DNA from: Solirubrobacterales bacterium
Lineage (GTDB): Bacteria > Actinomycetota > Thermoleophilia > Solirubrobacterales > 70-9
NCBI GenBank assembly: GCA_020438395.1
Contig: JAGQUR010000012.1
Coordinates: 10,837-74,836 of the forward strand
Length of the DNA stretch: 64,000 nucleotides
Direction: 5' to 3'
Shown: piece by piece, positions 1 to 64,000 of the stretch
Position numbering within the stretch: the stretch's first letter is position 1
Layout: each line of letters opens with the position of its first letter
The notes under the pieces: generated by a model
The model's database searches: none
What the model was told of the DNA's origin: nothing
What the model saw: the letters and a program-made list of their open reading frames with translations, nothing else
Position numbers and translations under genes: made by a program

Positions 1-1
1 A

Positions 2-157
2 CTTCGGGAGACCGCCGAGCGGATCCGCGAAGAGAACATCGATGGCGTCGCGATGGATGAACTCTCGATGGGAATGACCGGTGATCTCGAAGTCGCGATC
101 GAGGAGGGCTCGACCATCGTGCGGGTCGGCAGCGCGATCTTCGGCGCCCGGGACTGA
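2..157 (+). CDS. YggS-family PLP-binding protein, C-terminal end (5' part outside window)
   Basis: Frame 2 reads ...[32 protein letters not shown], the conserved YggS/PROSC C-terminus. Stop TGA at 155-157. Confidence 0.7.
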
Positions 158-160
158 AAG

Positions 161-190
161 CGAAGGGCCCCGGTTCCCCGGGGCCCTTCG
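161..190. terminator. Perfect 13-bp stem / 4-nt loop hairpin between convergent genes
   Basis: CGAAGGGCCCCGG-TTCC-CCGGGGCCCTTCG lies directly after the YggS stop and after the stop of the minus-strand small ORF. Confidence 0.6.
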
Positions 191-215
191 GTCAAACTGG
201 CTGTGCCCGGGAAAC

Positions 216-362
216 TCAGGCCCTTGAGCCACTACCCCTTCCTGTGACCGCCGGCCAGATAAGAAGGACCAGGCCGATCACTACGCAGATGATGCCCAAC
301 GCCCAACTCACCAGCAGGGCGAGGACGATTCCAATGACTATGAGCAACAGTGCTAGTGGCAT
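216..362 (-). CDS. Small hydrophobic membrane protein (48 aa)
   Basis: Hand translation gives MPLALLLLIVIGIVLALLVSWALGIICVVIGLVLLIWPAVTGRGSGSRA*. It is below the ORF-track size cutoff and has two TM-like stretches. Confidence 0.35.
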   Translation of the reverse strand: MPLALLLIVIGIVLALLVSWALGIICVVIGLVLLIWPAVTGRGSGSRA

Positions 363-474
363 GCACCGAAATTACCCGCAATACCGGGCGTGAAACCCGG
401 CCTCATGAATCCCGCCTGTGGAAGGCTCGGAGCCGCGGCTCGAAACGGGTTCAGAGCCGCAGCCCGAAGAAGCT

Positions 475-993
475 CTAGAGGTCCAGTTCGTAGAGCAGAT
501 GTGGAAGGCCGACGTGCTCGATCTCTGCGACGAACTGCATGCCAGCCTTTTCCATGATGCGGCGGGAGGCGAGATTGGCCGGAAGGGTCAGGGACACCAC
601 CCTTTCGAGGCCCGCTTCCCGGGCGGCTTCGATAGCCGCGAGCGCCATCTCGGTCGCGTAGCCGTGGTTCTGGAGAGCCGGTCTCACGGCCCAGGGAAGC
701 TCAACTTCCCGCTCACCCGCGACAGTGGCCCAGGCCAGCCCGCCCCGGCCGACGAAGGCACCGCCTTCCCTCTCCCGGACAGCCCACGGGCCGTAGCCGT
801 ACCGGTCCCAGTGGGCGCGATCGCGGCGGGCCATGCGATCGAAATCGGCCCTGATGAAGCGCGGCATCGGATCTGGCCGCAGCCATCGCTCAACCTCGGG
901 GTCGGCGAACAGGACTTCATAGTCGGTGGCCGTCGAAGCCCCCGGCCGGATGCAGAGCAGGTTTTCGGTGACCGCTTCGCCCGTGCCGACCAA
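475..993 (-). CDS. GNAT family N-acetyltransferase (RimJ/RimL-like)
   Basis: Motifs ...WAVRPALQNHGYATEMALAAIEAAREAGLERVVSLTLPANLASRRIMEKAGMQFV... are present. The start is set at TTG 993, just after the upstream gene's stop at 1002. The ORF maximum extends to 1110. Confidence 0.7.
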   Translation of the reverse strand: MVGTGEAVTENLLCIRPGASTATDYEVLFADPEVERWLRPDPMPRFIRADFDRMARRDRAHWDRYGYGPWAVREREGGAFVGRGGLAWATVAGEREVELPWAVRPALQNHGYATEMALAAIEAAREAGLERVVSLTLPANLASRRIMEKAGMQFVAEIEHVGLPHLLYELDL

Positions 994-1001
994 GAGGAGC
1001 C

Positions 1002-1460
1002 TCAGCCGGCCCCGGCCAGCAGTTCCGCGGACTGCTTCCGGACCTTGCCCTGGACGATCGGGCTCCAGCCGAGCAGAACCCCGGGCACCCCGAGCGCCAT
1101 CCGGGTCCACTTCCAGAAGTCGAAGCTGTCGCGGTGGTCGATGATCAGGCCGTCCTCGAAACGGAAGGCGGCGTCGATCTCGTTGTGGACCACCCGGCCG
1201 GTCTGGCTGAAGGTGTAGACGGCCGACCAGTGAGCGGAGCCGGAATCGCCGCTCGCCTGATGCTCGCCGAGGGTGATTTCCAGGTCATCCGAGCGGCCCA
1301 GGAGCAGGCGCCACATCTTCATCACCTCGGGACCGTCCAGATCCTGAAAGACCGGGTCGTGAAAGTGGATCCGCTCGTGGTAGCACCCCGCCATCGTGTC
1401 GGCGTCACCTGCTGCGAATGCACCGTAGAAACGTGCGATCACCTCGTCGTTAGCGCTCAT
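1002..1460 (-). CDS. NTF2-like / SnoaL-like domain protein
   Basis: The N-terminus NDEVIARFYGAFAAGDADTMAGCYHERIHFHDPVF is typical of SnoaL/ketosteroid-isomerase-like folds. Confidence 0.65.
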   Translation of the reverse strand: MSANDEVIARFYGAFAAGDADTMAGCYHERIHFHDPVFQDLDGPEVMKMWRLLLGRSDDLEITLGEHQASGDSGSAHWSAVYTFSQTGRVVHNEIDAAFRFEDGLIIDHRDSFDFWKWTRMALGVPGVLLGWSPIVQGKVRKQSAELLAGAG

Positions 1461-1469
1461 GGGGCGATC

Positions 1470-2531
1470 CTACTTCGACGACTCGATCTGCTGGGCGGCA
1501 TCCCTCACCTCGCCGATCAGCTCTTCCAGCACGTCCTCGAGGGCGACGACCCCGACCGTCTTGCCCCTCCCCCGGGATCCCCGGACGACGACCCGGGCGA
1601 GATGGGCCCCGGAACTCTGCATGGCTTCCAGGACTTCGCGCAACTGGTCGGTGAGACGGACCGTTGGCAGGGGCCTTATCCAGGATTCCGCGATCGGGCG
1701 GTTGCGGTGCTTCTCCTTCACCTCCAGGGCATCCTTGAGGTGGAGGTAACCGATCATCTCACCGTCCCTGGTCACCGGGAAGCGGGAGAAGCCGGTCCGG
1801 CCAGCCGCCTCCTCGACCTCGGCCGGGGTGACGGTGATCGGGAGGGTCACGATCGTGTCGATCGGCAGCAGCACGACGCTCGCGTCCCGCTCTTCGAAGG
1901 TGAGGGCGCCGGTCAGGAGGCGGGTTTCATCGGCGTCGAGCATCCCTTCACGACGCGACTCTTCGACCAGGCCGGCCACCTCGTCGCGGGTGAAGGCACT
2001 GGTGACCTCGTCCGAAGGGGTGACTCCGATCAGTCGCAGCACCCCGTTTGCGGTGAGGTTCAGCACCCAGATGACCGGATGCAGGATCTTCACGATCGCC
2101 GCCATCGGCGGGGCGAGCATCAGGACCGAGCGGTCAGGTCCGGCCAGGGCGATGTTCTTCGGCACCATCTCGCCGAGCACCACGTGGAGACCGCCGACCA
2201 GGAAGAGCGCGAAGATCAGGGCGACCGGATGAACCAGCGAATGCGGGATGCCGATGTCCGCGAAAACCCCCTCAAGGCCGTGGGCTATCGCCGGTTCGGC
2301 CAGGGCACCCAATCCGAGTGTGCAGAGGGTGATTCCGAGTTGCGCCCCGGCCATCATCAGCGATACCCGTTCCATCGCGCGAATCGCGATCCGGGCCGAC
2401 CAGCCGCCTTCGTCGGCCCGTGGTTCGATCACCGAACGACGGGCCGAGATCAGCGCGAACTCGGCCCCGACGAAGAAGGCGTTGCCGGCCAGAAGGAAGA
2501 GGGAGATGGTCAGGGCGAGCGGAGTGCTCAT
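1470..2531 (-). CDS. CNNM/DUF21 + CBS domain transporter (hemolysin family, CorC/TlyC-like)
   Basis: The N-terminal 4-TM DUF21 segment (GAEFALISARRS, GEMVPKNIAL) is followed by a CBS-pair region. Confidence 0.85.
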   Translation of the reverse strand: MSTPLALTISLFLLAGNAFFVGAEFALISARRSVIEPRADEGGWSARIAIRAMERVSLMMAGAQLGITLCTLGLGALAEPAIAHGLEGVFADIGIPHSLVHPVALIFALFLVGGLHVVLGEMVPKNIALAGPDRSVLMLAPPMAAIVKILHPVIWVLNLTANGVLRLIGVTPSDEVTSAFTRDEVAGLVEESRREGMLDADETRLLTGALTFEERDASVVLLPIDTIVTLPITVTPAEVEEAAGRTGFSRFPVTRDGEMIGYLHLKDALEVKEKHRNRPIAESWIRPLPTVRLTDQLREVLEAMQSSGAHLARVVVRGSRGRGKTVGVVALEDVLEELIGEVRDAAQQIESSK

Positions 2532-3880
2532 TTCTGCTCGTCCCCTTCCTCCGGCTCGGGCCGGGAGACGACCAGCCGCACCCGGTCAACCCGTAGCCCG
2601 TCCATCCGCAGCACGTAGAGGTCCACAAGCAGCGGTTCCCTGTCCTCGTTCGTCGCTTCGACACGGACCGAGTCGCCGCGGCCCGGAACCCGCCCGAGTT
2701 CGAAACCGATAAGGCCAGCCACCGTTTCGTAGTCCTCGTCCTCGGGCAGCATCACGCCGATCTGGTCCTCGATCTCGTCCGGACGAAGCAGCCCGGAGAC
2801 CGCCCAGATTCCCTTGGCAATCTCGCGAATCGGATCCTCGTCGCGGTCGTGTTCGTCGCGGACCTCGCCGACGATTTCCTCGATCAGGTCTTCCAGAGTG
2901 ACGATTCCGTCGAAGCTGCCGAACTCGTCGACCACGATCGCCACCTGGAGACCCACCTTTCGCAGTTCGGCGAGAAGCGGGTCGAGTTCGATCGTCGAGG
3001 GGACCAGAACGGGCTCGGCCATCACCTCGCGGATCGGCACCTCCCCCCTCTCGTCGTGAGGAACCGCGACCGCGTGCTTCACGTGGACGATGCCTTCGAC
3101 GATCTCCGAGCCCTCGCTGATCACTGGGAAGCGGGAAAAACCGCCGGCCCGGGCCGCCTCGATCACTGCCATCACCGGCTGGTCCGGCGAAAGCGTCTTG
3201 ACCTTGACCCGGGGGGTCATGACGTCGTCCGCGCGCAGTTCGCCGAATTCGAGGGACTTCTCGAGCAGCTCCGCGGTCGGCTCCTCGAGCGTGCCCTTCT
3301 CTGCCGAGCGGCGAACCAGGGAGGTCAGCTCGTCGGGCGAGCGTGCCGATGCCAGCTCCTCCTGCGGCTCGATCCCGACCCGGCGGAGAATCCAGTTGGC
3401 GATGCCGTTGGTCGCCCTGACCAGCGGGTGGATGATCCGGGTGAATCCCCGCTGGAACCCCTGGACCGCCTTGGCGGTTCCCATCGCGTTGGCGATCGCG
3501 AGGTTCTTGGGAACCAGCTCGCCGAAGATCATGGTCACCGCGTTGGCCAGGATGAAGGCCACGGTCAGCGCGACGCCGTCCACGGCACCGGGCGAGATCC
3601 CGAGCGATTCCAGAGGACCGTCGATGAGCGACGCGACCGACGGTTGTGCGAGGAAACCGATGATCAGGTTGGTGACGGTGATCCCGACCTGCGCCGCGGA
3701 AAGCTGAGTCGAGAGCGACTTGAGTCCCGCCCGGACCCCGCGGGCACGCCGGTCTCCCTCCTCCGCCTCACGGTCCACCCGCGAGCGGTCGACCGTGACG
3801 AAGGAGAACTCGGCCGCCACGAAGGCACCGCAGGCCACGACAAGGGCAACGGAAACGAGCACGAGCAGCAGCTCGATCAT
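2528..3880 (-). CDS. CNNM/DUF21 + CBS + CorC_HlyC domain transporter (hemolysin family)
   Basis: AAEFSFVTVDRS, GELVPKNLAI, CBS pairs and a C-terminal CorC_HlyC-like domain are present. There is a 4-nt overlap with the downstream paralog. Confidence 0.85.
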   Translation of the reverse strand: MIELLLVLVSVALVVACGAFVAAEFSFVTVDRSRVDREAEEGDRRARGVRAGLKSLSTQLSAAQVGITVTNLIIGFLAQPSVASLIDGPLESLGISPGAVDGVALTVAFILANAVTMIFGELVPKNLAIANAMGTAKAVQGFQRGFTRIIHPLVRATNGIANWILRRVGIEPQEELASARSPDELTSLVRRSAEKGTLEEPTAELLEKSLEFGELRADDVMTPRVKVKTLSPDQPVMAVIEAARAGGFSRFPVISEGSEIVEGIVHVKHAVAVPHDERGEVPIREVMAEPVLVPSTIELDPLLAELRKVGLQVAIVVDEFGSFDGIVTLEDLIEEIVGEVRDEHDRDEDPIREIAKGIWAVSGLLRPDEIEDQIGVMLPEDEDYETVAGLIGFELGRVPGRGDSVRVEATNEDREPLLVDLYVLRMDGLRVDRVRLVVSRPEPEEGDEQK

Positions 3881-4022
3881 CGGGGCAGCGCTCCCGTTGC
3901 GCGGCTCAACTTGCGCCGCGGGTAGCGCCTGGGACTAGAACCGGGGTCGTCGTCCATTCAGGTTTCCGCAAGACTCCATCTGGAGCAAAGACTACCCGGC
4001 ATCGGCAGACGTTCACGACCCG

Positions 4023-5549
4023 GTGGCGACAGGCTCTCCCGCTGATCTTCCCTTTACCCATGGCAGCTACCCTCCCCCGGTGGCATCTCTCCTCAGACGC
4101 CTCCCTTTTGCCCTGCTCTCGGCACTTTTCCTGATCTCGTCCGGGGCGAAGGCTGCTGCTCCGGAACCGGTCGTCGAGGGACATCGGATCATCGATTCGC
4201 TGACCTCTGCACGCTTCGTCCCCCATGGCGTCAACTTCCCGGGCTACGAATACTCCTGCCAGCAGGGCTGGAGCTACGGTGAGGACGGGACCGAACCGGA
4301 GGACATCGACTCGACCGTCGCAGCGATCGCCTCCTGGAAAATCAACACGGTCCGGCTCCCGCTGAACCAGGACTGCTGGCTCGGCGACGACGGCCTCCCG
4401 ACCGGCGGTCTCACGGTGAACGGTTACCGGCAATCGGTCGAGGATTTCGTGGACGCCCTCAACGCCGCCGGCATCGTCGCGATCGTGGATCTGCATTGGT
4501 CCGGGCCAAACGGCGTGATTGCCGACGGCCTCAGGCCGATGCCGGACAACCGGTCGGCCGCATTCTGGAGCTCGGTGGCGACCCGCTTCAGGGATTACCC
4601 GTCGGTGATCTTTGACCTCTTCAACGAGCCCCACTCGCGCTGGAACGCCGACGACACGAAGGTCTTCACCCTGGGCTGGGATTGCTGGGCGAATGGGGGC
4701 TGCTACGCACCGGTTGAACCTGACACTGCGGCCACGAGCGGCCACAAGTGGTACCGAACGACCGGGCTCGCCACCCTGACCGAGGTGGTCAGGAATGCCG
4801 GGGCCACCCAGCCGATAATCCTTTCGGGAATCGACTACGCCAACGACCTGCGGGGCTGGCTGGCCAACGCACCGGATGACGACCAGCTGATCGCCGGTTT
4901 CCACAACTACCCCGAGCAGCGCTGCCGGACCACCGCCTGCTGGAACAAGGAGATCGCGCCCCTGAACGAGAAGGTTCCCGTTCTCGCGGCCGAGTTCGGC
5001 CAGAACGGCTGCGATCGAAACGGCCACGTGAACCGCTTCATGGACTGGGCCGACGACCATGTGATCGGTTATCTGGCCTGGGCCTGGTGGTCGCTGCCGG
5101 ACCTCGGCTGTCACAACTTCGCCCTGGTCTCCGACCTCGACGGAACCCCTCTGGGGGCGGTCGGAAACGCGCTTCATGATCACCTGGCCACGCTGCCGGC
5201 TGTTCTGCCCGAGCCGCCGGTGCGGGTCTCCCCCGGCCTTACGATCAAGAAGGCGAAATGGAAGCGCCCGAACCTTCGCCTGCGGATCGGCATCAGCCGC
5301 AAGGCCTCGAAAAAGGCGCAGGTGCGGGTCCGGCTGGCGCGGGACAGGAAATCTTCCGCCGGGCCCAGGACGACCCGACGGCTGCTTCGCAGGACGATCG
5401 TGGTGAAATCCGGTGCCGGGAGCCTGAACCTCCGGATTCCTTCCGGGCTGAAGCCGGTCCGGGTCGTCGTCTATTACCCGGGGGACGATCTGCTCCTGCC
5501 GAAGACGGTAAGCCGGAAACCGGCTTCTGTGTCGAAAATCACCCGTTAG
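4023..5549 (+). CDS. Secreted glycoside hydrolase family 5 (cellulase-like) with basic C-terminal domain
   Basis: Signal-like LLRRLPFALLSALFLISSGAKAAAP is followed by VNFPGYEY, the acid/base motif FDLFNEP and the nucleophile motif LAAEFG. The last ~110 aa are Arg/Lys-rich. An alternative GTG start lies at 4080. Confidence 0.8.
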   Translation: MATGSPADLPFTHGSYPPPVASLLRRLPFALLSALFLISSGAKAAAPEPVVEGHRIIDSLTSARFVPHGVNFPGYEYSCQQGWSYGEDGTEPEDIDSTVAAIASWKINTVRLPLNQDCWLGDDGLPTGGLTVNGYRQSVEDFVDALNAAGIVAIVDLHWSGPNGVIADGLRPMPDNRSAAFWSSVATRFRDYPSVIFDLFNEPHSRWNADDTKVFTLGWDCWANGGCYAPVEPDTAATSGHKWYRTTGLATLTEVVRNAGATQPIILSGIDYANDLRGWLANAPDDDQLIAGFHNYPEQRCRTTACWNKEIAPLNEKVPVLAAEFGQNGCDRNGHVNRFMDWADDHVIGYLAWAWWSLPDLGCHNFALVSDLDGTPLGAVGNALHDHLATLPAVLPEPPVRVSPGLTIKKAKWKRPNLRLRIGISRKASKKAQVRVRLARDRKSSAGPRTTRRLLRRTIVVKSGAGSLNLRIPSGLKPVRVVVYYPGDDLLLPKTVSRKPASVSKITR

Positions 5550-5577
5550 AACCCCCTGATTCGGGGATACTGGGTAC

Positions 5578-6495
5578 ATGACGGTACGCCAGACGATCGA
5601 GATCCACGGCCAGCCAGTCACTTTCCACATGATGGGCGAGGGGCCGCCCGTGCTGCTGGTTCACGGGATCACCTCCAGTTCCCGCACCTGGAAGGCGGTC
5701 ATGCCCAGGCTGGCCGAGAAGTACACGGTTATCGCCCCGGACCTGCTCGGCCACGGCCGTTCCTCGAAGCCGCATGGCGACTATTCCCTGGGCGCCTACG
5801 CGAGCGGCATGCGAGACCTGCTGGTCGCCCTCGACGTGCCGAAAGCCACGGTTGTCGGCCACTCCCTCGGGGGAGGAATTGCAATGCAGTTCGGGTATCA
5901 GTTCCCGGACCGGGTGGCACGGCTCGTCCTTGTCGACACCGGAGGGATCGGACCGGAGGTGAACCCGGCCCTGCGGGCCGCCGCCCTGCCCGGCGCCGAA
6001 TTCGTGCTCCCCCTCCTCTTCTCGCCGACCCTGCATGACGCCGGCCTCAAGGTGCGCAACTTCTTCGCCGGAATCGGCCTGCACGGAAATGCCGACGTCG
6101 AAGGCGTCGCCGAGGGGTTCGCCTCGCTTACCGAAGCCGACGCCCGCCGGGCCTTCATCAACACAGTGCGCTCGGTGATCGATCCTTCCGGCCAGCGGGT
6201 CTCCGCCGCTGACCGCCTCTATCTGACCCGGGACATCCCTTCGCTGATCATCTGGGGCGACCGCGACCGGATCATCCCGGTTGCGCATGCCGACCTCGCC
6301 CATGAACTGATGCCCGGCAGCCGGCTCGAAATCTTCCCGGGCGCGGGGCATTTTCCCTTCAACGACGATCCCGATCGCTTCATCCGGACGCTCGAGGAAT
6401 TCATCGCCACCACCGAGGAGGCGAACCTCGACCAGGACCACATCCGGAAGATGCTCCTGCGCAAGCAGGCAGAAGACCGGGCCGCGGCGGCCTGA
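5578..6495 (+). CDS. Alpha/beta-fold hydrolase
   Basis: PVLLVHGITSSSRTW, the nucleophile elbow GHSLGG and a C-terminal GAGHFPFNDDP are present. Confidence 0.85.
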   Translation: MTVRQTIEIHGQPVTFHMMGEGPPVLLVHGITSSSRTWKAVMPRLAEKYTVIAPDLLGHGRSSKPHGDYSLGAYASGMRDLLVALDVPKATVVGHSLGGGIAMQFGYQFPDRVARLVLVDTGGIGPEVNPALRAAALPGAEFVLPLLFSPTLHDAGLKVRNFFAGIGLHGNADVEGVAEGFASLTEADARRAFINTVRSVIDPSGQRVSAADRLYLTRDIPSLIIWGDRDRIIPVAHADLAHELMPGSRLEIFPGAGHFPFNDDPDRFIRTLEEFIATTEEANLDQDHIRKMLLRKQAEDRAAAA

Positions 6496-6534
6496 CCGGA
6501 TGACCGACCCGAGCGGTTGCGGCATACTCGGGGC

Positions 6535-7032
6535 ATGAGCGAAGAGCTGCCGGTCGAGGAGGTACTCACCGCGCTGGAGGAGTACCAGCAGAGGACGATC
6601 GACCTCTACCGGGAGAACGAGGGTGATCCCGAAGCATGTGTCAAGGGACTGGTGCTGTTGCACCTGGGCTGGACCGAGGAAGATCCGGAACGGGCGAAGA
6701 TGGTCAGCCGCTACCGCGGTCCGGTCATGGCCGGACCCGGCAAAGACCGGCTCACTGAGTCCAACGCCGGATACTTCAGGCAGTCGAAACGATGGCTCGA
6801 GGAAAGCGCCGAGTCGGGGGCGATGCCTTCGATCTCCTTCAACATTCTGCACGCCCTCGTATTCGCTCCGACCCAGGAACTGTGCAAGCACTGGCTGGGC
6901 GGCCGTCTGAAGAGGCGCCCGACCGAGTATGCGACGGCGATGGGTGACGCCGCCTGGGCCGGGATTCTCGCCGCGGGCGCGGCGCTTGAACACGAGTCGT
7001 CGGCCCCCGCCGGCCCGGGAAGGATCAAATGA
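6535..7032 (+). CDS. Hypothetical protein (helical, resembles a TetR C-terminal ligand domain but has no HTH)
   Basis: ATG at 6535 gives MSEELPVEEV... The stop overlaps the next gene's start as ATGA. No recognisable catalytic motif. Confidence 0.5.
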   Translation: MSEELPVEEVLTALEEYQQRTIDLYRENEGDPEACVKGLVLLHLGWTEEDPERAKMVSRYRGPVMAGPGKDRLTESNAGYFRQSKRWLEESAESGAMPSISFNILHALVFAPTQELCKHWLGGRLKRRPTEYATAMGDAAWAGILAAGAALEHESSAPAGPGRIK

Positions 7033-7847
7033 CGGTAGACGCCTGGATGCAGCACCCAACGCCCGGTTTCCTCTCCCACCCTGCCCTCGAGACCCTGATG
7101 CGGTGGACCGGCCAGGAACCGCCCACCGACGAAATCCCGATCGAGGCAACCGTGGCGTCGATGGACGAGGTCGGCGTGTCGGCCGGCATGCTCAGTGCAT
7201 GGCATGCGCCGTCCGGTCCGATGATCGGCAACGACCAGGTGGCGGAATGGTGTGCCGCCCACCCCGACCGGCTCTTCGGACTTGCCTCGCTTGATCTCGC
7301 CCGCCCGATGGAAGCCGTGCGTGAGCTCCGCCGTCGGGTCGAGGACGAAGGCTTCAAGGGCCTTCGCCAGCTCCCCTGGCTCTGGGAAACCCCGCCGACC
7401 GACCGCCGGTTCTATCCGCTCTTCGCGGCCTGCGTCGAGCTTGGCGTCCCCTTCTGCACCCAGGTCGGGCATACCGGCCCGCTGATGCCCTCGGAAGTGG
7501 GCCGGCCGATCCCCTACATCGACCAGGTCGCGATCGACTTCCCCGAACTGGTGATCGTCGGCGGTCACATCGGCTACCCCTGGACCGAGGAAATGGTCGC
7601 AGTCTGCCGTAAGCATCAGAACGTCTACATCGACACCTCGGCCTACACCCCGAAGCGCTACCCGCCCGAACTGGTCAATTACATGAAGTCGAAGTCAGGA
7701 CGAAAGAGGGTCCTCTGGGGAACGAACTTCCCGATGATCAGTCCGGCGGCCGCCCTCGAAGGAATCGACGAATTCGGCCTCGACGAGGAAGCAAAGGAAC
7801 TATTCCTCGGAGGCAATGCGCGGCGGGTCTTCAACCTGCCCGGCTGA
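7029..7847 (+). CDS. Amidohydrolase-2 family metal-dependent hydrolase (ACMSD-like)
   Basis: VDAWMQHP..., ...TQVGHTGP..., VIVGGHIGYPW, NVYIDTSAY and LWGTNFP are typical of the amidohydrolase_2 TIM barrel. Confidence 0.8.
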   Translation: MTVDAWMQHPTPGFLSHPALETLMRWTGQEPPTDEIPIEATVASMDEVGVSAGMLSAWHAPSGPMIGNDQVAEWCAAHPDRLFGLASLDLARPMEAVRELRRRVEDEGFKGLRQLPWLWETPPTDRRFYPLFAACVELGVPFCTQVGHTGPLMPSEVGRPIPYIDQVAIDFPELVIVGGHIGYPWTEEMVAVCRKHQNVYIDTSAYTPKRYPPELVNYMKSKSGRKRVLWGTNFPMISPAAALEGIDEFGLDEEAKELFLGGNARRVFNLPG

Positions 7848-7893
7848 GCCCGGCCCGAACCGGGCGAGGAATCTGCCCCCGGCTACAGGACTT

Positions 7894-8697
7894 TCAGGTT
7901 TCAACCGGGGTCAGTTCGGGCCTCTTGGCCTCCCGGCCGTCCCCCGAGGACTTGCCGGCAATCCGGCGGTAAATCCAGGGGGCGAGGAAGGCGCCGGCCC
8001 AGCGGGCCTCGGCCATCACCCGGGCCGGCAGGCCCTGGATCCGGTCAGGGGTGATCTCCCCCAGCCATGACTGCCCCTCCGGCAGCGGTTCGATCAGGCT
8101 GAACATGCCGTCGGCCATCACCTGATGTCCGACGGAGTTCAGGTGGAGTCGGTCGTCGCACCAATGCTCGGGGTCGGTCACCTCGGCCGACTCGGCGACG
8201 TCGAGCACCAGGGTCCCGTGGCGCTCGGCGATGCGCCGGAGCCCGCGGTTGAACTCGGCCATGGTGTCGGACAGGAGCTTGCCGAGGGGCATCATCAGCG
8301 CGGGATCCGGATAGGTGATGGTCAGGACGGTGGCTCCAGTTGAGGTCAGCCGGTCCTGCATCGTGTCCATCCGGGCGAGGATGAGGTCGATGTCGCAGCC
8401 CGGCCGGATCACGTCGTTGAGGCCGCCGACCAGGCTGACCAGATCCGGCTCCATCGCCAGGGCCGGTTCCATCTGGTCCTCGTCGATCTGGGCCAGCAGC
8501 TTCCCGCGAACGGCCAGGTTCGCGTAGAGCAGCTCGCCTCCGCCGTACGTTCGCTGGGTCTGGGCCAGGCGTTCCGCGAACCGGTCGGCCCAGCCCCGCT
8601 CGATGCCACCGGCCCCGGTCGGGTCACCGACCCCCTCGGTCTGGCTGTCGCCGATCGCAACGAAACGTTCGAAGGTCTTCTCCGGGATATCTGTCAC
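7894..8697 (-). CDS. SGNH/GDSL hydrolase family protein
   Basis: Block I FVAIGDSQTEGVGD, block III GGLND and a C-terminal DRLHLN (DxxH) are present. Confidence 0.85.
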   Translation of the reverse strand: MTDIPEKTFERFVAIGDSQTEGVGDPTGAGGIERGWADRFAERLAQTQRTYGGGELLYANLAVRGKLLAQIDEDQMEPALAMEPDLVSLVGGLNDVIRPGCDIDLILARMDTMQDRLTSTGATVLTITYPDPALMMPLGKLLSDTMAEFNRGLRRIAERHGTLVLDVAESAEVTDPEHWCDDRLHLNSVGHQVMADGMFSLIEPLPEGQSWLGEITPDRIQGLPARVMAEARWAGAFLAPWIYRRIAGKSSGDGREAKRPELTPVET

Positions 8698-8790
8698 GCC
8701 GGAAACCCTATCCCCCCTCGCCCGTCGGCCGGGAACGAAGCTGGGTTCGATTTACCCCCGCATATCAGGGGCAAATTGAGCCCAGGCTGG

Positions 8791-10437
8791 TCAGACCGGC
8801 ATGCGCTCTACCTTGGCGGGCAGCGCGGGAATGCGGCAACGGCGCATCTCCGCCTTCAGCCCCTCACGCATCTTCTCGACCAGTTCCCGGTCGGCCGGAT
8901 TCAGCGCCCTGCCGCTGTCACGGTCGACCAGGTTGTCGACCTGATCGGGATCGCGGGTCCGGTCGTAAAGCTCGAACTCGGGTTGGCCGCCGTGAGGATG
9001 GAGATAGATCGCGTAGGTCGCTTCCGGAGTGCGCCAGGCCCGGATCCGGTTGGCGCTCGGGTTGACATCCCGGTAGGCGGTTCCGGACTGATGGTCGTCG
9101 TAGGTGAAGAGGGTGCCTTCCTGCACCGACTCCTCTTTGCCTTCCAGAACGGGAACCAGGCTGTGGCCGCGAAGCTCCAGGCCGGTGGTATCGACTCCGG
9201 CGAAATCCGCCATGGTCGGCAGGACGTCACAGAGTGAAGCCGGGGCCGTGGTCCGGCGGGGCTCGGGAAACATCTGCGGGTTGGAGACGATCAGCGGCAC
9301 GTTGACGGTCTCCTCGTAGGCGTTGAACATTTTCTGCCTGAGGCCACCGTGGGACATGCCTAGCTCACCGTGATCGGAGGTGCGGAAGATCACCGTCTTC
9401 GAGCGCAGGGATTCCGGGTCCTCCGGGTCGCCCAGGGCATCCAGGACCCGTGAGATCTTGCTGTCGGCGAGCCGGTGGAGGTGTGCGTAGAAGCGGCAGT
9501 ACTCGAGGCGCTGCTCGCCCTCGATCGGACCGAGGAAGCCGAGCTGCCCCATCTTCAGCAGCGCGTGAGCCCGCGGCTTGTTCTTCAGGGTCTCATCGAC
9601 GCTGGGCGGAAGGCCGACCTGGTCGAGATCGGACCACTCGCTGCTTGAGTATCCGCCCTCCTCGTAGGAGGACGGGTAGCCGAGAACGTCGTGGGGGTTG
9701 ACCAGAGAGAAGATCAGGGCCCATGGCTCGTCGGGCGGGTCGGCGAGGAACTCTTCGGCCTGTCTGGTGAAGTCCTCGTCGTAGCCTTCCTTGCTCTTGC
9801 CGGAACCGTGACCGCCACCGAAATGGCTCGGCTCGATGTTCTCGCCGGCGTCCGGCGGCACCCAGCCTTCGAACCCGTACTCGTCGGCCAGACGCTCGGC
9901 ATCGGCCTGCGACCAGTCTTCACCGACCGGCTGGGTCAGATGCCACTTGCCCTTGAGGACGGTCTTGTATCCGGCCCGTTTGAGGACGCTGGGCAGGTTC
10001 TCCATGTGAGGATCGAGTTCACGCTCGTCGGTGCCGCCGTTCGGCCGGCGGATCGTCCCCTTGATGACGTTGGTGATCATCTCCAGCGGTGTCACCTCGC
10101 CCGCCCTGGCCGACTCCACGCCCTTGCGGATCGCGTGCCGGCCGTGGCTCCGGTCGACCTCGGCCCCGCCGCGGGTCAGGGTCAGGTCCACTCCGTGCTC
10201 GGCCGGCCAGCGCCCGGTGAACAGCGAGGCCCGGCTCGGCGAGCACATACAGGAGGCGACGCAGGTCTGCTCGAAGGTCACCCCGGTGCGGGCCAGTTCG
10301 GCGTCGGCCGGCATCAACTGGTCGAGCCACTCCTGGTCTTCGGGCCAATGCATCGGGTAGCGCTGCTGGTCGGTGATGATCAGCAGCAGGTTCGGCGGCT
10401 TGGCCACGGTTTCGCTCTTCTTCTCCTTCTTCGCCAT
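8791..10437 (-). CDS. Cys-type sulfatase (arylsulfatase family)
   Basis: LLIITDQQRYP and the formylglycine motif CMCSPSRASLFTGRWP (CxPxR) are present. The start is set at MAKKEKK, 10437. The ORF maximum is 10461. Confidence 0.9.
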   Translation of the reverse strand: MAKKEKKSETVAKPPNLLLIITDQQRYPMHWPEDQEWLDQLMPADAELARTGVTFEQTCVASCMCSPSRASLFTGRWPAEHGVDLTLTRGGAEVDRSHGRHAIRKGVESARAGEVTPLEMITNVIKGTIRRPNGGTDERELDPHMENLPSVLKRAGYKTVLKGKWHLTQPVGEDWSQADAERLADEYGFEGWVPPDAGENIEPSHFGGGHGSGKSKEGYDEDFTRQAEEFLADPPDEPWALIFSLVNPHDVLGYPSSYEEGGYSSSEWSDLDQVGLPPSVDETLKNKPRAHALLKMGQLGFLGPIEGEQRLEYCRFYAHLHRLADSKISRVLDALGDPEDPESLRSKTVIFRTSDHGELGMSHGGLRQKMFNAYEETVNVPLIVSNPQMFPEPRRTTAPASLCDVLPTMADFAGVDTTGLELRGHSLVPVLEGKEESVQEGTLFTYDDHQSGTAYRDVNPSANRIRAWRTPEATYAIYLHPHGGQPEFELYDRTRDPDQVDNLVDRDSGRALNPADRELVEKMREGLKAEMRRCRIPALPAKVERMPV

Positions 10438-10439
10438 GA

Positions 10440-11795
10440 TCAGAGACCCGCTTTCGGACAACCTAGTTTCTGGAATGCCGACTTGCTGGTGTACGAGCCG
10501 CGGGGGTAATAGCGACCCATTATCTTCGCGGCGTTGTACGGGGTGGTCACGTTCTGGACCGCATGCTTGAAGCCCCGGCTGGGAATCACGTTACGGGTCA
10601 GCAGGAGTTGCGAATCCTTTCGGCCGGCCCCGTCACCGTCGGGATCGAAGGCGAGCCACGCGACTCCGCATTTTCGTGTCGCGTTCTTCGGCCGGTCACC
10701 AGCCAGCGAGGCGACGATCGTGTACCGGCGTTTCTTGCCCTTGACGGGTATCTGCTGGTCAAACAGACAGCGATGGGTCTTCGTCGTGGCCAGAGACTCG
10801 ATAGAGCACATGTCCCACTCGGCCAGCTGGCCCGCCTTTGTGCGGCGGTTGCCGTGCCAGGTCTTCGGCGTCGTCGGCATGCTGCCCTTGATTACCAGGA
10901 CCTTCCCGTAGCGAAGGGAGACGGCACCGGTCATGTACCGGGCGTCATTGTTCGCGTAAAGCGTTCCCTGCTCGACCGGGTTCGCCTGCCAGGTCGCATC
11001 GAATTCGGCGTCGGTCTTGTAGCGGGCCATCGAGAGGTTCAGGTTGAAGAATTTGACGAAGCTGAAATTCGCCGGCGCGGGGTTGGTCAGCGGATCCTTG
11101 CCCGGCCAGTTGACCAGACTGTTATAGAGAGGCAGGGGCAGCGGATTCGAGACGTAATTGTGATTCGAGTTGATCGCCTGGCAGAGCGCCTTGCCCTTGA
11201 GCACTGTGCCGTCCTGGAGGACCAGCTCAGGGGTGGGAATGCCGGTCCCGCCGGCGTAGTTGCGCCCCTTGTCCGGGACGTAGACCCGGTAGAGGATGTC
11301 CTGGTACTCGTCATCGGCGGATTCCGCGTACAGCGTGTTTCGGCCGGGGTTCTGCGGCGCCGCGGTGCCGAGGACACGCACCGTCCAGGAGCGCTTCTTC
11401 GCCTTGCGGTTCTTGCCGGGAAGGCTGGTATTGACCGAACCCCTGTCGGGCCTGATCTGACGGTCCGAGATCGAACCGGTCGGAGTGCCGCCACTTGATT
11501 CGTAGGCGTTCAGGGACGAGTAGCGGGCGTGGGGATACTTGCCGTGGAGTTTCAGCACCGCTCCGGCCGGGGTTCGGAACTTGGCGCCCCAGTAGGCGAT
11601 TTCAGTTCCCGGGTAGGCGATGTTGGTGAGGTCCCTGGACGCCGTGAACGGTCCGGTCCAGAAACAGCCGGCCGTCGGCAGTCCCTTCGGGTTGTATCCG
11701 TCGGGCACCAGCGCTGCGCCGGCCTGCGCGTTCAGGGCGGCAAATGCGAAAAGGCCCAGGGCCAGGGTCACCAACGACTTCTTCACCATCATCAT
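10440..11795 (-). CDS. Secreted hypothetical protein (451 aa)
   Basis: The signal peptide MMMVKKSLVTLALGLFAFAALNAQAGA is present and no family was recognised. Its stop abuts the sulfatase start. Confidence 0.6.
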   Translation of the reverse strand: MMMVKKSLVTLALGLFAFAALNAQAGAALVPDGYNPKGLPTAGCFWTGPFTASRDLTNIAYPGTEIAYWGAKFRTPAGAVLKLHGKYPHARYSSLNAYESSGGTPTGSISDRQIRPDRGSVNTSLPGKNRKAKKRSWTVRVLGTAAPQNPGRNTLYAESADDEYQDILYRVYVPDKGRNYAGGTGIPTPELVLQDGTVLKGKALCQAINSNHNYVSNPLPLPLYNSLVNWPGKDPLTNPAPANFSFVKFFNLNLSMARYKTDAEFDATWQANPVEQGTLYANNDARYMTGAVSLRYGKVLVIKGSMPTTPKTWHGNRRTKAGQLAEWDMCSIESLATTKTHRCLFDQQIPVKGKKRRYTIVASLAGDRPKNATRKCGVAWLAFDPDGDGAGRKDSQLLLTRNVIPSRGFKHAVQNVTTPYNAAKIMGRYYPRGSYTSKSAFQKLGCPKAGL

Positions 11796-11893
11796 GCTTC
11801 CTCTCCTGCCCCTCTTCTGGCCGCGGACTCGCAGCCGGTCAGCTCGGGATCCTCGGGATCAGTTTACTGACGCGCGTCAAGTTTGTGGCCCAT

Positions 11894-13099
11894 CTACCGA
11901 TTGTCGTTTGCTTTCTTCCCCGCTCCGTACCGGGCCAGCAGCCTCCGGTACTCCCCGAAGGCCGGCTTCGGGCTGTAGTCATCGCGGAGCAGTCCGAAAT
12001 ATGACTGGTAATCCTCCCCGGCGCTGTTGTTGTCCCGCAGTCCGAACCAGCGGAAATCGGTGATGCCGTAAGTCCCGCGATAGAGATGGGCCGTGGTCAC
12101 GAACTGGCGCAGGATCTCCTTCTGCTCGGCCTCCGTCCGGCCGGGCCCGGTCGGCCATCCGGTCTCCTCAATCTTCAGCGGAAAGCGGGAGCCGAATCCG
12201 GCTTTCGGCATGTAGCACTCCCGCATCTGGGCGAGAGCTTCGAGGAAGGCGTCGCCGTAATCGCTGATCGCCGCCCGAGGCGGGAGATACGTGCCGGGGT
12301 AAAGGTCGAGCCCGATCCAGTCGGTCGCCCGCCTCAGGCTCTTTCCGCCGATCCGGGTCAGGTCATCCCAGAAATCGGCATCGGCCTGTGCGCCGAATCG
12401 CCAGGCGAAATTGAAGCCGATCTTCAACCGGCCGTAGCCGAGCCGGTTCGAGTACCTCTGCGCGGTCTTGACTCCGCTGACCAGGGCCCGGCGGGCGTGT
12501 TTCCACGCCCCGTCGGAAGTATTCGGAGAGATGGCCAGATTGACCTCGTTGGTGATCTGCAGGGACTTCACCGCGCGGATCGGACCGAAGGCGCGGACCA
12601 CGTTCCTGACGTACTGAAGCCAGGCCTTGATGTCTCCGTCCTGCTTCGGTTTCGGGTGGTACCGGACCTGGAGTTCAACCCCGAACCCGAGGCGTCCGTA
12701 GTGCCGGGCCATCTTCTGGAACCTGCGGATCCCCGACCAGCCGTCGGACATGAAGAGCCTGTTCAGCCGGACCGAGAAGTCGCGGCTTCCGGCCAGCTTC
12801 CTCAGCGCCTGGTCGCGCTTCCTCCAGTTCTCCGGAACCAGCGGAGTGGCCTGCCCCGTCCCGATCTCCCCGGCAAGCCGCGGGCCGATCCCGAAGTGGA
12901 TCCGGGAGCCGGGCTCGGGAAGGTCGTCCGCGTAGCTCTGCTGGCAGAGAGGATCCGGAAACTCGGGGGCAGGGGTCTCGGACGGCGGGACCTTTCCGCC
13001 GACGTCCCACGGGATGGCATAGGCGGCCCCGGCGCAGGTCAGCAGCACCGCAGTAGCGCTGAGAAAAACCACTCCCGTCCTGGCAATTCTCCGGATCAT
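11894..13099 (-). CDS. Secreted TIM-barrel glycoside hydrolase (GH17-like)
   Basis: The signal/TM segment MIRRIARTGVVFLSATAVLLTCAGAAYA is present. LQITNEVN (acid/base) and KIEETGWPTG (nucleophile) resemble GH17/clan GH-A signatures. The ORF maximum is 13183. Confidence 0.6.
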   Translation of the reverse strand: MIRRIARTGVVFLSATAVLLTCAGAAYAIPWDVGGKVPPSETPAPEFPDPLCQQSYADDLPEPGSRIHFGIGPRLAGEIGTGQATPLVPENWRKRDQALRKLAGSRDFSVRLNRLFMSDGWSGIRRFQKMARHYGRLGFGVELQVRYHPKPKQDGDIKAWLQYVRNVVRAFGPIRAVKSLQITNEVNLAISPNTSDGAWKHARRALVSGVKTAQRYSNRLGYGRLKIGFNFAWRFGAQADADFWDDLTRIGGKSLRRATDWIGLDLYPGTYLPPRAAISDYGDAFLEALAQMRECYMPKAGFGSRFPLKIEETGWPTGPGRTEAEQKEILRQFVTTAHLYRGTYGITDFRWFGLRDNNSAGEDYQSYFGLLRDDYSPKPAFGEYRRLLARYGAGKKANDNR

Positions 13100-13210
13100 C
13101 ACCCCTTCAACACCGACGGCGGCCCCAAGCTCCGGCCCCGACAGAACCGGTTCCGTTACGCCGTCAACATAGTCACCGCTCAAGCGACAAAGTGACGACC
13201 AGCGAGCCTG

Positions 13211-13224
13211 CGAACATGGGTTCG
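13211..13224 (+). promoter_or_regulatory. LexA (SOS) box CGAACATGGGTTCG
   Basis: A perfect match to the Gram-positive/actinobacterial Cheo-box core CGAAC-N4-GTTCG. It ends on the first base of the dinB GTG start. Confidence 0.7.
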
Positions 13225-14429
13225 TGCCTGTCGCCTCGATCCTCCACGCCGACCTCGACGCGTTCTACGCCTCGGTGGAGCAACGAGATGATCCCTCCCT
13301 GAGCGGCAGGCCGGTGATTGTCGGCACTGGCGTGGTGCTGGCCGCCAGTTACGAAGCAAAGGCCCGGGGCATCTACACGACCATGAACGGCCGCGACGCA
13401 CATCGGATCTGCCCCGAGGCGGTCGTCGTTGCGCCCCGGATGGACGCCTATTCGAAGGCGAGCAAGGCGGTCTACGAAATATTCAATGACACGGCACCCG
13501 TGGTCGAGGGCATCTCGATCGACGAGGCCTTCCTCGATGTGACCGGGATGGAGCACATCGCCGGCACACCAGTCGAAATTGCAGCCGCGCTGAGGCAACG
13601 AGTGCTGGCGGAAGCCGGGCTGCCGATTTCAGTTGGCGTGGCCCGGACCAAGTTCCTCGCCAAGGTGGCAAGCGGCGCCTCCAAGCCGGACGGCCTGCTT
13701 GTGGTGGAGCCCGACCGCGAGCGGGCCTTCCTCCACCCTCTGCCGATCCAGGCTCTCTGGGGCGTCGGCAAGGTAACCACGGCGAGACTCAACGGGATCG
13801 GGATCCGAACGGTCGGGGAGGTTGCGCGAACCAGCCAGGTCAGACTGGCCGCCGAAGTCGGCGAATCGTCGGCCCGGCATCTGCTCGACCTGGCCAACGG
13901 CCGGGACCCGCGCCCGGTCGAACCCCGGGAGCGACGTAAGTCGATCGGAGCCCAGAGCGCATTTCCCCGGGGCTCGCGCGATCCCGCCCAGGTCGAATCC
14001 CTGGCCTCCGCCCTGGTCGACCGCACAGCCAGAAGGCTCCGCGAAGCCGGAAGGGCCTGCCGGACCGTTTCGATCGGGCTTCGTTTCGGCGACTTCTCCC
14101 GGGCGAGTCGTGCCCGCACGCTTCCTTTCCCGACCGACGAGACCGAGACCATCCTCACAGCGGTCAGGGAGCTGTTCGATGCGTCGGCCGGGGAGATCGC
14201 CGAAAAGGACCTGACGCTGATCGGGATCTCCCTCGGCAACCTCGAGGGCGCCGACACGGTGCAAATGGGCCTCCCTCTCGCCGAAGACGGACAGAATGCG
14301 AGAGCTGACAGCTCGGCCCTCGATCAGGCGGTCGATGACGTTCGCGCCAGATTCGGGGAGGACGTGATCAAGCGCGCCTCGATGATCGACGCGGACCAGG
14401 GAGTCCCGGTCCCGACGCTTCCCGACTAG
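13224..14429 (+). CDS. dinB: DNA polymerase IV (Y-family)
   Basis: ILHADLDAFYASVEQRDDPSL, GRPVIVG, SIDEAFLDVTG and the little-finger region are present. Confidence 0.9.
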   Translation: MPVASILHADLDAFYASVEQRDDPSLSGRPVIVGTGVVLAASYEAKARGIYTTMNGRDAHRICPEAVVVAPRMDAYSKASKAVYEIFNDTAPVVEGISIDEAFLDVTGMEHIAGTPVEIAAALRQRVLAEAGLPISVGVARTKFLAKVASGASKPDGLLVVEPDRERAFLHPLPIQALWGVGKVTTARLNGIGIRTVGEVARTSQVRLAAEVGESSARHLLDLANGRDPRPVEPRERRKSIGAQSAFPRGSRDPAQVESLASALVDRTARRLREAGRACRTVSIGLRFGDFSRASRARTLPFPTDETETILTAVRELFDASAGEIAEKDLTLIGISLGNLEGADTVQMGLPLAEDGQNARADSSALDQAVDDVRARFGEDVIKRASMIDADQGVPVPTLPD

Positions 14430-17400
14430 CGCCTGACCCGGATCCAGGTCCGCGCCACCCGCCGGTTGCCGGCCCGGTCGGTGGCGGTGGCGGTATAGAT
14501 GACCCGGTTACCGCGCCGTTTCCAGCGGATTCCGCAACTGAGGACGCCGGAGGTGCGGTCGCGCGGGACGCAACGGGCCCGCTGTATCCGGCGGTAGGTG
14601 GCACCCCGCCGGACTCCGCGGATCCGGACCACCGGGGCAGTCCGGTCGATGTTGATTCCGCCGACCTTCGCGGTGGCCTTGCCGCCGTCGAAGGCGACGA
14701 TGGTCTTCTTCACATGCAGCTTTTTCCCGTCCCGGGTCAGGCGCCTGGGGTACGGGCAGTCTTCGGTCAGGCCGGAACCGCGGGTGGTGCAGTGGAAGAC
14801 GATGGTGACCGGTTTCCGGTACCAGCCGAACCTGTTCCGGCCCTTGGTGGTGATCTTCGCGGTCAGGGTCGGGTCGGAGCGCTGCTTCAGGTCCGAAGAA
14901 GCCTCGAAATCGGCGTCACCCGGATACTCGGCGAGCACCTGTCGCGTGGCGCCATGAGGCACTTCGCGGTTCAGGACGGCTATCCCGTCCTCGATCGGGG
15001 CGGAACCCACCTCGCTTCCGTCGACCGAGAAGATCACCTGGCCCGTCGGCTCCGGCAATCCGCTGCCCGATGCCTCGACCCGGGCGGTAAGCGTGCCGGG
15101 CGCCAGATAGAGACCGGTATTGGAGGTGGCCCCCTTCAGCGTGACGGCCTGGGCCTTCTCGCCGACCCGGTTGTGGAAGTGGACCATCATCAGTCCCTTG
15201 CCGCCGTCCTGCTCCCAGGAATCGACGTTCCTGGTCACTGTGAGCTCCTTGCCGGGCTGGTCCTCGACCAGTGGTCCGTCACCGTTTTCGTCGGTGACCG
15301 TCAGGCCCGGCTCGTAGAGGTTTGCGGTGAGAGGATCGGTCAGGTCTCCGGATTCGGGGTCCACTCCGATCATGTCGATCGCCTGGTCGGAGAAGTAGGA
15401 ATAGGTCTCAACCCCGTAATCGATCCGCGGGTTCCCGGCGTCGACGCCGTAGCCGGCCAGAGCATCGAGTGAGACCGGCAGGACCATCACGTCGCTGTCA
15501 TAAAGGGCCGTGTCTGTGTCACCGAAGCGCCCGTTGACCAGCTGGGTGTTGACCACCCTGTGCCCGGACGGCTTCGACGGGTCGTACAGCACCGACACAT
15601 AGAGGTCGTCGTCACCGAGCCGCGAGTTGTAGACGAAGAGGTCGGGGGTGCCGTCGCGATCGACGTCGAGATCGAACTGGATCACTCCCTTGTCCGAGGG
15701 AATCGCCCACGGAGCCTGGACCGCCACCGCGAAGTAGGCACGGGCGTTCGCCGGGTTGCTGACCAGTGGTGCGTCAGAGGTGTATCCGAGCTGCTTCAGA
15801 GCGGAATACTTCTCCTCGGGCAGATTCCAGCAGGCACTGTCGAGCGGCGTCTGGCATTGCGGCAGATTCCAACAGCCACTCTCGGCCGACCCCTGGCATT
15901 CCGGATTGTCGCCACCGGTCGCCTGAAGTTCGAAGCCGGCCGCTATCGACTCGATGTCGTTGTCCGGATCGCCGTCGCCCTTGCCGTTGTCACCGCTCGA
16001 AGTTCCGACTCCGGTTCCGGAGAGCGTCAGACCCGCCGTCTGCTCCGGGTCCCCGGCGGTAGCAGCCGTGCGATGGATCTCCAGAGAGTCGGGCTGGCTC
16101 ATGTTTGATGCCGGCCTCGGCGAGGCGTACACCGGCACCCGCAGGGAAATGCCGGGGCTGGTCGGCTCGAGCAGAACCCGACCGAAGGCCTCGGCCAGGG
16201 TCTCACGCGGGTAGCCGGTCGAGGCGAACCGGCCCGCCGTCGGGTCGACTGCCTTGGTCAGCTCGGAGGGATCGTCGATTTCGAGGCTCACGGTCAGACT
16301 CGCTGACTCGCCCGGATCGAGGCTGACCTGCTGCGGCGCGACCGTGAAGTCGGCGCCGGGCACGTCGTGGATCGAGTCGTAGGCGACGTCGTAGGTGACG
16401 GCCGAAGCAGACCGGTTCTCCACCGTCACCTCGCGACTGAGGTTGACCGGGGCGGTTGCAGCGACCGGCCCGAAGGAGACGCTGACCGCGCCGCCTTCGG
16501 GGTCATAGGCAAGGACCTTGTTCGCCGTTGCGTCCTCCGCATCGATGCGTCCGGAGCCCACCCGCGGGGGGCCGTAGCGGTCGCTCGACGGATTGGCCGA
16601 GCCATCCACGTACAGATCGTGGCCGGCGGTATTCATGATGTCCGCCTTGACCTGAAGCGGAGACCAGTCCGGGTTCGCCTGGCGAACCAGCGCCGCCAGG
16701 CCGGCGACCATCGGGGAAGCCATCGAAGTGCCGGAAAAGGTCACCCCGTTGTCGCCGCTGCCGACCGCCGCCGAGAACACCGAGTTGCCCACCGCGGTCA
16801 CATCCGGCTTGACGTTGCCGGTGGCGTGGATTCCGCGGGAGGTGAAGGACGAAACCTTGTCGTTGTCGTCGGGAAAGGTCTGGGTAACCGAGTTGACCTC
16901 GGTCCCGTCCACGGTCACGGGTGGGGGATCAGCCGGCAGGGTTTCGAGCGCGTCGCGAATCGCGTCGGCTCCCGACTTGGCCATCAGCACACCCGGGATC
17001 ACGTCGTCCCCGTTGATCCCGGCCGAGAACGACTCGGAGTCGCTGCCGAAGATGAACCCGATCGCTCCCGCGGCGGCGAGGTTGTCCCCGCGGGTGATTG
17101 AACCGCATTCGGGAGAAGCGTCGTGCCACGCGACCAGGACCACCTTGCCGGTGAACGGGGTGCCCGCGTACGGGCTGCACGCGGTGTCATTCGACGGCGG
17201 CGCGGCAACCACGGGACCGCTCAGGTCGGGGTCGTTCTCCCAGTCGTACTTGACAGCCCTGGTGACCGCGTACTTGTCCTGATTTCCGTCGATCGTCACC
17301 TCGGCCCCGTCCTCGATCGACGCGGCATCAACGCCGCTGGCCACGCTGAGCACCCTCGAGGCATCGCCCGGCGAGCCGCTGACATCCGTGTGGTCACCGG

Positions 17401-18487
17401 CGTTGCCGGCCGCGGCGACGACGGTCACGCCCATCTGGGCGGCCGCGTTGGACGCCACCGAATCGCCATCCTGGACCGAGCCGTAATCGGAGCCGAGGGA
17501 AAGGTTGATCACGTCAACGTGGTCGCTCGGATCGCCGTCGTCGTTTGGGTCGACGGCCCGGTCAATCGCCTCGGTCACGACGTTGGTGCTGCCGTCGCAG
17601 CCGAAGACCTTGATCGCGTAGATATCTGCCTCGGGAGCCATCCCGGGGCCGATCCGCATCGCGCCGAAATCGGTCGAGTTGTCGTATGCGCCGGTGTAGG
17701 TCGTCCCGTCGCCATTCACGCCGTAGCCGGCGGCCGACCCGGCCACATGCGATCCGTGGCCGCCACAGTCGAGCGGATTCGGATCCGGGTGAGGCACCGG
17801 CTGATAGGTGTCGGAATCCGGGTCGGGGTCATAGCCGTCCCCGACCAGATCGACACCTCCGGTCACCTTGGAGTTGGGGAAGAGAAGCGGATCGGCCGGC
17901 TGGTTCTCGTCGGCCTGGGCGTTTTCGAAGGCGGTTTCCGTTCCGGGGCCGCCGAAGTCGGAATGCGTGTAATCGACCCCCGTGTCAATCACCGCGATCG
18001 TCTTGCCCTGGCCGAGGAATCCGGTCGCCTGCCAGGCAGCCGGCGCGGACTGGAAGGGAACCGCATAGGCATTTTCGGGATGCTTCGGCACGACCGGATA
18101 CACCGCAGACACGCCGGGAATGTCCTCGAGCTGGCTCATGTCGGAAGAACCGGCTTCAACGCCGAGGCCGGCGAGCACGCTGTGGGTCCGGTAGATCACG
18201 TCGGCGTCCGGCGGCAGATCCCCAATCACTTTGTTCTGCGCCCGGGCAGTCTCCGATTTCTGGTTTCGGGCAGCCGCACGGGCACGGACCAGGCCTTCAT
18301 CCCGGTTGCTTCGGAATACCCGGACGGTCGACGGTTCGTCGAGCTTCAGCAGGTAGGTCTGCGGCAGCTGATGGTCTGCGGCAACACGGGCCGCCGAAGC
18401 GCCCTGGCCGGTTGCGAGCGCAAACGCTGCCAGGACTGTGAAAGTCCCGGAGACGAGTGCTGCTGCACCCCACCTGCTGCTTTTCAT
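14426..18487 (-). CDS. Secreted S8 (subtilisin-family) serine protease with PA-like insert and basic C-terminal domains
   Basis: The catalytic triad motifs are VIDTGVDYTHSDFGG, HGSHVAGSAAG and SGTSMASPMVAGLAALV. The start is set at MKSSRWGAAALV (18487), preceded by AAGGGG. The ORF maximum is 18538. Confidence 0.9.
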   Translation of the reverse strand: MKSSRWGAAALVSGTFTVLAAFALATGQGASAARVAADHQLPQTYLLKLDEPSTVRVFRSNRDEGLVRARAAARNQKSETARAQNKVIGDLPPDADVIYRTHSVLAGLGVEAGSSDMSQLEDIPGVSAVYPVVPKHPENAYAVPFQSAPAAWQATGFLGQGKTIAVIDTGVDYTHSDFGGPGTETAFENAQADENQPADPLLFPNSKVTGGVDLVGDGYDPDPDSDTYQPVPHPDPNPLDCGGHGSHVAGSAAGYGVNGDGTTYTGAYDNSTDFGAMRIGPGMAPEADIYAIKVFGCDGSTNVVTEAIDRAVDPNDDGDPSDHVDVINLSLGSDYGSVQDGDSVASNAAAQMGVTVVAAAGNAGDHTDVSGSPGDASRVLSVASGVDAASIEDGAEVTIDGNQDKYAVTRAVKYDWENDPDLSGPVVAAPPSNDTACSPYAGTPFTGKVVLVAWHDASPECGSITRGDNLAAAGAIGFIFGSDSESFSAGINGDDVIPGVLMAKSGADAIRDALETLPADPPPVTVDGTEVNSVTQTFPDDNDKVSSFTSRGIHATGNVKPDVTAVGNSVFSAAVGSGDNGVTFSGTSMASPMVAGLAALVRQANPDWSPLQVKADIMNTAGHDLYVDGSANPSSDRYGPPRVGSGRIDAEDATANKVLAYDPEGGAVSVSFGPVAATAPVNLSREVTVENRSASAVTYDVAYDSIHDVPGADFTVAPQQVSLDPGESASLTVSLEIDDPSELTKAVDPTAGRFASTGYPRETLAEAFGRVLLEPTSPGISLRVPVYASPRPASNMSQPDSLEIHRTAATAGDPEQTAGLTLSGTGVGTSSGDNGKGDGDPDNDIESIAAGFELQATGGDNPECQGSAESGCWNLPQCQTPLDSACWNLPEEKYSALKQLGYTSDAPLVSNPANARAYFAVAVQAPWAIPSDKGVIQFDLDVDRDGTPDLFVYNSRLGDDDLYVSVLYDPSKPSGHRVVNTQLVNGRFGDTDTALYDSDVMVLPVSLDALAGYGVDAGNPRIDYGVETYSYFSDQAIDMIGVDPESGDLTDPLTANLYEPGLTVTDENGDGPLVEDQPGKELTVTRNVDSWEQDGGKGLMMVHFHNRVGEKAQAVTLKGATSNTGLYLAPGTLTARVEASGSGLPEPTGQVIFSVDGSEVGSAPIEDGIAVLNREVPHGATRQVLAEYPGDADFEASSDLKQRSDPTLTAKITTKGRNRFGWYRKPVTIVFHCTTRGSGLTEDCPYPRRLTRDGKKLHVKKTIVAFDGGKATAKVGGINIDRTAPVVRIRGVRRGATYRRIQRARCVPRDRTSGVLSCGIRWKRRGNRVIYTATATDRAGNRRVARTWIRVRR

Positions 18488-18608
18488 GCCGCCCGACCCC
18501 TTGCTTGTTGAGATGCCTCGCCGGTCCGTCTGTCCCACCCGGACCGCCGTGAGTCTAAACCCAGACCCGGGCCGAAAGTGGCGGTGACGGTCGCGTGGCT
18601 TCAGCCCC

Positions 18609-19634
18609 GTGAGGTCGCTGACCGGGCATCCGATCGGTCACAATCACGCCGTGCCTTACCTCCACGACTGGAGTCCGGCCCTGCGTCGGAGCCTCCCCCA
18701 TCTGCGACTCGGCTCGGGTCCGACTCCGGTGAGAAGGCTGGCCGGCCTTGAATCGGGGGCCGGGGAGATCTGGCTCAAGGACGAGAGCGGCTTTGGCGAG
18801 GGAGGCTGGGGCGGCAACAAGGTCCGCAAGCTCGAGTGGCTGCTTCCGGACGTGAAGCGACGGGGCCGGAAGACCATCCTCACCTTCGGGGGCCTTGGGA
18901 CCAACTGGGGCCTGGCGACCGCTCTCTACGGCAGGGAACAGGGAATCCACACCGCCCTAGCCCTGATCGACCAGCCCCGCGACGCGCATGTGGAGGCACA
19001 GCTGAAGCGGTTGGAAGATTCAGGAGCCACTCTGCATTTCACGCGGACCAAAAACCGCACGATCGCGCTGGCTCCCTGGCTGATCGCACGGCATTCCAGC
19101 GGGCTCAGGCCACCGTACATCCTTCCTTCCGGCGGATCGTCGCCGCTCGGCTCGCTTGGCTACGTGGAGACGGCATTCGAGATCGCCGCCCAGGTCGAGG
19201 CGGGAGACCTGCCGGCGCCCGGCATCGTGGTGGTCCCGACCGGTTCCGGAGGCACGGCCGCCGGCCTCGCACTCGGATTCGGTCTGGCCGGCCTTCCGAC
19301 CCGGGTGATCGGGGTCATCGTCACCGAGCACCTGCGCCTCGATGACCGGGCGATCGCCAGGCTGGCCGGCAAGAGTGCGGCGCTGCTGAGAAAACGCGGG
19401 GCGTCGTTCAGGGAGCCCGAGCTCAATCTGGAGATGACGATCGACTGGATGGGCGAAACATACGGCGCCCCTACTCCCGAGTCGGAGCGGGCGATCGAAC
19501 TGACCCGAGCCGAGGGCCTCGAACTCGACCCGGTCTACACGGCGAAGGCGATGGCCGCCCTTCTCGACAAATCAAGAGCCGGCGACTTCGACGCTCGCCC
19601 GGTTCTCTTCCTGAATACCAACGGGCCTCGCTAG
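18609..19634 (+). CDS. PLP-dependent ACC deaminase / D-cysteine desulfhydrase family enzyme
   Basis: The PLP-lysine motif GGNKVRKLEWLL and VVPTGSGGTAAG are present. Confidence 0.8.
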   Translation: MRSLTGHPIGHNHAVPYLHDWSPALRRSLPHLRLGSGPTPVRRLAGLESGAGEIWLKDESGFGEGGWGGNKVRKLEWLLPDVKRRGRKTILTFGGLGTNWGLATALYGREQGIHTALALIDQPRDAHVEAQLKRLEDSGATLHFTRTKNRTIALAPWLIARHSSGLRPPYILPSGGSSPLGSLGYVETAFEIAAQVEAGDLPAPGIVVVPTGSGGTAAGLALGFGLAGLPTRVIGVIVTEHLRLDDRAIARLAGKSAALLRKRGASFREPELNLEMTIDWMGETYGAPTPESERAIELTRAEGLELDPVYTAKAMAALLDKSRAGDFDARPVLFLNTNGPR

Positions 19635-19651
19635 CGGGACCCGCCCGGCCC

Positions 19652-20341
19652 TTACCCGAAGAGGGTGAGGTCCGGTTCTCGTTCTCCCCGGAGGACGGCG
19701 AGATCTACTTCCACGCAGGCTATGTCGCGGCCTTCGGCCAGGGTTCTGGCCTGCGGTTTGATCGACTGGGCGGCGAGAACGCCGCGGCAGTCGGCCATGG
19801 TCGGCTCGTTGTGGATCCGCTCCAGGTAGCGGGTGATCTGCTCGACCGCCTCGATCGTCCCGACCCGCTTGATCTCGACCGCCACCCATCGCTCATCCGG
19901 GTCCTTGCACATCAGGTCCACCGGGCCGATGTCCGTGAACCACTCCCGCTTGACCAGCCTGAGGCCTTCGCCGCACCAATGCGGCTGTTCGGCCAGCAAC
20001 TCCTGAAGGTGCGCCTCCACCCCATCCCGTTCCAGCGCTGCCGCTTCGCCCATGTCATGGGTGACGTCGGAGAGCACTTCGGCGATCTTGATCTCGACCC
20101 GGTCCTCGGTCGCCCCCGCGTGCTTGGTCACGACGATCCTGGCCGGTTCCTCACCTTCGGCTGCGAGCTCCTCGATCGTGGTCGGCGGGGTCATCCAGTT
20201 CTGTGGCTTGTAGCCGCCGGTGTCGGCGTGGATCATCACCGAGCCGTCCGACTTGATCATGACCAGACGGAGTGCCTCCGGCAGGAAAGTCTCCAGCCGC
20301 CCGGTGTAACGGGCCTCGCAGCGGGCAACGATCAGACGCAT
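19652..20341 (-). CDS. nucS: Endonuclease NucS (EndoMS)
   Basis: MRLIVARCEARYTGRLETFLPEALRLVMIKSDGSVMIHAD... and ...DLMCKDPDERWVAVEIKR are present. The start is at ATG 20341. The ORF-track start at 20560 is an upstream extension. Confidence 0.9.
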   Translation of the reverse strand: MRLIVARCEARYTGRLETFLPEALRLVMIKSDGSVMIHADTGGYKPQNWMTPPTTIEELAAEGEEPARIVVTKHAGATEDRVEIKIAEVLSDVTHDMGEAAALERDGVEAHLQELLAEQPHWCGEGLRLVKREWFTDIGPVDLMCKDPDERWVAVEIKRVGTIEAVEQITRYLERIHNEPTMADCRGVLAAQSIKPQARTLAEGRDIACVEVDLAVLRGEREPDLTLFG

Positions 20342-20357
20342 CGCGAGAAGCCTAGCC

Positions 20358-21047
20358 TCAGGGCAGGCGCCAGTCGATCGGCTCGGCACCCTGCTCGACC
20401 AGCAGCTGGTTGGCGCGGCTGAAGGGACGCGAGCCGAAGAAGCCGTTGTGGGCGGCCATCGGGCTCGGATGGGCAGATTCGATTCGCGGCACCTGACCGA
20501 GCAGGGGCGCGAGGTTCCGGGCGTTACGGCCCCAGAGGATCGCGACCATCGGCCCGCCACGTGCTGCCAATGCCGTGATCGCCTGTTCGGTGACCGCCTC
20601 CCAGCCCTTGCCCTGATGGGCGTTGGGGCGACCGGGCTGGACCGAGAGCGAACGGTTCAGGAGCAGCACGCCGCGGTCGAACCAGGGCGAGAGATCACCG
20701 TTGGAAGGCGACGGGTAGCCGAGGTCGTCGCTGTATTCCCGGAAGATGTTGACCAGGCTCGGCGGCAGAGGTCTCACGTCCGGCGCGACTGAGAAACACA
20801 GGCCCACCGCGTGGCCGGGGGTCGGGTAGGGGTCCTGGCCGACGATCAATACCCGCACCCGATCGAGCGGCAAGGTGAAGGCCCGCAGAATGTTTTCCCC
20901 GGCCGGCAGGTACCCGCGCCCGGCGGCAGCTTCACCGCGCAGAAAGTCCCCCATATCCGAAATCTGCCCGGCCACCGGCTCAAGGGCCTCGGCCCAACCG
21001 GGGTCGATCACTTCTCTCAGGGGAGGCGCCGGCATCCGACCGAGCAT
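20358..21047 (-). CDS. ung: Uracil-DNA glycosylase, family 1
   Basis: [28 protein letters not shown] and AHPSPMAA are present. The start is ATG 21047 or 21035. The ORF maximum is 21134. Confidence 0.85.
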
Positions 21048-21123
21048 AGGCGGAGAGGCGGTTGAATTGTCCGCGGTGACGCTGCTAGGTTGGAACAAAG
21101 GTGAACCGGGATCGGGGGATTCG

Positions 21124-23046
21124 ATGTCAGGCATGGTTTTGGCGCGAAGTGAAGGTCGGACCAGGCGGTTGATCGGGGTAGCGGCGGCTCTCGGGTTTGC
21201 CTTTCTCCTGTGGGCGTCAGGAGCAAGAGCAGCGACTGTGAGCTTCTATGCCGCACCGACCCCTTCGGGGGCGGCCGACTGCTCCACACCCTCGGATGCC
21301 TGTTCGATCATTGACGCCGTCACGGCCGCCAACGGGGCGTCGGTCTCCGATCAGGTGGACCTTCTGCTCGACAAGGGCGTCTACCAGCTTGCGACCGCCA
21401 ACCCTACGGCTCTGGTGGTTACCTTCGCCGGCCCGGGCCTCACTATCGAAGGCCGCAACGGCACCCCCACCCTGAACGGCACCAACACGCAGCGGATCAT
21501 GTCGATCGATGCGGCATCGACCGTCGCCATCGACGGGATCGAGTTCGAACATGGCCAGAGCACCGGCCCGGGAGGGGCGATCCAGAATGGCGGAACGCTC
21601 TCGATCGAAAACTCGAATTTCGCTTCCAATACCGCTGCGAACGGGGGCGCCATTGCGAGCAACGCGGGGTCGACGCTCATGGTTTCCGATACGAGTTTCT
21701 TGCAGAACGCCACGACCGGCATCGGCGGTGGGGCGGTCATTTCCTACAGCACGACGACAATCGAGCGTTCAGCAATCTTCAACAGCACCGCGCCAATCAA
21801 CGGTGGAGGACTGAATGTTCAGCCCGGAGGCAGTCTGACCCTCGCCAACTCGACGGTGGCGAACAACGTCTCGGGCAGTCTCGGCGGTGGCATCTCCAAC
21901 CTCGGGGACCTCAAGGTCTACGGCTCGACGGTCATCAACAACAGGGGTTCTGACGGATCGGCGATTGCGACCGGAAGCCCGAATGTGACCCTGGCGGCCA
22001 GTCTGCTCACTTCATCGTCACCCAACGGCTCCTGCAATGGAGCAACTCCAACTGACGCCGGATACAACATCGACGACGACGGCACCTGCATCTCTCCCAC
22101 CATGCCCGGAACGGGAAGCCACGCCGGCACCACCGCCTACGGCTCCTCCACCTACGGGGAAGTGCTCGATTCCTATCTCGCCGATGTGGCTGCCTTCAAC
22201 GGGGGCCAGAGCAGGACCTTCGCGCTGCTGAACAGCCCGGATCCGGCAACCGACCTGGCCAACCCGGCGCTGGCCGTGGTTCCGACCGATTACGACTTCC
22301 CCACCCCGGTCAGCGGGGAGTCCAACGCCTGCTCCCTGGCCGACCAGCGGGGCGTATTGCCTGCCGCGGGAATCGCCTGTGACATGGGCGCCTATCTGCT
22401 CCAGCAGACCGAGATCGAATTGACGGCCTCGGCGAGCAGCGTCGAGCAGAACCAGCCGGTGACCTACACCGCGACGATCACGCCGGCGCCCGACGGCGGC
22501 ACCGTCTCCTTCGACGATGGTGCGGGAAACCCAGCCACCGTCAACTGCCCCGCGGAGTACCTCGCGAACGGGGCCGCAACGTGCACGGTCTCGTACCCGG
22601 ATCCGGGCACCTACCCGGTCACCGCGTCCTACACCGGCGACGGGGACCGGAACAACTTCACCGCCTCGCAGTCGGTCGTTCCGACCAACGTGACGACCGA
22701 GGTGACCCCCACCCCGCCGCCGGTTGTCGACCGTCCGCTGCGCCTGCTCGGAGCGATCAAGTTCCCGAAGAACGGATACAACAAGATCAGGGTGAAGATC
22801 CCGGCCGCCGGTCAGGTGGAGTTGATCGGCTACAAGAGAGTGAAGGGTTCCAGCGCCCACTTCGATCAGGCCGGGACCTATCTGATCAAGGCCGTCCCGA
22901 AGGGCCCGCTGCTGCGCAAGTTGAACCGTCGGGGGAGCGGCCGGGCCCTGGTCAAGATCAAGTACACCCCTGACGAGGGAAGAATGATCGCGAAGAGCGT
23001 CGTCTACCCGTTCGTGAAGAAGATCCAGGTCAGCCGACGAACCTGA
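21124..23046 (+). CDS. Secreted right-handed beta-helix repeat protein with Ig-like and basic C-terminal domains
   Basis: A signal/TM segment [23 protein letters not shown] is present. There are repeated GGAI.N.G.L...S.F..N units and an Ig-like segment ([22 protein letters not shown]). The C-terminal ~100 aa are Lys/Arg-rich. Confidence 0.7.
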
Positions 23047-24244
23047 TCGGCCCGATGCCCGGAGGAGGCTCCTTGCGGGAGAAGTCGAAGACCAGGTCGG
23101 GGTTGTTCAACACTTCATCTCCAACCTTGGGGGTCTCGCCCGGACCGTAATGCCTGCCATCGAGCGGCCAGTCGTATCCCTCCAGCTCGTCCGAGCCGAT
23201 TCCGAGGATCTCGCCGGTCTGCTCACGATGGTCGAGGATCGCTTCGAGGCCGTAGCGCTGGACGGGACAGACCTTCATGCAGACGGCGCAGCCGCTGGCC
23301 TGGGCGACGACCGGCAGGCAGCGAACCGTGTTCAGCTTCGACTTGACGACTCCCCGGTAGGGCCTGCGGGTCTGGGGGATCGCCCCGACCGGACAGTTCC
23401 GGACGCAGGCCTTGCATTCATCACAGACCTTGTGCAGGCCGTAGTCGACGGGACTGTCATGAGTCAACGGGGCGTCGGTAGTCAACAGCAGGATGCGGCA
23501 TCTGGAGCCGGCCTCCGGGGTGAGAAGCTGACCGTTCAGCCCCAGTTGCCCCAGCCCGGATGCCACCCCGTAGTGAATCGTGATCGCGTCACCGGGGAAG
23601 CCCTGAGGCGCCGCGTCGAATCCCATTCGTTTGAGGAACTCTGCCAGCTGGGCTGCCCTGGTCATCCCTTCGGAGTAGCCGTACATGGCCGACTTCTCGG
23701 CCTCGTCACTGGGGATCATCTGGGTCAATTCCCAGTCCTGCTCGACCAGACAGACCACCACGTTCGGCAGCTGTTTCGCATCAGACTCGGGGAAGGTGTA
23801 CTTCGGATCGTTCGGCGCTATGCCGATCCGGCTCAGTCCGATGCGTTCGGCCTCCAGGCGGAGGATCGAGGTCATCTCGGCAGCGCTCGCGGGGCTCCGG
23901 TTCGGGCTGGGACGAAAGCGGGTCGCTCGACGGATCCGGTGGACTCCCCTGGCCAGCCTGGTGAAGGTCGACTGGAGAAAGCCCCTGCCGTGGGCGACGA
24001 TGAACTCGCTTGCCTCCGGGTGAACGCTGAAGAACTCGTGCAGCGGCTCCTCCCTCGCGATCCGCTCTTCTTCAACCGGATCGCGAAGTTCGCCCGGGGA
24101 GGTGAGCAGATCCTCCGGGATCTCCCGCTCGAAGGGATCCCACGGCGGAGGCACGGGCGGAGCACCGCTGCGATCGGGCAGGAACCTCAGGACGGTCAGG
24201 ATTTTCACCTGATACCTGCGACGAAGGCGGCGGCCCAGGCTCAT
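23030..24244 (-). CDS. 4Fe-4S dicluster protein of the QueG / reductive-dehalogenase-like superfamily
   Basis: Two ferredoxin-type motifs are present, CDECKACVRNCPVGAI and CAVCMKVCPV. The convergent 17-nt overlap with the previous gene is noted. Confidence 0.6.
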   Translation of the reverse strand: MSLGRRLRRRYQVKILTVLRFLPDRSGAPPVPPPWDPFEREIPEDLLTSPGELRDPVEEERIAREEPLHEFFSVHPEASEFIVAHGRGFLQSTFTRLARGVHRIRRATRFRPSPNRSPASAAEMTSILRLEAERIGLSRIGIAPNDPKYTFPESDAKQLPNVVVCLVEQDWELTQMIPSDEAEKSAMYGYSEGMTRAAQLAEFLKRMGFDAAPQGFPGDAITIHYGVASGLGQLGLNGQLLTPEAGSRCRILLLTTDAPLTHDSPVDYGLHKVCDECKACVRNCPVGAIPQTRRPYRGVVKSKLNTVRCLPVVAQASGCAVCMKVCPVQRYGLEAILDHREQTGEILGIGSDELEGYDWPLDGRHYGPGETPKVGDEVLNNPDLVFDFSRKEPPPGIGPIRFVG

Positions 24245-24367
24245 TGATTCAAGCTAACCCACCCCTTTGTGGTTTACAAGCGGCGCATTGTTCCGGAGCT
24301 CATGTTCCTTCAAAGCGAGCGCAGATCCCGTGACACGGACGAAAACCTCTTGTAGTTTGATCAACAG

Positions 24368-25123
24368 GTGGAACCCGTCCTCTGGCACATAACGATTTCG
24401 CATTTCAACGAGAAGGTGCGATGGGCGCTGGAGTTCAAGGAGATTTCCTATCGGGCCCGGGCACCGTTGCCCGGCATGCATATGGCGGTGGCCCTATTTC
24501 TGACCCGGGGCCGGCAGTACACCTTCCCGGTGATCGATTTCGGTGATGAGCGCGTCGGCGGGTCGACCGCGATCATCGAGGCCCTCGACCAGCGCTACCC
24601 GGCACGGCCGCTGGTGCCCGAACCGGGGAAAGACCGGGACCGGGCGCTCGCATTGTCGGCCTGGTTCGACGATGAACTCGGGCCCTACGTGAGGCAGTAC
24701 GTGTTTCACGAGTTGATCCTTGACCCGGAATGCTTCGAAGAGGTTTTCTCCCAGGCGGCTCCCGGCCCGTTTCGGAAGATCGGACCCGGCGGCGAGAAGG
24801 TAATTCGTACGATCGTCGGCAGTCGCTACGGAGCAATGAGCGGAGAAGGAGCTGTCGAAGCACGGGCAAGAGTCCTCGCCGGGTTCGATCGTCTCGAATC
24901 GGAACTCGGTGATGGCGACTACCTGGTCGGCGACCGCTTTGGCGTCGCGGACATCTCCGCAGCCTCGCTCCTTTACCCGATCGTGGGCCCGCCAGAGTCG
25001 TTTACGACTTTCGACAGGATGCCCGAACCGGTTGAGCACCTTCGCCACGAGTTGAGCGATCGTCGCGGCTTCAAATGGGTCGAGGAAATGTTCCGTCGAC
25101 ACCGCCGACCAGCCGCGGCCTGA
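24368..25123 (+). CDS. Glutathione S-transferase family protein
   Basis: A thioredoxin-like N-domain (LWHITISHFNEKVRWALEFKEI...FPVIDF...STAIIEALD) and a helical C-domain are present. The start is GTG. Confidence 0.75.
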   Translation: MEPVLWHITISHFNEKVRWALEFKEISYRARAPLPGMHMAVALFLTRGRQYTFPVIDFGDERVGGSTAIIEALDQRYPARPLVPEPGKDRDRALALSAWFDDELGPYVRQYVFHELILDPECFEEVFSQAAPGPFRKIGPGGEKVIRTIVGSRYGAMSGEGAVEARARVLAGFDRLESELGDGDYLVGDRFGVADISAASLLYPIVGPPESFTTFDRMPEPVEHLRHELSDRRGFKWVEEMFRRHRRPAAA

Positions 25124-25136
25124 CTTTCCGAAGAGG

Positions 25137-25190
25137 GGTGAGCGACGGGGATCGAACCCGCGACCGCCTGGACCACAAGCCCAGACGGCT
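25137..25190 (-). other. 3' portion of a tRNA gene without a 5' half (candidate att remnant; tRNA-His-like)
   Basis: The minus strand reads ...TTGTGGT-CCAGG-CGGTC-GCGGG-TTCGATC-CCCGT-CGCTCAC-C. This gives an anticodon-loop-like GUG, a 5-nt variable loop, a canonical T-arm, the acceptor 3' strand and C73. The required 5' acceptor strand GTGAGCG is absent from the next ~100 nt. An alternative fold reads UGU. Confidence 0.6.
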
Positions 25191-25350
25191 GGCTTGATAT
25201 CTCCGAAAACATGCCTATTTGCAGGAGTTTTATGCCTGTCCTACCCGCCGATTCGAATGCAATATTCGTCGATTCCGGGGGATGCCCCGGGGTTCCGGGC
25301 ACTGTTCGGCAGGAGTGCCTGAAATTGCCGCCTGATCTCGAACCGCGGGG

Positions 25351-26004
25351 TCAAGCGGCTGTGGCGAGTGGCGGTGCTGAGGCCGATCCGCCGCCTCCGA
25401 CGACCAATGCTTCGATCGTCTCTTCGAGCGTTGCTGCTGACCGTTGAAAGCTGGCAGTCAAGGTGTCCGCGACGTCCATTGCCTCTTCGGAGCGATGACC
25501 GTAAAGCCTCATGATCGTGTCGAACCTCTCTACAAGCCACTCGATACTCCGCGGTTCTCCGATCACGTAGAGCATTCCTATCGGGCTACCCATATCTTCT
25601 ATTTCGGCAGGGGAGCGAGAGCGGTCCGCCAACGCCAGCACGATCTTCGCGCGCTTCTTGGTTCCCAGGATCGTGAGGCGATTGTCAGCAATCAGCGTCG
25701 AGAGCGCGGCCTGCATCTCGGCTTTCTCGTACCCGCCATGCGCAGCTGCCACCGCCATGTCGGCATCTACTTGCGCCGCCCCGACCATCCCAGAGATGAA
25801 GAAGCCGGCGACATTGACCATGACGAAGATCAATAGTCCGATCCAACCCAGCTGGACGATGGAGATCCCCAGGGCGACGAACTCGAATAGAGAAAGCGCC
25901 GCCCCAACGGGTGTCGACCATCCGAGCTTCTTCGCCCGCGTCCAAAGCAAAGCCAGCGAGGCGACAAGAGTGACTATTGAGAACGCGGTAAGCACGACTC
26001 CCAT
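25351..26004 (-). CDS. Hypothetical membrane protein (3 TM + soluble C-terminal domain)
   Basis: The N-terminal hydrophobic segments are VVLTAFSIVTLVASLALLW, GAALSLFEFVALGISIV and IGLLIFVMVNVAGFFISGMV. No family was recognised. Confidence 0.5.
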   Translation of the reverse strand: MGVVLTAFSIVTLVASLALLWTRAKKLGWSTPVGAALSLFEFVALGISIVQLGWIGLLIFVMVNVAGFFISGMVGAAQVDADMAVAAAHGGYEKAEMQAALSTLIADNRLTILGTKKRAKIVLALADRSRSPAEIEDMGSPIGMLYVIGEPRSIEWLVERFDTIMRLYGHRSEEAMDVADTLTASFQRSAATLEETIEALVVGGGGSASAPPLATAA

Positions 26005-26063
26005 CGTGCCACTCGGTCCGGATTATCCGTCATCCGAAGCCCCTGGTGTAGTAGAGCCAAGCG

Positions 26064-26828
26064 ATGCGTGACACGGATCGAAAACTGCTTTGGGGAAAAG
26101 CTGCGGGACGATGTTCGATATGTGAATCACCGCTCTCGCAGAGTCCCACCGCCGAAGGCGACCCGGAGATCGTCATCGGCGACGAAGCCCACATCGTGGG
26201 CGCCAGACCGGGAGCAGCCCGATATCGCCTCTTGCCGGATCCTGAGCGAGATGGGTACTCAAACAGGATTCTGCTCTGTCCGAACGATCATCGGACGATC
26301 GACCGACAGCCGGAATCATGGCCCGAGGATCGCCTTGTCCAAGTCAAGCAGCAGCACGAGCAAGAGATGCATAAGCGCACGGGCCACGCGGACGTCACCG
26401 AGCCATTCAAGGTAGCTCAGCCTGAACCGTTCGAGATGCCGCCGCTGTACTCGGGCAAAGCAGTCGCCAACGTCATAGGCGGCGCCGGTCTACATCACCT
26501 CGAGTACGACGAACCGAAGAACACCGACCAGCGGGATGCCACCAGATCCTTCATTACCGCCGCGTCGGATTGGATGGACGTCTGGGACATGATCGGCACA
26601 TATGGGCGATTTGATGTTGAGGAGAACATGGACCGCCTGAACTCGGATCTCCACGCTGTCGGTCTGGTCGCTTACGGAGCCCAGACCGATGTCAAGGTTG
26701 ACTTCTGGGGCAGCGAAAGCCACATGCGACTCGCAGCTATATGGGTTCGACGGATGGACCTAGTCGCCGAAGAACAACGGACAGGGCAACAACCCACTCC
26801 CCCATCCGGCGACGGAGTTGTCCTGTAG
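26064..26828 (+). CDS. HNH endonuclease domain fused to an unknown ~150-aa C-terminal domain
   Basis: GRCSICESPL...DEAHIVGARPG...NRILLCPNDHRTID gives the CxxC / H / N / H pattern. The C-terminal half has no recognisable motif. Confidence 0.6.
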   Translation: MRDTDRKLLWGKAAGRCSICESPLSQSPTAEGDPEIVIGDEAHIVGARPGAARYRLLPDPERDGYSNRILLCPNDHRTIDRQPESWPEDRLVQVKQQHEQEMHKRTGHADVTEPFKVAQPEPFEMPPLYSGKAVANVIGGAGLHHLEYDEPKNTDQRDATRSFITAASDWMDVWDMIGTYGRFDVEENMDRLNSDLHAVGLVAYGAQTDVKVDFWGSESHMRLAAIWVRRMDLVAEEQRTGQQPTPPSGDGVVL

Positions 26829-27041
26829 CTCCTCCGTCGTTCAGCGAATCGACACGAATCCACCTTCAGGCATCGATATGAGTCTCTGCGGCGCGGTGAA
26901 TCACACCAGGAGAGATCGAAGCGCGCATGGAAACTCCTCAACTTCGCACTCGGCCCTTTGCCACAGGAGCTAGAAGTTCAAGGACTGGGCGGCCCCAGCA
27001 TGCCGCAGTCCGTGTTGCCGCTAGTCAGAAGAGCGCTTGTT

Positions 27042-27275
27042 CTTCCACGGGGGCGGCTCGTGGGTCTCTCTCAGCGAGCGATGAGGGCCATCTACCAGAA
27101 CTTGGCGTTCTCGCTTGGAGTGCTCGCGATCGCCGTCGGACTCACGATCGCGCAGATCCTCAACCCGGCTACGGGTGCACTCCTTCACGAACTCTCCTCA
27201 ATCCCCGTGATTGCCAATTCGGCTCGACTCATAGGACTCCACGAGCGGACCTCACCGCCTGGCACCGGCAAATAG
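27042..27275 (+). pseudogene. Remnant of the C-terminal two TM helices of a P1B-type ATPase
   Basis: ...GLSQRAMRAIYQNLAFSLGVLAIAVGL...ATGALLHELSSIPVIANSARL aligns by eye with the C-terminus of the 61180-63123 ATPase (RRATRISRQNLIFSVILLAV...AVAVHEIAELLAVSNGVRA). No upstream ATPase domains are present. Confidence 0.55.
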
Positions 27276-27362
27276 CAACGAACCGAATCTGGTGGCCTCG
27301 GCAAGCGTCAGGCAGTACGAACCACGAGCACGTCAGCAGCCCTCTCCGTCAGCCGACGCGAG

Positions 27363-29744
27363 CTAGTCCTCCTCGCGCTGGCTGTGCCCAACATCGGAGT
27401 CGAAACTTTCCTCTGGCAGGGTCGGCAGTCGTGCTCCCTTGAGCGCCAGCGCGTTGAGAGCGACGATGAAACTAGAACCCGACATAGATAGTGCCGCGAT
27501 CTCGGGCCGCAACTCGAGGCCGAGCGAGGGTACGAAGACCCCAGCTGCGATCGGCAATGCCACTGCGTTGTAGCCGACCGCCCAGCCGAGGTTCTGGTGC
27601 ATCTTCCGTAGAGTGGCTCGCCCGATCGTCAGCGCAGTCGGCACGTCAAGCGGGTCGGAGCGCATCAGGACGACATCGGCGGTTTCGATCGCAACATCCG
27701 TACCAGCACCAATCGCTATGCCAAGGTCGGCCTGCGCGAGCGCCGGCGCGTCGTTGACGCCGTCACCGACCATGGCGACTCTATGTCCGTCTACTTGTAG
27801 CGCCGCGATCTCGGCCGCCTTGTCCTTCGGCAAGACCTCGGCAACGACTTTGTCGATGCCGAGCTGTTCGGCGATGCGAGCCGCTGTCGCCTGGTTGTCG
27901 CCGGTCAGCATCACAACTTCAACGCCGGCCTCATGGAGAGCGTCGATCGCGGCCACCGACGTCTCCCGCGGGGCATCAGCGATCCCGAACAACCCGACTG
28001 CCTGACCATCCAGCGCGACGAGCACCGCGGTGCGACCGCCGTTGGCAAGTTCGTCTCGTTTGGCCGCCAGGGAGCCCAGCTCAACTCCGCGGCTTTCCAT
28101 CAGGCGCCGATTGCCGACCGCGACGGTGCGTCCATCGACTGTCGCGACGGCGCCGTGGCCGGGCACGTTCTCAAACCCGTTGGTTTCGAGGCGGGCAGCG
28201 GATTCAGAGTCTGCGTGTTGAACGATCGCCTGCGCTAGAGGATGTTCGGACGAGCGTTCAACCGCGGCGACGAGACTCAGCAGCTCGGCTTGTTCGATCC
28301 CGTCAACTATGACATCGGTTACTTCGGGTTCGCCCTTGGTCAGCGTCCCCGTCTTGTCAAGGACTACGATCTCGATACCGGCCGAAGACTCCAGCGCGAT
28401 CGCATTCTTGAAGAGGATCCCGCGCTTTGCTCCCAGACCACTTCCGACCATGATCGCGGTCGGCGTTGCCAGTCCGAGCGCGTCCGGGCACGTGATGACG
28501 ACGACAGTTATCGCGAACAGGATCGCAGTCGAGGTCGGCTCGGAGGAAAAGATGGCCCAAGCGGCGAAGGTCGCGGCGCCACCGATCAAAGCGACGAAGA
28601 CCAACCAGAAGGCTGCCCGGTCGGCGAGCTTTTGGCCGGGTGCCTTCGAGTTCTGCGCCTCCTGTACCAGCTTGACGATCTGCGCCAGAGCGGTATCGGC
28701 GCCTACCTTGGTCGCGCGAACCCGCAGGGTTCCATTGGCATTGATGGTGGCCCCGATCACCTCGGCCCCCGGATCCTTGTGCACGGGCAGGCTTTCGCCG
28801 GTCACCATCGACTCGTCGACTTCGCTCTCGCCCTCTTCGACGACTCCGTCGACGGCAATCTTCGCGCCGGGGCGGACCAGTAATAGATCGCCTGCCTGAA
28901 CCTCGCTGGTCGGAATCTCGACGGGCTCTCCGTCTCGGACGACGACGGCCTGGGAAGGAGCGAGGTCGAGCAGAGTACGGATCGCGTCATTGGCACCCCC
29001 TCTGGCCCTCATCTCGAACCAGTGGCCGAGCAGGACGAACGCGGCAAGCACGGTCGCTGCCTCGTAGAAGACTTCACCACCGCCGGTCAGGGTGACAACC
29101 AGCGAATAGGTCCAACCGGCACCAACCGCGACAGCCACGAGGACCATCATGTCGAGGGTCCTTGCCCGGAGCGCCCGCACCGCGCCAGTGAAGAAAATCG
29201 AGCACGAATAGAAGATCACCGGCAGGCTGAGGACAAGGGTGAATACGTCCTCGCGGAGCCCGAATGGCACCGCTGCCTCGAAGCCGAAGACGTCCCGTCC
29301 AATCGGGGACCACAGCAAGATCGGGATCGAGAAAAGCGCCGCCACCAGGAAGCGATTGCGCATGTCGGTGACCATGGCCGCCATCGACATCTCACCATGA
29401 CCACCGTGACCCATCACGTCGTGGGGGGTACCGCGCAGCTCCGATGCCTCGTGATCCGGCGAGTGTCCTGGCTCAAGCATCGGGTCGCAGACATGATCGG
29501 GAACCGATTGCCCAGCGCAGTGATAGCCACAGTCGGCTATCCACTGCGACAACTTCTCAACTGAGGTCAATTCCGGGTCGTAGATCACGGTTGCGGTCTG
29601 CGCGACCGGGTTCGCCTCGACCTCCACGACGCCTGGCCGACGGCCCAGGACCGCCTCCACCACGGATTTCTCCGATGCCCGCAGCATGCCATCCACCTCA
29701 AGGATTGCCGTGTGGGATTTGTCTGTCGACGCTACTTGACTCAA
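27363..29744 (-). CDS. Copper-type P1B ATPase with degenerate HMA domain and CPD transmembrane motif
   Basis: [28 protein letters not shown] (YN-x4-P) and MSGSS (MxxSS) are present. TM6 reads [12 protein letters not shown]. The N-terminal HMA-like fold reads [10 protein letters not shown] (no CxxC) and is followed by the His/Met-rich [14 protein letters not shown]. Confidence 0.85.
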
Positions 29745-29789
29745 TCCAGTCCTGCTCCCTAGAGAAAGATGAGACTGACGCTGCCGTTA

Positions 29790-29804
29790 CCTACAGAGTG
29801 TAGG
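29790..29804. promoter_or_regulatory. Palindrome CCTACA-GAG-TGTAGG (BlaI/CopY-type operator candidate, site 1)
   Basis: A perfect 6-3-6 dyad lies in the copZ-copA intergenic region, 46 nt upstream of the ATPase start. Confidence 0.6.
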
Positions 29805-29848
29805 AGTCCGGAGGCGTCTCGTAAACAGTCCTCGCCATGGCCGGCGCC

Positions 29849-30115
29849 TCAGCCCTTGCCCTGGGCATCGGCGCAATGCCCACAGCACGATGTGGCGGCT
29901 GACTTCGCGTCGTAGCCGGCGTTGCGGACGGCCGCGATCACCGCGGCCTCATCGATGACGCTGCCCGTCACACGCATGCGTCCGGTCTCAGCGCTCACTT
30001 TAACTTCTTTCACGCCGGCCGTCGACAGGACTCCTTCCCGGATCGCAGCTTCGCAGTGGGAACAGCTCATGCCGTCGACTTCGTACTCGATGGACGTTGC
30101 CTCTGTGGAACTCAT
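29849..30115 (-). CDS. copZ: Heavy-metal-associated (HMA) copper chaperone with Cys-rich tail
   Basis: YEVDGMSCSHCEAAI (GMxCxxC) and the C-terminal SCCGHCADAQGKG are present. Confidence 0.85.
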   Translation of the reverse strand: MSSTEATSIEYEVDGMSCSHCEAAIREGVLSTAGVKEVKVSAETGRMRVTGSVIDEAAVIAAVRNAGYDAKSAATSCCGHCADAQGKG

Positions 30116-30171
30116 CTCTGTTTCCCTTCGCTCGGAGTCATGCGTCTAGATGCGGTCAACACGACGTTACC

Positions 30172-30188
30172 ATACCCCCCAGGGGTAT
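30172..30188. promoter_or_regulatory. GC-rich dyad ATACCCC-CCA-GGGGTAT (CsoR-type operator-like)
   Basis: A perfect 7-3-7 dyad lies 57 nt upstream of the copZ start. It resembles the TACCC..GGGTA pseudo-palindromes reported for CsoR operators. Confidence 0.5.
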
Positions 30189-30356
30189 ACAAAATTGGAA
30201 GGTGCGACCCCCTGACGCGGTAAACGGGGCCAACCTGCGCTGGAACCACCGACGGGAAACGCCAGCAAGCTGAGGAGGGAGCCCAGACCATCCGACTGAC
30301 TGCTCCTTCATGGGCCGCTGCGCGCAACCAACGGCGCAGAGAAGCCCGCACCTTGA

Positions 30357-31601
30357 CTACAGGTAGCCCATGGGATCTACGGCTACGCCGCTGGTGCGCA
30401 CCTCGAAATGCAAATGCGCACCGAAGCTGTGCCCGGTATTGCCGACATAGCCGATCACGTCGCCCTGGCGAACGCTGGCGCCCGATGAAGTAGCGAAACC
30501 CGACTGGTGCGCATAGCAGGTGGAGAGGCCGCCACCGTGGTCCACGCAGGTGTAGTTGCCGTACCCTCCGCTTTCCGCCTCGGATTGCATCAGGATCACG
30601 GTCCCCGACGCTGCCGCTCGTATCGGTGTGCCTTCGGGAGCGGCGATGTCTATCCCTTCGTGCATGCTGCCCCAGCGCGATCCAAAGGGCGAGGTGAAGG
30701 TTCCATCAACCGGCCAGATGAAGCCTGAGGTGCTCGGCGTTGGCATCGGACCCGCCGGTAGTTCGGTGCCGGTCGTTGCCCCGGCGACCTCCTGCTCGAT
30801 CTTCGCCCGGAGGTCGGAGGCAACTTCTTCGTACTTGTGGATACCGCTGCGCACGCTCTCCAGGGTCGTTTGACGTTCAGCGCGTGCTGAAACGAGGGCA
30901 CCTTCCCTTGTCTCTAGCGTCGTACGGGTCGCCTCGAGACGGCTCGCTTCCGCGGCGATCCGATCACGAGCGGACTCAATCGTTGCCTTCGCATCACGCC
31001 GAATAGTCACCAGTTCTTTCGATTCGTCGCGCAACGTACGCACCCGCTCGGCCAGCGCCTCATCACTCCTCTGAATCTCCGCTACATACTGGGACACAGC
31101 GACCATGTCACCATAGTCCTTCGCCGCCAAGATGATCGACGCTATGTCGGGCTCTCCCGACATGTAGATCGAAACCAGGCGGTCGCGGAGGTTGTTCAAC
31201 GCGCGCCGCAGCCGTCCTCGGAGAACTTTCAACTCGCCAACAGCGACTTTGAGCTGAGAAACGGCCTGATCGAGCTCTGCTTGCTTGGCCGCCAACTCTG
31301 CTTCGGCGGCGTCCTCCTGAGACCTCAAGTCAGCCACTTGGGATTCGAGTGCGGAGATCTCATTGCCCATCGACTCGATATCTCTGGTCAAGACCCCCTC
31401 CCGTTGGCGGGTGGTATCGATCTTCTCTTCGACCGCGTCCAGCTTCTCCTCGGCATTCTTTCCAAATGCGCTCCCAGCGAACGTACCGCTAATGACTAGA
31501 ACAGCAAGGGCTAGGGCGAGAAAACGCCCCGCCGGGGTGAGGGGCGGATTTTCGATGAGGGAGAGTTTCACGATAGGACGCTGCCGCAGAAGCACGCGCA
31601 A
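30357..31601 (-). CDS. M23 family metallopeptidase with N-terminal coiled coil
   Basis: A signal/TM segment, a long heptad-rich region and then HEGIDIAAPEGTPI...GNTGHSFGAHLHFEV are present. An alternative GTG start lies at 31571. Confidence 0.85.
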   Translation of the reverse strand: MRVLLRQRPIVKLSLIENPPLTPAGRFLALALAVLVISGTFAGSAFGKNAEEKLDAVEEKIDTTRQREGVLTRDIESMGNEISALESQVADLRSQEDAAEAELAAKQAELDQAVSQLKVAVGELKVLRGRLRRALNNLRDRLVSIYMSGEPDIASIILAAKDYGDMVAVSQYVAEIQRSDEALAERVRTLRDESKELVTIRRDAKATIESARDRIAAEASRLEATRTTLETREGALVSARAERQTTLESVRSGIHKYEEVASDLRAKIEQEVAGATTGTELPAGPMPTPSTSGFIWPVDGTFTSPFGSRWGSMHEGIDIAAPEGTPIRAAASGTVILMQSEAESGGYGNYTCVDHGGGLSTCYAHQSGFATSSGASVRQGDVIGYVGNTGHSFGAHLHFEVRTSGVAVDPMGYL

Positions 31602-31603
31602 CT

Positions 31604-31618
31604 CCTACAGACAGTAGT
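31604..31618. promoter_or_regulatory. CCTAC-AGACA-GTAGT dyad (operator candidate, site 2)
   Basis: A CTAC-N5-GTAG core lies in the divergent region between the M23 peptidase gene and the blaI-like gene. Confidence 0.5.
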
Positions 31619-31714
31619 AAAGAACGTGACGCCGCAAGCAATGCAATGCTCACGTGAAATCTCAGTTGCGAACCGGCCAGAATGCCAGCGCCAGACGCGA
31701 TGTAGACTTGTGCC

Positions 31715-32107
31715 GTGGTCCGACTACCTGTCGTTCAGCTCCAAGGCGAGCTGCAGCTCGAAGTGATGAAGACCCTCTGGCGGCTCGACGCTCAAGTCGG
31801 CGTCGAGGATGTAAGAAGCAAGCTTCCTGCCGACAAGCAGGGGGCCTACACCACGATCCAGACGATCCTCAATCGCCTTGCCGAGCGCGGCTTGGTAAAG
31901 CGGAAGCGCCACGGCAAGAATGTCTTCTATCGAGCCGCTGTGTCCGAGGCCGACTACTACTCGCGTTCTCTCAAAGAAGCGCTCGCCCCCGCGTCCGACC
32001 ACGCACGCCGAGCCGCACTCGCGCAGCTGGTAGGGGATCTGAACCCGGGCGAGCTGACCGAAATCGAGGAACTCGCGCGCGACGTTTCCGCACGGAGAGA
32101 TCGATGA
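31715..32107 (+). CDS. BlaI/MecI/CopY-family winged-helix repressor
   Basis: LQLEVMKTLWRLDAQVGVEDVRSKL....GAYTTIQTILNRLAERGLVKRKRHGKNVFYRA matches the Penicillinase_R-type fold. There is no C-terminal Cys cluster. The start is GTG. Confidence 0.75.
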   Translation: MVRLPVVQLQGELQLEVMKTLWRLDAQVGVEDVRSKLPADKQGAYTTIQTILNRLAERGLVKRKRHGKNVFYRAAVSEADYYSRSLKEALAPASDHARRAALAQLVGDLNPGELTEIEELARDVSARRDR

Positions 32108-33075
32108 CGGGCATGACCCTGGCCCTTGCTGTCGTCTTGGTCGCCGGGTCGGCTTTCTCTTACGCCCTCCCACGCACCAGCCTAGCCCCGATAACGGGGG
32201 CGGCCCTTTGGTTAGCGATCCTCTATCTGCGGGCCGTGCTCGTCTCGATCGCCGCCCTGACCATCGCCTTCTACGTGCCGACGACACCGCTCTTCGAAGT
32301 GCTGACTCGCTGGTGCGCACACGCGGCCCTCCCGTTCATCACGTCCCACCTTGGTCTCTCCGGACATGGGATCGGGGACGCAGCGATCATGCTCCCCGCG
32401 TTCGTCATCGCGATTTCCGCCGGTTGCGTAGTGCTCGCTGTCGCACGGACCACTCGGGCCATGCGTCGATGGCTCAAGCGCAGTTCGCTCGGAACCGGAC
32501 CGGACGAAAGCGTGATTGTCGGCGGCGAGGAAGTCGTTGTTGCCGCTGCAGGTATCCGCAGCCCCAAGATCATCGTCTCGACCGGGGCTCTAGCTCGGCT
32601 CGACGAAGACGAGTTGGCGGCCAGCATCGCGCACGAACGCGGCCACATCACCCGACGGCATCCGTTCATCGTCCTGGCGGCCAACCTCGCCTATGCCGTG
32701 GCCCGTCCCATGCCGGGAACCAAGGACGCGTTCCAGCGCCTCAGGTTCTGTCTGGAGCGCGACGCCGATGAATACGCCGTGGATCGCACCCGCGACCCGA
32801 TCGCTCTCGCCAGTGCGATCTGCAAGGCCGCGGTCGATTCGCCAACGCCCAATGTGGCTCTGGCGACGCTGGCCGGCTCGGGTGCCCCGGCCCGGCTCAG
32901 GCTGCTGCTCGATCGCCCTGCCACCCGCCCGAAGGCATGGGTGGAAATCGTCGGTCGTAGCCTCGTAGTAGTGACGGTCGCGAGCGTCCTGTTGGCTGTG
33001 GGAGCGACACCCACCCTCGCCAAGAACGGTCACGCGGCCCTACACGCGAGCCCTCCCGCCCACTCCTGCGACTAG
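32104..33075 (+). CDS. BlaR1-like M56 membrane metalloprotease lacking a sensor domain
   Basis: The start overlaps the blaI-like stop as ATGA. Multiple TM helices and the HExxH motif IAHERGHITRRHP are present. At 323 aa there is no PBP-type extracellular domain. Confidence 0.7.
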   Translation: MTGMTLALAVVLVAGSAFSYALPRTSLAPITGAALWLAILYLRAVLVSIAALTIAFYVPTTPLFEVLTRWCAHAALPFITSHLGLSGHGIGDAAIMLPAFVIAISAGCVVLAVARTTRAMRRWLKRSSLGTGPDESVIVGGEEVVVAAAGIRSPKIIVSTGALARLDEDELAASIAHERGHITRRHPFIVLAANLAYAVARPMPGTKDAFQRLRFCLERDADEYAVDRTRDPIALASAICKAAVDSPTPNVALATLAGSGAPARLRLLLDRPATRPKAWVEIVGRSLVVVTVASVLLAVGATPTLAKNGHAALHASPPAHSCD

Positions 33076-33133
33076 CGCTGTCACCAACGACTTCGCGCTC
33101 GTGATCGCGGGTTCCGTCATCCCGCGATCTAGT

Positions 33134-33150
33134 TACTACAGGTCGTAGTA
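33134..33150. promoter_or_regulatory. TACTAC-AGGTC-GTAGTA dyad (operator candidate, site 3)
   Basis: Perfect 6-bp arms lie 14 nt upstream of the ATG at 33164. Confidence 0.55.
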
Positions 33151-33163
33151 TAGGCTTGCGCCA

Positions 33164-33700
33164 ATGAGGACCGCTGAGGCAGCCAATATCGAACCCGACA
33201 TTGCCGCCAAGCCGTTTCGGGCCTTGCTCCTGAACCCGCGCTTCCTCGGGTGCGCAATTCTTGGATCGTTGGCCGCTTTGGTGCTGGTCGGCTTGCCAAC
33301 CGACATTCTGCCCAATCCCTGGTTCACTCGAATGACGCCAATCAGAGCTACCGACTATCTGTTCTGGGCCACGAGCGGCATCTTGACCGGCGCCCTGCTC
33401 GCAACCTATCTCCTCCCTGGCAGGCAGCGGAGCAGCGTCGCGACCACAAGCGCGGGGACCGGACTTCTGACCGTTTTTGCGGTCGGTTGCCCTATCTGCA
33501 ACAAGTTGGTGGTTGCCCTCCTGGGCGTTTCGGGCGCACTCACCTTCTTCGCCCCGATCCAGCCACTGCTTGGAGCCGTCGCATTGGGCACCTCATTCGT
33601 CGCACTCAGAATTCGCCTGCGTGGGGCCGGCAACGCCTGTGCGATCGCGAGCCGAGAGCCCACCCCACGCATTCCACCGAGGAAAAAGGACGCTACGTAG
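33164..33700 (+). CDS. Polytopic membrane protein with intramembrane CPxC motif
   Basis: Four hydrophobic segments are present, and FAVGCPICNKLVVALLG places a Cys pair in a TM helix. Confidence 0.6.
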   Translation: MRTAEAANIEPDIAAKPFRALLLNPRFLGCAILGSLAALVLVGLPTDILPNPWFTRMTPIRATDYLFWATSGILTGALLATYLLPGRQRSSVATTSAGTGLLTVFAVGCPICNKLVVALLGVSGALTFFAPIQPLLGAVALGTSFVALRIRLRGAGNACAIASREPTPRIPPRKKDAT

Positions 33701-33722
33701 CCCGCGTCAGCGGGACGACCCG

Positions 33723-34379
33723 ATGGCCGGCGACAGATACATCCCGGCACTCCGCTTCCGTGCCCTAACAAGCAGCTACGACCGCATAGTTCGGGTGACC
33801 ACCCGGGAGCGTCAATTCAAGGAGCGGCTCATCGAACGAGCCAGCCTGAGACACGGCGAGCGCGTGCTGGATCTAGGTTGCGGGACGGGGACGCTGGCAC
33901 TCGCCGCCAAACAAGCCCAACCGGATACCACCGTGGTCGGCGTGGACGCGGACCCCGCCATCCTCGACCTGGCTCGAAGCAAAGCTGAGCACAACAGCGC
34001 CGACGTCGATTTCGTAGAAGGCATCTCCACTGAACTACCCTTCGATGACGGCTCCTTCGACCTTGTGCTCTCAACACTCTTTTTTCACCACCTGGCACCC
34101 GATGCCAAGCGCGCGACAGCCGCCGAGCTGGCGCGAATCCTCCTTCCGTCCGGACGCCTACACGTAGCAGACTGGGGACCACCCCAGGATCACCTGATGG
34201 CCTTCCTTTTTCTAGGCATTCGGCTGCTCGACGGTTTCGAGCCGACTCGCGGCAGCGTCGACGGCGATCTGCCGAAGATCTTCTCCAATGCCGGATTTAC
34301 CGAGTACGCGCGTCGCGAACGACTACGCACCCCCTTCGGCAGCCTCGCTTTCTACTCGGGCTTTCGACAGCTCGGCTGA
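33723..34379 (+). CDS. Class I SAM-dependent methyltransferase (paralog of 60391-61047)
   Basis: VLDLGCGTGTLA (motif I), VVGVDADP, FDLVLSTLFFHHL and GRLHVADWG are present. ATG at 33723 lies within a longer ORF-track frame. Confidence 0.8.
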   Translation: MAGDRYIPALRFRALTSSYDRIVRVTTRERQFKERLIERASLRHGERVLDLGCGTGTLALAAKQAQPDTTVVGVDADPAILDLARSKAEHNSADVDFVEGISTELPFDDGSFDLVLSTLFFHHLAPDAKRATAAELARILLPSGRLHVADWGPPQDHLMAFLFLGIRLLDGFEPTRGSVDGDLPKIFSNAGFTEYARRERLRTPFGSLAFYSGFRQLG

Positions 34380-34426
34380 CCTGCGCTGAAGCACACCCGA
34401 CGACCCCGGACCTCAACACGGCTATA

Positions 34427-34439
34427 CTACAGTCTGTAG
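34427..34439. promoter_or_regulatory. CTACA-GTC-TGTAG dyad (operator candidate, site 4)
   Basis: A perfect 5-3-5 dyad lies in the intergenic region after the methyltransferase gene. Confidence 0.5.
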
Positions 34440-34510
34440 GAGAAGATTTCTGGGTGCTTGAGAATCCCGGCCAGGACCGCTCGACACCCACGGCTGAGGT
34501 GTCACCTCGA

Positions 34511-34529
34511 CTCCTACAGATTGTAGGAG
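34511..34529. promoter_or_regulatory. CTCCTACA-GAT-TGTAGGAG dyad (operator candidate, site 5)
   Basis: A perfect 8-3-8 dyad lies 30 nt upstream of the ATG at 34559. Confidence 0.6.
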
Positions 34530-34558
34530 TTGTGTTCTATACGGAGAAGATTGGAGCG

Positions 34559-34714
34559 ATGGAAAACCTCGTACGCAAGCGTCGCTCCCCCTCTCTCTCC
34601 CGGACCGGGGGCAAGTGGGTCAGCCACTCCCCAGCCACTGTCTACTATCCCGGATTGGCAATTGGCATCGTCCTGGCGGTCATCATCCTCCACCGACTCG
34701 GAGTACTTTTGTGA
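34559..34714 (+). CDS. Small membrane protein (51 aa)
   Basis: GGAG lies 3-6 nt upstream of the ATG. The product is MENLVRKRRSPSLSRTGGKWVSHSPATVYYPGLAIGIVLAVIILHRLGVLL. Its stop overlaps the next start as GTGA. Confidence 0.35.
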   Translation: MENLVRKRRSPSLSRTGGKWVSHSPATVYYPGLAIGIVLAVIILHRLGVLL

Positions 34715-35010
34715 AGTTTCGGCGCCGGCAACGAAACGAAGCGACACAGACAGCCCCTGAGCCTCTGGCTCGTAGATCCAAAGGGGGTTTAAGGGTCCAA
34801 CTCGAGTTGCTCGATGCCGGCGCTCAGACCGAACAGATCATCGCAACGATCAGAGAGAGCTATGAGGTCGTACGTCATGGAAGCACGGTCGAGGTTCTGG
34901 TTGAAGACGTGCGCTTCCCAGATGAAGCCGTGGTGCGGTTGGCTTTGATGCTTGACGATGCCCACCCCGATTGGCAACGACTCGTGTCCTGGCCAAGAAC
35001 GAAGCGATGA
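34711..35010 (+). CDS. Hypothetical protein (99 aa)
   Basis: The GTG start overlaps the preceding stop. No family was recognised. Confidence 0.35.
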   Translation: MKFRRRQRNEATQTAPEPLARRSKGGLRVQLELLDAGAQTEQIIATIRESYEVVRHGSTVEVLVEDVRFPDEAVVRLALMLDDAHPDWQRLVSWPRTKR

Positions 35011-35100
35011 ATCGAACCGCGCACCGGACCGTATTCGCCGGCTTCCCCTTCACAACAACAACTGGCGACTTGGACGTCTCTGGAAACGAAGGCGCTCACG

Positions 35101-35910
35101 ATGGAAGCGTCGCTACCTAGCCCGTCATCAAGCGGATTTTCCGTTGGCCCACTTGAAGTTCATGCCTACGGGCTGGCGTACGTCGCGGCTGTCATCGTCG
35201 CTACATTCATCACCGTGCGCCGCTGGGAAGCATCTGGCGGCTCCCGCGAAACGGTCTACGACGTCGTCATGTGGGGGTTCCCAGCAGGTCTGATCGGCGG
35301 CCGCCTCTATTTCATCGTCACCAGTTGGAGCGAAGTACCTCAGCATTGGTGGGGTCCGTTCGCTGTCTGGCAAGGCGGTCTCGGAATATGGGGTGGCATC
35401 GCCGCCGGTACCGCCGTTGGCATCTGGCGCCTTCGGCGTGCTGGCGTCCCAGTGGCGGCTTTTATGGATGCCGCTGCTCCAGCGCTACTGGTGGCCCAGT
35501 CGATCGGCAGGATGGGCAACTACTTCAATCAGGAACTGTTCGGCGGGCCAACGAGCTTGCCTTGGGGCATCGAGATCTCGCCCGAACATCGCCCAGAAGG
35601 CTACGCCACGGACGTCACGTTCCACCCGACGTTCCTGTACGAGATCATCTGGAATCTGTGTCTCGCTGCTTTCTTGGTCTGGCTCGGAGGCCACCGCCGC
35701 ATCCGGCCGCCAGGCCTTTTCGCCCTCTACGTCACTGGCTACTCGGCCTTCCGTGTCTTCGAGGAGCTACTGCGCATCGATCCGGCAAACCACATCTTCG
35801 GCCTGAGACTCAACTTCTTCGTTGCTGGCGTGCTCACGATCGTGGGTGCGACCTGGATCGCGCGCACCCAGGGATGGAGGCTGAACAGACGCATCCGCGA
35901 CGCGCCCTAG
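35101..35910 (+). CDS. lgt: Prolipoprotein diacylglyceryl transferase (island-borne copy)
   Basis: VHAYGLAYVAAVIV, GGRLYF, GGLGIWGG, SIGRMGNYFNQELFG and HPTFLYE are Lgt signature blocks. Confidence 0.85.
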   Translation: MEASLPSPSSSGFSVGPLEVHAYGLAYVAAVIVATFITVRRWEASGGSRETVYDVVMWGFPAGLIGGRLYFIVTSWSEVPQHWWGPFAVWQGGLGIWGGIAAGTAVGIWRLRRAGVPVAAFMDAAAPALLVAQSIGRMGNYFNQELFGGPTSLPWGIEISPEHRPEGYATDVTFHPTFLYEIIWNLCLAAFLVWLGGHRRIRPPGLFALYVTGYSAFRVFEELLRIDPANHIFGLRLNFFVAGVLTIVGATWIARTQGWRLNRRIRDAP

Positions 35911-36027
35911 CCTCGTTGCGCCGCCGTGATCGTACTTTTCTTCCCGACCGCTGTCCGCCAGCCTGTCAACGGCTGACGGACAGTGGCAGGGCCTTGGGCC
36001 TTGGGCCTCTGGCCCCCATAGGGGAAC

Positions 36028-36678
36028 CTAGTGGTCCATGTGGTCCATCGAGTTCATCTCGTCGGAATCCATTGAATCACCCATCATGGGTCCGCTCGGT
36101 GCGCCTCCCGACGGCGAAGGCGCTCCGTACCAATCCATGCGCCACCGATTCATCTGGGCGATCTCCTTCGCCTGCGCGTCGATGATTGCCTGCGCCAGAT
36201 CCTTGGTTTCTTGGTCCTGGCCCTCTTCTAGCTCCGCGTATGCCATCCGGATGGCTCCCTGATGGTGAGGGATCATCTGGTCGATGAACTCGCGGTCAAA
36301 CGGGTTGGCATTCTCGAGTTCGGACATATCCATATCCATGCCCATCATCGAATCGCTCATATCCATGCTGCCGTTGTCGGTGTTCGAGCTAGATTCGGTG
36401 GCCATACGATCGTGAATCGAATTCAGAGTCTCGATCTCCGCGCTCTGAGTTTCCACGATGTTGTTTGCCATCTGGATGATCTCGGGATGTTCGCCGTTCT
36501 CCTTTGCCAGTTCGGCCATCTTGATTGCCGCCTCGTGGTGCGGAACCATCTGCGCGGCGAACGCGACGTCGACCTCCTCTCCGGAAGTATCGGAATCGCC
36601 TGATCCGCTGATCAGTACGTAGGCACCAACGGCCACCAGGATCACGACGATCCCTGCTGCCAGAGTCTTCTTTGTCAT
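36028..36678 (-). CDS. DUF305-family Met/His-rich metal-binding protein
   Basis: Two FAAQMVPHHEAAIKMA / FIDQMIPHHQGAIRMA repeats are present. There is a Met/Asp-rich linker (MDMSDSMMGMDMDMS) and tail (MMGDSMDSDEMNSMDHMDH), plus an N-terminal TM anchor. Confidence 0.85.
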   Translation of the reverse strand: MTKKTLAAGIVVILVAVGAYVLISGSGDSDTSGEEVDVAFAAQMVPHHEAAIKMAELAKENGEHPEIIQMANNIVETQSAEIETLNSIHDRMATESSSNTDNGSMDMSDSMMGMDMDMSELENANPFDREFIDQMIPHHQGAIRMAYAELEEGQDQETKDLAQAIIDAQAKEIAQMNRWRMDWYGAPSPSGGAPSGPMMGDSMDSDEMNSMDHMDH

Positions 36679-36760
36679 TTCTTTCTCCTTGAATCGAGTT
36701 TGGGCGCGGCTCGTAGCGCGCCGATCGGATTCGCGAGCGTTTTGACTCGCGAGGTCGATC

Positions 36761-37105
36761 TCAATTCCTGAAGACCTGCTGACACGACGGTCCTTCTCTT
36801 ATTCGACTTCCGGGCTGAAACCGTGTAGCCCGCATCGACACAACGGGAAAGCTTGGAACCAGGGACGCCGTCCAAGGTGCCCATCGGCGGCTCCTGCGAC
36901 GCAGGAGCCCGACCATGACGCCACAGGCCTGCATGATCGCCAAGCACACCGAAACCACCGCATGCGCGTTCATGGAATCGTCGTCCATCGCGTGTGCCGA
37001 GGGACCGCTGTGCAAAAGAACGATTGCCATCCCGACCAAGACAATGGCGAGACCCCCTGCTAGCGAGCCTTTGAACGCTTTCAGCAGACGCCGGCAGCTA
37101 ATCAT
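36761..37105 (-). CDS. Small membrane protein (possibly DUF6153-like)
   Basis: A TM segment (GGLAIVLVGMAIVLLH) is followed by a His/Cys-containing segment (HAMDDDSMNAHAVVSVCLAIMQAC). It lies between the M23 and DUF305 genes. The family assignment is from memory only. Confidence 0.35.
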   Translation of the reverse strand: MISCRRLLKAFKGSLAGGLAIVLVGMAIVLLHSGPSAHAMDDDSMNAHAVVSVCLAIMQACGVMVGLLRRRSRRWAPWTASLVPSFPVVSMRATRFQPGSRIREGPSCQQVFRN

Positions 37106-37195
37106 GTCGCCCACGACGATCCCGTGCGAAGACACCCGCTCCGACCTTCAAGCGAGGAAATGGCCTGCGGCGACCACAGATTTGGATGCCTCGGT

Positions 37196-37759
37196 TCAGC
37201 GCGCCCGTCTCCACTTGCGAAGGTACGGAACTGGATTGCTCACATCTCCACCTCGATACCAGCCAGGTCTAGTCCACATCTCGAAATGAAGGTGGCAGGC
37301 GCTCGATCGTCCGGTGGAACCGACCAGACCGATTCGCTGACCAGCCCGCACGGTCTGCCCAGCCCTCAACGATGTCTTGCGAAGCATGTGCATGTAGACG
37401 TAGTCGAACTTGGTCGTAGTGCCACGCACCACGACGTAATTGCCGGCCCCGGACGCCTGGTAGCTCACCCGCGTCACACGTCCGGACTGCGCCGCGACTA
37501 TGGGTCGAGCGCATCGGGCCATGAGGTCCTGTCCTTGATGGCCTCTGCCAGCGCCGATGCCGTCACCCCAAGTGACTGCTCCCCTCACTGGAAAGGTGCC
37601 ATTTGCCGGCGCCGATCCCGCCGGCTCTGGTGACTCTACGGCAAGTCCTCCAGATGAGGACGAGGAGGCTTCTGCTACTCCGATGGTGATGCTGAAGGCT
37701 CCCAAGATCATGGTCGTTGACGTAAGTAGGAACCGCCAGAACGGGGTACTGAATTTCAT
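37196..37759 (-). CDS. M23 family metallopeptidase (small, secreted)
   Basis: A signal peptide, then GHQGQDLMA..., GLVGSTGRSSACHLHFEM are present. Confidence 0.8.
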   Translation of the reverse strand: MKFSTPFWRFLLTSTTMILGAFSITIGVAEASSSSSGGLAVESPEPAGSAPANGTFPVRGAVTWGDGIGAGRGHQGQDLMARCARPIVAAQSGRVTRVSYQASGAGNYVVVRGTTTKFDYVYMHMLRKTSLRAGQTVRAGQRIGLVGSTGRSSACHLHFEMWTRPGWYRGGDVSNPVPYLRKWRRAR

Positions 37760-37924
37760 TTCGTCTCTCTTTCATCTGCCTTCGGGGTTAGCTGACGGGC
37801 TCGCGCTGAAAGAGTTCGCGCTACGCATTCCTGCGATTCGCCCCAGAGGCCTGGGCCTCAGTGGGTTCCCCGATCCGGTTGGACCAGATTCGGCTTGTTT
37901 GCAGATAACAATCTACCGACATTT

Positions 37925-37941
37925 ACGACAGTCTGTAGGAG
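37925..37941. promoter_or_regulatory. ACGACA-GTC-TGTAGGA imperfect dyad (operator candidate, site 6)
   Basis: There is one mismatch in the left arm. The 15 nt ACAGTCTGTAGGAGA are identical to 34429-34443. The site lies ~170 nt upstream of the M23/DUF305 operon and 20 nt from the integrase stop. Confidence 0.4.
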
Positions 37942-37959
37942 ACCCCTTCTTTGGTCGTC

Positions 37960-39582
37960 CTACGGGGCGATCTCGGCAGGCTCTCGACCGGAACTTTCAG
38001 CAACGCCACCAGTTGCGGACCCAAGTTCCCAGACGCCCCTGGAGGTATCGGCCTTGAGCACGCCGTCTCTGATTAGGTTCACCCTGGCTTTAGAGAGCCT
38101 GGTGATCCAGCGGGGCATGCCGCTGGGGAGTCTTTCTCGGTCGAGTGCGCTCATTCGAGAAGCCAGCTCTGTCTGCACCACCCGGATGATCTCTGGCCGC
38201 CGGGCGCAGCCGCCGAGGCCTTGGAGCGCAGTGATTATCGGAGTCTCGTAGTCCTTGGTGTGGAGTTGACGGGGACGCACAGGTGGCTCGCCGGCCGAGG
38301 AGGTCCACTCCCCGTTGACGAGCGCAGCGAGCCTGGCTCGTTCTTCTTTGCTTCTGGCCATTCCGTGTGTGTAGACGCGGAGGGTGAAGGCCGGGTCGGT
38401 GTGTCCGAGTTGCCGCATGACTGAGTGCGGGTCTTCCCCGCAGGCGATCAGGACCGATGCGAAAGTGTGCCTGAGTTTGTGTGCGGTCAGCCCGCGCGGC
38501 AGTGGAACATGGCCTTGGGCTCCGAGTAGCTGGTCTGCTCGCTCGAACACCGGAAGCAGGACGCGGGAGCGGAGGTTGTCCTTGTCGCGGTTTCCTCCGG
38601 TGCCGCTCGGGAAGACGAGGTCATCGGGGTCGCTGCGGTAGGCGCGGGCCTTGTGGGCGGCGAGGGAGTCGCGGAGGACCGGCAGCATGGTGATCTCTCT
38701 GAGACCGGCCTGTGTTTTCGAGCGGCCGATGAAGATCCGGCCGTTGGCCAGGTCTACGTCTCGCCATTGAAGGTTGCAGAGTTCTCCCGCGCGGGGACCA
38801 GCGAGGACGAGCGAGGCGATGGCGGCGTGGCGCTCTCGGCACTGTGACGCGGCGGCGCAATCGAGTTCTCTGGCCGCGTCGAGTAGCGCTTCGATCTGGC
38901 TGGCGGTGTCGAGGTAGACCGGGGGCCGGCGTGGTTCCTTCAAGCGTCGGCGTCTCCCGACTGCGGGATTCTCGGCGATCAGCTTGTACTCGACGGCCAT
39001 CGACAAGATCCATTGGAGATGGTTGATCGTCTTGTTGATTGACCCCGCCGAAAGCGGCCTCATGTCACGGCCGCTCTCTCCCTTCAGGGGTCGCCCTGCC
39101 TTGATCGCGTTGCGTCTGGCCTCGGATTCCTTGACCTTGTGGACCCGGTAGGCGTCGACAGCCTCAACGTCGATCTCGTCGAGCCGCCAATTGGCGAAGA
39201 ACGGCAGCAGGTGGCTGAGCGTCCATTTCTCGTGGCTATAGGTGCCATCGGCGACCTGGCCTTCCCGTGCGGCCACCAATCCCCGGGCGAAGCGACCGAA
39301 TAGCTCGGGACGCTTCGAGTCGGGCGCCGATGATTGCTTGTCGTCTTTTCTGGGTGGAGTCCAGATGCCGCGTCTGACGTCGGCCAGGATGTTCGCAAGC
39401 TCGTCTTCTGCCCGGTCCCTCGTCCAACCGTCGGCTTCGAATCCGAGGGTGAGGTATCGGCGTTTGCCGTACGCGAAGAACCGGATCGCGTAGCCGCGTC
39501 CACGCTTCCAGTTTCGCTCCAGCACTTGTCCTGTGGCACGAGCCACCTCTACCGTCCTTTCTGGCGGCGAGGCAGCGAACAC
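37960..39582 (-). CDS. int: Tyrosine site-specific integrase with C-terminal Mrr_N-like winged-helix extension
   Basis: The catalytic region includes AGPRAGELCNLQWRDV, HKLRHTFAS and GHTDPAFTLRVYTH. About 135 further aa end in PIITALQGLGGCARRPEIIRVVQTEL...LPSGMPRWITRLSKARVNLIRDGVLKADTSRGVWEL. Confidence 0.9.
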   Translation of the reverse strand: MFAASPPERTVEVARATGQVLERNWKRGRGYAIRFFAYGKRRYLTLGFEADGWTRDRAEDELANILADVRRGIWTPPRKDDKQSSAPDSKRPELFGRFARGLVAAREGQVADGTYSHEKWTLSHLLPFFANWRLDEIDVEAVDAYRVHKVKESEARRNAIKAGRPLKGESGRDMRPLSAGSINKTINHLQWILSMAVEYKLIAENPAVGRRRRLKEPRRPPVYLDTASQIEALLDAARELDCAAASQCRERHAAIASLVLAGPRAGELCNLQWRDVDLANGRIFIGRSKTQAGLREITMLPVLRDSLAAHKARAYRSDPDDLVFPSGTGGNRDKDNLRSRVLLPVFERADQLLGAQGHVPLPRGLTAHKLRHTFASVLIACGEDPHSVMRQLGHTDPAFTLRVYTHGMARSKEERARLAALVNGEWTSSAGEPPVRPRQLHTKDYETPIITALQGLGGCARRPEIIRVVQTELASRMSALDRERLPSGMPRWITRLSKARVNLIRDGVLKADTSRGVWELGSATGGVAESSGREPAEIAP

Positions 39583-39723
39583 GCGGGGGGCGTCTGGCGC
39601 TCCTCGACGCCACGTCCGGACGTAGATGCGGTGTGTCCGGACGGTTGCGTTTGGTTGCTTGACGACGTTAGCTCTGCTGCGCCTGGAAAGCCAGTCGAAT
39701 CTGAGGTCGGGCTTGATTCGTGT

Positions 39724-40038
39724 TCATCGGCACCCATCGCACCTGTCCCGGCGACGTGGGGAGCCGAGTCGCTCTCCGACCTCGATGGGATCGAATCGGA
39801 GGCGGGGTCGTGGGCCGCTGCCTAGCCGACGGGCTCCAAGATGCTCGGCATGCTCGTAGACCCACTTTCGGTCGACTCCCCAGCTTTCGGCGATGGTCTT
39901 CGCGCTGACCAACCTCGCTGCCCCTTTCCGTTCGACCGGCTGGAGCAGTTCGGAGAGGCGGCGGGCGAGCATCTCGATCGACTCGGGAGAAAGCGAGACC
40001 TCCGGAGGGTTCTCTGATGGCTGCCAGACCATCGTCAT
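39724..40038 (-). CDS. Excisionase/MerR-like HTH DNA-binding protein
   Basis: LVSAKTIAESWGVDRKWVYEHAEHLGARRLGSGPRPRLRFDP is present. The start overlaps the methyltransferase stop as ATGA. Confidence 0.55.
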   Translation of the reverse strand: MTMVWQPSENPPEVSLSPESIEMLARRLSELLQPVERKGAARLVSAKTIAESWGVDRKWVYEHAEHLGARRLGSGPRPRLRFDPIEVGERLGSPRRRDRCDGCR

Positions 40039-41075
40039 GCCTCCAGGGCACGCTGCGCCTCGGCCTGGCCGGGTTCGGTGACATGCGCGATTCGGGCCTT
40101 GGCGACAGCAGCGAAGCTCGCGTCTTTCTCTATTCCGATGAAGGGTCGTCCTTCTAGAGCGGCAGCGATGCCGGTGGTGCCGGACCCGCAGAACGGATCG
40201 AGCAAGATTCCCTCTTCGGGGCAGGAGAGTCTGACGAGCCAGCGCATCACCTCGACCGGCTTCACGGTCGGGTGATGGTTCCTGACGGGCCTGGGCTCGC
40301 TGCCCGGTCGGCGGCCGGCCCGGGGAAACAGGTTGAGCTTGTGGATGGGCAGCGACTCGCAGCCGGCGTCGCGTTCTCTGCGCGATGCCTTCGAGCAGTA
40401 GAACACCCGATCAAGCGACAGACGGGTTCCGGCTCGACGCTCGAAGCCACCGGCCTCGACCTTCGAGACCGGGCAGTTGGTGCCGCAACGACGAGCACGG
40501 CATTCGGGCCGGTGGGAGAAAAGCACGTTGGCTGGATGGCGACCGTGAACCCGGCAGGAACCTACGTCCAGGGTGCCGACCCCACCCCAGCTGGCGGCCT
40601 CTTCGGCGGTCGTGTCGAGCGGACGCCGAGCCAAGACAATCGGCTCATAGGCCGGTTTGAGTGCGGTGGCCCGGTCGCGTGGGAGTCTTCTCGACTTCGG
40701 CATCCCGCTGGAGTACAGCCACATCAGCACGTCGCGGATCTCGAAGCCCGCGTCCTCGATGCCGGCGACGAGGCGGTGAAATGTTCGAGGCGATCCGAAC
40801 GCGAGGAGATGAGCGCCAGGTCGCATCACCCGGTAGCAGGAGGTGCCCCATCGCTGGCACCAAAGCTCGAATCCTTCGCCGAGGCTCATTTCCCCACCTG
40901 TCCTGGATCTCGCCTGCTGGCGGATTGCCTGGGCATCCCATGTTTCGTCGCCTTGGCGAAAGAGGGCGATTGCGTATGGCGGATCGGTCACCACCGCGTC
41001 GATGCTCTCCGGATTCATGCGATTCATCGCTTCGACGCAGTCGCCGTAGATGACTTTGCTGGTCGGTGGGTTCAT
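40035..41075 (-). CDS. Orphan beta-class DNA methyltransferase (N6-A or N4-C)
   Basis: Motif IV VVTDPPYAI precedes motif I DPFCGSGTTGIAA. No adjacent restriction gene is present. Confidence 0.85.
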   Translation of the reverse strand: MNPPTSKVIYGDCVEAMNRMNPESIDAVVTDPPYAIALFRQGDETWDAQAIRQQARSRTGGEMSLGEGFELWCQRWGTSCYRVMRPGAHLLAFGSPRTFHRLVAGIEDAGFEIRDVLMWLYSSGMPKSRRLPRDRATALKPAYEPIVLARRPLDTTAEEAASWGGVGTLDVGSCRVHGRHPANVLFSHRPECRARRCGTNCPVSKVEAGGFERRAGTRLSLDRVFYCSKASRRERDAGCESLPIHKLNLFPRAGRRPGSEPRPVRNHHPTVKPVEVMRWLVRLSCPEEGILLDPFCGSGTTGIAAALEGRPFIGIEKDASFAAVAKARIAHVTEPGQAEAQRALEA

Positions 41076-41956
41076 CGGTCGGCCTCCTTGGCGGTTTGGC
41101 GTCCGAGCCAGTTGACTGGCTCGCGGTGTCTTGGCCCGTTGAAGATCGGGGCGAACGGTCCCTGCTGGCGCAGGTCAGGACCGAGGCAAAAGAGCACGTC
41201 GACGTTGGGGTTCCGGGTCAGGTCGGGGTCGCTGGCAAGGAGCGTGATAGCGGTTGAGCGTCGGCGTTCGAGCCCTTCTCGTGGTGCCCCGGACAGCACG
41301 CAGATCACGGGCGGAAACGACGGATACAGCGAACGCCAAAGCGGCTCCCCTTGATCATCTTCTGCCCGGAAGAGATGGGCGTACGCGGCAAGCTCGGTGG
41401 TGAGGCGATCTGCCGATAGCGTCGCCCGGTCAACTTCGACGAAGCGTTGCTCGACCAGGACTCCGCTGCCTTCCAGACGGAGATAGGTCATGACCGCGTC
41501 GGCGCGCAGGACACGTCGGCGCCGGCCGCGGTTGTTGTCGAGAGGATGGACTACTTCGTGTCGCCAGGCGAGCGGACCGAACTCGTCTCCGTGCTCGTGC
41601 GCGGCTTCGGCGAACTGGATCATTGAGTCGTTGACGGCCAGGGTGTGCTCCTGGAGTTGGCCGGTGACCTGTTCGGGATCAAGCGTCGGCGGTACTTCCG
41701 AGGCAAGCCCGGAGTCCTTCGCGGCTCTGGCCCCGGTCTGGCTCAGAAACCAAAGGCGGCGGGGAAGGTCACCTGGCGATTGGACTCGTTCGATCAGGCC
41801 GGCCGCCCAAAGGTGAGCGAGCAACTGCTGCGCTCTGCGGGAGGATCGTCCGGGCAGGTGCAGCCGACGGACTTGCTCGGTGGTCAGCACCCGGTGCTGC
41901 CCCAGCGAGGCGAGGATCTCGGCGCTGATTCTCGGCAGACCGGAGCGAGGGCTCAC
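41072..41956 (-). CDS. Replication-relaxation family protein
   Basis: ILASLGQHRVLTTEQVRRLHLPGRSSRRAQQLLAHLWAAGLIERV is typical of the Replic_Relax family N-terminal wHTH (recalled). Confidence 0.6.
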   Translation of the reverse strand: MSPRSGLPRISAEILASLGQHRVLTTEQVRRLHLPGRSSRRAQQLLAHLWAAGLIERVQSPGDLPRRLWFLSQTGARAAKDSGLASEVPPTLDPEQVTGQLQEHTLAVNDSMIQFAEAAHEHGDEFGPLAWRHEVVHPLDNNRGRRRRVLRADAVMTYLRLEGSGVLVEQRFVEVDRATLSADRLTTELAAYAHLFRAEDDQGEPLWRSLYPSFPPVICVLSGAPREGLERRRSTAITLLASDPDLTRNPNVDVLFCLGPDLRQQGPFAPIFNGPRHREPVNWLGRQTAKEADR

Positions 41957-44556
41957 CTACGGTCTCCTTCGACCCTGAGAGGAACGTAGCCAGCAGAGTC
42001 CGCCGGCTCGAGTTCGGCGGTGTCAGCGACCTGACCTGTTTTCCTGACGGCACGCAGCGCGTCGAGGATGCGGTCGTCCAGCGTCTCCAGATGGGCGAGC
42101 GCCTCGGTTGGTGTTCTGGTTTCGACGGCTCCCTGGATTGGCTTCGGGACCCCTGGACCGAACAGATCCTGGATGCTGATGCCGCCGAGAGCGAATGGTT
42201 CACTCGCATTGCCGCGATCAGTGACTTGAGCGATGAACCTGTATCTGGGAAGCCGCGTCAGCGCGGCCGGATCAGGTCGGCCTCCCCACTCCCTGGTGAT
42301 GAGGTTGGCTGCCTTGGAGTTGAGTGCAGTCGCGATCAGGTGCGAGCGGTTCGTGGTGAGCGCCTGCAGCGTCGCGGAGGTGAGGCGTTCCGGGTTCTGG
42401 TTGAGCAGCACCGCCCGGATGCCGTACTTCGCGCTTTGTTCGAGCAACGCGGCGAGGTTGCCCGAGACGGCACCGTCATAGGTTTGGACCTCGTCGAGAA
42501 ACACCCAGAACGGCCGACGCTCAGACGGTGGGACGTTGGCTCTGGTCTTGGCTGCGTGGAGGAGATCGAAGACGATGAGGTTGGCAAGCAGACGGTCCCG
42601 CGTACCGCCGGAGCCTGGACATGCAAGGACGATCTGACCGCGGTCCATCGCTTCCCTGATCCGGTAGCTGCTCCGGCTCGCTCCGAGCAAAGTCGTGACT
42701 GCGGCCGAGGCACGGAGCCGGTCGACCATGTTGGTCAGCGGCGTGATCGCTTCCTCGGCGAGCCGGGGAAATCGATCCATCCAAAAGCGCTGGGCGGCTC
42801 TCGGCATGAACGGCAGCGTTGCCTTCCGCCAAGTGGAGTCCGACAGCAACGTCGGGAGTTGGAAGATTGTCGGGCAAAGCTCGGCGGGCAGCGCCCGGGA
42901 GATCGCAGTGAGCGCCATCGCCGACTGCGCCGTCAGGTTGATCGCCCGGGTCGAGCGCTCCCCCCATTGAAGAGCCGAAGCGAACGCGTCGACCACCGCT
43001 TCGATCCTGCCTTCGGCCTCGCCTGCCTCGGGTCCGCCGAGTTCGAAGATGTTCCAGCCGGGCTGCTGCTCGCTCGCGCCCGGGCCGAGGTCTATCTCAA
43101 CGATCCGGTCGCTCACGTTCGGGTCGGTGAGGTACGGCTTCATTCGCTCGATCGCGTCTTCGTGCGGATCGAGGAATAGACCACCCTGACCGGACCGCAC
43201 GAGGTGGAGGAACTGGCAGATCGCAAGCTCGGTCTTGCCGAACCGGCTCCTTCCCGTCACGTACGTGAAGAAGGTGTCGGCGGTGCGGACGCCGGCAATC
43301 CGCTCCCCTTCTTCTGCCGAGGTTCGTCCGATCGGAATCAGGTCCGGTTCGTCTCCCAGGGCAGGTAGATCTGGGGGCGGCGAGAGCATCGCGCCGGAGC
43401 GAAGAACGTTCTCGTCTGAGAGGTAGATCGTTGGTGGTTTCAGGAAACCCGCGATCTCTCGGGCGGCGACGATGTTGCGCCGGGCGGGCCGGAAGAGGCC
43501 GGTGTTGACGCGCCGGTCGAAGCGCCTGCGACGGCCCGGAAGATCGGAGCCAAGGAACGCTAGACCAGGGATCGGGACACCGGAGGCTCTGAGCCAGTTT
43601 CTGTCGCCGAGAGATTCGAACGCGGCGAGCAGGTTCGTCATAGTTGCGCTCGCACGAACCCGGCTCTCGGCCCGGGTACGGATCAGGATCTGGGCTTCGA
43701 AGATCGCTCCGCCATCTCGGAGCTTGGCATCGAGGCCGCGGCCGAGCCCTCGTCGCTCGGCCAACGTCGCCGGGTCGCTTCGCCTCGGCTTCGAGTTCAA
43801 CCCGAGACGCTCAGAGATCCCCACCTGGTCGATGCCGAGGCGACGCACCTGTCGGGCGAGGTGTCGTGTCAGCCTGGCCCGACGGTGACCGGCCGCGGGA
43901 AGTAGATCGATGTGGACGCTCGCATGCTCGCCGGGCTGAAGACCGGCCATCGCCGCCGCAAATGGTTGGAGCGGATCGGGGTCCAGCTCCAGGCGCGCCA
44001 AGGGCTCCACGCTCGGGCGGGCCAGCACCAACTCGGTCCGCATCGTCACCCCCGTACCGGCCTGCCGCGCGGGCCGCACTTCATCGGCCCGACGAATCTC
44101 GATTCCTTCGTAGGCCCGAAGGGTTGACCGGACCAGGTCCATCTGATCCTCGCGGGATTCGATCAGGTAGACGACCCTTCCCTCCGGGTCAGAGTCGAGG
44201 GTGAACCTGATCGCCGACGCTCTGCGGCACATCCAGCCACGCACGGCACGATCTGATCGCGAGAGTTGAGCAGCAGCCCGGAGAACGGTCTCGATGCTGA
44301 CCTCGAACTCGTCGGCTGGCACCACCGCCACGGCCCGGCGGGAGCCGAGAGCGCGGCGGGTAGATAGGAAGCGTTGTGTAGCCAGCGCCGAGGCGAGACC
44401 GATAGATCCGATAGCGACCGGAGCCAGCGACTTGATGATCGAGAAAGCCTGGTCCGGCTCGACGTTCGAGAGTGCCCGCCACGCGGCAAGGCAGAGAGCA
44501 CCCGCGAGGATGGAGAGCATCAGGGTCGGGTCGGACCGGCGACGATCAGATTTCAT
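41953..44556 (-). CDS. Type IV secretion coupling protein (TraG/TraD/VirD4-like ATPase)
   Basis: Two N-terminal TM helices, Walker A GRSRFGKT and Walker B FWVFLDEVQ are present. The protein is 867 aa. Confidence 0.75.
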   Translation of the reverse strand: MKSDRRRSDPTLMLSILAGALCLAAWRALSNVEPDQAFSIIKSLAPVAIGSIGLASALATQRFLSTRRALGSRRAVAVVPADEFEVSIETVLRAAAQLSRSDRAVRGWMCRRASAIRFTLDSDPEGRVVYLIESREDQMDLVRSTLRAYEGIEIRRADEVRPARQAGTGVTMRTELVLARPSVEPLARLELDPDPLQPFAAAMAGLQPGEHASVHIDLLPAAGHRRARLTRHLARQVRRLGIDQVGISERLGLNSKPRRSDPATLAERRGLGRGLDAKLRDGGAIFEAQILIRTRAESRVRASATMTNLLAAFESLGDRNWLRASGVPIPGLAFLGSDLPGRRRRFDRRVNTGLFRPARRNIVAAREIAGFLKPPTIYLSDENVLRSGAMLSPPPDLPALGDEPDLIPIGRTSAEEGERIAGVRTADTFFTYVTGRSRFGKTELAICQFLHLVRSGQGGLFLDPHEDAIERMKPYLTDPNVSDRIVEIDLGPGASEQQPGWNIFELGGPEAGEAEGRIEAVVDAFASALQWGERSTRAINLTAQSAMALTAISRALPAELCPTIFQLPTLLSDSTWRKATLPFMPRAAQRFWMDRFPRLAEEAITPLTNMVDRLRASAAVTTLLGASRSSYRIREAMDRGQIVLACPGSGGTRDRLLANLIVFDLLHAAKTRANVPPSERRPFWVFLDEVQTYDGAVSGNLAALLEQSAKYGIRAVLLNQNPERLTSATLQALTTNRSHLIATALNSKAANLITREWGGRPDPAALTRLPRYRFIAQVTDRGNASEPFALGGISIQDLFGPGVPKPIQGAVETRTPTEALAHLETLDDRILDALRAVRKTGQVADTAELEPADSAGYVPLRVEGDRR

Positions 44557-44732
44557 GGTCCGACCTCCCGGGGACGGAGAGATGTCGGCAAATCAAAGAT
44601 TCGGGATTCCCCGTCCGGCCGCCATTTCTTGGGGGTTGCGGCTGGTGTGGGTGCGAAGGGACGGGCGAAGGGACAGCCGAAGCGGCAAACGAACCCGAGA
44701 GCGACCCAGTGGACGGTGTTGACGAGGTTCAT
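44553..44732 (-). CDS. Small coupled ORF (59 aa), hypothetical
   Basis: The ATG overlaps the upstream stop (ATGA) and the stop overlaps the T4CP start (ATGA). It is below the ORF-track length cutoff as an independent start. Confidence 0.3.
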   Translation of the reverse strand: MNLVNTVHWVALGFVCRFGCPFARPFAPTPAATPKKWRPDGESRIFDLPTSLRPREVGP

Positions 44733-45946
44733 CGGCGTCCCTTTCCGGCGAGAACCTCGATCCAGGTGGCTGGCCGATACGCGTAGAGGGAGGTGTTCTC
44801 CGGCATGCCCGGCGAGGCTGAGGTCTGCCACGAAATGTGGATGTGCGGGCCGCCCGTGCACGGCACGCAGTGCGCCGGATCGCCGTGCGAGGGATATCCG
44901 TTGTAGCCCGTGAATCTGAAGGGTGGATCGGCGCAGTCGGGCCTGACGCCTGAGGCCGCGCAGCCTGGGTTCCATCCGACCGCGCGGGCCAGACGCATCG
45001 TGTTGGCCCAGTTCCCGTCCTTCGGGGCCGCGTCGATCGCGGCCCCGACGGGATGCTCCCCATCTGGGGTGTGGCCAAGGCCGAAGCAGTCGGTTACTAC
45101 CTGCCCGAATCGGCGGGCCAGGTATATGACGTCGGCGACGATCCGCGAGTCGCAGGACTCCGGCGTGCCGGGTGTTATGTCGGCGGGCAAAGCCTTCAGG
45201 CGTGCCGGTCCCGTGACCCTACGGGCACCACCGAGACCGCCCGAAGTCGCTGGCGCCCCGCAACCACCCGGCACCGATCCCGTCGCTGGAACCGCACCGG
45301 CCGGGTCGGAGGGCTTGGGGCTTCCGGCTCCGTGGAAGCCGTACTGGACGGCGCGGGCCATCACCTCGTCGGCGTAGGAGACGATCCCGTCGTCGCAAGC
45401 ACCGTAGTAGCGGCAAGCAGCCTCACGGTAGGCGGCGAACGAACCTCCGGTCCTCGGCGCCCCCATCACGGGGCGAAGGATCCTCGCGCCGGTAAAGATC
45501 GAGTCGGCGAGACTGGTGATGCTGGCAGTCCCGTCGCCGTCGGCGTCTACGCCGTAGCGTTCCCAGAGGGTGGGCACCGACGGATCGGGGCTGCAGGCGC
45601 TGCCTCGGACCACGGCGATCTGCATCGCGCCGCCGCACCCGGAAGGGTTGATCTCGGCACAGGTTCCGTTGCCGCACTCCTGGTAGCCGATCGCGGCCAG
45701 GAAAGTCCAGTCGACATCGAACCGCTTGGCGGCCGCCCGGTAGAGCCGGAGCTTCCTCGGCGAGATCTCCTGCTTGGCAGTCTTGGTCGGAGCGGCCTGC
45801 GCGGCGCCACCTCCTCCGACGCAGCCGACGTCGGCGCCGAGGACCGCCATGAAAACTCCGGTCAACGCGACCACGGTGAACGCGAGTCCCGCGAGTACGC
45901 CGAGCGCCCACACCGGCCGCGAGCGATGGTTCGACCCGCCGGCCAT
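44729..45946 (-). CDS. Conjugation-associated cell-wall hydrolase (lytic transglycosylase-like N-domain plus Cys/His-rich C-domain)
   Basis: A TM anchor is followed by WTFLAAIGYQECGNG...GAMQ (SLT-like). The C-terminal DGEHPVGAAIDA...GGPHIHISW is peptidase-like (H..D...H). The start at ATG 45946 overlaps the upstream stop by 1 nt. Confidence 0.65.
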   Translation of the reverse strand: MAGGSNHRSRPVWALGVLAGLAFTVVALTGVFMAVLGADVGCVGGGGAAQAAPTKTAKQEISPRKLRLYRAAAKRFDVDWTFLAAIGYQECGNGTCAEINPSGCGGAMQIAVVRGSACSPDPSVPTLWERYGVDADGDGTASITSLADSIFTGARILRPVMGAPRTGGSFAAYREAACRYYGACDDGIVSYADEVMARAVQYGFHGAGSPKPSDPAGAVPATGSVPGGCGAPATSGGLGGARRVTGPARLKALPADITPGTPESCDSRIVADVIYLARRFGQVVTDCFGLGHTPDGEHPVGAAIDAAPKDGNWANTMRLARAVGWNPGCAASGVRPDCADPPFRFTGYNGYPSHGDPAHCVPCTGGPHIHISWQTSASPGMPENTSLYAYRPATWIEVLAGKGRR

Positions 45947-46455
45947 CACTCGGCCCCCACCCTCTCGACCAGCCACCGCCCCCGCACGAGAGCCACCTCA
46001 AGGATCACCGGGTAGGCGATCCGGCCAGCCTCGACCGTCGCGGTCACGACCCCGCCACGAGTCGAGATCTGCCCTGCCTGAACTTCGAACAGGCGCTGCT
46101 TCTCATGCCGCGCGGCCGGCGAGACTCGCATCTGCCGGCCGAGCCTGGCGATCAGGGCCGGTGCCGCCGAGTTGACCTGGTCCAGGCTGGCTCGGCCGGA
46201 GGCGAGGTCGAGGTATCCGACCATGAACCGGCGAGCGGTCAACTCGGCGGCTCGCTCGAGTTGGTCGTCCCGGCTTGGTTTGGCCGCAACGGTCTCGACC
46301 CTCCCGGCACCCGATCGTGGTTGATCCGGGTCGGGGCTCGGGATCGCCATCAACACGGCGGCGGTCGTGATGAGCAACACCGCGACCATCGCGAACACGA
46401 CGAGGCCTTGCTCGGCCGGGATCGGCCGCGCCCAGATATCACCGAAGCGTCTCAC
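45946..46455 (-). CDS. Single-pass membrane protein of the transfer operon
   Basis: GTG 46455 overlaps the upstream stop as GTGA. The TM segment is GLVVFAMVAVLLITTAAVLMAI. Confidence 0.45.
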   Translation of the reverse strand: MRRFGDIWARPIPAEQGLVVFAMVAVLLITTAAVLMAIPSPDPDQPRSGAGRVETVAAKPSRDDQLERAAELTARRFMVGYLDLASGRASLDQVNSAAPALIARLGRQMRVSPAARHEKQRLFEVQAGQISTRGGVVTATVEAGRIAYPVILEVALVRGRWLVERVGAE

Positions 46456-48068
46456 CGGCCCCTCCTCGATGGGAACCGCCTGGAGCCCCGTCCCACGGTG
46501 CGCTCGATCCCACGAAGCGCAGTTGATCTCCTTAGGTATGCGAGCAGCTGGGCGCTCGCATCTCTGGGTGCGTGTTCGCCGCCGGTGACACCGATGAGGC
46601 GGCTGGTCAACTGTCGGCGTTGCAAGAACACCATCCAGTTGAAAAGACCTTGCAGCCCAAACGACATGAGCCACCCGAGTTGCGAGGTAGTGGACGCCAA
46701 CGCACCGTTGACGGCCAACAAGATCGCGAGGATCAGCGAGTACGCGGCCTTCCGAACCAAAAGGCCAGCCAGCTTGGCTAGCCAGCCCCGGAAGAAGTCG
46801 TGGCCTCGTCCGGGGATGACGGCGACAACGAGGACGACGGGCGCGAATGCGAGGAGCAGCAGGAGCAGGATCTGCGCGAAGATCACCCCGATCGAGAGAG
46901 CTCCGATCAGCAAGAACACGCCGAGTTCACCCGTGAAGATCACGATCGCCACGAGCAGCCGTTGGTACTGACCGCCCTCCTCCATCGCGTCGGTCGCCGG
47001 TTTGTCGGCAATGCCGAGCCGGTAGTTGCCGCGATCGGCGGAAGGGTCGGAGTCCGGAAGCTTCTCGGTGTCGCCCGAGTTCAGGGCGTCGTACTGGGCG
47101 TTGCGTTCGTCGGACCCGGTCGGGTGCGACAGGAAGTGTGGCGCGTACTTGTTGAGGTTGTTGATGCAGGTCTTGCCGTCGGCTTCGACCTGGCTGCCGC
47201 GCCGGAGCGCCCGGCTGAGGGCGGCGTCCTTGCCCGAGTCTTTGGACAGCGGCCGGACCGGCACCGACTCCGGATCGGAGTCATCGGACCCGGTACCTGA
47301 TTTTGCGCAGTGTTCGATCCCACCGAACTGGAGTACCGCCCAAGGCTCTTGGATCAGCAGCTTGAAGAGTTGATCGGCCCCGGAGAGCTTCGCGTCGTCT
47401 GCCTGCCCGACAGATCCCTTGCCGGTGATCGACAAGAACGCCCCGGACATTTGATTGGTCCAGCTGGATGCCGAACCGATCGTGGCGGTCGGTTGAGCGA
47501 CGAACGCGAGCGCGACGATCAGATAGATCAAAGAGACCGCGAGCGTCCCGGCTGTCTCGGCGTAGCGACGTTGGATCAATGCTCGCCACATCGCCCACAT
47601 GCCGACCACGACCACCGCGAGCACGAGCCAGGGCCGGCCGAACACCTGCGAGTAGATCGTGTGTATCGCGGTCGAGACGGGACGAAGCGCTCCCGCACCG
47701 CCGGTTGCTTCTGACCCGTTGAGGAGATCCAGCGAGAACGCGAACGTGAAAAGGGAGATCAGCGCCCGGGCCAAGAACGCGGTCAACTCCCAGATCACGC
47801 TGGCGAGGAAGTAGGCGATCATCGGCGGCACCCCGGAGACGTCGACCCCGCCGGTGAGGGACGCTTCGACGGCTTTGAAGTGCTGGTCGAGGGTGTAGTT
47901 GCCCGCCGGGTACTGCTCGCTGAGCGCCCCGCCGGAGATCTGCGGGGCCGGGCCGACGTTGCCGAACATGTCCGATGCTCCGGCCAACGGATGAGCCAGG
48001 AAGATCAGTGCGGCAGCCAGCACGACCGCGAGGATCACGTACCTAGCTTTCGGTAGCCGGGCCTTCAC
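46452..48068 (-). CDS. Polytopic membrane protein (VirB6/TrbL-like role)
   Basis: At least 6 hydrophobic helices are present. GTG 48068 overlaps the VirB4-like stop as GTGA. Confidence 0.55.
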   Translation of the reverse strand: MKARLPKARYVILAVVLAAALIFLAHPLAGASDMFGNVGPAPQISGGALSEQYPAGNYTLDQHFKAVEASLTGGVDVSGVPPMIAYFLASVIWELTAFLARALISLFTFAFSLDLLNGSEATGGAGALRPVSTAIHTIYSQVFGRPWLVLAVVVVGMWAMWRALIQRRYAETAGTLAVSLIYLIVALAFVAQPTATIGSASSWTNQMSGAFLSITGKGSVGQADDAKLSGADQLFKLLIQEPWAVLQFGGIEHCAKSGTGSDDSDPESVPVRPLSKDSGKDAALSRALRRGSQVEADGKTCINNLNKYAPHFLSHPTGSDERNAQYDALNSGDTEKLPDSDPSADRGNYRLGIADKPATDAMEEGGQYQRLLVAIVIFTGELGVFLLIGALSIGVIFAQILLLLLLAFAPVVLVVAVIPGRGHDFFRGWLAKLAGLLVRKAAYSLILAILLAVNGALASTTSQLGWLMSFGLQGLFNWMVFLQRRQLTSRLIGVTGGEHAPRDASAQLLAYLRRSTALRGIERTVGRGSRRFPSRRGR

Positions 48069-49969
48069 TTTTCCGCCTCCCGCCTGGGCGTCGTATCGAG
48101 CGCTTTGAGCAGGGCGTCGGAGGCGAGATCGACTTGAAGCTCCCCCACCCGGCCTTTGAGGTCGCGCATCAGGCAACGGCCTTTACGGAATCCTTTGAGT
48201 GAGTGGATGAGGGTGTCGTCGTCCGGGTCGAGCCCAATCAGGCGGAGTGCCCGACTGGTCTCCACATCGGATTCCTGCCCGAACAGGAAGTAGGTGCCCA
48301 CCAGCTCGGAGAGATCCCCGAGGTCCGCGAGCCGCTGGCTCGCCAACAGGACGGTGGTGTTGGCGGAGCGCCCGAGCCGGACCAGCCGGTTGAGGAGCAT
48401 CCGGCCTTGGGTGGAGGCGAGGAGGAACCACGCCTCGTCGAGCAGGACGACTTTGTGGCGGCTGCGGTCGCCAGAGACCAGCCGGAGTGCGAGTGCCGCA
48501 ATCAGCGAGAGGGTGGCGACGGAGATTCGCTCGGCTCGGGTGTAGGTCTCGCGGGAGGCGCCGGGGTCGGGCAGGCTGAGACCGGGTGTTCGGATCGTAG
48601 TGACCGCGCTTTTGGCCGAGCCCGGTTCGGCGTTGGCTTCGTTGCCGAAGCCGAGGCGGGCCAAGCCAAAGTCGGCGATCACCTCCAGCGCGTCGCCGAC
48701 CTCGTTGGCGGTGGTGTCGTCGGCGGCTTTCAGCCGGGCGATAACCGCGCCGAGGTTGTGTTCGCTGGCACGAATCGCGTCACGAACGGCCCTCTGCACC
48801 TGGTTCTCCCAAGCCGGCGGCGGATCGCGCAAAAGCTCCAGCAGGTACGACGAAGCCAGTTCTTCGCGCAGCTCGGGTAGACCGATTGCCATCGGATCGA
48901 GTCGGCCCCGGTTCGTCTCGTCCCCGGAGAGTTCCAGGACCTCGACCGATCCGGTCAGCTCGGGTATTTGGTCGAGAGCGTGGTCTGGCTTCGGGTCGAA
49001 ATCGACCACCAGCGATCCGCGGCGCTCTGCCGCGTAGGCGATGGCCTGAGCGGTGAGCGTCTTGCCTGAGCCGAGAGTTCCCGCGAGCAGGACCGCGGAG
49101 GCGCGGGAGGTGCGGGACGCCTCCGTCGGGTCGTACCTCACCGGGCGGCCGCCACCGGTTGGTGAGGTGCCAATGTATGTGCCGGTGTCGGAGCCGAGAT
49201 CAGTGGACGCGGTGACGACCATTGCTCCGAACTGCTCGACGGTCATCTGCTGCTCGTAGTCGGCCACCTCCGACCCGACCCGAGGCAGATGCTCAAGGAA
49301 GAGCCGGTGCTGAAGTCCGCGCGGACGGTGAAGCGGCACGTCCCCGAACCGCTCGGTAAGAGCGTCCACGCGTCGCTCCAGCTCCTGCCGGTCCGTGGCA
49401 CCTACGGCGAACGAGACCGACGTTTTGAGCATCGGCGGATGCGAGGTGCCCTGCAAGATCGCTTCGTACTCGCGGGCCAGCTCGCGGTCTTCGCCCGCCA
49501 GGAACCCGGGACCACTGATCGAGCCTTGTTCCTGCTCCTGGTAGGCGTGCTCAACGTCGAGGATGCGTTTCCTGACCTGGGCCAACGCGTCGCGGTTGCC
49601 GATCCAGTGGACATGAATCACGGCGTCGACCGGAAACCCGACCGCCTCCACGGGCGCGAACAAAAGCTCGGCATCACCAGGAAAGACCGCCTCCGACGCG
49701 AGCGCCCCGATACAAAGAAACGCCTGATAGCCGATGCCGCACTCGGCCTCCACCATCAGCGAGGCAGGCTCGGCCGGGTCCTCGACCATCGGCTCGTTCA
49801 CACACCGGATCAGGTCATGCGCCAGCGGCTCGTATGCGGTCGAGCCGTCCGGAGTCTCGATCACCAACGCGTCCGGCTCCCAGTTGACGTCAAGGGCGGG
49901 TTCACTCGTCCCGCGGGTCGCGCCGCGCCTGAGCAGCCATTGAATCTCCGAGGTCGTGGCCCGCCTCAT
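48065..49969 (-). CDS. VirB4/TraC-like conjugative transfer ATPase
   Basis: Walker A LLAGTLGSGKT and Walker B VVLLDEAWFLL are present. The protein is 634 aa. Confidence 0.85.
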   Translation of the reverse strand: MRRATTSEIQWLLRRGATRGTSEPALDVNWEPDALVIETPDGSTAYEPLAHDLIRCVNEPMVEDPAEPASLMVEAECGIGYQAFLCIGALASEAVFPGDAELLFAPVEAVGFPVDAVIHVHWIGNRDALAQVRKRILDVEHAYQEQEQGSISGPGFLAGEDRELAREYEAILQGTSHPPMLKTSVSFAVGATDRQELERRVDALTERFGDVPLHRPRGLQHRLFLEHLPRVGSEVADYEQQMTVEQFGAMVVTASTDLGSDTGTYIGTSPTGGGRPVRYDPTEASRTSRASAVLLAGTLGSGKTLTAQAIAYAAERRGSLVVDFDPKPDHALDQIPELTGSVEVLELSGDETNRGRLDPMAIGLPELREELASSYLLELLRDPPPAWENQVQRAVRDAIRASEHNLGAVIARLKAADDTTANEVGDALEVIADFGLARLGFGNEANAEPGSAKSAVTTIRTPGLSLPDPGASRETYTRAERISVATLSLIAALALRLVSGDRSRHKVVLLDEAWFLLASTQGRMLLNRLVRLGRSANTTVLLASQRLADLGDLSELVGTYFLFGQESDVETSRALRLIGLDPDDDTLIHSLKGFRKGRCLMRDLKGRVGELQVDLASDALLKALDTTPRREAEK

Positions 49970-50499
49970 TGCGCGAGCACTCCTCTCAGCCGGTCGTGGA
50001 CGCGCCTTTCCGACTCGACCAACTTTTCGAGATCGCTACCGGAGATCGGGCGGGGCGAATCCACCCGGAACAACTCCTCCAACCTCCTGCGAGCACGATC
50101 GAACGAGGAAACGACCCCTTGTCCCACCGCCGACTCGCCCGAAGTGGTGAGCGTGACGGCCAAGTACACCTCCGGTAGATGCGATGCTGAAGCGGCAAGG
50201 CGATCCTGATGGTCTTGTAGGAACCGCCGCCAAGCCGACAGGTCCGAGTGACGCTCGTCCGCCGTCGCTTCCAGGTCCGCCACATACCTTTCGGCGGGAT
50301 AGGCGCGCTGGACCCGCCAGATCGAGAAGTCCGAGCCAACAACATGGGCGAAGCGAACTAGCCTCGCCGCCACCGCCTGCTTGTCCGGCACCGTCAGGAA
50401 CGGGTAGGCGGTCGTGTCCAGCCGGTAGAGAGCCGCGGCCTCGCCGGAAGGTCCGATCAGGATGTTCCCGAACACGTATCTGAGCGGGAACCGGATCAC
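49966..50499 (-). CDS. Transfer-operon protein (177 aa), hypothetical
   Basis: GTG 50499 overlaps the upstream stop. Its own stop overlaps the ATPase start as ATGA. Confidence 0.45.
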   Translation of the reverse strand: MIRFPLRYVFGNILIGPSGEAAALYRLDTTAYPFLTVPDKQAVAARLVRFAHVVGSDFSIWRVQRAYPAERYVADLEATADERHSDLSAWRRFLQDHQDRLAASASHLPEVYLAVTLTTSGESAVGQGVVSSFDRARRRLEELFRVDSPRPISGSDLEKLVESERRVHDRLRGVLAQ

Positions 50500-51197
50500 G
50501 GCCTGACCTCCAAGACCTCTCCGGCGGCCAAGGTCACCGACGAGGTGACCCCACCGCGACGGCGATGCCACCCGAGTCGACGAACGACCCGACGGCCCCG
50601 CCGCTTCTTGATCTCTTCGACCGGCACCTGGAAGGTAACCTCGGCCGGTCCCTTGATTCGGGCTCGGCGAAGAGTCGGCGCGTGCTCGTCCGACGCAACC
50701 CACGCCTCGCCGCACGACGAAATCGCCCGGCCTGCTGCGGGCAAAGCGCGGCCGAGAGAGCGGCGACGGGGTGCGAGTCGCAGAGTGAGCCACGAGAAGG
50801 CGAAGCTCTCGGCGCTTCTGCCGTCCGGGGTCCTCTGCGTCGCCAAGGTAGCTACCGCCGCCGGCAGGACGACGAGACGAAGCGGCCAGTCCAGCAGCTC
50901 GACCACAAAGCCTGCGATCTCGATCCCGACGAAGGCGGCTACGGCACCGCCGAGGGCGGTAGCCCGGCCGCCGACCATGAACCCGACCACGGCCGCGGCG
51001 ATCGCGCCGAGTAGGGCGACGGTCGTGGCTGCGGCCGAGACCAGGATCGAGGCAACGAGCGTCGCGGCGGCGTAGCCGAGCCAGCGGAGCGGCACCCCGC
51101 CCGGCACGGGGAGAGGTTTGCCGTCGATCGAGTAGATCCGCCGATCCGGGGTGAAGACGCGCTGGTAGGAGCGCACAGATTCACGCTGGCCGGTCAC
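50496..51197 (-). CDS. TcpE-like conjugal transfer membrane protein
   Basis: The N-terminal YQRVFTPDRRIYSIDGKPLPVPGGVPL motif is followed by two long TM hairpins (TcpE family pattern, recalled). Confidence 0.5.
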   Translation of the reverse strand: MTGQRESVRSYQRVFTPDRRIYSIDGKPLPVPGGVPLRWLGYAAATLVASILVSAAATTVALLGAIAAAVVGFMVGGRATALGGAVAAFVGIEIAGFVVELLDWPLRLVVLPAAVATLATQRTPDGRSAESFAFSWLTLRLAPRRRSLGRALPAAGRAISSCGEAWVASDEHAPTLRRARIKGPAEVTFQVPVEEIKKRRGRRVVRRLGWHRRRGGVTSSVTLAAGEVLEVRP

Positions 51198-51505
51198 GGC
51201 AGGATCTGATCCCCGATGCCGCGAGCAGCGTCAGCGACCTGATCGGCCGAGAACACCAGCCACGCCACCAAAATCGCCGCCAAGAAGAACATGGCGAGGT
51301 CGGTGTAGCGGCGGTTCAACAGGAAGATCAGACCGACGATCGCGATGATCCCGCCGTAGATCTGGGCGGCATAGTGACGCAGCAGCGACCCGATGTTCTG
51401 ACCGACATCGTTTCCGCCGGCCGCGGCGGACGCATCGGGCAAGAGCCAGAGTACGAGCGCCAGGAGAGCGAGCAGCGTGGCTGTCACAGCGATCTGGCGT
51501 TTCAT
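51194..51505 (-). CDS. Small membrane protein (pilin/VirB2-like position)
   Basis: A signal-like N-terminus and two TM helices are present. The protein is 103 aa, with ATGA overlaps at both ends. Confidence 0.45.
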   Translation of the reverse strand: MKRQIAVTATLLALLALVLWLLPDASAAAGGNDVGQNIGSLLRHYAAQIYGGIIAIVGLIFLLNRRYTDLAMFFLAAILVAWLVFSADQVADAARGIGDQILP

Positions 51506-52308
51506 CGGCTCGTCCCCTGAACTCCGGCGACGAACCAGCGTTGACGCCTGACCAACTCCAACCTGTACCGGAGTGGATAAACCACGCCGGTCGCCTGGTC
51601 TTTCAGGCGCACCCGAGCGGTGACCGTCCTCTGGGTCTCGCCGTCGTCCAGCTGTGCGACATCCGGCTCACCAACGAGATCGAACCCGCCGAGCGGCGTC
51701 ACCTCTGATCCGGGCGCCACAAAATAGACGAGATCAGCCGGCCGTCCGGTCGACGCGTAGGCGTCAATGAACCGGATGACGAGCTTCGCGATCTCTTCGG
51801 CATCAACGCCCGAAACTGGCGATCCGCGCTCCGGCTCGAATGCCGACCCCACCGAGCCCGCCACCAGATACGGCGCACCGAGCACGGTGATCTCGCCCGC
51901 TTCCTGACGGATCGGGATGGCGAGGTTTCTCAAATGCCCGGTGGTCAGCTCGCAGGCGACCGTGACCACAGACTCGCTTGGAACTACGGGCCTGGAGCCC
52001 ACGACTTCGGCTTGGGCCACGCCCGGTTCCAAGTGCTTGTTGTCGGTGCCGGGCTTGCCGTGGCGGGCGACTCCGCGCGGATCGGCGAAATAGTCGCGGG
52101 CGAAGTGAACCGCGAACGCCGCGACAGGGCCATCGACACGCTGATCTGCCCCTTCGCCCTCCGTTGGGCTGATGTCGTCGGGTGGGGAGATGATCGCCCC
52201 GAGCCCACGCAAGAGCAAGAGAGCGACCAGCGCCCAGAGGGCGAGGCGGCCCACGGCACGAGCCCTGGGACCGACACCCCGCACCCGGTCGGATACATCG
52301 ACACTCAC
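51502..52308 (-). CDS. Membrane-anchored transfer protein (TcpC-like position)
   Basis: An N-terminal TM (LALWALVALLLLRGLGAII) and a soluble domain are present. The start is GTG. Confidence 0.45.
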   Translation of the reverse strand: MSVDVSDRVRGVGPRARAVGRLALWALVALLLLRGLGAIISPPDDISPTEGEGADQRVDGPVAAFAVHFARDYFADPRGVARHGKPGTDNKHLEPGVAQAEVVGSRPVVPSESVVTVACELTTGHLRNLAIPIRQEAGEITVLGAPYLVAGSVGSAFEPERGSPVSGVDAEEIAKLVIRFIDAYASTGRPADLVYFVAPGSEVTPLGGFDLVGEPDVAQLDDGETQRTVTARVRLKDQATGVVYPLRYRLELVRRQRWFVAGVQGTSR

Positions 52309-52484
52309 AGCACACCTCCTTCAGGCCCGTCGCAACGAACGGACGCGAGCCGCCCCGACCTTGAGGGAAGGTCGAGGCAGCGACCGACCATCGGAAAGAG
52401 AGAACCGTGGTCGGGGGCGGGACGTTCGGTCCCGCACCAGGCGTCCGTGGTGCGCACGAGCCGTCTGTTTTCAAGTTGGTTCAT
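52305..52484 (-). CDS. Candidate leaderless small ORF (59 aa) opening the transfer operon
   Basis: The ATG lies 6 nt downstream of the CGACAA -10-like hexamer of promoter copy C. The stop overlaps GTG 52308 as GTGA. No homology was recognised. Confidence 0.3.
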   Translation of the reverse strand: MNQLENRRLVRTTDAWCGTERPAPDHGSLFPMVGRCLDLPSRSGRLASVRCDGPEGGVL

Positions 52485-52490
52485 ACCCCC

Positions 52491-52519
52491 TTGTCGGATC
52501 GGCACGGCGTTTGCGTCAC
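52491..52519 (-). promoter_or_regulatory. Promoter-like motif copy C: GTGACGcaaacg-N11-CGACAA facing the transfer operon
   Basis: The minus strand reads GTGACGCAAACGCCGTGCCGATCCGACAA. The two hexamers are separated by 17 nt. Confidence 0.6.
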
Positions 52520-52542
52520 TGATTTAGCGATTCTGAAAAGTT

Positions 52543-52571
52543 TTGACGCAAACGGTGTTCTCATTCGACAA
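52543..52571 (+). promoter_or_regulatory. Promoter-like motif copy A: TTGACGcaaacg-N11-CGACAA upstream of the sigma-factor gene
   Basis: TTGACGCAAACGGTGTTCTCATTCGACAA, with a 17-nt spacer. Confidence 0.6.
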
Positions 52572-52621
52572 AGAAGTGAGATGGTGCGTTCTGAACACCC
52601 CGATTCCCACCCGAACAGCGT

Positions 52622-53848
52622 TTGCCGAACCTCCCGTTCGGGAACCCAGAAACCATGTCGGTCGTGGCGGTCCATATGAGATGGGCGTTGGACACCGATC
52701 AGCTCAAGAGCATTGAGATCGGATTGCGGGGAAAGCTGCGCTCCACGCAGATCCCGGAGGCGTTCATCGAACGCAATCTCGAAGACCTCCTCCAACAAGC
52801 CGTCGCCGAGTACGCCAACGTCCGCGAGCGCGGCATCAAAGTCGTAAACCCGGGCGGTTGGATCGTCCACTCCGCTCACCTACGAGCGATCGATCAACTC
52901 CGCCACGAACAACACGAGGTCGAAGGGACCACCGAAGACGTAGCGGCCAACATGGCCGACGAGACGACACCGCTCCCTGATGAAGAAGCGCTCGGACACA
53001 TAGAGGCTGAGCAGCTTCACCGGGCGATCTCCCGACTATCGACCTCCCAAAGGCAGGCTCTCAGCCTCTATTACTTCGAGGATAAGTCAACCCGCGACGG
53101 TGCCGACGCGCTCGGTTGGAGCGAACCAACCTTCAGAAGAAGACGCGACGCAGCGATAGAGAGCCTCCGGGAACGCCTTGGCGTAACCGTGCCCGAGTTC
53201 GACGTCGGGCTCGCCGCATGGCTCAGTCTCACCGTCTCCGAGAGTCGCTTCGCCTGGGCCACCAGCAACATCGGCGGCACGATCGAGACGATCCGGTCCG
53301 GCGCCGTTGCGGTTGCGGATCGAACGCGAGAGTTCGCGACAAGGCTTCTCTCGTCCGGAGGAGGAGAGACCGCGATCGGGATCGGCAGCCCAGCCAGCAA
53401 GGCGGCCGCCGGGGTTTGCGCGACCGCCCTCGCGGCATGCACGGCAACCGGAGTGATCGGACCCGGAGTGGCCGGCGTAGATCTCATCGACCACAACACC
53501 AAGCCGAAACCATCCGTCGAAAAACGAGTCGTACCCACCGGGCAAGGACCGAACCGACCGCCCGCCACCTCGACCGCATCCACGCCGAGCCAAGAATCCA
53601 GCCGCGCCAGCACTTCGCAAACGACCAAGCGGCAGAAAGCCAACGGGTCGAGCAAGAGCCAGGCAAGCTCTGAGCAGAAGAGGACTCTGCAGGCCCGCCA
53701 TAACGCCAGCTCACAGTTCGGTGTCGAATCAAGCGCATCCACAACCCCGGCCGGAGGCGCGCCCACCACAACGAGTCCACCCCCGAGCGCTTCGGCGCCT
53801 TCACCTAGCCCCGATCAAGCCGCACAAGAACAGTTCGGGCTTCCCTGA
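52622..53848 (+). CDS. Sigma-70 family (ECF-like) sigma factor with ~200-aa C-terminal extension
   Basis: The region-2-like segment is NPGGWIVHSAHLRAIDQLRHE. The region-4 HTH is LSTSQRQALSLYYFEDKSTRDGADALGWSEPTFRRRRDAAIESLRERL. A hydrophobic stretch and a Ser/Thr/Pro-rich tail follow. The start is ambiguous (TTG 52622 or ATG 52655). Confidence 0.7.
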   Translation: MPNLPFGNPETMSVVAVHMRWALDTDQLKSIEIGLRGKLRSTQIPEAFIERNLEDLLQQAVAEYANVRERGIKVVNPGGWIVHSAHLRAIDQLRHEQHEVEGTTEDVAANMADETTPLPDEEALGHIEAEQLHRAISRLSTSQRQALSLYYFEDKSTRDGADALGWSEPTFRRRRDAAIESLRERLGVTVPEFDVGLAAWLSLTVSESRFAWATSNIGGTIETIRSGAVAVADRTREFATRLLSSGGGETAIGIGSPASKAAAGVCATALAACTATGVIGPGVAGVDLIDHNTKPKPSVEKRVVPTGQGPNRPPATSTASTPSQESSRASTSQTTKRQKANGSSKSQASSEQKRTLQARHNASSQFGVESSASTTPAGGAPTTTSPPPSASAPSPSPDQAAQEQFGLP

Positions 53849-53860
53849 TTCCTCAAATTT

Positions 53861-53889
53861 GTGACGCAAACGGCCGCCTCATCCGACAA
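53861..53889 (+). promoter_or_regulatory. Promoter-like motif copy B: GTGACGcaaacg-N11-CGACAA upstream of the secreted-protein pair
   Basis: GTGACGCAAACGGCCGCCTCATCCGACAA, with a 17-nt spacer. Confidence 0.6.
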
Positions 53890-53963
53890 AGAGATAGAGG
53901 CGCCGCCGTACGCGCCGACGTGCCTTGGCTTGTTTCAGCGCGAATTGGGTAGGTGAATACAAA

Positions 53964-55538
53964 ATGAAAAAGGGTCTTGGAAGCAAACTCGCCAGGATGG
54001 CGGGCACCGGGGCCGTAGCTCTGGTGACGTTGATCCTGATTGGAACACCAGCGAAAGCCGGCGACTATGTCGTGGCGCAGTGCGCGCCGGGCTTGAACGC
54101 CAGCACTGAAGCTCGTTTCTCATCTTCGAGCAACCACTTCAAGGGGATACAAGAATGTGGGCGAAACTCACCGGGAGTCCAGGTCCGTCATCAACTCGCA
54201 GCGGGTGAGACCGGCACGGTCCATCGGCGATTTGGCGCATGGGTCTGGACGGCGCCGCCCGGCACCGTGATAAGCGGCGGTTCAGCACGTAGCCGGCTTG
54301 AGAATGCAAACGGTGTATCCGGCTATCTCGTTGTTTCCCCGGATACCGGCAATAGCGCGGTTACGGAAAACCAAAACGACGGAAACCAGCACCTCTCTGC
54401 CATTCCCGCCGGCAGGTGGCGGTACTTCGTCGCCAGGCTTGAATGCACCTCACCAACTCAAGGGGGCCGTTGCGTAGGGGCCGCGGCCAATGCTCATACC
54501 TATGTCAAGCAGGTTCGCCTTCGGCTGACCGACCTGGCCGCGCCCGTACTTGGCGTCGGAGGGTCCCTGCTCGAAAGTGGTACCAGCCGCGGATGGCAAA
54601 CCATCAGTTTGCTCGCATCCGATCAAGGCGCCGGCATCAAGTCCACAAGGGTCACGGTCAACGGCGTCCAGGCAGCCGGTGAAGACCTCGGCATCTCCTG
54701 TCACCCGCTACCCGGCGGTTTGACGTCCAGCTTGTCGCCCTGCCCGAAAGCGATCGGCAAGGTCTATTCGCTCGATACCGCTGCGCGGCCGTTCAGGCAT
54801 GGCAACAACAAGGTCGAGGTCTGCGTCAGCGACTATGCACAGATAGGGACACCCAACTTCGATTGCGAATCTCGGCAGGTCTTGGTGGACAGTCTTTGCC
54901 CGGCCTCATCGGCCGGGGGAGGCAAGAAGCTCAGGGCTCGGTTCACCAGATCCGGCAAGCGATTCTCGCGCCAAAAGATCGGTACCCCGACGATCATCCG
55001 GGGACGCATCGGCGACGGCCACGGCAACCCAATCGTCGGCGCTCAGGTCTGCATTCAAGCCCACACGGATCTTCGCGGCAAGAAGTTCAAACTGCTCGCG
55101 ACCACAGCAACGAACTCTGACGGCCACTTCACCTACAAGCTCAAACGCGGAGCCTCTAAGAAAATCCGCGTCGTCTACCGGGATGGCACTTTCCAGATCT
55201 CCCGTAGCCTCCGTCTCAAGGTCAAGGGAACTTCGACCCTTCATGTGAGCAAGCATCGAACTCGACCGTTGAAGCGGGTCGGATTCTTCGGGAAGATCCC
55301 CGGCCCCCACGCTGCCGGCCGTGTGGTGGTCGTCTACGGCACCGTGCCCGGGGCCAAGAAGAGGTTTCTAGTTCGCCGAGCGAAGACAAACTCAGTCGGC
55401 CGTTGGCGGGCGGGCTACTCATTTACGCCGGTTCCGGCCAGGACGAGGTTCGTATTCTGGGCGGTCGTCCCGAACCAGAACGGGTATCCGTACACCCAAG
55501 GGCGCTCGGCCGCCCGATACATACGAGTAAGGCCATAG
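53964..55538 (+). CDS. Secreted hypothetical protein (524 aa) with basic C-terminal beta-rich domains
   Basis: ATG 53964 gives MKKGLGSKLARMAGTGAVALVTLILIGTPAKA (signal peptide). The CarboxypepD_reg-like segment IIRGRIGDGHGNPIVGAQVCIQ is present, and the tail is Arg/Lys-rich. Confidence 0.6.
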   Translation: MKKGLGSKLARMAGTGAVALVTLILIGTPAKAGDYVVAQCAPGLNASTEARFSSSSNHFKGIQECGRNSPGVQVRHQLAAGETGTVHRRFGAWVWTAPPGTVISGGSARSRLENANGVSGYLVVSPDTGNSAVTENQNDGNQHLSAIPAGRWRYFVARLECTSPTQGGRCVGAAANAHTYVKQVRLRLTDLAAPVLGVGGSLLESGTSRGWQTISLLASDQGAGIKSTRVTVNGVQAAGEDLGISCHPLPGGLTSSLSPCPKAIGKVYSLDTAARPFRHGNNKVEVCVSDYAQIGTPNFDCESRQVLVDSLCPASSAGGGKKLRARFTRSGKRFSRQKIGTPTIIRGRIGDGHGNPIVGAQVCIQAHTDLRGKKFKLLATTATNSDGHFTYKLKRGASKKIRVVYRDGTFQISRSLRLKVKGTSTLHVSKHRTRPLKRVGFFGKIPGPHAAGRVVVVYGTVPGAKKRFLVRRAKTNSVGRWRAGYSFTPVPARTRFVFWAVVPNQNGYPYTQGRSAARYIRVRP

Positions 55539-55571
55539 ACCAATGGCTGAGTCTCGATCCGAGGAGGAGCA

Positions 55572-56006
55572 ATGAGGAAGCAACGCCGCATCCCGTCGCC
55601 AGCGACCCTTATCGCCATCATGGCGTTGTTCGTCGCATTGGGCGGCACCGCCTATGGTGTCACCCGAAATAGCATCGGCACCCACCAGATCAAACCGCAC
55701 GCGGTCCAAGCGAAGAACCTCGGGCCGATGAAACTCAGATGGGGCAAGGTTCGAGACTTCGACAACACCGCGGGCGACGGTCAGTTCAACATCGCCTCCG
55801 GCCAGGCCCAATGCCGCCGCGGCGAACGACTCATAAGCGGTGGCGTCAGGGCACGCCAAAGCCCCGACTCTGGGCCGCTGCGAATGGCAATGATTGACTC
55901 CGGACCGGTCACGCGAAAACGCCAATGGTTCGTGACCATGCATTCCGATCTCGGAGGAGCGGCCCGAAAGCAGTTCGTCGTGTTTGCTTACTGCCTGCTC
56001 AGGTAG
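55572..56006 (+). CDS. Small secreted/anchored hypothetical protein (144 aa)
   Basis: GAGGAGG lies 5 nt upstream of the ATG. The N-terminal TM/signal is ATLIAIMALFVALGGTAYG. Confidence 0.5.
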   Translation: MRKQRRIPSPATLIAIMALFVALGGTAYGVTRNSIGTHQIKPHAVQAKNLGPMKLRWGKVRDFDNTAGDGQFNIASGQAQCRRGERLISGGVRARQSPDSGPLRMAMIDSGPVTRKRQWFVTMHSDLGGAARKQFVVFAYCLLR

Positions 56007-56011
56007 GCACC

Positions 56012-56031
56012 GGAACCCCGATGCGGGTTCC
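56012..56031 (+). terminator. Hairpin GGAACCC-CGATGC-GGGTTCC
   Basis: A perfect 7-bp stem lies 6 nt after the stop at 56006. There is no T-tract. Confidence 0.4.
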
Positions 56032-56154
56032 AGACGTCCAATTGGTTCGGTCGCATCAAGCTCGGTTTCGCCGAGACGCGTCATGCCGCTCCGCTTCCGT
56101 GCGATCAGCATAGTATATGATTATTCAGATATCGGATTTAGAGGATGTGACCCA

Positions 56155-57621
56155 ATGGAACCCAAACACGACCCGAAGGTGACGCGAACGACGCCCGCGG
56201 AACGCGCGCTGCGCGGGAACTCCGCGCTTGGCCACGCCGGGCCAGAGGGGGGCGAGCCCGTCGGCCGCGATTACGACCTGGTGGTGATCGGCTCCGGGGG
56301 CGGCGCTTTCGCCGGCGCGATCCGGGCACGCGACCTCGGCCGACGGGTGCTGATGGTCGATCGCGGCACGATCGGCGGCACTTGCGTGAATTTCGGCTGC
56401 ATCCCATCCAAGGCCCTGCTGGTCCGTTCGGAGCAAGCGCGGCTCGCGGGAGCGCCTAGCTTGGGTGAGGCACTGGCGGCGAAGGACGAGTTGGTCGCGC
56501 GGTTGCGCCAGGCCAAGTACTCCGATCTGCTGGAGGAGTACGGGATCGAGTTCCGCACGGGCGAGGCTCGCCTGCTCGGCCCGCACACGGTCGCCGTCGG
56601 CGGCGAGACGGTGGGCGCCGCGGCGATCCTTCTCGCCGCTGGCGCCCGCCCGAGGGTCCCGCCGATCACCGGGCTGGCGGAGGCCGGATACCTGACCTCC
56701 ACCAGTGCCCTCGAGCTCACCGAGGCGCCGTGGCGGCTGGCGGTGATCGGCGCCGGTCCGGTCGGCCTCGAACTCGGCCAGATGCTCGGCAACTTCGGAT
56801 CCGAGGTGACGTTCATCGCCCGGCGAGGGGTGGCCCCCGAAGCCGAGCCCGAGATCTCGGCGGCACTCCGCGAGGTGCTCGTAGCCGATGGGCACCGGGT
56901 CCTCGCCCCCGCCAACACGACCGAGGTCGGGGTTGAGAACGGGAAGAAGGTCCTGCGCGGCACGACAGCCGGCGAGCCGTTCGAGCTGGCGGTCGACGAG
57001 ATCCTCGTCGCGACTGGACGAACCGCCAACACGGAGGGACTCGGCCTCAAGCAGCTCGGAGTGGAGGTCGATGCCGCGGGCGCGATCGTCGTCGACGCCG
57101 AGCAGCGGACCACCGTCCCCTCGATCTACGCTGCCGGTGACGTCACCTCGCAGCCGCGCTTCGTCTACGTGGCGGCTGCAGGCGGCACGGCCGCCGCGGA
57201 GAACGCGCTCGGCTCCGGCGGCGAGAGGCTCGACTTCGCGGCGCTCCCTCAGATCGTTTTCACCCGCCCGGCGATCGCGCAGGCTGGCCTGACCGAGGCA
57301 GAGGCGCGCGAGCGCGGTGTCGAGGTCGAGACCACTGTCCTCCCCCTCGACGCGATCCCCCGTGCCTTGGTTAGCGGCGACGTCCACGGCCTGTTCAAGC
57401 TCGTCGCCGAGGCCAGCAGCGGCAGGCTTATCGGTGCCAGCATCCTCGCCGCCGGCGCCCCCGACGTGATCCAGAGCGCCGTGCTCGCGATTGACCGCGA
57501 CATGACGGTCACTGAGCTGTCCCGCAGCTGGGCGCCCTACCTGGCGATGGCCGAAGGGCTGAAGCTCGCGGCGCAGACCTTCGAACGCGACGTGGCGAAG
57601 CTCTCCTGCTGCGCTGCCTAA
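56155..57621 (+). CDS. merA: Mercuric reductase, core form without NmerA domain
   Basis: The FAD motif VVIGSGGGAFAGA, the redox-active TIGGTCVNFGCIPSK and the C-terminal vicinal Cys pair ...KLSCCAA* are present. ATG 56155 lies within a longer ORF-track frame. Confidence 0.9.
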   Translation: MEPKHDPKVTRTTPAERALRGNSALGHAGPEGGEPVGRDYDLVVIGSGGGAFAGAIRARDLGRRVLMVDRGTIGGTCVNFGCIPSKALLVRSEQARLAGAPSLGEALAAKDELVARLRQAKYSDLLEEYGIEFRTGEARLLGPHTVAVGGETVGAAAILLAAGARPRVPPITGLAEAGYLTSTSALELTEAPWRLAVIGAGPVGLELGQMLGNFGSEVTFIARRGVAPEAEPEISAALREVLVADGHRVLAPANTTEVGVENGKKVLRGTTAGEPFELAVDEILVATGRTANTEGLGLKQLGVEVDAAGAIVVDAEQRTTVPSIYAAGDVTSQPRFVYVAAAGGTAAAENALGSGGERLDFAALPQIVFTRPAIAQAGLTEAEARERGVEVETTVLPLDAIPRALVSGDVHGLFKLVAEASSGRLIGASILAAGAPDVIQSAVLAIDRDMTVTELSRSWAPYLAMAEGLKLAAQTFERDVAKLSCCAA

Positions 57622-57638
57622 CCCCGAGGAGACGAGAG

Positions 57639-58001
57639 ATCGCAGCAGCCAAGGTAAGTCCGTTCCGGCTCCCTGAGAAGCCGATCGAGGCCGACATCGT
57701 CGCGAAGTACTTCCGCGGCCTCGGCGACCCCACCCGCCTTCGCATCCTCGAAGCGCTGGCGGAAGACGAGCGCTCGGTGGGCGAGCTGGTCGAGCTGCTC
57801 GGCGTTCCGCAGCCGAAGGTCTCCAGCCACCTCGCCTGCCTGCGCTGGTGCGGCTTCGTCGAGAGCCGCCGCGAGTTCCGCAGCGTCCATTACCGGATCG
57901 CCGACGAGCGGGTTGAGACGATGATCGCGCTCGCCGGCACTCTACTGGAGGACAACGCCGAACACGTGGCCGCCTGCCGCCGAATCGACGCAGGGACCTG
58001 A
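57639..58001 (+). CDS. ArsR/SmtB-family metalloregulator, CmtR-like (5' end unresolved)
   Basis: FRGLGDPTRLRILEALAEDERSVGELVELLGVPQPKVSSHLACLRWCGFVESRREFRSVHYRI is present. There is no ATG/GTG/TTG between the in-frame stop at 57513 and GTG 57777. ATC 57639 has GAGGAG 7 nt upstream. Confidence 0.7.
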   Translation: MAAAKVSPFRLPEKPIEADIVAKYFRGLGDPTRLRILEALAEDERSVGELVELLGVPQPKVSSHLACLRWCGFVESRREFRSVHYRIADERVETMIALAGTLLEDNAEHVAACRRIDAGT

Positions 58002-58003
58002 CG

Positions 58004-58365
58004 GTGAGCGGTGATCCACCGAAAGGCTCGACACCCGAACCACCCGTAATCGCATGCAGTCTCAGCCAGGAGCAAATGGAATCGAGAACCGATCTGGCCG
58101 CCGAAATCGGCCGGGCCGGACTCCTCGACGTATCGACCTCGGGCTCCAGCGCGCGCCTCCTCTTCGATTGCGCCGACGTCTCCCGATCCAGATCGCCGAG
58201 TTCGTGGACGCCGAATCGAAATGCTGCCCTTTCTTCAAGTTCGCTGTCGAAACAGCAGAAGACACCATTCAGCTCAGGATCGAGGCCCCCGAAGATGGAG
58301 CGCCTTTGACCCGAGGCCTGGTTGCCGGTTTCACCGATGACTGGCGGCTCTCTCAAACGATATGA
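58004..58365 (+). pseudogene. Frameshifted gene for a small Cys-pair (CCPFF) protein
   Basis: The N-terminal part (..VIACSLSQEQMESRTDLAAEIGRAGLLDVSTSGSSARLLFDCADVS) and the C-terminal part (IQIAEFVDAESKCCPFFKFAVETAEDTIQLRIEAPEDGAPL...) lie in different frames. The junction is near 58184-58186. Confidence 0.5.
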
Positions 58366-58691
58366 CCGGACGATCGATACTCCCCTTCATCGCCGCGGCT
58401 ATCGCAGAGATCGGCGGTGCCTACCTCGTCTGGATCGGCCTACGCGACGGACGCGGTCTTGGGCTGGTCGCCCTGGGTGTCGTCGCGCTCGGTCTCTACG
58501 GGGTCATTGCCTCCTTCCAACCGGACGCGACCTTCGGCCGCATTCTGGCGGCCTACGGCGGAGTCTTCGTCGTCGGCTCCCTCGCCTGGGGCATGATTTT
58601 CGATGACTTCAAACCCGACCGATTCGATTTGACCAGCGCCGCCATCTGCCTCGTCGGAGTGGCGGTCATCATGTACGGCCCTCGCGGGTAG
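58362..58691 (+). CDS. ynfA: YnfA family (UPF0060) small membrane protein
   Basis: [25 protein letters not shown]....[37 protein letters not shown] is present, with 4 TM helices. The start overlaps the previous stop as ATGA. Confidence 0.8.
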
Positions 58692-59018
58692 CGGCTGCCG
58701 CTACCCGCGAGGCTTGTCACGAAGGCAAACTTGCCCTGACGATTGCTGATGCCGCCTGATCGTGAACCCGGTGGGTCTCCTCGATCTCGATCGACCGGCA
58801 GGTTCAAACGTCCCCGATCGGCCTGAACTCCAGACGAAGCCCCGTTACCCCAAAGATTCTCAGGCGTCCGTATATCTCGAAGGCCACGGGAGGTATCTCC
58901 AAGTAGTGTCGACGGTCCGGCATATGCGATCACCGCAACCCGATCAGGGACGACGGCTGGACGCATCAGGACGCGGCAAGCGTGGCAACGAGCACCGCTT
59001 TTATAAGACAATCCCCGG

Positions 59019-59327
59019 ATGCTCATCGGCGCAACTGCACGTGACCTTTTCCTGTCGCGAGACGGAGGCGAGACGTGGAGAAGCTCACCAGGCTCCCCCG
59101 GTCTACTCGCGTGGCCGCGACTTGATCGTTTGTACTTGGCTGACCCGAAGGGATCGATCAAGCTAAGCACTAACCAGGGACGAAGCTGGAAACCTGTCGG
59201 AGAGTTGCCCGGTTCACCCGCGGCGCTGGGATACGGTTCCGGCCAACTGTTCGCTTCCACCCACGACGGGACGATCCTTGAATCACACGATGAAGGATCG
59301 AACTGGAGCGTACGATTCTCTCAATGA
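59019..59327 (+). pseudogene. C-terminal fragment of a BNR/Asp-box beta-propeller protein
   Basis: Three Asp-box-like motifs are present: SRDGGETW, STNQGRSW and SHDEGSNW. Only 102 aa remain, with an in-frame TAA at 59004 just upstream. Confidence 0.45.
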
Positions 59328-59631
59328 TTAGGACGCCGGTCTTGTAATGCGGTTCGCTTTCCGTCCTCGGCATCGTTCGCGAGCATGCTCCGGAGGGTCC
59401 CCGGCAATTGATGACACGTCGGGGCCGGATCAGGTAGGGACGAGCGAGGAGCGCGGCGGCGGCCTGACCGCCATCGCATATGTGATCTCTCGCCCGGTCT
59501 GCTCCCGAGCCCGGCCTGCGCGAGCGACGGCCAACACGAGGATCAGGAATTCAAGCGGCATGAGCACCACGAAACCGGTACAGCCAGCTCCGCCACGACT
59601 TCGGGTGGATGCCCGCTTACCCGGCCGCTCC

Positions 59632-60390
59632 TTAGACCGAGTTCCAGAAATCGAGACCGATGTCGCTCATCCACTTCTGGACCTCGATGTTAATTCGGAA
59701 AAGCTCACCGGTCCAAATCAGGACACCCATCGCGATCAGTATCACGCCACCGAAGGCGACGATCACGTTGTAATGACGCTTCACGACCGTGAACGCCGTG
59801 GTCATTCGCTTGAAGGCGAGCACTGTCAGAAGGAAGGGAATCGCTAGTCCCGCCGAGTACACCGCGAGCAGCAGCGCACCATTCGCGGCCGACCCCGACA
59901 GGGAAGCCGCCGACAGGATTGCCCCCAGCGTGGGTCCGATACATGGAGTCCAGGCAAAAGCGAAAGCGGCGCCGGCAACGACAGGTCCTCCCTTTCCCGC
60001 CCGGGACATGAGCGCGTCGACGTGCCATTCGCGATTGAGCTTGGTTACGAAGAACGAACCGACGAAAAGGACTCCCATCAGGATGATCAGGGCCGCGGCA
60101 ACCTTGTCGAGCACTTGCCGGTTGTCGATGAGGATCGATCCGATCTTCGTCGCGCTGAGACCGAGCAGTATAAAGATGAATGAGAAGCTCGCGACGAAGA
60201 AAAGGCTTGGCACCAGCACCCGCCTCCACCCCGCGTCCTCGATGTCATCGATCGAGACTCCGGTGACAGCGGAAAGGTATCCGGGCACCAGCGGCAAGAC
60301 GCAGGGCGAGAGAAACGACACCATGCCCGCCAGCAGCGCGGCGAGGAGACCCACCCCCTCGGCCGGATTCGAAGTCGCGAGTAGGTCCAC
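59632..60390 (-). CDS. ccdA: Cytochrome c biogenesis / thiol-disulfide transporter CcdA (DsbD family)
   Basis: LLAGMVSFLSPCVLPLVPGYL and AFAWTPCIGPTLGAIL (two conserved Cys) are present. Confidence 0.85.
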   Translation of the reverse strand: MDLLATSNPAEGVGLLAALLAGMVSFLSPCVLPLVPGYLSAVTGVSIDDIEDAGWRRVLVPSLFFVASFSFIFILLGLSATKIGSILIDNRQVLDKVAAALIILMGVLFVGSFFVTKLNREWHVDALMSRAGKGGPVVAGAAFAFAWTPCIGPTLGAILSAASLSGSAANGALLLAVYSAGLAIPFLLTVLAFKRMTTAFTVVKRHYNVIVAFGGVILIAMGVLIWTGELFRINIEVQKWMSDIGLDFWNSV

Positions 60391-61047
60391 CTACCGTGGC
60401 TTCGCGGCCGAGATGAACTCCATCGAGCCCCACACGGTTCTCAGCGTGCGCCAGACGGAAACGTCATCGAACCCGGCCGCGCCGACGAGCTTCGGAATTC
60501 CCCCTCGGGCGTGATCCCTCGTGTTGACAACCCCGTCGAGAACGCGCAGGAGCTGGAAGCCCGCGAACGTGATCGCATCCGGCTTGCCCCAATCGGCGAC
60601 GTGGAGGCACCCACCGGGCCGCAGGACCCTCTCCGCCTCGACGAGCGCCGAAGCCTTGGCTTCGGGAATCAGGTGATGGAGGAGGAGAGACATCGAAACG
60701 ACATCCACGCTGTCATCCGCCAGGGGAAGATCCGCCGCGAGACCTTCGTCCCAACGAACCCGGTCCGATCCCGGCTTGGACTTGGCGATAGCCATCGATT
60801 TGGGATCGCCATCGACGCCGATGACCGACGCGTCAAGGCGAATAGTCGCCAGCTCTATCGCGAAGGTTCCGGTTCCGGAACCGACATCGGCCGCGACCCC
60901 ACCCTCCGGTAGATCGAGGCAGATTCGTTCGACCAGCGCCGTTCTCCAAGAACTTTCACGCATGCTCAGGGCCATGACCGGGTCGTACAGGCGGGTGAAC
61001 GTTCCACGTCCGGCCGCAGGAACGTAACGATCGTCGTCAGGGGTCAT
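60391..61047 (-). CDS. Class I SAM-dependent methyltransferase (paralog of 33723-34379)
   Basis: VAADVGSGTGTFA, VIGVDGDP, VDVVSMSLLLHHL and GCLHVADWG are present. Its stop directly abuts the ccdA start. Confidence 0.8.
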   Translation of the reverse strand: MTPDDDRYVPAAGRGTFTRLYDPVMALSMRESSWRTALVERICLDLPEGGVAADVGSGTGTFAIELATIRLDASVIGVDGDPKSMAIAKSKPGSDRVRWDEGLAADLPLADDSVDVVSMSLLLHHLIPEAKASALVEAERVLRPGGCLHVADWGKPDAITFAGFQLLRVLDGVVNTRDHARGGIPKLVGAAGFDDVSVWRTLRTVWGSMEFISAAKPR

Positions 61048-61077
61048 TGCTCATCGCAATGTGGGTTGGATCGACCA

Positions 61078-61098
61078 TCTACTACAGATAGTAGTAGA
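61078..61098. promoter_or_regulatory. TCTACTAC-AGATA-GTAGTAGA dyad (operator candidate, site 7)
   Basis: Perfect 8-bp arms lie 31 nt upstream of the methyltransferase start at 61047. Confidence 0.6.
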
Positions 61099-61179
61099 GC
61101 ACGCTTTGGAGCGCGGATGTCCGGAGTCTCGTAAACAGCGGTCCTGAAATGGTCGGCCGTGGTCCTGCGGTCCGGTTGG

Positions 61180-63123
61180 TCACGGTTCTACCGTGTGACG
61201 TGTTGTCTTACGAGCGGCGCGAACTCCGTTGCTGACCGCCAGGAGTTCCGCGATCTCGTGAACGGCGACTGCGATGACGACGCTCAGCAGGCCGACGACG
61301 GCGCTCGGTATGAGCACTGCAAGCAAGATGACACTGAAAATAAGGTTCTGCCGGGAGATGCGGGTTGCGCGTCGGCCGAGTTGGAGTGCCTCCGCGACCT
61401 TTGTTAGGTCATCGGCCAGCAGGGCAATGTCGGCGGCTTCAATGGCCGCGTCCGTGCCGCCGGTGCCTATGGCGATACCGACGTCCGCCGTCGCAAGCGC
61501 CGGGGCGTCATTGATTCCGTCGCCAACCATCGCCACGGAGCCGTGCTGCTCCTGGATCTGCTTGATCCTGGACACCTTGCCTTCAGGCTTGAGCTCGGCG
61601 AAGACCTGATCGAGACCCAGCCGCGCCGATATCGCCCGCGCCGTTCGTTCGTTGTCGCCGGTCAGCATCACGACATGGGCAACACCTAGACGTCGAAGCG
61701 CAACTATCGCCTGCGCCGCTTCGGGGCGAGGTTCGTCCCGAAGCGCGAGCAGCGTGCACGGTTCGCTGCCCACGCCGGCCACGATCACAGTCTCACCTTC
61801 GTCTTGCAGCTTCTCGACGATGTCAGGTAGTTCGCCCGATCCCATGCGCTCGATAGCCAAAGCCGGACTCCCGACCCAGGCCGTTCGGCCTTCCACAAGC
61901 GCGGTTGCTCCGTGCCCTACTAGGGCAGAGAATTCCTCAGCTGGACCGGGCTCGATTCCTGCCGTGCGGGCGTAAGCGACCACCGCCGCGGCCAATGGGT
62001 GTTCAGACCGCGCTTCGATAGACGCTGCGATCCGTAGCCCCTTGCTTTCGGCGACGTCGTTCAAGGCGACCACGTCGGTGACTTCGGGCTTGCCACGAGT
62101 GAGAGTTCCGGTCTTGTCGAACGCGACCGCATTGACCCGCCCGAGTGCTTCCAGTTGCAGGCCTCCCTTGATGAGAATTCCCTCCCGCCCTGCCCGGGTG
62201 ATAGCTGCGGCAGCCGCGACCGGCACGGACATAACGAGGGCACAAGGGGCGCCGGCCACCAGGACCGTTACGCCTCGCAGAGCCCATTCTTGCCAGTCGC
62301 CGTCCACGATGCCGCCGACGACGGCGACCAGCGCCGCACCCACCAAGACGGCCGGGCTGTATCGAGTCGCGAACCGGTCGACGAAGCGTTGTGCCTTCGA
62401 CTTCTGACCCTGCGCTTCCTCGACCAGATGAACGATGCGCCGGAGGGTGTTGTCGGCGTACGGCCTTGTGACCTCGATCTCGATCGAGCCGGTTCCGTTC
62501 ACCGAACCCGCGAACACCTCTTGTCCCGGATCCTTGGCAACTGGCATCGACTCTCCGGTCACGGGTGCTTCGTCAAGCGTCGAGTTGCCACTTCTAAGGA
62601 CACCGTCGGTCGGCAGAGCCTCTCCGGGCCGGACCATGAACAGGTCACCGACGACGAGATCTTCGGCCGGAATCATTTCTTCGCGTCCGTTGACGATTCG
62701 TCTCGCTTGCTTTGGGGCGAGATCGAGCAGATCCCGGATCGCCGACCGGGTCCGAACGAAGGTCAGTTCTTCAATCGCTTCAGCAAGGGAGTAGAGAAAA
62801 ACCAGTGCCGCCGCTTCTTCGAAAAGGCCGAAAACGAGACAGCCGGCAGCAGCGATCAGCATCAGTGCCTCGACGCCTATCTCGTGCTCCTCGACGAGTT
62901 CCTCCCACCCCTCCTGAGTGAAATACCAAGCCCCTATTGGGATCGCTACGAGGAACGCTGCGATCGCCAGCACTTCCGACGCGCCGGTGAACTCCAGGAC
63001 GAGGCCGACAACAAGAGCGATCCCGGCGAGCAGTGCGTTTCGAAGCGGCCCGAAACGAAATGCTGCCTCGCGCCAGCTCAGACCGGTCGCGGCCTCCGAG
63101 TTGCCGCAGTCGCAGGAACTCAC
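61180..63123 (-). CDS. P1B-type heavy-metal ATPase without N-terminal HMA domain; TM6 motif APC
   Basis: DKTGTLT, GDGINDAPAL, TGES, GAPCALVMSVP and AVHEIAELLAVSNG are present. GTG 63123 overlaps the regulator stop as GTGA. The ORF maximum is 63162. Confidence 0.85.
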   Translation of the reverse strand: MSSCDCGNSEAATGLSWREAAFRFGPLRNALLAGIALVVGLVLEFTGASEVLAIAAFLVAIPIGAWYFTQEGWEELVEEHEIGVEALMLIAAAGCLVFGLFEEAAALVFLYSLAEAIEELTFVRTRSAIRDLLDLAPKQARRIVNGREEMIPAEDLVVGDLFMVRPGEALPTDGVLRSGNSTLDEAPVTGESMPVAKDPGQEVFAGSVNGTGSIEIEVTRPYADNTLRRIVHLVEEAQGQKSKAQRFVDRFATRYSPAVLVGAALVAVVGGIVDGDWQEWALRGVTVLVAGAPCALVMSVPVAAAAAITRAGREGILIKGGLQLEALGRVNAVAFDKTGTLTRGKPEVTDVVALNDVAESKGLRIAASIEARSEHPLAAAVVAYARTAGIEPGPAEEFSALVGHGATALVEGRTAWVGSPALAIERMGSGELPDIVEKLQDEGETVIVAGVGSEPCTLLALRDEPRPEAAQAIVALRRLGVAHVVMLTGDNERTARAISARLGLDQVFAELKPEGKVSRIKQIQEQHGSVAMVGDGINDAPALATADVGIAIGTGGTDAAIEAADIALLADDLTKVAEALQLGRRATRISRQNLIFSVILLAVLIPSAVVGLLSVVIAVAVHEIAELLAVSNGVRAARKTTRHTVEP

Positions 63124-63461
63124 GCGGCCTGCCGCCGCCGGCCACGGCCGTAGTTCGGGCAAGACTCGATCCGATCCCCGGCACGATCAAGCAGAACGTC
63201 CGCAGTCCCTAGAAGCTCTTCAACGCTTTCGCCAAGCCGGTAGTGAACCTCCCGGCCCCGCCGTTCGCGCTCAGCAACCCCGCACTCCCAAAGGCAAGCC
63301 AGATGAGTTGATGCGTTCGGCTGGGAGATGCCAATCGCCGCAACAACATCGGTAACCCGGGCTGGTGAATTGGTCCGCAGGAACTCGACTATCCGCTGCC
63401 TAGTCGGGTCCGACAGGCCGTGAAACAGGATGGTTCTCAAGTCAACGACGTCCACAGTCAT
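63120..63461 (-). CDS. ArsR/SmtB-family metalloregulator, CmtR-like
   Basis: LFHGLSDPTRQRIVEFLRTNSPARVTDVVAAIGISQPNASTHLACLWECGVAERERRGREVHYRL is present, with a C-terminal Cys (IESCPNYG). ATG 63461 lies within a longer ORF-track frame. Confidence 0.85.
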   Translation of the reverse strand: MTVDVVDLRTILFHGLSDPTRQRIVEFLRTNSPARVTDVVAAIGISQPNASTHLACLWECGVAERERRGREVHYRLGESVEELLGTADVLLDRAGDRIESCPNYGRGRRRQAA

Positions 63462-63600
63462 ATTGACTGTAACAGATATAATTGACCGACACCAATGTGT
63501 TTCCCGCCGCTTTCGTTCCGCGATCACACGAAGTTCGCCTCGAAGGAAGCCACAGCCGACGACGAGCTTCGATGCCTCCAAGACCCGCAAGGTGAATGAA

Positions 63601-64000
63601 TCAGCGACGGCGGGTCTTGTCGGTTACGACCGGATCGAATGAAAGCTGTGCCGATTCCCCGGCCAGCACGGCCCACACATCGAAATCGGTGAGTGCCCAC
63701 GACCGCGCCTCGTGGTCATCAAACTCGAACGCCCGCTCCGCGATGAACCTCGCGATCTCCCTCGCCATCTCAAGGTCGGAAGCAGACACCTCGTCCTCGC
63801 CTAAATCCCCGGCAGGTGCTTCGACTGATCTCGTCTTCGGCTCGGGCTGGCCTCCATCGTCATCGTCCTCTCCCTCGGCCGGTGTCCAGCCAAGCATCTC
63901 TACCGTCGGATCCGGCTCCTTCGAGTTGGCCGGATGGATGGACACAGCCTCTGGGACCTCTCCGACGTCCTCGCCGGCTGCGATTCGTTTGTAGAGATCG
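63601..64000 (-). CDS. Acidic hypothetical protein, 5' end outside window
   Basis: The reading frame stays open to position 64000 (..DLYKRIAAGEDVGEVPEAVSIHPANS..). No family was recognised. Confidence 0.4.
   Translation of the reverse strand, partial: DLYKRIAAGEDVGEVPEAVSIHPANSKEPDPTVEMLGWTPAEGEDDDDGGQPEPKTRSVEAPAGDLGEDEVSASDLEMAREIARFIAERAFEFDDHEARSWALTDFDVWAVLAGESAQLSFDPVVTDKTRRR

Follow-up and report, generated by a model that had tools for sequence, protein, structure and literature searches.

The nearest known system to the one described here is the PetR/PetP pair of Synechocystis, a copper-activated BlaI/BlaR pair in which the sensor domain is likewise missing: PetR is degraded only in the presence of copper, its operator is GAC-N5-GTC, and residues in a loop of PetP have been proposed as copper ligands (bioRxiv 10.1101/2020.07.31.226407; PMC7896320). 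In BlaR1 itself, both the N and the C terminus lie outside, and the TM2-TM3 loop (EL1) touches the sensor domain and relays the signal (PMC9834060). Another sensor-domain-less relative, CenIR of C. difficile, controls the peptidoglycan hydrolase Cwp6, although the signal there is not defined (PMC13492132). We compared with these systems a locus in a 64,000-nt stretch of DNA (the window) from a Solirubrobacterales bacterium (GCA_020438395.1, contig JAGQUR010000012.1, positions 10,837-74,836).

A blaI-like gene coupled to a membrane protease gene

The repressor gene (31715-32107, + strand) encodes 130 amino acids, and its assignment to the BlaI/MecI/CopY family in a preliminary description of this DNA was upheld by a score of 84.7 bits against Pfam Penicillinase_R (PF03965; cut-off 22.6). 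The product is 100% identical to a protein from a Solirubrobacterales MAG that NCBI names as a BlaI/MecI/CopY family member. It had been said to lack the CxCxxxxCxC metal site and in fact contains no Cys whatever, and it also has no Phe where S. aureus BlaI is cleaved. In the ATGA overlap reported earlier, the gene runs into that of a 323-aa BlaR1-like membrane zinc metalloprotease (32104-33075, + strand), which follows blaI in 77 of 80 related loci.

The HERGH motif attributed to the protease is present, and among 41 aligned homologues H177-E178-x-x-H181, E218, C71, H82, H88 and C322 are invariant. Its description as an M56-type enzyme agrees with the names that NCBI gives its homologues but not with Pfam, in which the M56 model gave no match and the only match was to M48 (33 bits). 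The top Foldseek matches of an AF2 model of the protease (pLDDT 81) were the S. aureus BlaR1 cryo-EM structures 8ext, 8exq and 8exr, at modest TM-scores of 0.36 to 0.46, and a profile search of PDB sequences found HtpX and not BlaR1. The topology would resemble that of BlaR1, N-out and C-out with the HExxH...E domain in the cytoplasm.

The term “sensor-less” fits the protease in that it has no penicillin-binding domain; in place of the BlaR1 domain there is a tail of ~15 residues. It does not fit the remainder of the outer face, for C71, H82 and H88 sit in a strongly conserved outer loop between TM2 and TM3, and the tail ends in a Cys found in all 51 locus-derived sequences. Tail and loop would share the outer face; the AF2 model has low confidence for both (pLDDT 53-65 in the loop and <50 in the tail). 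This Cys/His set suggests a copper or thiol sensor, and it differs from the PetP loop, which has two conserved Met where the present loop has none.

Such a repressor might instead release DNA upon binding a ligand or metal of its own, as CopY does, leaving the protease to some other job, such as HtpX-like membrane quality control. Among NCBIfam models, the repressor is indeed most similar to CopY_TcrY, and the protease scores solely on M48/HtpX models. However, the CopY_TcrY score (49.3 bits) is far under the cut-off of 121.95, the repressor has no Cys with which to build the CopY site, the overlapping genes are kept together across loci, and the best fold matches of the protease are to BlaR1. 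PetR, which also lacks the Cys site, is under proteolytic control (bioRxiv 10.1101/2020.07.31.226407). We consider CopY-like release improbable and, by analogy with these pairs, think that repression is probably lifted by proteolysis.

Seven dyads in the window

Seven dyads of one family had been described around this gene pair. Six exact copies of CTAC-N5-GTAG occur in the window (at 29791, 31605, 33136, 34427, 34514 and 61082) versus 0.07 expected, and none of 100 shuffles reached six; the seventh, at 37926 (CGACAGTCTGTAG), has a single mismatch. We then scored the window with a 19-bp weight matrix whose training sites came solely from 80 other loci. Because this independent matrix placed precisely these seven on top (24.7, 22.5, 22.0, 19.1, 18.5, 17.0 and 16.7 bits), with the next best score at 9.7 bits and the 99.99th percentile at 13.9, we concluded that there are exactly seven dyads and that the seventh is genuine. 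All are intergenic when checked against the window ORFs, and the host-like left 25 kb of the window contains none. The 13-bp core first taken as the unit gave way to a palindrome of 17 to 19 bp, (c)TCCTACR-N3-YGTAGGA(g). A CTACAG left half turned out to be a peculiarity of the window, the position being merely R family-wide (A 49%, G 43%), and TACA-N3-TGTA, counted in four dyads, is present in three, the fourth reading GACA...TGTA.

The first dyad (TACCTACAGAGTGTAGGAG; 29788-29806; exact core, 22.0 bits) lies 47 bp before the start of copA (27363-29744, − strand), which encodes a P1B-type copper ATPase with CPD in TM6 (NCBIfam TIGR01511, 586 bits versus a cut-off of 397). Its centre is 53 nt ahead of the copA TTG, and, read in the copA direction, a TACACT within the dyad stands 17 nt downstream of a TTTACG; from these hexamers we infer a copA promoter. 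The second dyad (CTCCTACAGACAGTAGTAA; 31602-31620; exact core, 19.1 bits) occupies the divergent gap between blaI, of which it is presumed to be the autoregulatory operator, and the gene for an M23 peptidase with a coiled coil, M23a (30357-31601, − strand; PF01551 in identical contigs). A CopZ-like HMA metallochaperone gene (29849-30115, − strand; gene calls in identical contigs; 45-61 bits on NCBIfam CopZ models) probably shares a transcript with M23a and an ORF of 59 aa (30112-30291).

The third dyad (TTACTACAGGTCGTAGTAT; 33133-33151; exact core, 18.5 bits) lies after the protease stop (33075) and ahead of a gene that starts at 33164. This gene (33164-33700, + strand) encodes a four-helix membrane protein, here called CPxC, with an invariant G-C-P-x-C-N-K; Pfam and NCBIfam searches with it gave no match, and none of its 1438 homologues is named. 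A class I SAM methyltransferase gene, MT1 (33711-34379, + strand; Methyltransf_25, 85.6 bits), follows. The fourth and fifth dyads (ATACTACAGTCTGTAGGAG; 34424-34442; exact core, 22.5 bits; and CTCCTACAGATTGTAGGAG; 34511-34529; a perfect palindrome with exact core and the window maximum of 24.7 bits) both lie between the MT1 stop and two small ORFs (34454-35010, + strand; gene calls in identical contigs), the first of the two dyads preceding the whole small-ORF/lgt operon and the second, 87 bp further on, having its centre 39 nt ahead of the ATG at 34559. The small ORFs, a membrane protein of 86 or 51 aa and a hypothetical protein of 99 to 131 aa, found no family in Pfam or NCBIfam; lgt (35101-35910, + strand; PF01790, 197 bits) encodes prolipoprotein diacylglyceryl transferase.

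The sixth dyad (+ strand TTACGACAGTCTGTAGGAG; 37923-37941; one core mismatch, 17.0 bits) lies between the integrase stop (37960) and a putative operon (36028-37759, − strand; PF01551, 79.7 bits; PF03713, 154.8 bits) of M23b (37196-37759), a 124-aa membrane ORF, TM124 (36761-37135), and a DUF305 copper-binding-type protein (36028-36678), an order that recurs in locus L001; it is the putative promoter-proximal operator of these genes. The seventh (CTACTACAGATAGTAGTAG; 61079-61097; perfect palindrome, exact core, 16.7 bits) falls between the stop of a second ATPase gene, ATPase2 (61180), and the start of a second methyltransferase gene, MT2 (61047), with its centre 41 nt ahead of the MT2 ATG. MT2 (60391-61047), 39% identical to MT1, is followed by a gene for a CcdA/DsbD-type thiol-disulfide transporter (59632-60390; the unit, taken from the ORFs, spans 59632-61047, − strand) that scores 39-40 bits on NCBIfam DsbD-type models, under their cut-offs, and has homologues in 6 related loci. 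This site lies 29 kb from the regulator pair, on the far side of an ICE-type transfer module; it is a true member of the family, and methyltransferase genes recur as targets elsewhere.

Conservation of the dyad in related loci

In the comparison set of 80 Solirubrobacterales and other actinobacterial loci (1.23 Mb), exact dyads number 155, versus about 1 expected (0-4 in Markov simulations), with the consensus TCCTACR-N3-YGTAGGA and background composition outside the 19 bp. None of the 155 falls in mapped homologous coding regions. The kilobase upstream of blaI (48 sites) has 6.1 per 10 kb and the stretch just past the protease gene (28 sites directly after it) 3.7 per 10 kb, before the density falls to 0.4 per 10 kb or less beyond 7 kb. 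Of 79 related loci, 42 have a site scoring 13 bits or more in the 400 bp upstream of blaI. The genes preceded by a dyad belong to recurrent families: blaI (30), M23 (25), methyltransferase (21 members in 17 loci, the third commonest), CPxC (14 loci), C39-like peptidase (14) and copA (10), and further multicopper oxidase, YHS-domain protein, CHAP, deacetylase-like protein and lgt. The dyad precedes 16 of 24 M23a homologues and, in 5 of 6 loci, homologues of the hypothetical small ORF (hyp131). Clustering at the blaI promoter region and before the same families amounts to a phylogenetic footprint.

The M23b leader contains a c-di-AMP (ydaO) riboswitch (37762-37905, − strand; Rfam RF00379, 82.4 bits, E 1.2e-17, gathering score 38), which bears on where the dyads sit. 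The centre of the sixth dyad is 27 nt upstream of the 5′ end of this riboswitch, with a TAGATT in between. We found 18 more copies in the 16 related loci searched, and for 16 of the 19 riboswitches a dyad lies 27-42 nt upstream of the aptamer start or is centred 0-3 nt from it; in most of these cases a TAnnnT hexamer, read by eye, stands where the −10 element is expected. Since riboswitch 5′ ends anchor the start of transcription, this placement fits promoters. Riboswitch dyads in other loci usually have a CGAC/GTCG half-site as well (all 7 of those 27-34 nt upstream; 4 of the 7 at 0-3 nt). An E. coli-type sigma-70 scan at the dyads found no promoter.

The palindromes could be read as RNA hairpins (terminators or attenuators), as a small mobile repeat or as sites of another transcription factor. 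Every dyad can fold as a hairpin, 34508-34532 was flagged as terminator-like, and the sites at 34425 and 37924 share 95% identity across 19 nt, spacer included. Unrelated metagenome contexts also contain the perfect palindrome, in one case three times before cysteine/threonine-synthase-like genes on a contig without a blaI homologue, so that its sequence alone is not diagnostic. Nevertheless, what is conserved is base identity and not pairing alone, with background flanks past 19 bp; the dyads precede genes on both strands and in divergent gaps rather than following genes, mostly without a T-tract; their density follows distance to blaI, the sole regulator gene shared by the loci that were mapped with the window's proteins; and their spacing to riboswitch 5′ ends fits promoters. 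We regard a non-operator origin as highly improbable: the seven dyads are very probably operators of the repressor encoded at 31715-32107.

Copper, the envelope and the nature of the signal

The CPD motif is kept in 20 ATPase orthologues adjoining blaI pairs, and 37 of the 80 loci, nearly all close relatives included, carry a gene for a Cu-type ATPase, CopZ or DUF305 in the flanks that were fetched. Tentatively, we suggest that the protease uses its Cys/His face to sense copper or the thiol stress that copper induces.

The same circuit could serve another input, either general envelope damage (defects of peptidoglycan or lipoproteins, beta-lactams) or extracytoplasmic disulfide stress, with the copper genes as one output among several. 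Many targets are envelope enzymes, which leaves room for envelope or disulfide stress, and not copper, as the signal: besides blaI, the commonest are the peptidoglycan hydrolases (M23, C39-like and CHAP), and lgt, CcdA and, by eye, a DsbA-like/NlpC-P60-like pair in Yinghuangia are also among them. About half of the related loci have no copper gene within 10 kb. The BlaI of M. tuberculosis was reportedly found by Sala et al. in 2009 to be released upon beta-lactam treatment. Sensor-domain-less relatives are tied to envelope functions, for example in the control of Cwp6 by CenIR (PMC13492132). Against a non-copper input, relatives of at least 60% identity nearly all have a dyad-fronted CPD-type ATPase beside the pair; the loci repeatedly contain multicopper oxidase, YHS-domain protein, CopZ and DUF305; and copper is the signal in the sole homologous system without a sensor domain for which one has been defined (bioRxiv 10.1101/2020.07.31.226407). 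The invariant outer-face Cys/His residues are typical of Cu(I) chemistry, although thiol oxidation fits them equally well. A non-copper input seems to us rather unlikely.

A proposed copper-plus-envelope regulon

We lean towards the reading in which a BlaI-type repressor, a protease and a copper or thiol signal together control a copper-plus-envelope regulon. Bound as a dimer, the repressor would cover core promoter elements at six or seven transcription units, namely, blaI-protease, M23a-copZ, copA, CPxC-methyltransferase, small ORFs-lgt, M23b-TM124-DUF305 and MT2-ccdA. Extracytoplasmic Cu(I) may bind the Cys/His set, or copper or thiol stress may oxidise it, switching the protease on; this is the least certain step. 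The co-translated metalloprotease would then cleave the repressor in the manner of BlaR1/BlaI and PetP/PetR. Induction of the CPD-type ATPase, CopZ and DUF305 (elsewhere, multicopper oxidase) would provide copper export and buffering, and the thiol-redox membrane proteins CcdA and CPxC, Lgt and peptidoglycan hydrolases would be co-induced, the M23b operon being gated additionally by the c-di-AMP riboswitch.

The earlier statement that such wiring had not been described was too strong, since PetR/PetP and CenIR precede it, but the predicted copper-plus-envelope regulon is new. New as well are the operator consensus (TCCTACR-N3-YGTAGGA versus the PetR GAC-N5-GTC), the Cys/His signature and the pairing with a c-di-AMP riboswitch. 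Most likely, then, palindrome-marked promoters in this soil actinobacterium are controlled by a BlaI-type repressor and its partner protease, tying copper export to enzymes of the cell wall and of lipoprotein maturation.

Results

The core CTAC-N5-GTAG occurs in exact form six times in the 64-kb window (at 29791, 31605, 33136, 34427, 34514, and 61082), against a mean of 0.07 and a maximum of one in dinucleotide-preserving shuffles, and a seventh dyad at 37926 (CGACAGTCTGTAG) is one core base off. Flanks included, the unit is a palindrome of 17 to 19 bp, and two copies are perfect: CTCCTACAGATTGTAGGAG at 34511 and CTACTACAGATAGTAGTAG at 61079. All seven dyads are intergenic, and the first 25 kb of the window, which has a higher third-position GC content and looks like host backbone, is free of them. 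When the window was scored with a weight matrix trained on sites from foreign loci only, which avoids circularity, these sites took ranks 1 to 7 with 16.7 to 24.7 bits, and the next score was 9.7 bits. A preliminary description of this DNA had reported seven dyads and suggested a matrix as a check; the same seven (six exact, one with a single mismatch) thus come out on top in the window under an independently trained matrix. The same description had counted TACA-N3-TGTA in four sites, which we correct to three.

The window dyads share some local features. Those at 34425 to 34443 and 37924 to 37942 are 95% identical across 19 nt, including the nonconserved spacer AGTCT, and ACAG lies on the plus strand in all seven, irrespective of the direction of the regulated gene. 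We considered this plus-strand orientation (CTACAG or CGACAG in 7/7 window sites) as a feature of the family and rejected it, since the position is R/Y-symmetric across the family; the shared orientation may for that reason reflect local copying of sites. A 13-mer, GTCTCGTAAACAG, is found in exact form at both 29816 to 29828 and 61126 to 61138, gene-upstream of the dyads of copA (a CPD-type P1B copper ATPase gene, 27363 to 29744, minus strand) and of MT2-ccdA (genes for a methyltransferase and a CcdA-type transporter, 59632 to 61047, minus strand). It sits within a similar stretch of ~22 nt (GTCCGGAG..GTCTCGTAAACAG), at 13 and 32 nt from the respective dyads, and could be a shared −35/UP-like element or the trace of a duplication.

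We then compared 80 loci carrying blaI homologues (46 to 78% identity), obtained by scanning one genome per species and belonging mostly to Solirubrobacterales/Thermoleophilia, with a few from Streptomycetaceae, Yinghuangia, Microbacterium, and others. The exact core was present 155 times in 1.23 Mb of these related loci, compared with 0 to 4 times in first-order Markov simulations, and none of the 155 sites fell within mapped homologous coding regions. The symmetrized consensus is T-C-C-T-A-C-R-N3-Y-G-T-A-G-G-A, beyond which the flanks have background composition. Sites were densest in the kilobase preceding blaI (6.1 per 10 kb), reached 3.7 per 10 kb immediately past the protease gene, and fell to at most 0.4 per 10 kb past 7 kb; of 79 loci, 42 had a site of at least 13 bits no farther than 400 bp ahead of blaI. 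The blaI-protease pair itself was intact in 77 of the 80 loci. Among the cultured carriers, which include Solirubrobacter soli, S. phytolaccae, S. deserti, and Yinghuangia soli, Svornostia abyssi J379 (NZ_CP088295.1) has 10 sites in 20 kb.

Targets were identified by mapping the window proteins onto the loci, clustering the open reading frames downstream of sites, and running Pfam on representatives. The genes recurrently preceded by sites were blaI (30), M23 peptidases (25), class I methyltransferases (21), a CPxC membrane protein (14), a C39-like peptidase (14), and P1B ATPases (10), and others encoded a multicopper oxidase, a YHS-domain cyclase, a CHAP-domain protein, a deacetylase-like protein, Lgt, and DUF305. 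In 37 of the 80 loci, nearly all close relatives among them, the fetched flank held a gene for a copper ATPase, CopZ, or DUF305. In Yinghuangia soli, two dyads lie between genes that, read by eye, encode a DsbA-like CxxC protein and an NlpC/P60-like hydrolase. The combination proposed from the window alone, in which copper export goes with thiol-redox membrane proteins, lipoprotein maturation, and peptidoglycan hydrolases, therefore recurs across related loci and is a conserved trait of the family rather than peculiar to the window.

At least two paralogous blaI-protease pairs, with dyads of the same type, are present in several metagenome-assembled genomes (MAGs; loci L033/L034, L040/L060, and L053/L070) and in locus L051 (6523 to 7700 and 14076 to 15045), which raises the question of cross-talk between paralogous repressors. 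Among the metagenome matches listed for CTCCTAC-N5-GTAGGAG, a blaI or protease homologue was found in 3 of 120 stretches and any family of the cluster in 5 of 120; most of these matches can be put down to chance, because only 14 bases are specified in a collection of that size. One unrelated metagenome contig, L205 (GC content, 0.58), has three perfect CTCCTAC-N5-GTAGGAG palindromes (2762, 5003, and 5347) preceding cysteine-synthase-like, threonine-synthase-like, and ThiS/JAMM-type genes. We found no blaI homologue on this contig, and its palindromes probably serve a different regulator.

The candidate repressor (31715 to 32107, plus strand) is a protein of 130 amino acids whose residues 11 to 121 align with positions 2 to 113 of the 115-position Penicillinase_R profile (PF03965) at 84.7 bits (cutoff, 22.6), in agreement with the BlaI/MecI/CopY winged-helix signature first noticed by inspection. 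The CxCxxxxCxC metal site of CopY is indeed absent, the protein having no cysteine at all. The nearest named NCBIfam model, CopY/TcrY (TIGR02698), gave 49.3 bits, below its cutoff of 121.95, so we assign the repressor by profile to the BlaI/MecI/CopY family but not to CopY. The dyad at 31605 lies 104 nt upstream of blaI, and this TAC...GTA palindrome at the promoter of the blaI operon is the predicted own-operator that is looked for in a BlaI-family regulator. A Solirubrobacterales MAG encodes a protein with 100% identity to the repressor, and the same gene cluster is present on 18 contigs from several metagenomes.

The stop codon of blaI overlaps the ATG of the protease gene (32104 to 33075, plus strand) in an ATGA, as previously described. 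The encoded membrane protein (323 amino acids) carries the motif HERGH, and the zinc-site residues H177, E178, H181, and E218 are invariant. It had been described as of the M56 type; the HExxH motif stands, but Pfam and NCBIfam place the protein weakly in M48/HtpX (PF01435, 33 bits, E < 0.01), and the M56 profile PF05569 did not match it. A precomputed PF05569 match exists for 1 of 120 homologues, the name given to the homologues by NCBI being "M56 family metallopeptidase." When PDB sequences were searched with a profile of the protease family, only HtpX/M48 fragments came up. An AlphaFold model (AF2) built on 41 homologues (pLDDT, 81) has helices at residues 2 to 19, 29 to 60, 90 to 127, and 278 to 315, and the best Foldseek matches to it were cryo-EM structures of Staphylococcus aureus BlaR1 (8ext, 8exq, 8exs, and 8exr), with a probability of 1.00 but E values of 4e-3 to 3e-2 and TM scores of 0.36 to 0.46. 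The profile of the transpeptidase-like domain, PF00905, did not match the protease, and the chain stops ~15 residues past TM4; the reported lack of a penicillin-binding sensor domain was therefore borne out.

Members of the protease family are 318 to 325 amino acids long and have two strongly conserved regions besides the catalytic site. The first is the TM2-TM3 loop (residues 57 to 92), in which P59, F64, T68, W70, C71, P77, H82, G84, H88, and G91 are invariant, H73 is kept in at least 90% of sequences, and Met is absent. The second is a cysteine 1 to 6 residues from the C terminus; all 51 locus-derived sequences have it, and it is invariant across the alignment of 41 sequences. From the charge distribution and the AF2 helices we infer an N-out/C-out topology with four transmembrane segments and a cytoplasmic catalytic domain between TM3 and TM4, which would put both the TM2-TM3 loop and the tail, precisely the parts where the model is of low confidence, on the outer face. 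In S. aureus BlaR1, the loop EL1 occupies the active site of the sensor domain and relays the signal to TM3 (PMC9834060). Because EL1 transmits the signal and the corresponding loop of the cyanobacterial protease PetP is its proposed copper-binding element, we propose by analogy that the Cys/His loop and the C-terminal Cys may form the sensor, either for Cu(I) or for copper-driven thiol oxidation.

A scan for promoters of the Escherichia coli type found none at the dyads, a silence that is expected for this phylum, such a model being uninformative for Actinomycetota. Reading toward copA, TTTACG-N17-TACACT would place a −10-like hexamer within the dyad at 29788. A firmer reference point was provided by a c-di-AMP (ydaO) riboswitch (RF00379) at 37762 to 37905 on the minus strand (82 bits, E = 1e-17 [Rfam]), which occupies the leader of M23b, the first gene of the putative M23b-TM124-DUF305 operon (36028 to 37759, minus strand), exactly between the dyad at 37926 and the start of M23b. 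A search of 16 related loci turned up 18 further copies of this riboswitch (for example, at 7981 to 8130 in L001, at 4465 to 4620 and 15446 to 15596 in L002, and at 5112 to 5257 in L036). A dyad scoring at least 13 bits accompanies 16 of the 19 riboswitches at either of two fixed positions, with its center 27 to 42 nt upstream of the first base of the aptamer or 0 to 3 nt from it. By eye, a TAnnnT hexamer lies in most cases between dyad and aptamer in the first class and just before or overlapping the dyad in the second. Given this placement relative to the aptamer start, with the transcription start fixed by the riboswitch, the riboswitch-linked dyads would cover part of the promoter, in the −35/spacer region or in the −10/+1 region. 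One CGAC/GTCG half-site is usual at these dyads (7/7 of those at 27 to 34 nt upstream and 4/7 of those at 0 to 3 nt), which argues that the one-mismatch seventh dyad of the window is a conserved variant and not a decayed copy. A protein operator and a c-di-AMP riboswitch on one peptidoglycan hydrolase gene would make a tidy example of combined control.

The copA ATPase has CPD in TM6, where CPC is canonical, and retains the Cu-type YN-x4-P and M-xx-SS motifs. Its N terminus is rich in His and Met and includes a Cys-less HMA-like domain; CPD is kept in 20 copA orthologues adjoining blaI pairs, and nearby CPC-type paralogues are only 37 to 47% identical. The CPxC membrane protein (33164 to 33700, plus strand) gave no Pfam or NCBIfam match and no meaningful fold match, its AF2 model being poor (pLDDT, 69; pTM, 0.44). 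Its 1,438 homologues are all unnamed; they share an invariant G-C-P-x-C-N-K in a transmembrane helix and an invariant C159, and no other gene is linked as closely to the blaI-protease pair as the CPxC gene.

The stretch that separates the main cluster from the seventh dyad in map order (61082) holds genes for a tyrosine recombinase, a DNA methylase, a Replic_Relax protein, a TrwB-like coupling protein, an AAA_10 VirB4-like ATPase, and a TcpE-like protein; the transfer genes noted there earlier thus make up a module of the integrative and conjugative element (ICE) type. We found no tRNA gene in the window and no att-like direct repeats around the integrase or the transfer module. L001, the closest relative, has the whole regulon in one contiguous, codirectional block with no transfer module, which suggests a rearrangement or insertion in the window. 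Two copies of a 46-nt direct repeat (52529 to 52574 and 53847 to 53892; 78% identity) lie just upstream of an open reading frame with a sigma-70 region 4 domain (52622 to 53848) and of another at 53925 to 55538, and the repeat looks like a separate shared promoter or operator on the transfer-module side of the island. The right-hand cargo also encodes two ArsR-family regulators and a Cd/Zn-type (P1B-2) ATPase (57777 to 58001, 61180 to 63162, and 63120 to 63590), none of them with a dyad. This metal module, beside the dyad-tagged MT2-ccdA operon, seems to be controlled separately.

Discussion

The dyads are real, and their interpretation as operators of the BlaI-like repressor is supported as far as computation goes, the whole case resting on sequence comparison and the organism of the window being an uncultured MAG. 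The closest parallel, drawn from the published description, is PetR/PetP (Slr0240/Slr0241) of Synechocystis sp. PCC 6803 (Garcia-Canas et al. 2021, bioRxiv 10.1101/2020.07.31.226407; commentary, PMC7896320). Both systems have a BlaI/CopY-family regulator without the CopY Cys site. The stop codon of its gene overlaps the start codon of the next, which encodes a four-TM M48/M56 protease lacking a C-terminal penicillin-binding domain, and for both systems sensing is proposed to lie with the TM2-TM3 loop. The operators, GAC-N5-GTC for PetR and the predicted TAC-N5-GTA here, have a common xAC-N5-GTx geometry but differ in their bases; the riboswitch-linked promoters here carry the CGAC/GTCG half-site variant. 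PetR is degraded solely when copper and PetP are both present (bioRxiv 10.1101/2020.07.31.226407), so that removal of the regulator by proteolysis is demonstrated for PetRP, whereas it is predicted here. The PetP loop has 14 residues with two conserved Met residues as proposed copper ligands; the loop here has ~35 residues with invariant Cys and His and, unlike PetP, is accompanied by an invariant C-terminal Cys. PetRP has four target genes in the plastocyanin/cytochrome c6 switch and, unlike other copper regulators, leaves out copper homeostasis genes (2023 review, PMC10141476), whereas the predicted targets here are copper export, thiol-redox, lipoprotein, and peptidoglycan enzymes, in a different phylum (Actinomycetota, Thermoleophilia).

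Like BlaI/BlaR1 and MecI/MecR1 of S. aureus, the pair consists of a PF03965 winged-helix repressor and a membrane HExxH...E protease of predicted N-out/C-out topology, for which BlaR1 is the best fold match, at modest TM scores, with a predicted autoregulated divergent promoter and a predicted palindromic TAC/GTA-based operator. Unlike them, it has neither a penicillin-binding sensor domain nor a β-lactamase or PBP2a target, its operator differs in spacing and flanks from the TACA/TGTA boxes, and the Asn-Phe cleavage site of BlaI is not conserved in the repressor. CopY of Enterococcus, Lactococcus, and Streptococcus (PMC11672702) belongs to the same repressor family and has, as predicted here, a P1B copper ATPase and a CopZ-type chaperone among its targets, but CopY is itself the Cu(I) sensor, by way of a C-terminal CxCx4CxC site, and acts with no partner protease, whereas the repressor here is Cys-free; the cop box of CopY is TACAnnTGTA (TAC-N4-GTA) versus TAC-N5-GTA here, and a 2024 review lists CopY from Firmicutes only, with the Cys site. 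Noncanonical BlaIR pairs are reported to form the majority of annotated BlaR proteins (PMC13492132), and one of them, CenIR of Clostridioides difficile, is a sensor-domain-less pair that represses a peptidoglycan hydrolase and other envelope genes (2026, PMC13492132). CenI/CenR and mycobacterial Rv1846c/Rv1845c resemble the present pair in lacking a transpeptidase domain but differ from it in regulon and operator; no copper link is reported for CenIR, and the disordered C-terminal region of CenR is longer. The mycobacterial BlaI operator may be a TAC...GTA-type motif. To our knowledge, PetRP is the sole system of the sensor-domain-less BlaI/BlaR type with a defined signal.

The preliminary description held that such wiring had not been described. 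Our literature search found no report of BlaI/BlaR-type control of copper resistance in Actinomycetota, but given the PetRP and CenIR precedents, sensor-less BlaI/BlaR pairs and a copper-activated BlaR-like protease are already known. What is new here is the consensus of the operator, the extent and makeup of the regulon, the Cys/His signature, and the phylogenetic home, together with the pairing with a c-di-AMP riboswitch and the site on cargo past the transfer module.

A tentative reading joins these elements. In a BlaR1-type protease, a minimal tail that ends in an invariant Cys would have taken the place of the antibiotic-binding domain. The tail would act jointly with the Cys/His-rich TM2-TM3 loop, and metal binding or oxidation of the two would be the trigger. 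The triggered protease would destroy the Cys-free BlaI repressor, whose loss would induce copper export, peptidoglycan hydrolases, Lgt, and thiol-redox proteins together. The circuit would be layered on c-di-AMP riboswitches, and operator-tagged cargo on mobile elements, such as MT2-ccdA, could plug into the resident regulator. That the pair represents, in all these respects, a distinct class of extracytoplasmic copper/thiol sensor coordinating copper, envelope, and thiol functions across Thermoleophilia and some other Actinomycetota strikes us as possible but somewhat short of probable.

The family offers a clean, conserved operator, a defined multioperon regulon, and mutable residues on the predicted outer face (C71, H82, H88, and C322), which together make the question of sensing directly testable in cultured relatives. 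The regulators of copper resistance named in reviews are CopY, CsoR, CueR, and two-component systems. Should copper prove to be the signal, this would be the first BlaI/BlaR-type system to govern copper resistance itself, and it would tie copper stress to lipoprotein maturation and cell wall hydrolysis in an under-studied class of actinobacteria.

Follow-up and report, generated by a model that had tools for sequence, protein, structure and literature searches.

An ECF-type sigma factor predicted to read its own promoter and that of the transfer operon on a conjugative element of Solirubrobacterales

What switches on the transfer genes of a conjugative element? To our knowledge, next to nothing is known of how conjugation is regulated in Gram-positive bacteria of high GC outside Streptomyces. 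Sigma factor genes are routinely annotated on elements of the Tn916/Tn1549 type, and their promoters, consensus sequences and regulons are undefined (PMC7438776). Here we analyse a 64-kb stretch of DNA, referred to as the window, from an uncultured actinobacterium of soil type and high GC that belongs to the Thermoleophilia (Solirubrobacterales). An initial annotation of this DNA proposed that a sigma-70-family gene on the element controls itself and the transfer genes through near-identical promoter motifs. We estimate a probability of about 80 % that the element's own ECF-type sigma factor reads three promoters, in front of its own gene, of the T4SS operon and of a unit for secreted proteins.

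The element is a conjugative element of Gram-positive type (MPF-FATA, Tcp/Tn916-like) with coupling protein, relaxase and integrase (Table 1). Profile searches with Pfam and NCBIfam confirm that the minus-strand unit into which one motif copy points consists of conjugative T4SS genes, namely those for TcpC (E 8e-13), a VirB2/TrbC-like protein of 103 aa, TcpE (E 8e-6, under the Pfam cutoff), a 275-aa protein, a VirB4-like AAA_10 ATPase (E 5.7e-58), a CD3337/EF1877 membrane protein (E 6.8e-34; 117.4 bits, just under the cutoff of 120) and proteins of 242 and 415 aa. These genes are syntenic in related loci (L001, L003-L009, L197, L198, L200). A scan for an integration site found no tRNA gene in the window. 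The cargo of the element includes resistance to mercury and heavy metals.

Table 1. Features of the conjugative element and its candidate promoters (window coordinates)
Feature	Position	Strand	Remarks
P_tra (copy C)	52491..52519	-	Promoter-like site before the transfer operon; -35 TGACGC 52518-52513, -10 CGACAA 52496-52491; exact motif
P_sig (copy A)	52543..52571	+	Promoter-like site before the sigma gene; -35 (T)TGACGC 52543-52549, -10 CGACAA 52566-52571; exact motif
P_sec (copy B)	53861..53889	+	Promoter-like site before the two-gene secreted-protein unit; exact motif
Upstream ORF, 32 codons	52581..52679	+	Starts 9 nt past the -10 of P_sig; stop overlaps ATG 52676 as ATGA
ECF-type sigma factor, 397 aa	52655..53848	+	sigma2-sigma4 at about residues 10-178; C-terminal extension 180-397
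Two-gene unit 3' of P_sec	53964..56006	+	524-aa secreted protein 53964-55538; 144-aa protein 55572-56006
First transfer-operon gene	52305..52484	-	59-aa protein of unknown function; predicted leaderless start
T4SS genes, Gram-positive type (MPF-FATA-like)	44729..52308	-	Pfam and NCBIfam matches
DNA-processing and integration genes	37960..44556	-	Same strand as the T4SS genes; Pfam matches
Coupling protein	41953-44556	-	TrwB_AAD_bind, E 4e-5
Replic_Relax relaxase	41072-41956	-	E 1.2e-24
DNA methylase	40035-41075	-	Pfam match
Tyrosine integrase	37960-39582	-	Phage_integrase, E 6e-23

The proposed circuit starts from a 28-nt motif, TGACGCAAACG-N11-CGACAA, which has exactly three exact matches in the window. 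The three copies were found again at precisely the positions first annotated, and a sequence check confirms that 11 bases on the -35 side are the same in all of them. Allowing up to three mismatches yields no additional match, against 0.13 matches expected by chance, and none of 100 shuffled controls reached three; the 11-mer alone likewise has no further exact copy in the window. All three copies are intergenic and each is oriented into a gene. Two details of geometry need adjustment. The separation of 17 nt holds when counted from TGACG to CGACAA and becomes 16 nt when counted from the hexamer TGACGC; copies A and C do stand back to back, with 23 nt rather than 24 between their 12-mers.

ECF promoters commonly carry AAC in the -35 and CGT in the -10 element. 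The half-sites TGACGC and CGACAA contain neither, and an alternative ECF-like register built on AAC-N-CGAC was discarded, its spacing being only 12 nt and its AAAC not being kept in relatives. A scan of positions 52200-54100 for sigma-70-type promoters returned no sites, on which ground we reject a housekeeping promoter as the explanation, and an Rfam scan of the same interval gave sub-threshold noise only, so that we also discard a known RNA element.

The protein encoded between P_sig and P_sec is a divergent but genuine ECF-type sigma factor. The length of 408 aa first given for it corresponds to the maximal ORF from TTG 52622 and is probably too long: in the database, the identical protein begins with ATG 52655 and comprises 397 aa, and ATG 52676 is a further candidate start (390 aa). 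The family model TIGR02937 reaches 56.5 bits, above its curated cutoff of 42.9, aligning residues 53-186 to profile positions 28-165 of 165 (regions 2 to 4), and a Pfam search finds Sigma70_r4_2 with E 4.8e-10. Pfam Sigma70_r2 (PF04542) stays below its gathering threshold (E 0.066; 13.5 bits against 24). Region 2 is divergent rather than absent, because the relatives P0018-P0021 have a precomputed PF04542 match and the AF2 model is confident over residues 10-90 (pLDDT > 90). The top Foldseek matches are all ECF sigma factors (SigL, SigH, RpoE, AlgU) over approximately 175-183 aligned columns, and SigK, SigL and SigH of M. tuberculosis are the best matches by sequence and structure. Scores for the named NCBIfam subfamilies are all far under cutoff. 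The family comprises 90 homologues of the same architecture; tblastn of the sigma factor against a plasmid collection gave no match.

The divergence of region 2, which falls under the Pfam threshold, could be taken as the sign of a sigma-like activator, one that binds DNA while the housekeeping sigma factor stays in place, as discussed for regulators of the Tn916 Orf7/Orf8 type, and sigma-like regulators of Gram-positive conjugative transposons are poorly characterised (PMC7438776). We regard this as very unlikely, given that sigma2 and sigma4 are both present and confidently modelled, that the TIGR02937 match extends over positions 28-165 of the 165 in the profile, and that the 16-nt distance between the half-sites suits a holoenzyme whose sigma4 and sigma2 read them at the same time. 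There is also no housekeeping -10 element for such an activator to assist.

The search of related elements that the initial annotation had proposed finds the bipartite motif ahead of the same three units in 22 related loci of Solirubrobacterales. It keeps this position even where gene order is rearranged. Where the T4SS operon has been relocated downstream, a motif copy still precedes it (L009 at 10295; L198 at 9429), and where approximately 4 kb has been inserted past the sigma gene, the P_sec site stays with the gene for the 537-aa protein (L004 11103; L006 9093). Half-sites and spacing are invariant or nearly so in L001-L009 and L197-L200, while the spacer sequence diverges. P_sig has an equivalent before the sigma gene in L001, L003-L009 and L197-L200 and takes a clade-specific variant form in L013, L014 and L016-L019; overall, this autoregulatory type of site is kept in at least 20 loci and varies with the sigma clade. 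Equivalents of P_tra occupy the corresponding position in L001 and L003-L008; L010, L011 and L200 have them with altered half-sites. A start codon follows at 6 nt in all of these loci. P_sec equivalents precede the 537-aa gene also in L002, L005, L007-L009, L011 and L197-L200. Unrelated ECF loci contain a single match in 598 kb. A metagenome scan with the exact 17-base pattern returned 116 stretches. Among 80 of them are three elements of the family (L093, L119, L129), the remainder of the 80 being single-copy matches on contigs of 32-71 % GC; by our own rough estimate a collection as large as this would yield about as many by chance, and the scan neither supports nor refutes specificity.

More distant clades have half-site pairs of their own, for example CGATGC/GGACAK in L013 and L018, CGACGG/TGACAT in L014 and L019, CGGCGC/CGACAA in L200 and TGACGC/CGGAAG in L011. 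A given locus has 2-5 copies of its pair, often arranged back to back. Scanning the pairs crosswise gives a diagonal matrix. These changes run parallel to changes in the sigma factor. The sigma4 recognition helix shifts together with the -35 half-site (WSEPTFRRRR, CGETTFRR, WH(P/S)SKAQR, WHESKARRCH) and a sigma2 segment shifts together with the -10 half-site, L011 being altered only in sigma2 and the -10. This co-variation was read by eye, pairing residues with bases across about six clades, rather than from coupling statistics.

The co-variation bears directly on the question of which sigma factor reads the motif. We infer, rather than observe, the link from the element sigma to the three sites, and the motif might instead be a promoter read by a host-encoded alternative sigma factor, with the element protein having another target or role. 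Conjugative elements often rely on host sigma factors; RpoS acts on ICEclc and sigma-H on phrI of ICEBs1 (PMC5812530; PMC6540685). Against reading by a host factor, the differences in half-sites between clades track those in the sigma4 helix and sigma2 segment of the element protein, and within the window and the loci examined the motif occurs only beside these elements. A motif copy directly before a sigma factor's own gene is a hallmark of ECF autoregulation, and one copy always lies directly upstream of the element sigma gene. We therefore consider a host-encoded reader improbable. Conceivably, the reader might also be some other factor that is encoded on the element and evolves along with it.

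The distance from motif to start codon provides a further line of evidence that the sites are promoters. As first annotated, ATG 52484-52482 on the minus strand lies 6 nt past the -10 of copy C and begins an ORF of 59 codons; the TGA of this ORF and the GTG of the following gene overlap in the sequence GTGA. The 59-aa protein has no Pfam or NCBIfam match and is 56-97 % identical in L001 and L003-L006. In other clades (L007, L008, L198, L200) a gene of the ArsR type, with an HTH_5 match of E 6.5e-11, takes its place at the same offset. Altogether 11 loci have ATG or GTG exactly 6 nt past the -10, the first genes concerned being of at least three unrelated kinds, and in L198 (9463) and L200 (5816) this codon is an independently called gene start. 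Because the 6-nt offset is fixed ahead of unrelated first genes, it supports leaderless transcription from P_tra, with a predicted start at or adjoining the A of ATG 52484. For the other two sites, starts are predicted at 52577-52581 (P_sig) and about 53895-53898 (P_sec), both on the plus strand. Downstream of P_sig, the upstream ORF has unchanged offset, length and ATGA junction in L003-L006; it comprises 25 codons and ends in a TAATG overlap in L007/L008, is fused in frame to the sigma gene in L197 and is absent from L200.

The ArsR-type genes raise the question of whether the motif is instead an operator for a conventional regulator, be it the ArsR-type protein or the 59-aa protein. Such a gene lies directly 3' of the site in the four loci named above, and the sites are well conserved, as an operator would be. 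Yet the site lacks symmetry and has two parts separated by a constant 16 nt of free sequence, and it always faces a gene; together with start codons at a fixed 6 nt or 9 nt this is the geometry of a promoter and not of a dimer operator. The same motif is present in the window clade, which has no ArsR gene, the intergenic regions hold no other promoter candidate, and it is with the sigma factor that the sites co-vary. An operator thus appears very improbable.

The third site, P_sec, was described as preceding two secreted proteins, and, judged by eye, both translations begin with a hydrophobic, signal-peptide-like N-terminus. The first ORF has 537 codons at its maximal extent and probably starts at ATG 53964, giving 524 aa; a weak CarboxypepD_reg/Ig-like domain (E 3e-6) is under the Pfam cutoff. 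The trio of sigma factor, 537-aa protein and 144-aa protein is kept in L001, L002, L005, L007-L009, L011, L013 and L197-L200.

What might control the activity of the sigma factor is suggested by its C-terminal extension. This module of approximately 210 aa is family-specific, kept across the sigma family and marked by the motif GLAAWLSL, an invariant Cys and two QFG motifs. It is rare, with 56 clusters among 1.84 billion representatives, and fused in every case. We discarded the idea of a stand-alone extension acting as a separate anti-sigma factor, since the short matches start with the end of sigma4 and are truncated gene calls. A Pfam search of the extension, the 59-aa protein and the 144-aa protein returned nothing, and the window protein has neither a zinc-finger motif (HxxxCxxC) nor a Pfam match after sigma4; L016/L017 carry HLENCAAC, with zf-HC2 at E 0.026, under cutoff. 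The hydrophobic stretch and the S/T/P-rich tail that had been read in the C-terminal half are both there, the former being a Gly/Ala-rich segment at residues 250-268 (397-aa numbering) followed by the tail. The further suggestion of membrane tethering fares less well. The best 19-residue window, 250-268 (AAAGVCATALAACTATGVI), has a marginal Kyte-Doolittle value of 1.75, and AF2 predicts no helix there (pLDDT near 32), so that tethering is weakly supported and uncertain.

In its architecture the protein resembles ECF48, ECF52 (including SCO4117), ECF53 and IutY (ECF243), a likeness that does not amount to a group assignment. All share a sigma2-sigma4 core with a long fused C-terminal extension, a hydrophobic segment, a Pro/Ser/Thr-rich distal part and predicted positive autoregulation. 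Activation by proteolytic removal of the extension has been proposed for such extension-fused ECFs and shown for IutY (PMC8999054; PMC5826349). The window protein differs in having no zinc finger and no carbohydrate-binding domain, its extension is a distinct and rare module with its own motifs, and it sits on a conjugative element with a T4SS operon as its putative regulon instead of chromosomal stress or developmental genes. The text of the ECF reclassification paper contains neither conjugation terms nor the names ECF48/52/53, and the literature gave no group assignment. Canonical ECF modules (SigE/RseA, SigW/RsiW, SigK/RskA, SigL/RslA) likewise combine a two-domain sigma factor and a small dedicated regulon with a bipartite promoter of 16-17-nt spacing before the sigma factor's own gene. 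They differ in having a separate anti-sigma gene, whereas none adjoins the window sigma, and in the usual AAC and CGT cores, absent from TGACGC / CGACAA; the far sub-cutoff NCBIfam subfamily scores also set the window protein apart.

Among conjugative elements, the nearest parallel is Tn916 Orf7, annotated as a sigma factor, with its partner Orf8, along with the sigma genes of the Tn1549/Tn5397 family: in each, an element-encoded sigma-type regulator accompanies a Tcp/Tn916-like T4SS. The Tn916-type regulator activates its own promoter and, through it, transfer functions (PMC5812530; PMC12229494; PMC7438776). The likeness is functional only and drawn from the literature. In Tn916 the transfer genes are reached by read-through over the circularised junction, whereas the window has a dedicated divergent promoter candidate directly before the T4SS operon. 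The window element has no Orf8-type partner, its sigma protein has approximately 400 aa with a fused extension, and it resides in a high-GC bacterium of the Thermoleophilia.

Taken together, the fold and family of the sigma factor, the architecture and conservation of the motif, the co-variation and the fixed start offsets give good computational support to the initial proposal of an autoregulated, element-specific sigma factor that switches on transfer genes. RNA polymerase carrying the element sigma would recognise the bipartite sequence (G/T)TGACGCA-N15-CGACAA. P_sig would drive the sigma gene itself, resulting in positive autoregulation, through a transcript that would cross the short upstream ORF, starting almost at its 5' end and translationally coupled to the sigma start. 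From the diverging P_tra, a leaderless mRNA would begin at the ATG of the 59-aa protein and continue into the T4SS genes, and P_sec would drive the two exported proteins. Active sigma factor would thus amplify itself and turn on the mating apparatus together with surface proteins. In this scheme we infer that the window sigma rather than another reads the sites, that the feedback is positive and what would control activity. Ahead of the coupling protein, relaxase and integrase genes the search found no copy of the motif; as only the T4SS side has a site, we extrapolate when we speak of transfer in its entirety being switched on.

By analogy with ECF48/52/53 and IutY, the extension might control the sigma factor through autoinhibition or membrane retention, relieved by proteolysis, a tentative idea to which we give somewhat less than even odds. 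A fuller version, which we consider doubtful, is a one-component conjugation switch. Here the extension would hold the sigma factor inactive at the membrane, the outer S/T/P tail with its two QFG motifs would sense a cue, intramembrane proteolysis would free the sigma factor, and positive feedback via leaderless transcripts would commit the cell to building the mating apparatus. The extracellular cue could involve the co-regulated 537-aa and 144-aa secreted proteins, or contact with a recipient cell.

Sequence alone thus yields a complete and testable circuit, consisting of a sigma factor, a promoter logo, three transcription units and nucleotide-level predictions of transcription starts. To these come natural specificity variants, in which -35 and -10 bases can be matched to residues of sigma4 and sigma2; the circuit also offers new orthogonal sigma/promoter pairs. 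If true, the one-component switch would be a conjugation control logic described in no model element, and it would also supply sigma/promoter pairs that are orthogonal by nature. The control of transfer is ecologically relevant because of the mercury and heavy-metal resistance that these genes travel with, and the circuit allows a direct test, in a heterologous host, of what turns such elements on.

Reading positions 52100-54200 and searching the 64-kb window by pattern both place the three motif copies where the initial annotation had marked them: copy C before the transfer operon, copy A before the sigma gene and copy B before the gene for a 537-aa protein. The pattern TGACGCAAACG-N11-CGACAA matches exactly these three sites. 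No extra copy appears in the 64-kb window at up to three mismatches, a tolerance at which 0.13 matches are expected by chance from shuffled sequence, and no further exact copy of the motif 11-mer was found in the 64 kb. All three copies are intergenic and oriented into the downstream gene. Within 52200-54100, no TTGACA/TATAAT-type promoter was found and no Rfam family matched. Most family sites also carry an A-rich tract (AAA, then T or G) 4-7 nt upstream of the -35, which could provide an UP-element-like contact.

Nineteen genome loci of sigma relatives (L001-L019) were compared, together with four additional contigs (L197-L200). The bipartite site precedes the sigma gene, the 537-aa gene and the T4SS operon in every member of at least ~41% protein identity, with near-invariant half-sites TGACGC(A) and CGACAA, a constant gap and a free spacer sequence. 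As a control, 61 unrelated ECF loci (598 kb) yielded one weak match. The sites track genes rather than positions, because the 537-aa gene keeps its site when a ~4-kb insertion separates it from the sigma gene (L004, L006), and a T4SS operon lying downstream on the same strand as the sigma gene (L009, L198) has the site directly in front.

Distant clades use other half-site pairs at the same spacing, in two to five copies per locus and often back to back: CGATGC/GGACA(T/G) (L013, L018), CGACGG/TGACAT (L014, L019), TGGCGC/CGACAG (L016, L017), CGGCGC/CGACAA (L200) and TGACGC/CGGAAG (L011). Scanning every variant against every locus gives a strongly diagonal result. In the protein alignment, the sigma4 recognition helix varies with the -35 (WSEPTFRRRR with TGACGC, CGETT(F/L)RR with CGGCGC, WH(P/S)SKAQR with CGATGC, WHESKARRCH with CGACGG) and a sigma2 segment varies with the -10 (RAIDxLR with CGACA(A/G), RRTxxxL with (G/T)GACAT); in L011 the sigma4 helix and -35 are unchanged and both sigma2 and the -10 are altered. 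This domain-wise pairing, which covers about six clades and matches residues to bases by inspection rather than by a formal coupling statistic, is the pattern expected if the window sigma reads these sites. Recognition of the motif by a host sigma is formally conceivable, but would leave the co-variation of half-sites with the element's own sigma unexplained. We assign a probability of roughly 0.8 to the computationally supported model in which this sigma, its promoter and the three units would form a regulon. Conserved sites before the three units and the co-variation thus favor the original proposal of an autoregulated, element-specific sigma factor that would switch on the transfer genes.

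In the window, L003-L008, L010, L011, L198 and L200, the CGACAA before the transfer operon is followed at exactly 6 nt by an ATG or GTG; in L198 and L200 this codon is the gene start called independently by the source databases. The usual position of a transcription start is seven nucleotides past the -10, and leaderless mRNAs are common in Actinobacteria. Since the start codon sits at this distance, the transfer-operon transcripts would most simply be leaderless, as first suggested for the window, and the offset is kept across clades before differing first genes: the window clade starts with a protein of 59-63 aa, L007, L008, L198 and L200 with an HTH protein of ArsR type (HTH_5, E 6.5e-11), and L011 with one of 184 aa. 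Either the ArsR-type or the 59-aa protein might exert feedback control on the circuit. That the motif is an operator for either protein is unlikely, because the site lacks symmetry, faces the gene and keeps a fixed distance to start codons, and occurs in the window clade without the ArsR gene. At the sigma-gene site, an ATG follows CGACAA by 9 nt in most close relatives. This ATG opens an upstream ORF, of 32 codons in the window, ending in a stop that overlaps a candidate sigma start codon (ATGA); its length and junction are the same in L003-L006, while L007 and L008 have 25 codons and a TAATG overlap, L197 has the ORF fused in frame to sigma and L200 lacks it. This ORF may couple sigma translation to that of a near-leaderless leader peptide.

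The 408 aa initially assigned to the sigma-70-family protein stand as a maximal ORF, but the 100% identical database protein has 397 aa; family members share the whole architecture at ~390-430 aa. The generic ECF model of NCBIfam, TIGR02937, scores 56.5 bits (cutoff 42.9) over residues 53-186, taking in most of sigma region 2, and Pfam finds region 4 firmly and region 2 at E 0.066 only. An AlphaFold2 model built from a 41-sequence family alignment has pLDDT >90 for residues 10-90 and moderate confidence for 110-175, and ECF sigmas (SigL, SigH, RpoE, AlgU; ~175-183 aligned columns) account for all of its top PDB matches. The protein, although divergent, is thus a true ECF-type sigma with two domains, which bears out the family assignment.

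Its C-terminal extension (residues 180-397) is conserved across the family and comprises GLAAWLSL (near-invariant), RLLSSGGGE, a hydrophobic, Gly/Ala-rich stretch in which a Cys is invariant, a variable S/T/P linker and two short QFG motifs, SQFGVES (~residue 345) and a terminal QFGLP. In the model, each QFG motif forms a short helix in otherwise disordered S/T/P-rich sequence; both persist in distant relatives as EAEFG/QQFD variants, and no known motif or domain matches this tail. An exhaustive search of 1.84 billion representative clusters recovered the module in 56, always C-terminal in ~400-aa proteins; shorter matches as separate proteins were rejected as truncated gene calls. The hydrophobic stretch and S/T/P-rich sequence behind the earlier idea of a membrane-tethered regulator do exist, but as a membrane-spanning segment the stretch is borderline (Kyte-Doolittle 1.75) and no helix is modelled there, so tethering is plausible rather than established. 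Tethering with proteolytic activation is more tentative, at somewhat less than even odds. In L016 and L017, a ~40-aa insertion directly after sigma4 contains HLENCAAC (HxxxCxxC) and gives a full-length, weak, sub-threshold match to zf-HC2 (E 0.026), which hints that the extension may descend from a fused zinc-binding anti-sigma domain lost in the window clade.

Copy C does point into a conjugation operon: the minus-strand unit encodes, in order, the 59-aa protein, TcpC, a VirB2/TrbC-like protein, TcpE, a VirB4-type AAA_10 ATPase and a CD3337/EF1877 membrane protein, with, further along that strand, a coupling protein, Replic_Relax relaxase, DNA methylase and tyrosine integrase. By gene content the element appears to be a Gram-positive-type (Tcp/Tn916-like) integrative conjugative element. 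The genome has 65% GC, and all related loci belong to metagenome bins of Solirubrobacterales or other actinobacteria. The two proteins after copy B are probably secreted, as annotated: the first (524/537 aa) begins with a signal-peptide-like sequence and has a weak CarboxypepD_reg/Ig-like domain; the N-terminus of the second (144 aa) is hydrophobic. A conserved ~105-aa gene (VALATFVKLQLL...) in L013 and L014 has a clade-specific promoter variant in front of it; the window lacks this gene, which may be an additional member of the regulon. Metal-resistance-type genes flank the transfer module on both sides, and L197 and L200 carry similar methyltransferase-plus-ATPase cargo after the sigma trio. 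Left of the integrase, a Peptidase_M23 protein and a Peptidase_M48-like protein might act in cell-wall hydrolysis during mating or in proteolytic processing of the sigma.

Coordinates of features in the window and in related loci
Feature	Sequence	Position	Strand	Remark
Motif copy C	window	52491-52519	-	
Motif copy A	window	52543-52571	+	
Motif copy B	window	53861-53889	+	
A-rich tract near -35	window	52520-52542; 53853-53860		from information content across family sites
Upstream ORF	window	52581-52679	+	ATGA at 52676-52679
Sigma start, maximal ORF	window	52622		TTG
Sigma start, database protein	window	52655		ATG
Sigma C-terminal extension	window	53192-53845	+	
Metal-resistance-type genes	window	27363-29744; 36028-36678; 55984-57621; 61180-63162		two P-type ATPases (one with HMA domain), DUF305 protein, MerA-like pyridine-nucleotide-disulphide oxidoreductase
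Peptidase_M23 protein	window	30357-31601	-	
Peptidase_M48-like protein	window	31654-33075	+	
ArsR-type first gene	L007	~5450-5797	-	
ArsR-type first gene	L198	9463-9804	+	
ArsR-type first gene	L200	5418-5816	-	
~4-kb insertion	L004	7190-11100		
~4-kb insertion	L006	4440-9090		
Promoter variant before ~105-aa gene	L013	10663-10690	+	
Promoter variant before ~105-aa gene	L014	7285-7312	+	
HxxxCxxC insertion	L016/L017	~6500-6630	+	

The sigma-promoter system is not categorically new, its kinds being already known. Fused ECF/anti-sigma proteins with membrane and proline-rich segments occur in Actinobacteria (ECF48/52/53), with activation by proteolysis proposed, and demonstrated for IutY (PMC8999054, PMC5826349). 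Sigma-type regulators are known on Gram-positive conjugative transposons, where Tn916 Orf7/Orf8 switch on their own promoter Porf7 and, through it, xis, int and the transfer genes (PMC5812530, PMC12229494); C. difficile transposons carry eight such sigma genes, with the promoter consensus unidentified (PMC7438776). The literature searched contained no description of the sigma-promoter system seen here. What is new is a Thermoleophilia conjugative element whose ECF sigma has a distinct extension fused to it, together with a fully definable putative promoter and a predicted three-unit regulon that would include the T4SS operon, predicted leaderless starts in the transfer-operon circuit, and apparent natural specificity variants of sigma/promoter pairs.
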